From NCBI GenBank assembly GCA_963793305.1, contig CAWBZV010000018.1:1-19510 (forward strand): DNA of 19,510 nucleotides, in the 5' to 3' direction. The notes under the pieces are model-generated. The model saw nothing but the letters and a program-made list of their open reading frames with translations, ran no database searches and was not told the origin of the DNA. The position numbers and the translations under genes were made by a program. This document shows positions 1 through 19,510 of the stretch, piece by piece; the stretch's first letter is position 1; the number at the start of each line of letters is the position of its first letter. The stretch is from an uncultured Gemmatimonadales bacterium (GTDB taxonomy: Bacteria > Gemmatimonadota > Gemmatimonadetes > Gemmatimonadales > Gemmatimonadaceae).

Positions 1-522
1 GGACATCATGTAGCACATGGAGCCCGACTCCGGAGCACCCAGCTCTTTCTTGTCGACCGCGGTCTTGATCCCCGCGACGATTTGGGCTTGCGAGAAACCA
101 GCGAATGCCATCTCGGTCTCTTTCAGCAACATTGGCAGGACGGACCGAGCGGCTGGCGGGTTGTAGCACATGGGGCCCCGATTTTTTGGGTTCCAAAACT
201 CCCGGTTGCTCAACGGACCCGTAAACGCTCTGCCTACCAGGCAGACGAACCCGTTCTTGCCCTTGACGGCGGTTTCGTAGTTTTTCTGTCCCAGCACTAA
301 GACATCCGCATCGCGTGAGATCGAAGCCGGGGCCGCCGTGCGGGCCAGCGCTATTTCGGCGTCACGGCTCATCCGGTATTGCTCGACCGGAGCCATGCTG
401 GGATACGGTGATTTGGTATCCTGCGCCTTGGTGTCCTGCGCCTGGATCGGCCACACGGCGCCCACAACGGTGACCAACACGAGGGTTCCTCGTACGATCG
501 CTTTGCCTGTGTTTCGCAGCAT
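1..522 (-). CDS. Uncharacterised exported protein, paralog 1 (possible internal start within the fusion ORF; partial)
   Basis: GGGAG precedes ATG at 522. Translation gives a signal-peptide-like segment ending PIQA, then QDTKAQDTKSPYPSMAPVEQYRMSRDAEIALARTAAPASISRDADVLVLGQKNYETAVKGKNGFVCLVGRAFTGPLSNREFWNPKNRGPMCYNPPAARS...GSMCYMMS. Clearly homologous to 8263-8940, 12229-12918 and 14644-15366. Confidence 0.9.
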   Translation of the reverse strand, partial: MLRNTGKAIVRGTLVLVTVVGAVWPIQAQDTKAQDTKSPYPSMAPVEQYRMSRDAEIALARTAAPASISRDADVLVLGQKNYETAVKGKNGFVCLVGRAFTGPLSNREFWNPKNRGPMCYNPPAARSVLPMLLKETEMAFAGFSQAQIVAGIKTAVDKKELGAPESGSMCYMMS

Positions 523-885
523 TGATGGTCTCCCGTGCGATGGCTCCTGTATGGGTCGTATTTCGGCGCCTCCCAATCGGATCGACGGGATCCCGGACGC
601 GACGCGAATGGCATCGTTCAGATCCCTGGCATCGAGCAGGATGAGCCCGCCGATCTGCTCGTTCGCCTCGGCACATGGGTCGTGCATGACGGACCTCACG
701 CCGCCTCGGACTCGAACCGTGGTGGCCGCGTGCAGCAACTCGAGGGCATTGGCGACGACGCAGTGGCCACTCGCCCGCAGCGACTCGTCATAGGCCAGGC
801 TCTCATCGATCATGGCCTGCGATTCCTGATCGGACATGGCGCACAGTTTCTTCTCGTCGAAGAACACCACGCACAGATATTTCAT
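1..885 (-). CDS. YCII/DGPF-like domain fused in frame to uncharacterised exported protein (paralog 1); 3' end runs off the window
   Basis: Translated by hand; absent from the ORF track, likely because no stop falls in the window. RBS ACAGGAG, then ATG at 885: MKYLCVVFFDEKKLCAMSDQ...ATTVRVRGGVRSVMHDPCAEANEQIGGLILLDARDLNDAIRVASGIPSIRLGGAEIRPI. It continues without a stop as QEPSHGRPS-MLRNTGKAIVRGTLVLVTVVGAVWPIQAQ... Confidence 0.8.
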   Translation of the reverse strand, partial: MKYLCVVFFDEKKLCAMSDQESQAMIDESLAYDESLRASGHCVVANALELLHAATTVRVRGGVRSVMHDPCAEANEQIGGLILLDARDLNDAIRVASGIPSIRLGGAEIRPIQEPSHGRPSMLRNTGKAIVRGTLVLVTVVGAVWPIQAQDTKAQDTKSPYPSMAPVEQYRMSRDAEIALARTAAPASISRDADVLVLGQKNYETAVKGKNGFVCLVGRAFTGPLSNREFWNPKNRGPMCYNPPAARSVLPMLLKETEMAFAGFSQAQIVAGIKTAVDKKELGAPESGSMCYMMS

Positions 886-902
886 CGCTTCTCCTGTTCA
901 CG

Positions 903-934
903 CGATAGTCGTTCGGGGTGGTCAAAAATGGACA
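903..934 (-). promoter_or_regulatory. Putative ECF42-type promoter (class A1)
   Basis: Minus strand TGTCCA-N17-CGACTATCG upstream of ATG 885. The same TGTCCATTT...CGACTATCG occurs at 8970-9000. It resembles the ECF42 consensus TGTCGA/CG(A/T)C as I recall it. Confidence 0.7.
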
Positions 935-966
935 AACGGCTTTGTGTGGGTTTCGCGTAGGGGTAT

Positions 967-999
967 TCCAACCTTTTTGCCGCGCGACGTCACCCATTT
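967..999 (+). promoter_or_regulatory. Putative ECF promoter (class B1), probably leaderless transcript
   Basis: TCCAACCTTTTT...CGTCACCCATTT: AACC (970-973)-N14-CGTCAC (988-993). ATG 1002 follows 8 nt later with no SD sequence. Confidence 0.65.
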
Positions 1000-1001
1000 T
1001 T

Positions 1002-1343
1002 ATGAAGTACCTGTGCATGGTCTTCTTTGACGAGCAGAAGTTGGACGCGTTGTCCGATGACGAGTTGCGAGCATTCGAGGCTGCCACCCGAGCGTGCGAA
1101 GAGAACCTGCGGAGGAGCGGCCACTTCATAGCGGCGGAAGCGCTGCAATCGGTCCACGTGGCGACGACGGTGCGGGTGCGCAATGGAAGGGTGTCGGTCA
1201 CGGACGGGCCGTTTGCCGAGACCAACGAGCAGCTCGGCGGCTTCTCGCTGATCGAAGCGCCGAACATGGATGACGCCATCGCGCTGGCCTCGACGATCCC
1301 TGCCGCGGATCTCGGAGGGGTCGAAGTGCGCCCCATCAAATGA
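1002..1343 (+). CDS. YCII-related / DGPFAETKE-family protein
   Basis: MKYLCMVFFDE...ATTVRVRNGRVSVTDGPFAETNEQLGGFSLIEA...GGVEVRPI. Its stop overlaps the next start (ATGA at 1340-1343). Confidence 0.93.
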   Translation: MKYLCMVFFDEQKLDALSDDELRAFEAATRACEENLRRSGHFIAAEALQSVHVATTVRVRNGRVSVTDGPFAETNEQLGGFSLIEAPNMDDAIALASTIPAADLGGVEVRPIK

Positions 1344-2605
1344 GAGCGGCGCGTGCGCGCGTCATCGAGGCGCGCGAGATCGTGGAGGAGATCTATCGGA
1401 CCGAATCGCGTCGCGTTCTCGCCACGCTCATCGATCTCCTGGGCGACTTTGACCGCGCCGAGGAAGCCATGCACGATGCGTTCGCGGCGGCGGTCGAACA
1501 GTGGCCGCACACCGGTATGCCGGCGCGCCCCCGTGCGTGGCTGATATCGACGGGGCGATTCAAAGCCATCGATAGCCTGCGGCACCGGGCGCGATTCGAC
1601 GCATCGCTCGCCGAGTTTGCGCGGCGGCTGGAGCAGGACACGATCGACCCGGTGGACTGGGACGACGAGCGCATCCCGGACGACCGGTTGCGGTTGATTT
1701 TCACCTGTTGTCACCCCGCGTTGCCGCCGGACGCCCAGATCGCGCTGACGCTCCGCGAAGTCTGCGGCCTCACCACGGAGGAGATCGCCCGCGCCTTCAT
1801 TACGGTTGCGCCAACGGTGGCCAAGCGCATCGTGCGCGCCAAAGCGAAGATCCGCGACGCGCGCATTCCCTTCGAGGTGCCGTCGCCAACCGATCTTCCC
1901 GACCGGTTGGACGCCGTTCTCCAGGTGGTCTACTTGATGTTCACCGAGGGATACGCCGCATCGTCTGGCGCATCACTGACCCGACCCATTCTCACCGGCG
2001 AAGCCATGCGCCTCGGACGGCTGCTGGCCGAGTTGCTGCCGGAGAGCGAAGTGCAAGGACTCCTGGCGCTGATGGTACTCCAGGAATCGCGCTCGAGCGC
2101 GCGGACCCTGCCGGAGGGCGATCTGGTGTTACTCCAGGACCAGGACCGTTCGCTCTGGAATCGGCACCTGATCAATGAAGGCCTGGCCCTTGTGGAGCGA
2201 GCACTCGCATCCCGCCGGTTCGGCCCCTATACGCTGCAGGCCGCGATCGCCGCTGTCCATGCGAAAGCATCCAGCGCGGCCACGACGGACTGGAACCAGA
2301 TCGTGGGACTCTACGATGTGTTGCAGCGGGTGAGTCCGTCGCCGGTCGTCGAGCTCAACCGCGCGGTGGCGGTCGCAACCCGCGACGGTCCGCTGGTCGG
2401 TCTCAGGCTCATCGACGCGATTCTCGCGCGCGGCGATCTCCACGACTATTACCTCGCGCACGCCGCGCGGGCCGACTTGTGCCGCCGACTCGGGAGGCGA
2501 GCCGAGGCTCGCGAATCGTATGCCAAGGCCCTCGGTCTGGCTCGGCCGGAACCGGTGCGCCGGTTTCTGACGAAACGCTTGAATGCCTTGGCGGAGGGCG
2601 CGTAA
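1340..2605 (+). CDS. ECF sigma factor, ECF42 type (sigma2/sigma4 plus C-terminal TPR-like extension)
   Basis: 421 aa. Motifs: AEEAMHDAFAAAVEQWP...P.RPRAWL, DDRLRLIFTCCHPAL, ALTLREVCGLTTEEIARAF, YLMFTEGY, QDRSLWN, GPYTLQAAIAAVH, SPVVELNRAVAVA. Directly downstream of a DGPF gene. Confidence 0.93.
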   Translation: MRAARARVIEAREIVEEIYRTESRRVLATLIDLLGDFDRAEEAMHDAFAAAVEQWPHTGMPARPRAWLISTGRFKAIDSLRHRARFDASLAEFARRLEQDTIDPVDWDDERIPDDRLRLIFTCCHPALPPDAQIALTLREVCGLTTEEIARAFITVAPTVAKRIVRAKAKIRDARIPFEVPSPTDLPDRLDAVLQVVYLMFTEGYAASSGASLTRPILTGEAMRLGRLLAELLPESEVQGLLALMVLQESRSSARTLPEGDLVLLQDQDRSLWNRHLINEGLALVERALASRRFGPYTLQAAIAAVHAKASSAATTDWNQIVGLYDVLQRVSPSPVVELNRAVAVATRDGPLVGLRLIDAILARGDLHDYYLAHAARADLCRRLGRRAEARESYAKALGLARPEPVRRFLTKRLNALAEGA

Positions 2606-2618
2606 CCGGCGGCGAGAT

Positions 2619-2650
2619 TTCGAACCTTTTGGGGGATCACCGTCACTTAC
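2619..2650 (+). promoter_or_regulatory. Putative ECF promoter (class B2), candidate autoregulatory promoter of the short ECF sigma
   Basis: TTCGAACCTTTTGG...CGTCACTTAC: AACC (2623-2626)-N14-CGTCAC (2641-2646), directly upstream of the sigma gene. Confidence 0.65.
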
Positions 2651-2656
2651 TGATGC

Positions 2657-3217
2657 GTGCCTTTCTCTCGTGACGCACCATTGGGTCGACCCATCGCCGT
2701 GAGCGACGATCTCGCGCTTGTTCGGGAGTTCTGGCGAACGCGCGGCGAGGAACCCTTTCGAGCGCTCTACCGAGCGCACACGCCGGGAGTCTACGCTCTC
2801 GCGCTTCGGTTGACGGGCGGCGATGACACTGAGGCTGAGGACCTGGTGCAAGAGTGTTGGCTCCGCGCGGTACGCTCGCTGGACGCGTTTCGCGGCGCGG
2901 GCACCTTCCGGTCCTGGCTACACGGAATACTCGTGAACGTGCGGCGGGAGCGCGTTCGGGCCGATTGGCGATTCGTCGACGCGCCGGATTTCGACCCCCT
3001 TGCGCCCGAGATGGCCTTCCACACGACGCTCGACCTGGACCTCGCTGTCGCCGCATTGCCGGACGGTGCGCGCGATGTGTTCGTCCTGCACGATGTGTAT
3101 GGATACACGCACGTGGAAATTGGAAGGCTCCTCGGCATCATGGCTGGGACGTCGAAGAGTCAACTCAACCGAGCGCGGACGCTCATCCGGCAGCGTGTAG
3201 AAAGGACTGAGGATTGA
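2657..3217 (+). CDS. Short ECF RNA polymerase sigma factor (sigma-24 family)
   Basis: Region 2: AEDLVQECWLRAVRSLDAFRG...FRSWLHGILVN. Region 4: LPDGARDVFVLHDVYGYTHVEIGRLLGIMAGTSKSQLNRAR. Start is GTG 2657 or GTG 2699. Confidence 0.93.
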   Translation: MPFSRDAPLGRPIAVSDDLALVREFWRTRGEEPFRALYRAHTPGVYALALRLTGGDDTEAEDLVQECWLRAVRSLDAFRGAGTFRSWLHGILVNVRRERVRADWRFVDAPDFDPLAPEMAFHTTLDLDLAVAALPDGARDVFVLHDVYGYTHVEIGRLLGIMAGTSKSQLNRARTLIRQRVERTED

Positions 3218-3219
3218 TC

Positions 3220-3666
3220 ATGAATCGAGAGCCGGCACCTGGGCTCGAGGAGCGCGTCGTACGGGCGCTCACCGCCGCGGGCCTCATCCGTCGTAGGCGA
3301 TGGCCGCGGATCTGGATGGCGGCGGCGGCCGTCACACTGGCCGCGGCAGTTGCGCTATCGGGGTTGCATCTGGGCCGCGGAAAAGCTCCAGGTGAAACCT
3401 ACGTCATGCTGTTATATGAAGACTCGACCTTCCAGTTGCCAGCGCCCGGCCACGTCGCCGAGCGGCGGGCCGAATCTGCCCAATGGGCCGACAGTCTCGC
3501 TGAGCGCGGCAAGTTGGATCTCGGCGGGCGCGTCGACGGTTCCGGGCCTATCACGGGGATGTTCATCATCCGCGCGCCAACGGAAGCTGACGCCGCGAAA
3601 CTCGCCGCGTCATGCCCGCACCTGAAATACGGCGGTCACATCGTGGTGCGACGCTTCTTCGAGTAG
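3220..3666 (+). CDS. Single-pass membrane protein with C-terminal YCII-like domain; putative anti-sigma factor
   Basis: GAGG SD, then ATG 3220, 2 nt after the sigma stop. Short N-terminus, RRRR, hydrophobic IWMAAAAVTLAAAVALSGLHL, then YVMLLYE...W..L..RG.L..G...ITGMFIIRA..EA.A..LA..CPHL..GG.I.VR (YCII-like pattern). Confidence 0.8.
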   Translation: MNREPAPGLEERVVRALTAAGLIRRRRWPRIWMAAAAVTLAAAVALSGLHLGRGKAPGETYVMLLYEDSTFQLPAPGHVAERRAESAQWADSLAERGKLDLGGRVDGSGPITGMFIIRAPTEADAAKLAASCPHLKYGGHIVVRRFFE

Positions 3667-3671
3667 CATGA

Positions 3672-3702
3672 CAATGGCCCGGGGATCGCTCCCGGGCCAT
3701 TG
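3672..3702. terminator. Hairpin between convergent genes (likely bidirectional terminator)
   Basis: Perfect 12-bp inverted repeat CAATGGCCCGGG (3672-3683) / CCCGGGCCATTG (3691-3702), extendable to TAGCA/TGCTA. No poly-U tail. Confidence 0.75.
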
Positions 3703-3721
3703 CGTGCTATACTGTGTACCG

Positions 3722-5203
3722 TTACTCGCAGACCGGCGCGTAGTGGTTATTCCGTGCCGTGCGTTCGGGCTGCGGGATGTTCAACTGTGAGGTGTGGTGG
3801 TCCGACGCGCCCCATGTCGTCAGGTCCTGGAGCAGGAGACCATAGTCGCGCTCCGCGACGATCTGGTCGCCGGTGTTGTCGCCCATGAGTGAAGGGATCA
3901 TCTCCTTCATCAAGAAGTCGCGAGTGTGCACGTAGTCGGTCGCCGCGAGCGGGAGCGCGGAGGGGAGCCCACCGACGACCGTGCGCACGTTGTCCACGAT
4001 CAATGCCGCCTGGGCGTAGGAGCCGGTACCGAGATACGCCCGCGCGAGTAGGAACTGCAGCTCGATGTTGCGGATGATCGGTATCGGGGTCGACAAGCCA
4101 ATATTGTTGACGTATCGGTAGCTCGACGCCAAGCCGGGGACATTCGTCGGCAGGGACGGCGCCTGCGCGAACTTCGCCAGGAACCGCTGGTCGTTGAGTG
4201 TATCGATCTGTTGCGCCGCACTTTCCAACGCGAAGTCGTCCCCTGAGATGCCGAAGATCGGGTTGGAGAGATCGTTCGCGGCGCTCGAGAATGAGTGAAA
4301 CACGCCGTTGTCGTTGAAGTTCACCGCTTCCCCGGCAGTGAGCGTCGGCGAGTACAGGTTTGATGCCGTGATATCGGTGATCGCCGAGTCGAGCTGATTC
4401 AAGTCCGGGGCGCCGGCTGATGACGGCGTTGGGCGGATCCCGCCAGGTCCGTTCGCGACCGCGTACGCGAGCTCGAGACGCGAGCGTCCGCGGAGCGCGA
4501 GCACCAGGTTCATCCAACCGCCGGCCGTGTTGCCGATCGAGGCGAAGCCCGGCGGCATCTGCAGCGCGGGGAACACGGAGCCTGGCACGCCCATGACGGT
4601 TGTCGGCCCGGCGGCCGCAAAGTCCGCTTGCGCGGTGTCGAGCATCGCGATGATCACGCGCCATGCATCCCTGGCGCAGACGATCGGAGCGAGAGTGCCC
4701 GAGATCGGTCCGCCCACGTTGTTGATCGCGATGCCGACCGTGTCGTGCGCCAACAAGATGTACATGTAATTGAGCGCCTTCCACGTTTCCATCGAGCCCT
4801 GGAGGGCTTTGATGTTCGCCGTAGGAATAGCGGCCCCCGCGTTGGTGAGCGTCGGCAGCACGATGATGAGGGAGTCCGCATCTTTGATGGCCTGGTACTC
4901 CTCATTCCAGACCTGCGCGCCGAAGTTGTCGACATCGAGCGGGAGCTCACCGGTGAGCTCGGTGACAAAGCGGTCCTCGGAGGGCGTAAAATATGCCGAT
5001 GTTCGGGCGAATCCCTCCATCGACTCGTGGAAGAAAACAGTATTGACGCGGGTTTGACTGAAGGCACCCGTCATCTCGCTTTGCAACGCGGCGACTGAGT
5101 GCAGAAATCCCGTTGGCACGTTGTAGTCAGGCACGAGCGATTCGTTACAGGCGGCCAGCGCCGTACCCGCGGCGAGAATCCCGAGTGTTCTATATATGCG
5201 CAT
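3722..5203 (-). CDS. RagB/SusD-like outer-membrane lipoprotein
   Basis: Lipobox LAAC at residues 16-19; 493 aa; starts 3 nt downstream of the SusC-like gene; C-terminal PIIRNIELQFLLARAY...VDNVR resembles the SusD helix motif. Confidence 0.8.
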   Translation of the reverse strand: MRIYRTLGILAAGTALAACNESLVPDYNVPTGFLHSVAALQSEMTGAFSQTRVNTVFFHESMEGFARTSAYFTPSEDRFVTELTGELPLDVDNFGAQVWNEEYQAIKDADSLIIVLPTLTNAGAAIPTANIKALQGSMETWKALNYMYILLAHDTVGIAINNVGGPISGTLAPIVCARDAWRVIIAMLDTAQADFAAAGPTTVMGVPGSVFPALQMPPGFASIGNTAGGWMNLVLALRGRSRLELAYAVANGPGGIRPTPSSAGAPDLNQLDSAITDITASNLYSPTLTAGEAVNFNDNGVFHSFSSAANDLSNPIFGISGDDFALESAAQQIDTLNDQRFLAKFAQAPSLPTNVPGLASSYRYVNNIGLSTPIPIIRNIELQFLLARAYLGTGSYAQAALIVDNVRTVVGGLPSALPLAATDYVHTRDFLMKEMIPSLMGDNTGDQIVAERDYGLLLQDLTTWGASDHHTSQLNIPQPERTARNNHYAPVCE

Positions 5204-5206
5204 GAA

Positions 5207-8188
5207 TTAGAATCCCAGGTCGAGGGCGACGAAGTAGGACCGGCTCGGCGGATAGGGTGTCACGTCCTGGCCGCGACCCAACTGCTGGATGCCGAAGTTC
5301 GAGACTTCGGGGTCGAGGCCCGGGTACTTGGTCCACGTGACCAGGTTGCGGCCCGTCACGATGAGGCTCGCGTGCCGGAGATAGCCCTTGCTGATGACAT
5401 TGATGAACGACTGCGGGAGATCCCACCTCCCGGTCAGCTCGCGCAGCTTCAGGAACGACGCGTGCTGGACGTACACGGATTGGCCATTCTTGATCTCTGC
5501 GAAACGCGCGTTGGTAGCCGCCGTGTCCGCGAAGTTGCCCGCGGCTAGTCCCGAGACCGCACCTTTGAAGGCGTAGTCCCAGTATTGCTGCGTCAGGTCG
5601 ACCACCGACATGCCGTCGCGCCAGTCGAAGAAGGCATGGATGTGGAACGGCCCGTAGCTCAGGTCATTGCCGAAGCCGAGCGTGAGCGCCGGCGCGACGT
5701 TGCCCAACTGTACGAGCGTTCCTGAGGCGGCCGAGGACGCATTGTAGCCGTAGACCGCGTTCGCTGACGCGCCCGGTTGAATTTGGTAGCCGCCGAACGG
5801 CGCGTAGCCGAAGAAGCTGCCAACGGGGAATGGCGGGATCGGCAGGTTGTCGACGCGGTCATAGACGCGCGAGTACACCTCGGAGGTGCTCCACGAAAAC
5901 TTGCCCGCCTGAATCGGCGTCGCGTTGAGCGAGAGCTCGAGACCCTGGTTCGTGATCTGGCCGCCGTTCGTCCATCCATTTGAGTAGCCGGCGGATGGAA
6001 GCACCGACTCCTCCAGCAGCAGGTCCGTGACGCGCTTCCGGAAGATCGTCGCGTTCAACGCCAGCCGCCCCTTGAACATGGTCAGATCGGCGCCGGTCTC
6101 GATGCTGGTGTTGGTCTCCGGGCGCACGTTCGGATCGCCTTTGGTCGCCGAGAACCCGGTGCTCGCGATCGCGTTGTAGTTCGTCACCTTCGCCGAGTCG
6201 AATTTCACGCCATAGATCGGCAGCGTACCCGCCTGGCCGTACGCCGCGCGGACCTTGAGCTCGGTGGCACCCGTCAAGACGCGGAACGAGCCCGCGACTT
6301 TCGGATACGGATAGAGCTTGTTGATTTGGCCGTTGTTCGAGCTTCGCTCGGCGTTGACGCCACCCGTCAGGGACATTCGCTCGTTGAACAGCAGCAGCTG
6401 CTCCTGCACGTAATAGCCGGCATCGTTCGACTCGGTCTGCTGATAGAACGGGCTGATCTGCGCCCCGGTGGTATACGCGTAACCACCGGCTGGCAGACCG
6501 GCGCCGATGTCAGCGTTCTGGTAGGTCGCGTCCTTGTCTCGCGTCAGACCGATCGACGTGGTCGCCGAGAGCAGCGTGCTCGGCGTCCACGTGTGGATCA
6601 CGCTGACCGACCAGTTTGAGAGCCGGTCGTATCCCTGGTTGCTCGTGCTCACGCCGGGGAGTGGGACCAACCCGGAGTTTTCGACCTGTAAGCTGCCGGG
6701 TGCGAAGAACTGCGTGTGCTCGTTCACGAAGTCGGCGCCACCGACGACTGCGATCTGGAGGCTCTGCTTCGTCGCCGTGTACAGCTTCCAGTTGAGGGTT
6801 CCGCCGAGCGTGGTCCGGTTCACTTCATCCGGCGTCTGTATCTGGCTCGCATCCTGGAAGGCACTGGCGGGGCCAAACGGATTATTCACGTAGCCGCCGC
6901 CCGCATGGCAGCTCATGCAGTAGAACGACGGCGTGTACGCCAACACATCGTATCCGGAGATACCGAAGTTGTCGTTGCCGTTGACGCCGGTCCGGTTCAG
7001 CGAGGAGGTATAGGTCAGGTTCGCCGCCACGCTGATCGTCGAGAACAGGGTCTGGTTCACGCTGGCGCGGGCCGACTGCTTATTGTAGCCGGTGTTGATC
7101 TGCGTGCCATTGTCGTACTTGGTGAGACCCGACATGAAGTAGGTCGTCGTCGGCGTGCCACCACGAATGGTCACATTGGTCTCGTTGGAGGTCTGCTTGT
7201 TGCCATACAGCTGTGACTGCAGGTCGCAGAAGCCGTTGCACTCATTGTAGTTCTGCAACACGTCCGCGCTGCTCATGCCGACGGTGGCGCCGAGCGCAGT
7301 TGCCTGGCTCAACGTGAAGTGGCGCGCGTCGAACTCGTGCTCCAGCTCGTAGTGGCCGATTTTCTGGGTGGCGTCGACTTCGGGCTTCGAGGTCGAGCCC
7401 TTCTTCGTCGTGATCACGACCACGCCGGCGGCCGCACGGCTGCCGTAGATCGAGGCCGCGGCGGCGCCTTCCAGCACCTGCATCGACTCGATATCGTTCG
7501 GGTTCAAATCGGCGATGCGGTTGATCGATTGATCCTGACTGCTCGGCATGACGCTGCCGTTCGCGTTGCTCACCGCGTTCAACCCGGTCTGGAACACGGC
7601 GTTGGAGACGATCACGCCGTCGACGACGTAGAGGGGCTCTGTGTTGCCGTTGATTGACGTGACGCCGCGAATGTTGACCTGCAAACCGCCGCCGGGCGCG
7701 CCGGAGTTCTGGTCGATCTGCACGCCCGCGACTTTGCCTTGGAGCGCATTCTCGATGGTCGCGGTTGGCGCTCCGTTGAGTTGCTCGGCGGTCACGATCG
7801 GGTCGTGGGTCACGGCGTTCTTACTCGCAACCGTCGTCGCCACGCCGGTGATCACCTCTTGCTCGAGCTTCAGCACGTCCTGCTTGAGGGTGATCGCGTA
7901 TTCGGTCTGGCCCTGGACCAGCGGGATGGTGGCGCCAGTGTAGCCGATGCGGCGGACTTCGATCGACTTGGCGTCAGCGGGCACGTTCCGGAGTGTGAAT
8001 CGGCCGCTGTCCGTGGTGAGCGTGCCGAGCGTGGTTCCGGTCACGGCGATGCGGACCGAGGGGATGGGATACTTGCCGTCCGCATCCGTCACTTGTCCGG
8101 TGATGCGCGGTGTTGCTTGGCCAGACGCGCTTCGCGCCAAGGCAAGTGCAAGCGCTACGGCCGTCGCGATAGACGAACGTACTGTCAA
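5207..8188 (-). CDS. SusC/RagA-family TonB-dependent outer-membrane transporter
   Basis: GGAGG, then TTG start; signal peptide; N-terminal ITGQVTD...G.F.L carboxypeptidase-regulatory-like domain; plug motifs SGAPGGGLQVNIRG, EPLYVVDGV, NPNDIESMQVLEGAAAASIYGSRAAAGVVVITTKKG; C-terminal GRNLVTWTKYPGLDPE...YPPSRSYFVALDLGF. Confidence 0.95.
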   Translation of the reverse strand: MTVRSSIATAVALALALARSASGQATPRITGQVTDADGKYPIPSVRIAVTGTTLGTLTTDSGRFTLRNVPADAKSIEVRRIGYTGATIPLVQGQTEYAITLKQDVLKLEQEVITGVATTVASKNAVTHDPIVTAEQLNGAPTATIENALQGKVAGVQIDQNSGAPGGGLQVNIRGVTSINGNTEPLYVVDGVIVSNAVFQTGLNAVSNANGSVMPSSQDQSINRIADLNPNDIESMQVLEGAAAASIYGSRAAAGVVVITTKKGSTSKPEVDATQKIGHYELEHEFDARHFTLSQATALGATVGMSSADVLQNYNECNGFCDLQSQLYGNKQTSNETNVTIRGGTPTTTYFMSGLTKYDNGTQINTGYNKQSARASVNQTLFSTISVAANLTYTSSLNRTGVNGNDNFGISGYDVLAYTPSFYCMSCHAGGGYVNNPFGPASAFQDASQIQTPDEVNRTTLGGTLNWKLYTATKQSLQIAVVGGADFVNEHTQFFAPGSLQVENSGLVPLPGVSTSNQGYDRLSNWSVSVIHTWTPSTLLSATTSIGLTRDKDATYQNADIGAGLPAGGYAYTTGAQISPFYQQTESNDAGYYVQEQLLLFNERMSLTGGVNAERSSNNGQINKLYPYPKVAGSFRVLTGATELKVRAAYGQAGTLPIYGVKFDSAKVTNYNAIASTGFSATKGDPNVRPETNTSIETGADLTMFKGRLALNATIFRKRVTDLLLEESVLPSAGYSNGWTNGGQITNQGLELSLNATPIQAGKFSWSTSEVYSRVYDRVDNLPIPPFPVGSFFGYAPFGGYQIQPGASANAVYGYNASSAASGTLVQLGNVAPALTLGFGNDLSYGPFHIHAFFDWRDGMSVVDLTQQYWDYAFKGAVSGLAAGNFADTAATNARFAEIKNGQSVYVQHASFLKLRELTGRWDLPQSFINVISKGYLRHASLIVTGRNLVTWTKYPGLDPEVSNFGIQQLGRGQDVTPYPPSRSYFVALDLGF

Positions 8189-8262
8189 AATGCCTCCGAT
8201 TGTTTTTGGGGAATCGTACGGCGAGAGAGTAGAGCAGGCGTTAGACGAGGATGGTGACCTCC

Positions 8263-8940
8263 TTAGTGGGTGTGGGGTGCGTTGACGTCAGTGCCGTCCG
8301 ACCACTGACCCATGGGGACGTTGAACTCGATCATTGGTACCGGAGCGAAAGACGCCGAGAAGATCGGAGAGTCCGTCAGGTCTGCGCCCCACGCCTTGGC
8401 GTCGATGCTGGGAAGCTCGAACATCAGGTGGGCGAGGTTATGGCCGCCCCGATCGGTCAGGTACGCTTGCTTGGACAGCATGTAGGTCATCGCACCCGAC
8501 TCGGGGGCACCCAGTTCTTTCTTGGCGAGGGCGCTCTTGATCCCATCGTCGATCTGGGTTTTGGAGTAGCCGGCCAACGCCATGCCGGCCTCTTTGAGAT
8601 AAAAAGGCAGGACCGACCGCGCGGCTGGTGGGTTGAGGCACGCGGGGCTCCGATTTTTTGGATTCCAGAACTCCGGGTTGCTCAATGGCCCGGTCCACGC
8701 TCTGCCCACCAAGCAGACGAACCCGTTCTTGCCTTGCACCGCCATCTCATAGTTCTTCTCTCCCAACACCAAGACCTCCGCGTCGCGTGAGATCGACGCC
8801 GGGGCGGCCGTGCGAGCAAGCGCAATCTCTGCATCGCGAGGCATCCGGTATTGCTCGATGGGCGCCATGCTGGGGTACGGTTGTCCCTGGATCGGCGACG
8901 CGGCGATCAACACTGCGATTCCCCATACGATTCGTTTCAC
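8263..8940 (-). CDS. Uncharacterised exported protein, paralog 2
   Basis: ACAGGAG SD, then GTG 8940: (M)KRIVWGIAVLIAASPIQG signal peptide, followed by QPYPSMAPIEQY...EFWNPKNRSPACLNPPAARS...YMLSKQAYLTDRGGHNLAHLMF...WSDG. Confidence 0.9.
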   Translation of the reverse strand: MKRIVWGIAVLIAASPIQGQPYPSMAPIEQYRMPRDAEIALARTAAPASISRDAEVLVLGEKNYEMAVQGKNGFVCLVGRAWTGPLSNPEFWNPKNRSPACLNPPAARSVLPFYLKEAGMALAGYSKTQIDDGIKSALAKKELGAPESGAMTYMLSKQAYLTDRGGHNLAHLMFELPSIDAKAWGADLTDSPIFSASFAPVPMIEFNVPMGQWSDGTDVNAPHTH

Positions 8941-8969
8941 GATCGTCTCCTGTAGTGTGACGCTTCGTT

Positions 8970-9000
8970 CGATAGTCGCCGGAGACTGACGAAATGGACA
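8970..9000 (-). promoter_or_regulatory. Putative ECF42-type promoter (class A2)
   Basis: Minus strand TGTCCA-N16-CGACTATCG; both boxes are identical to the copy at 903-934 while most of the spacer differs. Confidence 0.7.
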
Positions 9001-9032
9001 TCGCGCCGTCGGCGGTGGTGCAGAAAAGTGAA

Positions 9033-9062
9033 TTCGAACCTTTTGGTCATCCGAGATCACTT
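9033..9062 (+). promoter_or_regulatory. Putative ECF promoter (class B3)
   Basis: TTCGAACCTTTTGG (identical to 2619-2632)...GATCACTT: AACC (9037-9040)-N14-GATCAC (9055-9060). Confidence 0.6.
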
Positions 9063-9093
9063 CTTACTGAGCCGATGCTACGGAGGAGGGAGC

Positions 9094-10392
9094 GTGGTGG
9101 TGTCCGAGCGAGATCGGGTGCGCGCGATCGTCGAGGCGATTTATCGCACGGACTCGCGTCGCGTCCTTGCCACGCTCATCGATCTCCTGGGCGACTTCGA
9201 TCGCGCCGAGGAAGCGATGCACGATGCGTTCGCTGTGGCGGTGGAACAGTGGCCGCATCAGGGGATGCCCGCGCACCCCCGTGCGTGGCTGATATCAACG
9301 GGGCGATTCAAGGCCATCGACAAGCTGCGGCGTCGGGCGCGCATCGATGCGTCGCTCGCCGAGTTTGCGTGGCGACTGGAGCAGGAGACGATCGACGTGG
9401 CGGACCGGGACGACGATGAGCCAATCCCGGACGACGAGCGCATCCCGGACGACGAGTGGATTCCGGACGACCGGTTGCGGGTGATCTTCACCTGTTGTCA
9501 CCCCGCGTTGCCGCCGGACGCCCAGATCGCGCTGACGCTCCGCGAAGTCTGCGGCCTCACCACGGAGGAGATCGCACGCGCGTTCCTCACGACCGCGCCC
9601 ACGATGGCGAAGCGCATCGCGCGCGCCAAAGCGAAGATCCGCGACGCGCGCATTCCCTACGCATTTCCATCAGCAACCGATGTGGCCGAACGATTGGATG
9701 TCGTGCTGCGCGTGATCTATCTGATGTTCACCGAGGGATACGCGGCATCCTCGGGTGCATCGTTGACGCGGCCGGTGCTGACCGGCGAGGCCATTCGTCT
9801 CGGACGACTGCTGGTCGAGTTGCTGCCGGAGAGCGAAGTGCAAGGACTCCTGGCGCTGATGCTCCTTCAGGAGTCGCGGTCCAGCGCGCGGACCTCGCCG
9901 CAAGGCGAGCTGGTGTCACTCGACGATCAGGACCGCTCGCTCTGGAAACGCGATCTCATCGATGAGGGCGTCGCGCTGGTGGAGCGCTCACTCGGGTCCC
10001 GCCGGTTCGGCCCCTACACATTGCAGGCCGCGATCGCCGCCGTGCATGCGGAAGCGTCCAGCGCGGCCGCGACGGACTGGAAGCAAATCGTGGGACTCTA
10101 CGATGTGTTGCAGCGCGCGAGTCCTTCACCGGTCGCGGAATTGAACCGGGCCGTGGCGATCGCGAAGCGCGACTCGCCGGACGCCGGCCTCACGCTCATC
10201 GACGCGATTCTCTCGCGCGGCGATCTCCACGACTATTACCTCGCGCACGCCGCGCGGGCCGACCTCTGCCGGCGACTCGGCAGGCGAGCCGAGGCTCGCG
10301 AGTCGTATGCGAAAGCCCTCCGCCTGGCTCGGCCGGAGCCGGTGCGGCGGTTTCTGACGAAGCGATTGAATGCCTTGGCGGAAGGCGGGTGA
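9094..10392 (+). CDS. ECF42-type sigma factor, close paralog of 1340-2605
   Basis: Same motifs as 1340-2605 with long identical peptide stretches. SD GGAGGAGG precedes a GTG GTG GTG run (9094/9097/9100), so the exact start is uncertain. Confidence 0.93.
   Translation: MVVSERDRVRAIVEAIYRTDSRRVLATLIDLLGDFDRAEEAMHDAFAVAVEQWPHQGMPAHPRAWLISTGRFKAIDKLRRRARIDASLAEFAWRLEQETIDVADRDDDEPIPDDERIPDDEWIPDDRLRVIFTCCHPALPPDAQIALTLREVCGLTTEEIARAFLTTAPTMAKRIARAKAKIRDARIPYAFPSATDVAERLDVVLRVIYLMFTEGYAASSGASLTRPVLTGEAIRLGRLLVELLPESEVQGLLALMLLQESRSSARTSPQGELVSLDDQDRSLWKRDLIDEGVALVERSLGSRRFGPYTLQAAIAAVHAEASSAAATDWKQIVGLYDVLQRASPSPVAELNRAVAIAKRDSPDAGLTLIDAILSRGDLHDYYLAHAARADLCRRLGRRAEARESYAKALRLARPEPVRRFLTKRLNALAEGG
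9412..9471 (+). repeat. 18-bp in-frame tandem repeat (DDExIP x3) in the sigma2-sigma4 linker
   Basis: GACGATGAGCCAATCCCG / GACGACGAGCGCATCCCG / GACGACGAGTGGATTCCG / GACGAC. The paralog has a single unit (1661-1678). Confidence 0.9.
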
Positions 10393-10438
10393 CTTAGTAT
10401 CGTCCCTATGTGAGTCGCTTCTGGCAGGATGCCCGTCT

Positions 10439-10603
10439 GGCGCTGCCGTGATCGCCTCGCTGCTCTTCGAGGTGAGCCCGACGGATCCGCTGGCGCTCAT
10501 CGGCGCCTGCGCGCTCTTGCTCGCCGTCGCGGCGATCGCCGCGTACGTACCGGCCTATCACGCGAGCCGGGTCGACCCGGCTCGCGCCCTCCAGGCCAAC
10601 TAG
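10439..10603 (+). pseudogene. C-terminal remnant of a MacB/FtsX-like (ADOP-type) ABC permease
   Basis: IASLLFEVSPTDPLALIGACALLLAVAAIAAYVPAYHASRVDPARALQAN* matches the typical permease tail LLF.VSP.DP....A.Y.PA.RA.RVDP..AL. Only about 55 codons remain, with no credible start. Confidence 0.8.
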
Positions 10604-10605
10604 GG

Positions 10606-11355
10606 TTACTGAGCAGACGCCTTTGCCGCACGCTCGATCAAGCGCGCCACGGCATTGGGCTTGGCGACGTAGACCGCGTGGCTGGCGGGAACTTCGATCG
10701 TTTCGCTGCCGGCCCGCTTGGCCATGTTGCGCTCGAGATCGGGATTGATGTTGTGGTCGCGAGTCGCGACTAGCGCCCAGCTCTTCTTCTGGTGCCAGGC
10801 GGCCGACGTCACCGGGGCGCCGCCGGCGGCCTTGGCCAGCATCGCCTGGGAATGTGCCATGAAGCTCGCCTGGGCCGGCGGGAGGTCGGCAGCGAAATCG
10901 CCGGGGAACGCGTCCGGATCGAGGTACAGAAAATCGTCCTTGGTGGCGCGCATGTCGTTGTTGGCGGCGGGCATTGTCGAGAGCAGGCTGACGGCACTCT
11001 CGCCTTGGTCGGGGATGAAGGCGGCAATGTAGACGAGGCCGACGACGTTCGGCGCATTGCCCGCTTCGGTGATGACCACCCCGCCATAGCTGTGGCCGAC
11101 CAGAATGGTGGGCCCTTGTTGCAGGTCCAGCACGCGTTTGGTCGCCGCGGCGTCGTCGGCGAGTGATGTCAGCGGCTCCTGCACCACGCTGACCGTATAG
11201 CCGTCCTTCCGAAGAATGTCGGCGACGCCCTGCCATCCGGAACCGTCGGCGAAGGCCCCGTGGACGAGGACGACGTTCTTGACCGGCTGGGCCCGCGCCG
11301 GGGCGACGGCAGCTGACAGAAGCGCGACCGCCGCGGCAATAGATGTACGCTGCAT
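10606..11355 (-). CDS. Exported alpha/beta hydrolase (esterase-like)
   Basis: ATG 11355; signal peptide ending ARA-Q; VVLVHGAFADGSGW; nucleophile elbow GHSYGG; candidate catalytic D (TRDHNI) and H (ASHAV). Confidence 0.92.
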   Translation of the reverse strand: MQRTSIAAAVALLSAAVAPARAQPVKNVVLVHGAFADGSGWQGVADILRKDGYTVSVVQEPLTSLADDAAATKRVLDLQQGPTILVGHSYGGVVITEAGNAPNVVGLVYIAAFIPDQGESAVSLLSTMPAANNDMRATKDDFLYLDPDAFPGDFAADLPPAQASFMAHSQAMLAKAAGGAPVTSAAWHQKKSWALVATRDHNINPDLERNMAKRAGSETIEVPASHAVYVAKPNAVARLIERAAKASAQ

Positions 11356-11358
11356 TGG

Positions 11359-11376
11359 TTTAACCTGTAGGTTGAA
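11359..11376. promoter_or_regulatory. Palindromic operator, probably for the adjacent ArsR-family repressor
   Basis: TTTAACCT-GT-AGGTTGAA with a perfect AACCT/AGGTT core, 3 nt from the hydrolase start. A degenerate copy, AAACCTTTGGGTAAA, lies at 11416-11430. Confidence 0.65.
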
Positions 11377-11402
11377 TGAGTATCGATGAATAACCGTGCG
11401 CA

Positions 11403-11432
11403 TTGACAGATTGTGAAACCTTTGGGTAAACT
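11403..11432 (+). promoter_or_regulatory. Sigma70-type promoter, leaderless arsR-family transcript
   Basis: TTGACA (11403-11408)-N18-TAAACT (11427-11432); ATG 11439 follows 6 nt later with no SD. Confidence 0.65.
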
Positions 11433-11438
11433 TTTTTC

Positions 11439-11792
11439 ATGAAAGACGCCGCTTCGCGCGCCGCGCGTCTCGACGCGGTATTCGTCGCGTTGGCCGATCC
11501 GACGCGGCGGGCGATTCTCGAACGGCTCTCGCAGAGCGAGGCGCGCGTGACCGATGTGGCGGCGCCCTTCCCCATGTCGTTGACCGCGGTGTCGAAACAC
11601 ATCCGCGTGCTGGAAGCGAGCGGCATGGTCGAGCGGCACAGGAGAGGGCGCGACCAGATTCTCTCCATCAATACTCGTTCGCTAGACGAGGTCGATGGCT
11701 GGATCGCTCGGATGCGCCGCTATTGGGAGGAGCGGTTGAGCGCCATGGAGCATCTGCTGCGCGAGCTCAAGACGGATCGCAAGCGTGGCTAG
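11439..11792 (+). CDS. ArsR/SmtB-family transcriptional regulator
   Basis: LDAVFVALADPTRRAILERL...V..VA.PFPMSLTAVSKHIRVLEASGMV.R...GR; C-terminal W...R.YWEERL typical of SRPBCC-linked members. Confidence 0.95.
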   Translation: MKDAASRAARLDAVFVALADPTRRAILERLSQSEARVTDVAAPFPMSLTAVSKHIRVLEASGMVERHRRGRDQILSINTRSLDEVDGWIARMRRYWEERLSAMEHLLRELKTDRKRG

Positions 11793-12222
11793 CGGTGACG
11801 CGACGGGCCCGGTCGTGCGGATACGCCGGCGCGTCAAGGCCGGGGCGGAGGAGATCTTCGACCTGTGGACCAAACCCGAGTTGATGGCTCGGTGGATGTC
11901 TCCCTATCCGGGCACGGTCCATTGCCAGGCGAGTTGTGACCCCCGCCCCGGCGGAGCCTTCAGCCTGGTCATGTCATTGGAGGAATCGAGCCGCGAAGTA
12001 TCTGGCACCTATATGGAAGTCGACCGACCGCGCAAGCTGGTGTTCACGTGGAGTGGCCCGCTCACGAACAACGTGAAGACGTTGGTCACCGTCGAGCTCA
12101 TTCCGCACGGCGATGAGACCGAGCTCGTGCTCACCCATGAGCGTCTTCCGACGTTGGCGATTTGTGAAGGTCACACGAAGGGCTGGGGAAATATTTTGGA
12201 CCATCTCTCGGACATGGCGTGA
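11785..12222 (+). CDS. SRPBCC / AHSA1-like ligand-binding protein
   Basis: IFDLWTKPELMARW, DPRPGGAF, GTYMEVDRPRKLVFTW, TLVTVEL...TELVLTHE, H..GW..IL..L; overlaps the arsR-family stop. Confidence 0.93.
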   Translation: MASGDATGPVVRIRRRVKAGAEEIFDLWTKPELMARWMSPYPGTVHCQASCDPRPGGAFSLVMSLEESSREVSGTYMEVDRPRKLVFTWSGPLTNNVKTLVTVELIPHGDETELVLTHERLPTLAICEGHTKGWGNILDHLSDMA

Positions 12223-12228
12223 ACGCGC

Positions 12229-12918
12229 TCAGTGTGCAGCCGACGCGGTGATATCCGTTCCGTCCGACCACTGACCCACGGGAACGTTGAACTCGATCAC
12301 CGGCGCTGGATCCCAGGACACGAAATAGTTAGGGTCGTCCTGCAATACGCCGTTGCGTGGAAGCTCAAACATCACGTGGGCCAGATTATGGCCACCGCGA
12401 TCGGTCAGGTACGCTTCCTTGGACATCATGTAGGCCATGGATCCCGTCTCCGGAACGCCCAGCTCTTTCTTGGCGACCGCAGTCTTGATCGCCTCGACGA
12501 TTTGGGCTTTCGAGGCGCCAGCCAATGCCATCCCGGCCTCTTTCACGGCATACGGCCAGAGGGACCGCGCGGCAGGCGGATTCCAGCATATGGGGCTCCG
12601 ATTTTTTGGATTCCAAAACTCCGGGTTGTTCAATGGCCCCGCAAATGCTCTGCCCACCACACAGAGGAAACCGTTCTTGCCTTTGACCGCGGTTTCGAAG
12701 TTCTTCTGTCCCAGCACCAAGATCTCGGCATCGCGTGATATCGACGCGGGGGCCGCGGTGCGTGCCAGCGCGATTTCTGCGTCACGGTCCATCCGGTATT
12801 GCTCGATCGGCGCCATGGTGGGATACGGTGATTTGGTATCCTGCATTTTTGTGTCCTGCGCCTGAATCGGCCACGCGCCGCCCAGCACGGCGACCAGCAC
12901 CACATGTCGGAGCATCAT
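12229..12918 (-). CDS. Uncharacterised exported protein, paralog 3
   Basis: ACAGGAG SD; signal peptide MMLRHVVLVAVLGGAWPIQA; same family motifs through WSDG. Confidence 0.92.
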   Translation of the reverse strand: MMLRHVVLVAVLGGAWPIQAQDTKMQDTKSPYPTMAPIEQYRMDRDAEIALARTAAPASISRDAEILVLGQKNFETAVKGKNGFLCVVGRAFAGPLNNPEFWNPKNRSPICWNPPAARSLWPYAVKEAGMALAGASKAQIVEAIKTAVAKKELGVPETGSMAYMMSKEAYLTDRGGHNLAHVMFELPRNGVLQDDPNYFVSWDPAPVIEFNVPVGQWSDGTDITASAAH

Positions 12919-12944
12919 TTTGTCTCCTGTTGATGTGATTTCGG

Positions 12945-12977
12945 AAATGGGTGCTCCGGCACACGGAAAAGGTTGGA
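12945..12977 (-). promoter_or_regulatory. Putative ECF promoter (class B4)
   Basis: Minus strand TCCAACCTTTT...GAGCACCCATTT: AACC-N14-GAGCAC. It shares TCCAACCTTTT and CACCCATTT at identical spacing with the copy at 967-999. Confidence 0.6.
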
Positions 12978-13011
12978 GCGTCGGCCAATGAATGCGAAAC
13001 TCACACAGAAC

Positions 13012-14277
13012 TCACACAATCGCGAGACGATCGAGCTCGCGTCGCATGAGTTTGGCTTCGGCAATCGAATTGGCGAGGGCGATGGCACGGTTGAGTGCAT
13101 CGCGCGCCTCGTCGAGCCTATTGAGTTCTTTCAGCAGCGCGCCGCGCAGCCCGTGCAAATAGAAGTACGTCGCCAGCTCGCGTTGCAACGGGTCGATCAT
13201 CGCGAGTGCCGCCTCGGCACCGTGCAGCTTCCACACGGCCACGGCTCGATTGAGCGTGACCACGGGTGATGGTTGCAGCGCCTCGAGCGCCTGATACAGC
13301 GAGTCGATCTCTTTCCACAACGTGTCTTCGGGTCGGCTCGCGCGGGCATGGAGCGCCGCAATGGCGGCCTGGAGTTGGTACGGACCCGGGTCCTGGTAGA
13401 CGGAGGCTCTTTCCAGTAACAGCCGCCCTTCATCAATGAGCGCCCGATTCCAGCGACTCCGATCCTGCTCGTCGAGCACGACGATCTCGCCATTCGCGTC
13501 GAAGCGTGCCGGCGCGCGGGACTGCTGCAGCAGCATAAACGCCAGAAGTCCCAAGACCTCTGGATCGGTTGGGAAAACGCTCAATAAGAGGCGCCCCAAG
13601 CGAATGGCTTCTTCCGCAAGCGCTTCGCGCGCCGCGGCGGTGTCCGGCGTGCTCCCATAGCCTTCATTGAAGACGAGATAGATCATCGTCGAAACGGCCG
13701 CGAGTCGCGCTCTCCGCTCGGAGGCGCCGGGCGTGTCGAAGTCGACGCCAACCTCCGCAATCGCCCGCTTGGCGCGGGTGATCCGCTGCTCCATCGCCGC
13801 GGGAGACACCAGGAATGCCTTGGCGATCTGCTTGACCGTGAGCCCAGACACGAGGCGAAGGGCGAGGGCAATTTGCTGGGTCGCGGGCAAGGTGGGGTGC
13901 CCGCACACGAACAACAGCCGCAGGATGTCGTCTCCGTAGTCGCTCTCGTCGAGGCGTTCCAGAGTCAGGTCGTCGCGGGCGTCCGTGAGGGCATCAGCGT
14001 CGGGTAAGGGTTCGATGGAGCGCGTACGGCGCTGAGCGTCCAAGGCCGCATTGCGCCCGACCATAATGAGCCACCCAGTGGGGTCTCGGGGCGGGCCTTT
14101 CTGGGGCCAGGTCACGAGAGCCCGAAGGCAGGCTTCCTGAAAAGCCTCCTCAGCGGTGTCCAAATCACGGAAGTACCGCAGAAGGGCCGCAATGGCTTTC
14201 GGCCGGGCCCCCAAAATCGCTATGTCAATGTCGGCTGGGAGACCCTCAGGGCGTCCTTGAAGCAGAATCCACCCCAA
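13012..14277 (-). CDS. ECF42-type sigma factor, divergent third paralog
   Basis: ARPKAIAALLRYFRDLDTAEEAFQEACLRAL..WP..GPPRDP, DDILRLLFVCGHP.L, IALALRLVSGLTVKQIAKAF, YLVFNEGY, QDRSRWN, GPYQLQAAIAALH, SPVVTLNRAVAV. No N-terminal ATG; start uncertain (TTG 14277 or TTG 14214). Confidence 0.9.
   Translation of the reverse strand: MGWILLQGRPEGLPADIDIAILGARPKAIAALLRYFRDLDTAEEAFQEACLRALVTWPQKGPPRDPTGWLIMVGRNAALDAQRRTRSIEPLPDADALTDARDDLTLERLDESDYGDDILRLLFVCGHPTLPATQQIALALRLVSGLTVKQIAKAFLVSPAAMEQRITRAKRAIAEVGVDFDTPGASERRARLAAVSTMIYLVFNEGYGSTPDTAAAREALAEEAIRLGRLLLSVFPTDPEVLGLLAFMLLQQSRAPARFDANGEIVVLDEQDRSRWNRALIDEGRLLLERASVYQDPGPYQLQAAIAALHARASRPEDTLWKEIDSLYQALEALQPSPVVTLNRAVAVWKLHGAEAALAMIDPLQRELATYFYLHGLRGALLKELNRLDEARDALNRAIALANSIAEAKLMRRELDRLAIV
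14229..14255 (+). promoter_or_regulatory. Putative ECF42-type promoter (class A3)
   Basis: TGTCGG (14229-14234)-N17-CGTC (14252-14255) upstream of the DGPF gene at 14292. Confidence 0.55.
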
Positions 14278-14291
14278 GCAGGAGATGCCTA

Positions 14292-14642
14292 ATGAGAGTC
14301 ATGGTATTTGGTAAAGCGACCAAGGACACTGAAGCCGAGGTGCCGCCCGATCCGCAGATGATCGAGGCAATGGACAAGTATAACCAGGCCCTCATCGCGG
14401 CCGGCATCCTCAAGGACGGCGGCGGACTCAAGCCAACCCGCTTTGCCAAGCGCGTGCATTTCTCAGGGAAGAACCGCACCGTGATCGACGGTCCATTTGC
14501 CGAGACGAAGGATGTGATCGCGGGCTACATGGTGTGGGAGGTGAAGTCCATCGAAGAAGCCATCGAATGGGTGAAGAAGGGCCCCGTCGCATCGGGTTCC
14601 GACGTTGAGATTCGTCCACTGTACTCGCCGGACGACTTTTAA
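14292..14642 (+). CDS. YCII-related / DGPFAETKE-family protein
   Basis: CAGGAG SD; MRVMVFGKAT...M.KYN..L..AGIL..GGGLKPT..AKRV.FSG..RTVIDGPFAETKDVIAGY..WEVKS.EEAIEWVK...VEIRP. Confidence 0.95.
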   Translation: MRVMVFGKATKDTEAEVPPDPQMIEAMDKYNQALIAAGILKDGGGLKPTRFAKRVHFSGKNRTVIDGPFAETKDVIAGYMVWEVKSIEEAIEWVKKGPVASGSDVEIRPLYSPDDF

Positions 14643-14643
14643 C

Positions 14644-15366
14644 ATGAACAAGAATCTTCTATTCGCGCTCGCCGCCGCTGTCAGCGCGGCGAAGCCTGCC
14701 ATCGCGCAAGACACCAAGCAGCCCTACCCCGCAATGGCTCCGATCGAACAATATCTCATGGATCGCGACGCCGAGATCGCCCTCGCCAAGAGCGCCGCTC
14801 CAGACGCCATCTCGCGCGACGCTTCCGTGATCGTCTTGACCCGCCACGGCTACGAGACCGCAGTCCAAGGCAAGAACGGTTGGGTTTGCGAGGTCGCACG
14901 CAGCTGGATGGCCATGTTCGATCATCCCGAATTTTGGAACCCGAAAGTCCGCGCCGCGGCCTGCCTCAACCCTCCAGCGGCCCGCTCCGTTCTGACCGAC
15001 ACCTACAAACGCACCGAATTACTCCTGGCTGGCCGGTCCAAGCAAGAAGTCATCGCCGCGACCAAAGCAGCGATAGACAAAAAAGAATATCCACCCCTCG
15101 AGCAGGGAACGGTCTGCTACATGATGTCCAAATCCTCATACCTCACCGATAACGGCGGCCACAACGTTCCCCACCTCATGTTCTACCAAACCGACAAGCC
15201 CGACGCGGCCTGGGGCGCCAACGTGGCGAATGCTCCGGTTGGATCGGCGAACTACTGGTACTGGTCCGGGGACGCGTATCCACAGCTCAAGAGCTTTCCT
15301 CCCCTGGCTGTGTTCTTGGTGATGGTGCCCAAATGGTCCGACGGCACCCCCGCCCCGCCCATGTGA
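14644..15366 (+). CDS. Uncharacterised exported protein, paralog 4 (most divergent)
   Basis: ATG 1 nt after the YCII stop (TAA-C-ATG); signal peptide MNKNLLFALAAAVSAAKPAIA; YPAMAPIEQY, GKNGWVC, EFWNPK, ACLNPPAARS, YMMSK..YLTD.GGHN..HLMF, WSDG. Confidence 0.92.
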   Translation: MNKNLLFALAAAVSAAKPAIAQDTKQPYPAMAPIEQYLMDRDAEIALAKSAAPDAISRDASVIVLTRHGYETAVQGKNGWVCEVARSWMAMFDHPEFWNPKVRAAACLNPPAARSVLTDTYKRTELLLAGRSKQEVIAATKAAIDKKEYPPLEQGTVCYMMSKSSYLTDNGGHNVPHLMFYQTDKPDAAWGANVANAPVGSANYWYWSGDAYPQLKSFPPLAVFLVMVPKWSDGTPAPPM

Positions 15367-15434
15367 TTTCTCATCGTCCAATGTTTGGTGATCCATAGAC
15401 GGCACCGCTACGTAAGTGACGTGGGACGATCGAG

Positions 15435-15461
15435 TTGCCTCTCCTGGGCTCGAACCAGGAC
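15435..15461 (-). other. Isolated tRNA 3' half (T-arm plus acceptor 3' strand), probable att-site remnant; possibly tRNA-Gln
   Basis: Minus strand GT-CCTGG-TTCGAGC-CCAGG-AGAGGCA-A: perfect 5-bp T stem with TTCGA loop, then a 7-nt acceptor strand and discriminator. No complementary TGCCTCT 5' strand, D arm or anticodon arm upstream. Confidence 0.75.
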
Positions 15462-15509
15462 AGAAAACCCCATCGCACAGAATGCGCGTTGTGGCCTACA
15501 TTGGCAGCG

Positions 15510-17728
15510 ATGCCGAAGAGGAAAGGTCTCCACGGTGCCGTAGCAACGCTGGTCACCGGTCTCACTCTCATAGTGAGCGTGAGCGGTCGATCGAACGCTC
15601 AATCAGCACCGGCAACGGTCTCAGCATCCCGACTCGTCGTCTCGCCGATCGCCCTCCGCCTCAACGTCGGTGGCACCGGATCGGTCCACGCGACGGCGTA
15701 CGATCGAAAAGGCGCCACGCTGACCGCCGACACGTATCAAGCGACGTTCACGCTCGTGGATACGACCGTTGCCTCGGTGGACGCGCATGGGGTCGTGACA
15801 GGCCTCAAGGCCGGCTCGACGCGCCTCACGGTCCAGGTCCAGGACCTCCTCCGCAACGTCATCGTGCGGATCGCCCCGGCGAGCACCAAGCGCCGCACCC
15901 TCGTCCTCGACATCGAACCGAATCCGATCCTGCTCCTCCCGACCGAACGGGCGCACCCCACGGTCACGGCGCAGTACGACGATAGCTCGCGCGAGGTACT
16001 GTCGGCCGCGAGCTGGTCAGTCTTTGGGAAGAGCGCGATGTTCGACTCGGTCTCGGGCAATGTCGTCGGACTCTCAGCCGGGAACGCCGTCCTGGGCGTG
16101 AAATCGTCCGACGGTGTCTCCGCTTCCGTGCCCGTCGAACGTCGCTCCGGCCGCGATCGAGAGCCTCGGCGACTCCGCGCTCATCGAGGAGGGGATCGAT
16201 GATACGGTGCGGATGATCGTGCCCGCGCAAAAGGGGCGTTCGCTCACCGGTGGTCTGAGCTGGCATGCCACCGGCGACATCGTACGGATCGCCGACTCGA
16301 CGATCGGGATCGTCCACGGCACCGCGCCTGGCACCTCCGAGATCGTCGTCGACGGCTTCGGACTCGCGAAGCACATCCCCGTGCGCGTCTACCCGCACGT
16401 CACGCTCCTCCGTTTTCGCCCCGACCCGTCGACGCCGGTGCGCCTCGCCGTGGGCGCCGCCATGACCATACGGGCCGACCCGCTCGCGGCCGACTCGTCG
16501 CCGATCGCGGCGGCGCCTCCGCGCTGGACCATCAGTGATACAACCGTCGCGGCGTTCGATGCGCGCTCGCGCCGGCTGTTGGCGCATCGCCTGGGTCACA
16601 CGACCCTCGAATGCCGCTATCCGAACTTTGCGACCACGACATGGTCGATCGACATCGTCGATGGCACGTTTGGCATCGATGGCAGCACCCCGCGTGTCCT
16701 GACCATGGGTGTCAGGGCGCAGGTGACGGCGTCGTACCGCGATGCCCAGCATGGGGCGCTGGGAGCGCCGGCGACCGTTCACTGGGCATCGACCAACGAC
16801 GCCGTGGTCACGGTCGATTCAGCGGGCGCCCTGATCGCACATCGCGTGGGGCGTGCGGTGATCAGTGGCACCGGGCCAGGCGGCGCGCGCGATTCGGTGT
16901 TGGTGTACGTGACCGGCCGATTGCTCGCCACGCGATGGGTGAGCGCGCGAGCGAGCCAGCTCGTCACGCTGTCGCTTGGAACCGCGAAGCCGGTCACTCT
17001 GGCCGATACGAACCAGATCACCCGCGACGGCGCGTGGTCGCCGGATCGGACGCGGATCGCCTACGTCTCGGACGCGGGCACCCGAGGGGACAAATGGACG
17101 GTGTACGTCGCGGATGCGGACGGCGGACACGCGCACGCGATTACCGCACCGGGCGAGGGATTCGAGCACCCGGCGTGGTCGCCCAATGGCACGACGATCG
17201 CGGTCGCGCAGGGACGCATCGCTCACCGGATGCGCCTCGTCACATTGAGTGCGGATTCAACGACGCAGACGCCGAAGCCGCTGGGTCGCGACCGGCTGTC
17301 GCTCCGCTGGCCGACGTACGATTCCGCTGGTGCCTCCGTCATCGCGCTCGGAGAACGTGGCGACGAGCGCCATATCTATCGCGTGCACGCCAATGACGAA
17401 ACCGCGATCACGACGGGCCAGGGCGCCGAGTCCCATCCGATTGTGCTCAAGGATGGCTCGTTGGTGTATGTGTCGGACTCCGGCGGCACGGGTGCCGCCA
17501 CGCAAGTGCTCCGCGCATCCGGCGGCAATGTGTCGATCCTGCTCGGCGCGCGTGCGCTGCCGGGACTGACCGACCTGGCCGTCTCGTCGGATGGTCAGCT
17601 GCTCGTTCTCGTGGTGTCCAAGACCGAGGCCGTCAAAGGCCACTCTCGGAAGCGCTCGGTACTCTATATAGTCGCGAAGCCCGGCGCCGCGCCCGTCCCG
17701 CTCTTACCCGACGACGAGACGGACGACT

Positions 17729-17748
<20 letters not shown>
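15510..17748 (+). pseudogene. Exported protein with tandem bacterial Ig-like (Big_2-like) domains and C-terminal TolB/PD40-like propeller, split by one extra base near 16137-16140
   Basis: Signal peptide from ATG 15510; Ig motifs DTTVASVDAHGVVTGLKAGSTRLTV and WASTNDAVVTVDSAGALIAHRVGRAVI; propeller motifs GAWSPDRTRIAYVSD and HPAWSPNGTTIAV. ORFs 15435-16202 and 16114-17748 join as VPV(E/N)VAPA if one base is removed. Confidence 0.8.

Positions 17749-19510
<1,762 letters not shown>

What the first reader, a model, noticed from the sequence alone, without database searches (positions are those of the whole stretch)
1..15366. Repeated ECF42 / YCII / unknown exported-protein module: candidate undescribed signalling system
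Seen: four paralogs of one exported protein family (1-522, 8263-8940, 12229-12918, 14644-15366). Each of the three ECF42-type sigma genes has a paralog in the divergently transcribed unit, with or without an intervening YCII gene. The link holds even for the distantly related third ECF42, so it is not only a recent duplication. Established: ECF42 sigmas lack classical anti-sigmas, carry a TPR-like extension and co-occur with DGPF genes; their inducing signal and physiological output are poorly known. Inference: the exported family is a dedicated ECF42 target or sensing component. I know of no description of it, but cannot run a search to confirm.
Basis: partly seen in the sequence, partly recalled or inferred. 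Interest (0 to 1): 0.85.

Follow-up and report, generated by a model that had tools for sequence, protein, structure and literature searches.

The report
Unnamed exported target of ECF42 sigmas
Four copies of an unnamed exported-type protein sit beside stress-response sigma factor genes; conserved promoter signals in three bacterial phyla indicate it is likely a real target of the poorly understood ECF42 sigmas, though it is also found next to other regulators, and it probably binds a small molecule outside the cytoplasm.

Summary
Observation confirmed; interpretation partly right. The four paralogs are real (54-78% identical to copy 1) and have no Pfam, NCBIfam or PDB sequence match, yet at least 7,991 homologs. 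All three divergent units carry an ECF42-type promoter box. The link holds elsewhere: YCII within 5 kb in 40 of 80 loci (background about 1%), and a strict ECF42 box upstream of 21 of 28 Rhodanobacteraceae loci, none within 5 kb of an ECF42 gene. So the family is likely an ECF42 regulon member. It is not dedicated. Many ECF42 genomes lack it, and it also sits with TetR, HxlR and ArsR regulators. Two things are new. (1) In Gemmatimonadales it accompanies a small ECF whose membrane anti-sigma has a YCII domain outside the membrane (15 of 15 loci); that sigma's predicted promoter also precedes two of the ECF42 genes here, a predicted sigma cascade. (2) In 49 metagenome loci the domain is fused as the outer part of a zinc-finger anti-sigma. 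Best reading: a periplasmic ligand-binding effector, reused as a sensor domain; ligand unknown. The scan's earlier notes did not describe this family.

The parts
1..885 (-). YCII domain (residues 1-114) fused in frame to family copy 1 (internal start at 522 with its own ribosome-binding site); cut by the contig edge
   Evidence: same fusion in congeneric G001, YCII part dN/dS 0.20; not in 4 other congeneric genomes
908..934 (-). ECF42-type box, variant TGTCCA-N17-CGAC, upstream of the YCII-copy 1 ORF (predicted promoter)
   Evidence: conserved in G001
969..994 (+). Box B (SAACCYTTT-N12-KCACY), predicted promoter of the small ECF, upstream of YCII1-ECF42a
1002..1343 (+). YCII (DGPF) protein 1
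   Evidence: PF03795 E 1.6e-19
1340..2605 (+). ECF42-type sigma a
   Evidence: sigma2, sigma4, DUF6596, weak TPR
2622..2647 (+). Box B upstream of the small ECF (predicted autoregulation)
2657..3217 (+). Small ECF sigma with no C-terminal extension
   Evidence: paralogs at C2 and C3 follow a family gene
3214..3666 (+). Predicted anti-sigma: basic N-terminus, one hydrophobic segment, C-terminal YCII-like domain (predicted periplasmic)
   Evidence: PF03795 E 1.8e-5 at 63-143; hydropathy; 356 homologs; family gene within 3 kb at 15 of 15 loci
3722..5203 (-). SusD-like lipoprotein (named from position and lipobox; no family match)
   Evidence: inference
5207..8188 (-). SusC/RagA TonB-dependent receptor, downstream of copy 2
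   Evidence: TIGR04056 E 2e-132
8263..8940 (-). Family copy 2
   Evidence: dN/dS 0.10 versus G001
8975..9000 (-). ECF42-type box, variant TGTCCA-N16-CGAC, upstream of copy 2-SusC-SusD (predicted promoter)
9036..9061 (+). Box B upstream of ECF42b
9028..10392 (+). ECF42-type sigma b (true start likely near 9094-9100); no YCII in front; 83% identical to sigma a
11439..12222 (+). ArsR plus SRPBCC (AHSA1) pair, convergent with copy 3; the same pair flanks family genes in other genomes
12229..12918 (-). Family copy 3
12950..12975 (-). Box B upstream of copy 3
   Evidence: also upstream of family genes in G001, G003, G034, G035
13012..14277 (-). ECF42-type sigma c (41% identical to a and b); native start codon lost by a 41-bp deletion relative to G001
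14229..14255 (+). ECF42-type box, variant TGTCGG-N17-CGTC, upstream of YCII3-copy 4 (predicted promoter)
   Evidence: same variant in G001
14292..14642 (+). YCII (DGPF) protein 3
   Evidence: PF03795 E 4.7e-13
14644..15366 (+). Family copy 4 (Acidobacteria-like clade)
   Evidence: model pLDDT 95.6

Best explanation
The four ORFs belong to one unnamed family of about 220-residue proteins with signal-peptide-like N-termini, which is likely a transcriptional target of ECF42 sigmas and likely works as a periplasmic small-molecule-binding effector, reused in some lineages as a sensor domain. Shown: the paralogs, the lack of a family name, ECF42 boxes upstream across Gemmatimonadota, Acidobacteriota and Gammaproteobacteria, co-location with several other small-molecule-responsive regulators, and an in-frame fusion to a zinc-finger anti-sigma. 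Inferred: ECF42 transcribes the gene; the protein is exported and folds around a Cys59-Cys84 disulfide; the conserved Arg63/Met137/Ser139/His154/Met156/Trp208 set forms a ligand site that captures or buffers an incoming toxic or xenobiotic compound, the outer counterpart of the cytoplasmic YCII, SRPBCC, VOC and RibD-like proteins that share these operons. In this locus a two-tier cascade is predicted: the membrane YCII anti-sigma releases the small ECF, which reads Box B and switches on itself, copy 3, YCII1-ECF42a and ECF42b. ECF42a/b then read the TGTCCA box and switch on YCII-copy 1, copy 2-SusC-SusD and a second SusCD pair.
For: Regulon link: ECF42 promoter TGTCGAT/CGTC from PMC7826278 supplement part 13. 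All 3 loose matches in the window lie on the right strand 22-36 bp before the three divergent units. Strict box outside coding hits within 1.5 kb upstream in 28 of 80 loci versus 5 of 282 control windows, 0 of 80 antisense and 0.66 shuffled. 21 of 28 Rhodanobacteraceae loci versus 1 of 28 antisense; in 19 the family ORF is directly downstream. All 21 family-bearing genomes there encode ECF42 elsewhere (Fisher p 0.011). YCII 40 of 80, ECF42 20 of 80 versus 1.1% and 0.9%. The ECF42/YCII context needs 15 changes on a 169-row tree, at least 12 forced. Effector pool: RibD-like 27, LytTR 13, TetR 11, BNR 8, ArsR 6, HxlR 6 of 80 loci; S. meliloti ECF42 targets are likewise a hydrophobic-ligand-binding domain and glyoxalase-like proteins (PMC6180224 section 12). 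Ligand-sensing use: zf-HC2-TM-family fusion in 49 metagenome loci, 47 in frame, ECF gene directly upstream in 44 of 44 with room; one AHSA1-family fusion. Export: hydrophobic N-terminus in 107 of 107 homologs with an N-terminus, lipobox in 2. Cascade: Box B occurs 4 times in the genome, all in this window. A matrix from those 4 scores 16-30 upstream of small-ECF, family and YCII-ECF42a genes in G001, G003, G034, G035 versus null maximum 12.6. 13 of 13 strict hits in 61 genomes lie at such genes, control 0.
Against: No transcript start, expression or binding data. The loose ECF42 pattern alone is not above chance in the window (3 matches versus 2.28 expected); position and conservation carry the argument. 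The 80 loci are the best hits to copy 4 and are related to one another. In an evenly drawn acidobacterial order sample only 4 of 30 loci have a strict box within 1.4 kb and 8 of 30 have YCII/ECF42 within 1.5 kb. Box B was defined from the sites it describes; it scored at or below null at 10 of 22 small-ECF-associated or stand-alone upstreams and 6 of 9. The ECF42 tier of the cascade is seen in only 3 genomes of one genus. No ligand is identified, and conserved His/Arg/Glu could equally be catalytic.
Confidence: 0.58

Rival explanations
1. The family is a periplasmic detoxifying enzyme (hydrolase, lyase or transferase) in the ECF42 and related regulons; the regulation is as above but the conserved residues are catalytic.
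For: Invariant His154 and near-invariant Arg63, Glu21, Ser139. Neighbours include enzyme-type families: VOC, RibD-like, epoxide hydrolases, alpha/beta hydrolases. One YCII member is a dehydrochlorinase (PMC7641849 passage).
Against: The domain is kept intact as the outer part of an anti-sigma and in tandem repeats, which suits a binding module; no catalytic motif was recognised by Pfam or NCBIfam.
Confidence: 0.18
2. The family is a signalling component, a co-sensor or anti-anti-sigma that passes an outside signal through YCII domains to ECF sigmas, including ECF42.
For: Family gene within 3 kb of the membrane YCII anti-sigma at 15 of 15 loci in 9 genomes and 5 genera, directly upstream of the sigma in 11 of 15. 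In-frame YCII-hydrophobic segment-family ORF conserved in two species with dN/dS 0.20. Anti-sigma fusion. The ECF42 TPR partner is unknown and YCII is suspected (PMC8999054 section 15).
Against: ECF42-linked YCII proteins have no signal peptide, so they and the exported protein are in different compartments. 29 of 50, 18 of 34 and 13 of 32 ECF42-bearing genomes lack the family. S. venezuelae ECF42 targets are only YCII genes. The fusion is in only 2 of 6 congeneric genomes and keeps an internal start.
Confidence: 0.12
3. The family is a periplasmic Cu(I)/Ag(I) chaperone using a Met-His-Met site (analogy to CusF or PCuAC, recalled from memory).
For: Met137, His154, Met156 are (near) invariant even in the divergent branch and lie on neighbouring predicted strands.
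Against: No copper-handling family appears among the 45 most recurrent neighbour clusters of 80 loci (read from sequence; 90 nearest neighbours scanned); side-chain geometry could not be inspected.
Confidence: 0.08
4. The pattern is only local duplication and hitch-hiking in one genus, with no regulatory link.
For: ECF42a and b are 83% identical; copies 2, 3 and the copy-1 orthologue are one clade; outside this genus none of the 11 Gemmatimonadales genomes that hold both genes shows them within 5 kb.
Against: ECF42 boxes precede unlinked family genes in Rhodanobacteraceae (21 of 28); repeated association across the tree; copy 4 is of separate origin.
Confidence: 0.04

Closest known systems
ECF42 group sigma factors with YCII/DGPF proteins (S. 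venezuelae Sven_0747/4377/7131, P. putida ECF-10, S. meliloti RpoE10)
   Same: Sigma2-sigma4-DUF6596-TPR architecture, about 420 aa, no adjacent anti-sigma, YCII neighbours, TGTC(G/C)(A/G)...CG(A/T)C promoter, small local regulon.
   Different: Described targets are YCII genes, SRPBCC, glyoxalase-like proteins and an efflux pump. Here the predicted targets are an unnamed exported family and SusC/SusD pairs. ECF42a/b use a TGTCCA variant and appear to be transcribed by another ECF instead of by themselves. The one unassigned S. meliloti target (SMb20474) is not a homolog.
Zinc-binding anti-sigma (ZAS, zf-HC2) ECF pairs with one transmembrane helix, e.g. acidobacterial ECF206 or ECF231 as described in PMC7826278 supplement
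   Same: ECF gene directly followed by zf-HC2, transmembrane segment and outer domain.
   Different: The outer domain is this unnamed family, and a free copy of it often follows; group assignment could not be tested.
ArsR-SRPBCC, HxlR-VOC/DoxX/RibD and TetR small-molecule response cassettes
   Same: The family appears as cargo in the same cassettes and beside the same effector families.
   Different: Those effectors are cytoplasmic or membrane proteins with Pfam names; this one is predicted to be exported and has none.
YCII superfamily (TftG dehydrochlorinase; YCII-sigma fusion of Caulobacter)
   Same: PF03795 matches in four window proteins; YCII fused to sigma factors is known.
   Different: Here YCII is the C-terminal domain behind a hydrophobic segment in a predicted anti-sigma and lacks the insert before the GP motif; not found described in searches and supplement look-ups.

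Membership tests
ECF42 group (three large sigmas) | sigma2 and sigma4 domains plus about 200-aa C-terminal extension with DUF6596 and TPR | tested here: met
   all three; TPR hits are below the curated cut-off
ECF42 group (three large sigmas) | YCII gene at position -1 | tested here: inconclusive
   met for sigma a; absent for b; divergent for c
ECF42 group (three large sigmas) | target promoter TGTCGAT / CGTC nearby | tested here: met
   one-base variants upstream of all three divergent units, conserved in G001
ECF42 group (three large sigmas) | no anti-sigma encoded downstream | tested here: met
   followed by a small ECF, a permease remnant and family copy 3
ECF42 group (three large sigmas) | assignment by ECF-group HMM or reference phylogeny | not testable with these tools
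   no ECF-group profile library available
ECF42 regulon member (exported family) | conserved ECF42 box upstream in independent lineages | tested here: met
   28 of 80, 21 of 28, but 4 of 30 in the acidobacterial order sample
ECF42 regulon member (exported family) | ECF42-dependent transcription shown | not testable with these tools
   needs overexpression or deletion RNA-seq
Dedicated ECF42 component | two-way co-occurrence with ECF42 | tested here: not met
   ECF42 without family: 29 of 50, 18 of 34, 13 of 32; family without ECF42: 0 of 21, 5 of 21, 7 of 26
Any named Pfam/NCBIfam family or PDB sequence relative (exported family) | profile match | tested here: not met
   0 of 107 members match in the family domain in Pfam; 0 of 61 in NCBIfam; no PDB sequence at E<=0.001
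Any solved fold (exported family) | structural match of the predicted model | tested here: inconclusive
   see Tried and rejected
CusF/PCuAC-like copper chaperones (recalled) | Met/His site geometry and metal binding | not testable with these tools
Anti-sigma factor (3214-3666) | encoded at +1 of an ECF, coupled, one transmembrane segment | tested here: met
Anti-sigma factor (3214-3666) | binds and inhibits the sigma | not tested
   no job or experiment run on this pair

The most novel reading that the evidence does not exclude
The family is a new extracytoplasmic ligand-sensing domain, possibly of an unsolved fold, that together with YCII forms an interchangeable two-domain sensing kit. Either domain can be the outer sensor of an anti-sigma, both are induced as free effectors, and in this genus a membrane YCII anti-sigma/small ECF pair supplies the missing outside input to anti-sigma-less ECF42 sigmas through a sigma cascade ending in SusC/SusD import. 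Its ligand would reveal the long-sought ECF42 inducer.
Probability: 0.3. Interest if true: 0.85.

Novelty: new variant of a known kind. Interest (0 to 1): 0.64.

Why it matters
ECF42 is one of the largest ECF groups (10,294 sequences), yet its inducer and the partner of its TPR tail are unidentified. This gives it a conserved, predicted-exported target with promoters in culturable Dyella, Rhodanobacter and Frateuria strains. That yields a ready reporter for inducer screens and a compact, confidently modelled protein for ligand fishing. It also adds two anti-sigma architectures not found in the papers searched (outer YCII domain; outer family domain) and a predicted ECF-to-ECF42 cascade, in abundant but little-studied soil phyla.

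Tried and rejected
Fold searches found no match. Two confident models (copy 4, pLDDT 95.6; divergent member, 90.9) gave no Foldseek hit at E<=0.001 and no VIA match at Z>=5 among 48,161 chains. Best were Z 2.7, rmsd 5.5, 99 aligned (cytochrome c'-beta) and Z 3.9, rmsd 4.3, 49 aligned. This shows neither a new fold nor kinship with cytochrome P460/c'-beta. Complex prediction of the anti-sigma's YCII domain with the family protein encoded in its operon: no answer, score 0.00; no evidence either way. ESM Atlas: only 'hypothetical protein' clusters, no named hit. No plasmid homolog. The search for longer fusions returned 1 protein, a family-SusC fusion; weak search. S. meliloti SMb20474 as a homolog: rejected. 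RNA evidence: one soil metatranscriptome with a share of 0.08, contigs only, mostly under 95% alike; uninformative. An ECF42-like match inside the family's own coding sequence is produced by the codons of a conserved peptide; such hits were excluded and the 28 of 80 count was unchanged. Weak alignment hits covering only positions about 20-100 (E>1e-20) were dropped before counting (14 of 34 relative genomes with a hit). The idea that ECF42-linked YCII proteins are exported was rejected. Papers not held: Liu 2018 and Tettmann 2014; their content is cited second-hand.

Full report
1. Observation. The window is a whole contig of a 5.72-Mb genome. Homolog titles point to Gemmatimonadaceae. The four ORFs are present and align at 75, 78 and 54% identity to copy 1; three compared full-length copies and the copy 1 part are under purifying selection against a congeneric genome (dN/dS 0.10-0.17). 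The three large sigmas have the ECF42 architecture, and each faces a family copy as described. Copy 1 is in one reading frame with the YCII in front of it. The same fusion is in G001 but not in four other congeneric genomes. ECF42a and b are 83% identical. On a 169-row tree (quick method; fragments under 160 aligned residues, including copy 1, were left out), copies 2, 3 and the copy-1 orthologue form one clade, while copy 4 groups with Acidobacteria.

2. The family. No Pfam match for the domain in 107 members, none in NCBIfam for 61, no PDB sequence. It is large: 7,991 of 8,000 scored candidates and 2,738 clusters at 50% identity. It occurs in Acidobacteriota, Gemmatimonadota, Rhodanobacteraceae, Caulobacteraceae and others. 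107 of 107 close homologs with an N-terminus have a hydrophobic stretch there and 2 have a lipobox, so export by a cleaved signal peptide is likely. Conserved residues are Glu21, Cys59, Arg63, Cys84, Met137, Ser139, His154 (invariant), Met156 and Trp208 (numbering from window 14713). It models confidently as an alpha/beta domain; fold searches are under Tried and rejected.

3. Link to ECF42. Neighbourhoods: YCII in 40 of 80 and full-length ECF42 in 20 of 80 genome loci, against 1.1% and 0.9% of random windows of this genome. These 80 are the best hits of 593 and lean towards copy 4. In an evenly drawn acidobacterial order sample, 10 of 26 family-bearing genomes have a copy within 5 kb of ECF42. 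Promoters: the published ECF42 motif is TGTCGAT/CGTC. One-base variants precede all three divergent units (the loose pattern alone is at chance level in the window). The strict box lies upstream in 28 of 80 loci versus 5 of 282 control windows. The strongest test is Rhodanobacteraceae. The family is in 21 of 61 genomes, and all 21 encode ECF42. None of the 28 loci is within 5 kb of it, yet 21 of 28 carry the strict box upstream (antisense 1 of 28), with variable spacers. That is a trans-acting regulon signature that synteny cannot explain.

4. Not dedicated. ECF42 without the family: 29 of 50, 13 of 32, 18 of 34 Gemmatimonadales relatives (own genome and one unpublished genome left out), and 18 of 21 in a phylum-wide sample (one unpublished genome left out). 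Family without ECF42: 5 of 21 relatives and 7 of 26 in the order sample. Only 4 of 30 order-sample loci have the strict box. Loci without YCII often have TetR/LytTR, HxlR with VOC/DoxX/RibD-like genes, or ArsR-SRPBCC (on 90 of 150 neighbours).

5. (a) The small ECF at 2657 and its membrane protein with a C-terminal YCII domain. All 15 full-length loci of this predicted anti-sigma in 61 genomes (9 genomes, 5 genera) have a family gene within 3 kb, 11 directly upstream of the sigma. (b) Box B occurs four times in the genome: before the small ECF, YCII1-ECF42a, ECF42b and copy 3. It recurs before small-ECF and family genes in G001, G003, G034 and G035, including loci with no ECF42 nearby, though several small-ECF loci score at null level. 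I infer it is the small ECF's promoter and that it drives ECF42a/b. These in turn would drive the TGTCCA box before YCII-copy 1, copy 2-SusC-SusD and further SusCD pairs (7 of 10 hits in 61 genomes, all in this genus; the other 3 were not examined). (c) In 49 of 80 metagenome loci found with a fused query, the domain is the C-terminal part of a zf-HC2, single-pass protein; 44 of 44 with room have an ECF directly upstream. These are close relatives (one clade), so probably one origin.

6. Mechanism. Shown: genes, motifs, co-occurrence, fusions. Inferred: transcription by ECF42 (likely, about 0.8), export (likely), small-molecule binding (about 0.55), the cascade (about 0.6 in this genus). The family behaves like a periplasmic member of a small-molecule stress toolkit whose cytoplasmic members are YCII, SRPBCC, VOC and RibD-like proteins, and whose domain was co-opted as a sensor. 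Enzyme, co-sensor and copper-chaperone readings remain open.

7. Literature seen. PMC7826278: passages and supplement part 13 plus supplement searches (the file is cut when stored, so unseen ECF group descriptions could mention YCII anti-sigmas or this family). PMC6180224: passages and section 12. PMC8999054: passages and section 15. PMC7776599, PMC7406223, PMC7641849, PMC4600099: passages only; the regulon datasets of PMC7776599 were not read and may list such genes as hypothetical targets. Liu 2018 and Tettmann 2014 were not available. Searches returned no description of the family, of a YCII-domain anti-sigma or of an ECF-to-ECF42 cascade; an unnamed family is hard to find by words. The scan's own notes held one ECF42-promoter finding sharing 6 of 180 words and the known RpoE10 locus; neither describes this family. 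The order name Terriglobales and the CusF/PCuAC analogy are recalled.

8. Verdict. A real, apparently undescribed protein family that is a likely ECF42 target but not a dedicated ECF42 component, with two new anti-sigma architectures and a predicted sigma cascade. New variant of a known kind; interest 0.64.

Noticed in passing
window 14229-14277 (-): ECF42c lacks the ATG and leader present in congeneric G001 (41-bp deletion); only a TTG without a clear ribosome-binding site remains upstream, so this sigma may be poorly translated or decaying.
   Followed up: partly
window 10406-10603 (+): Remnant resembling the C-terminal end of an ABC-type permease, with no start; family name recalled, not searched.
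   Followed up: no
window 15435-17748 (+) and 17729-19477 (-): Two overlapping ORFs in different frames (Ig-like repeats, then WD40/PD40 propeller), probably one frameshifted gene, convergent with a Ser/Thr kinase carrying a TonB C-terminal domain.
   Followed up: no
L004 3744-6839 and 8294-8491 (G000 contig C12); L123; L120: SusC/SusD pairs directly preceded by the TGTCCA-N17-CGACTAT box in G000, G001 and G003, suggesting TonB-dependent import as an ECF42 output in this genus. On C12 a C-terminal fragment of the family lies upstream, abutting unrelated sequence.
   Followed up: partly
L124 7833-11486 (G003); P0271: Family N-terminal part fused in frame to a SusC receptor (1,251 aa), seen once.
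   Followed up: no
L179-L226 (metagenome contigs): Recurrent TetR - ECF - zf-HC2/TM/family anti-sigma - free family copy - LytTR cassette, with a conserved GGAACTTTT...GACATT motif upstream of the ECF.
   Followed up: partly
L169-L173: A divergent acidobacterial ECF42 subtype with fixed order YCII - ECF42 - family gene; these five family genes form one clade (support 98).
   Followed up: partly
P0198, P0212, P0248, P0265: Tandem two-domain family proteins and one AHSA1-family fusion.
   Followed up: no
L002 5229-5829 (G000 contig C2); L276: Family genes upstream of the small ECF are frameshifted in this genome's C2 copy and in G034.
   Followed up: no
window 10606-11403 (-): Alpha/beta hydrolase with a signal-peptide-like N-terminus; similar hydrolases recur beside family genes.
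   Followed up: no
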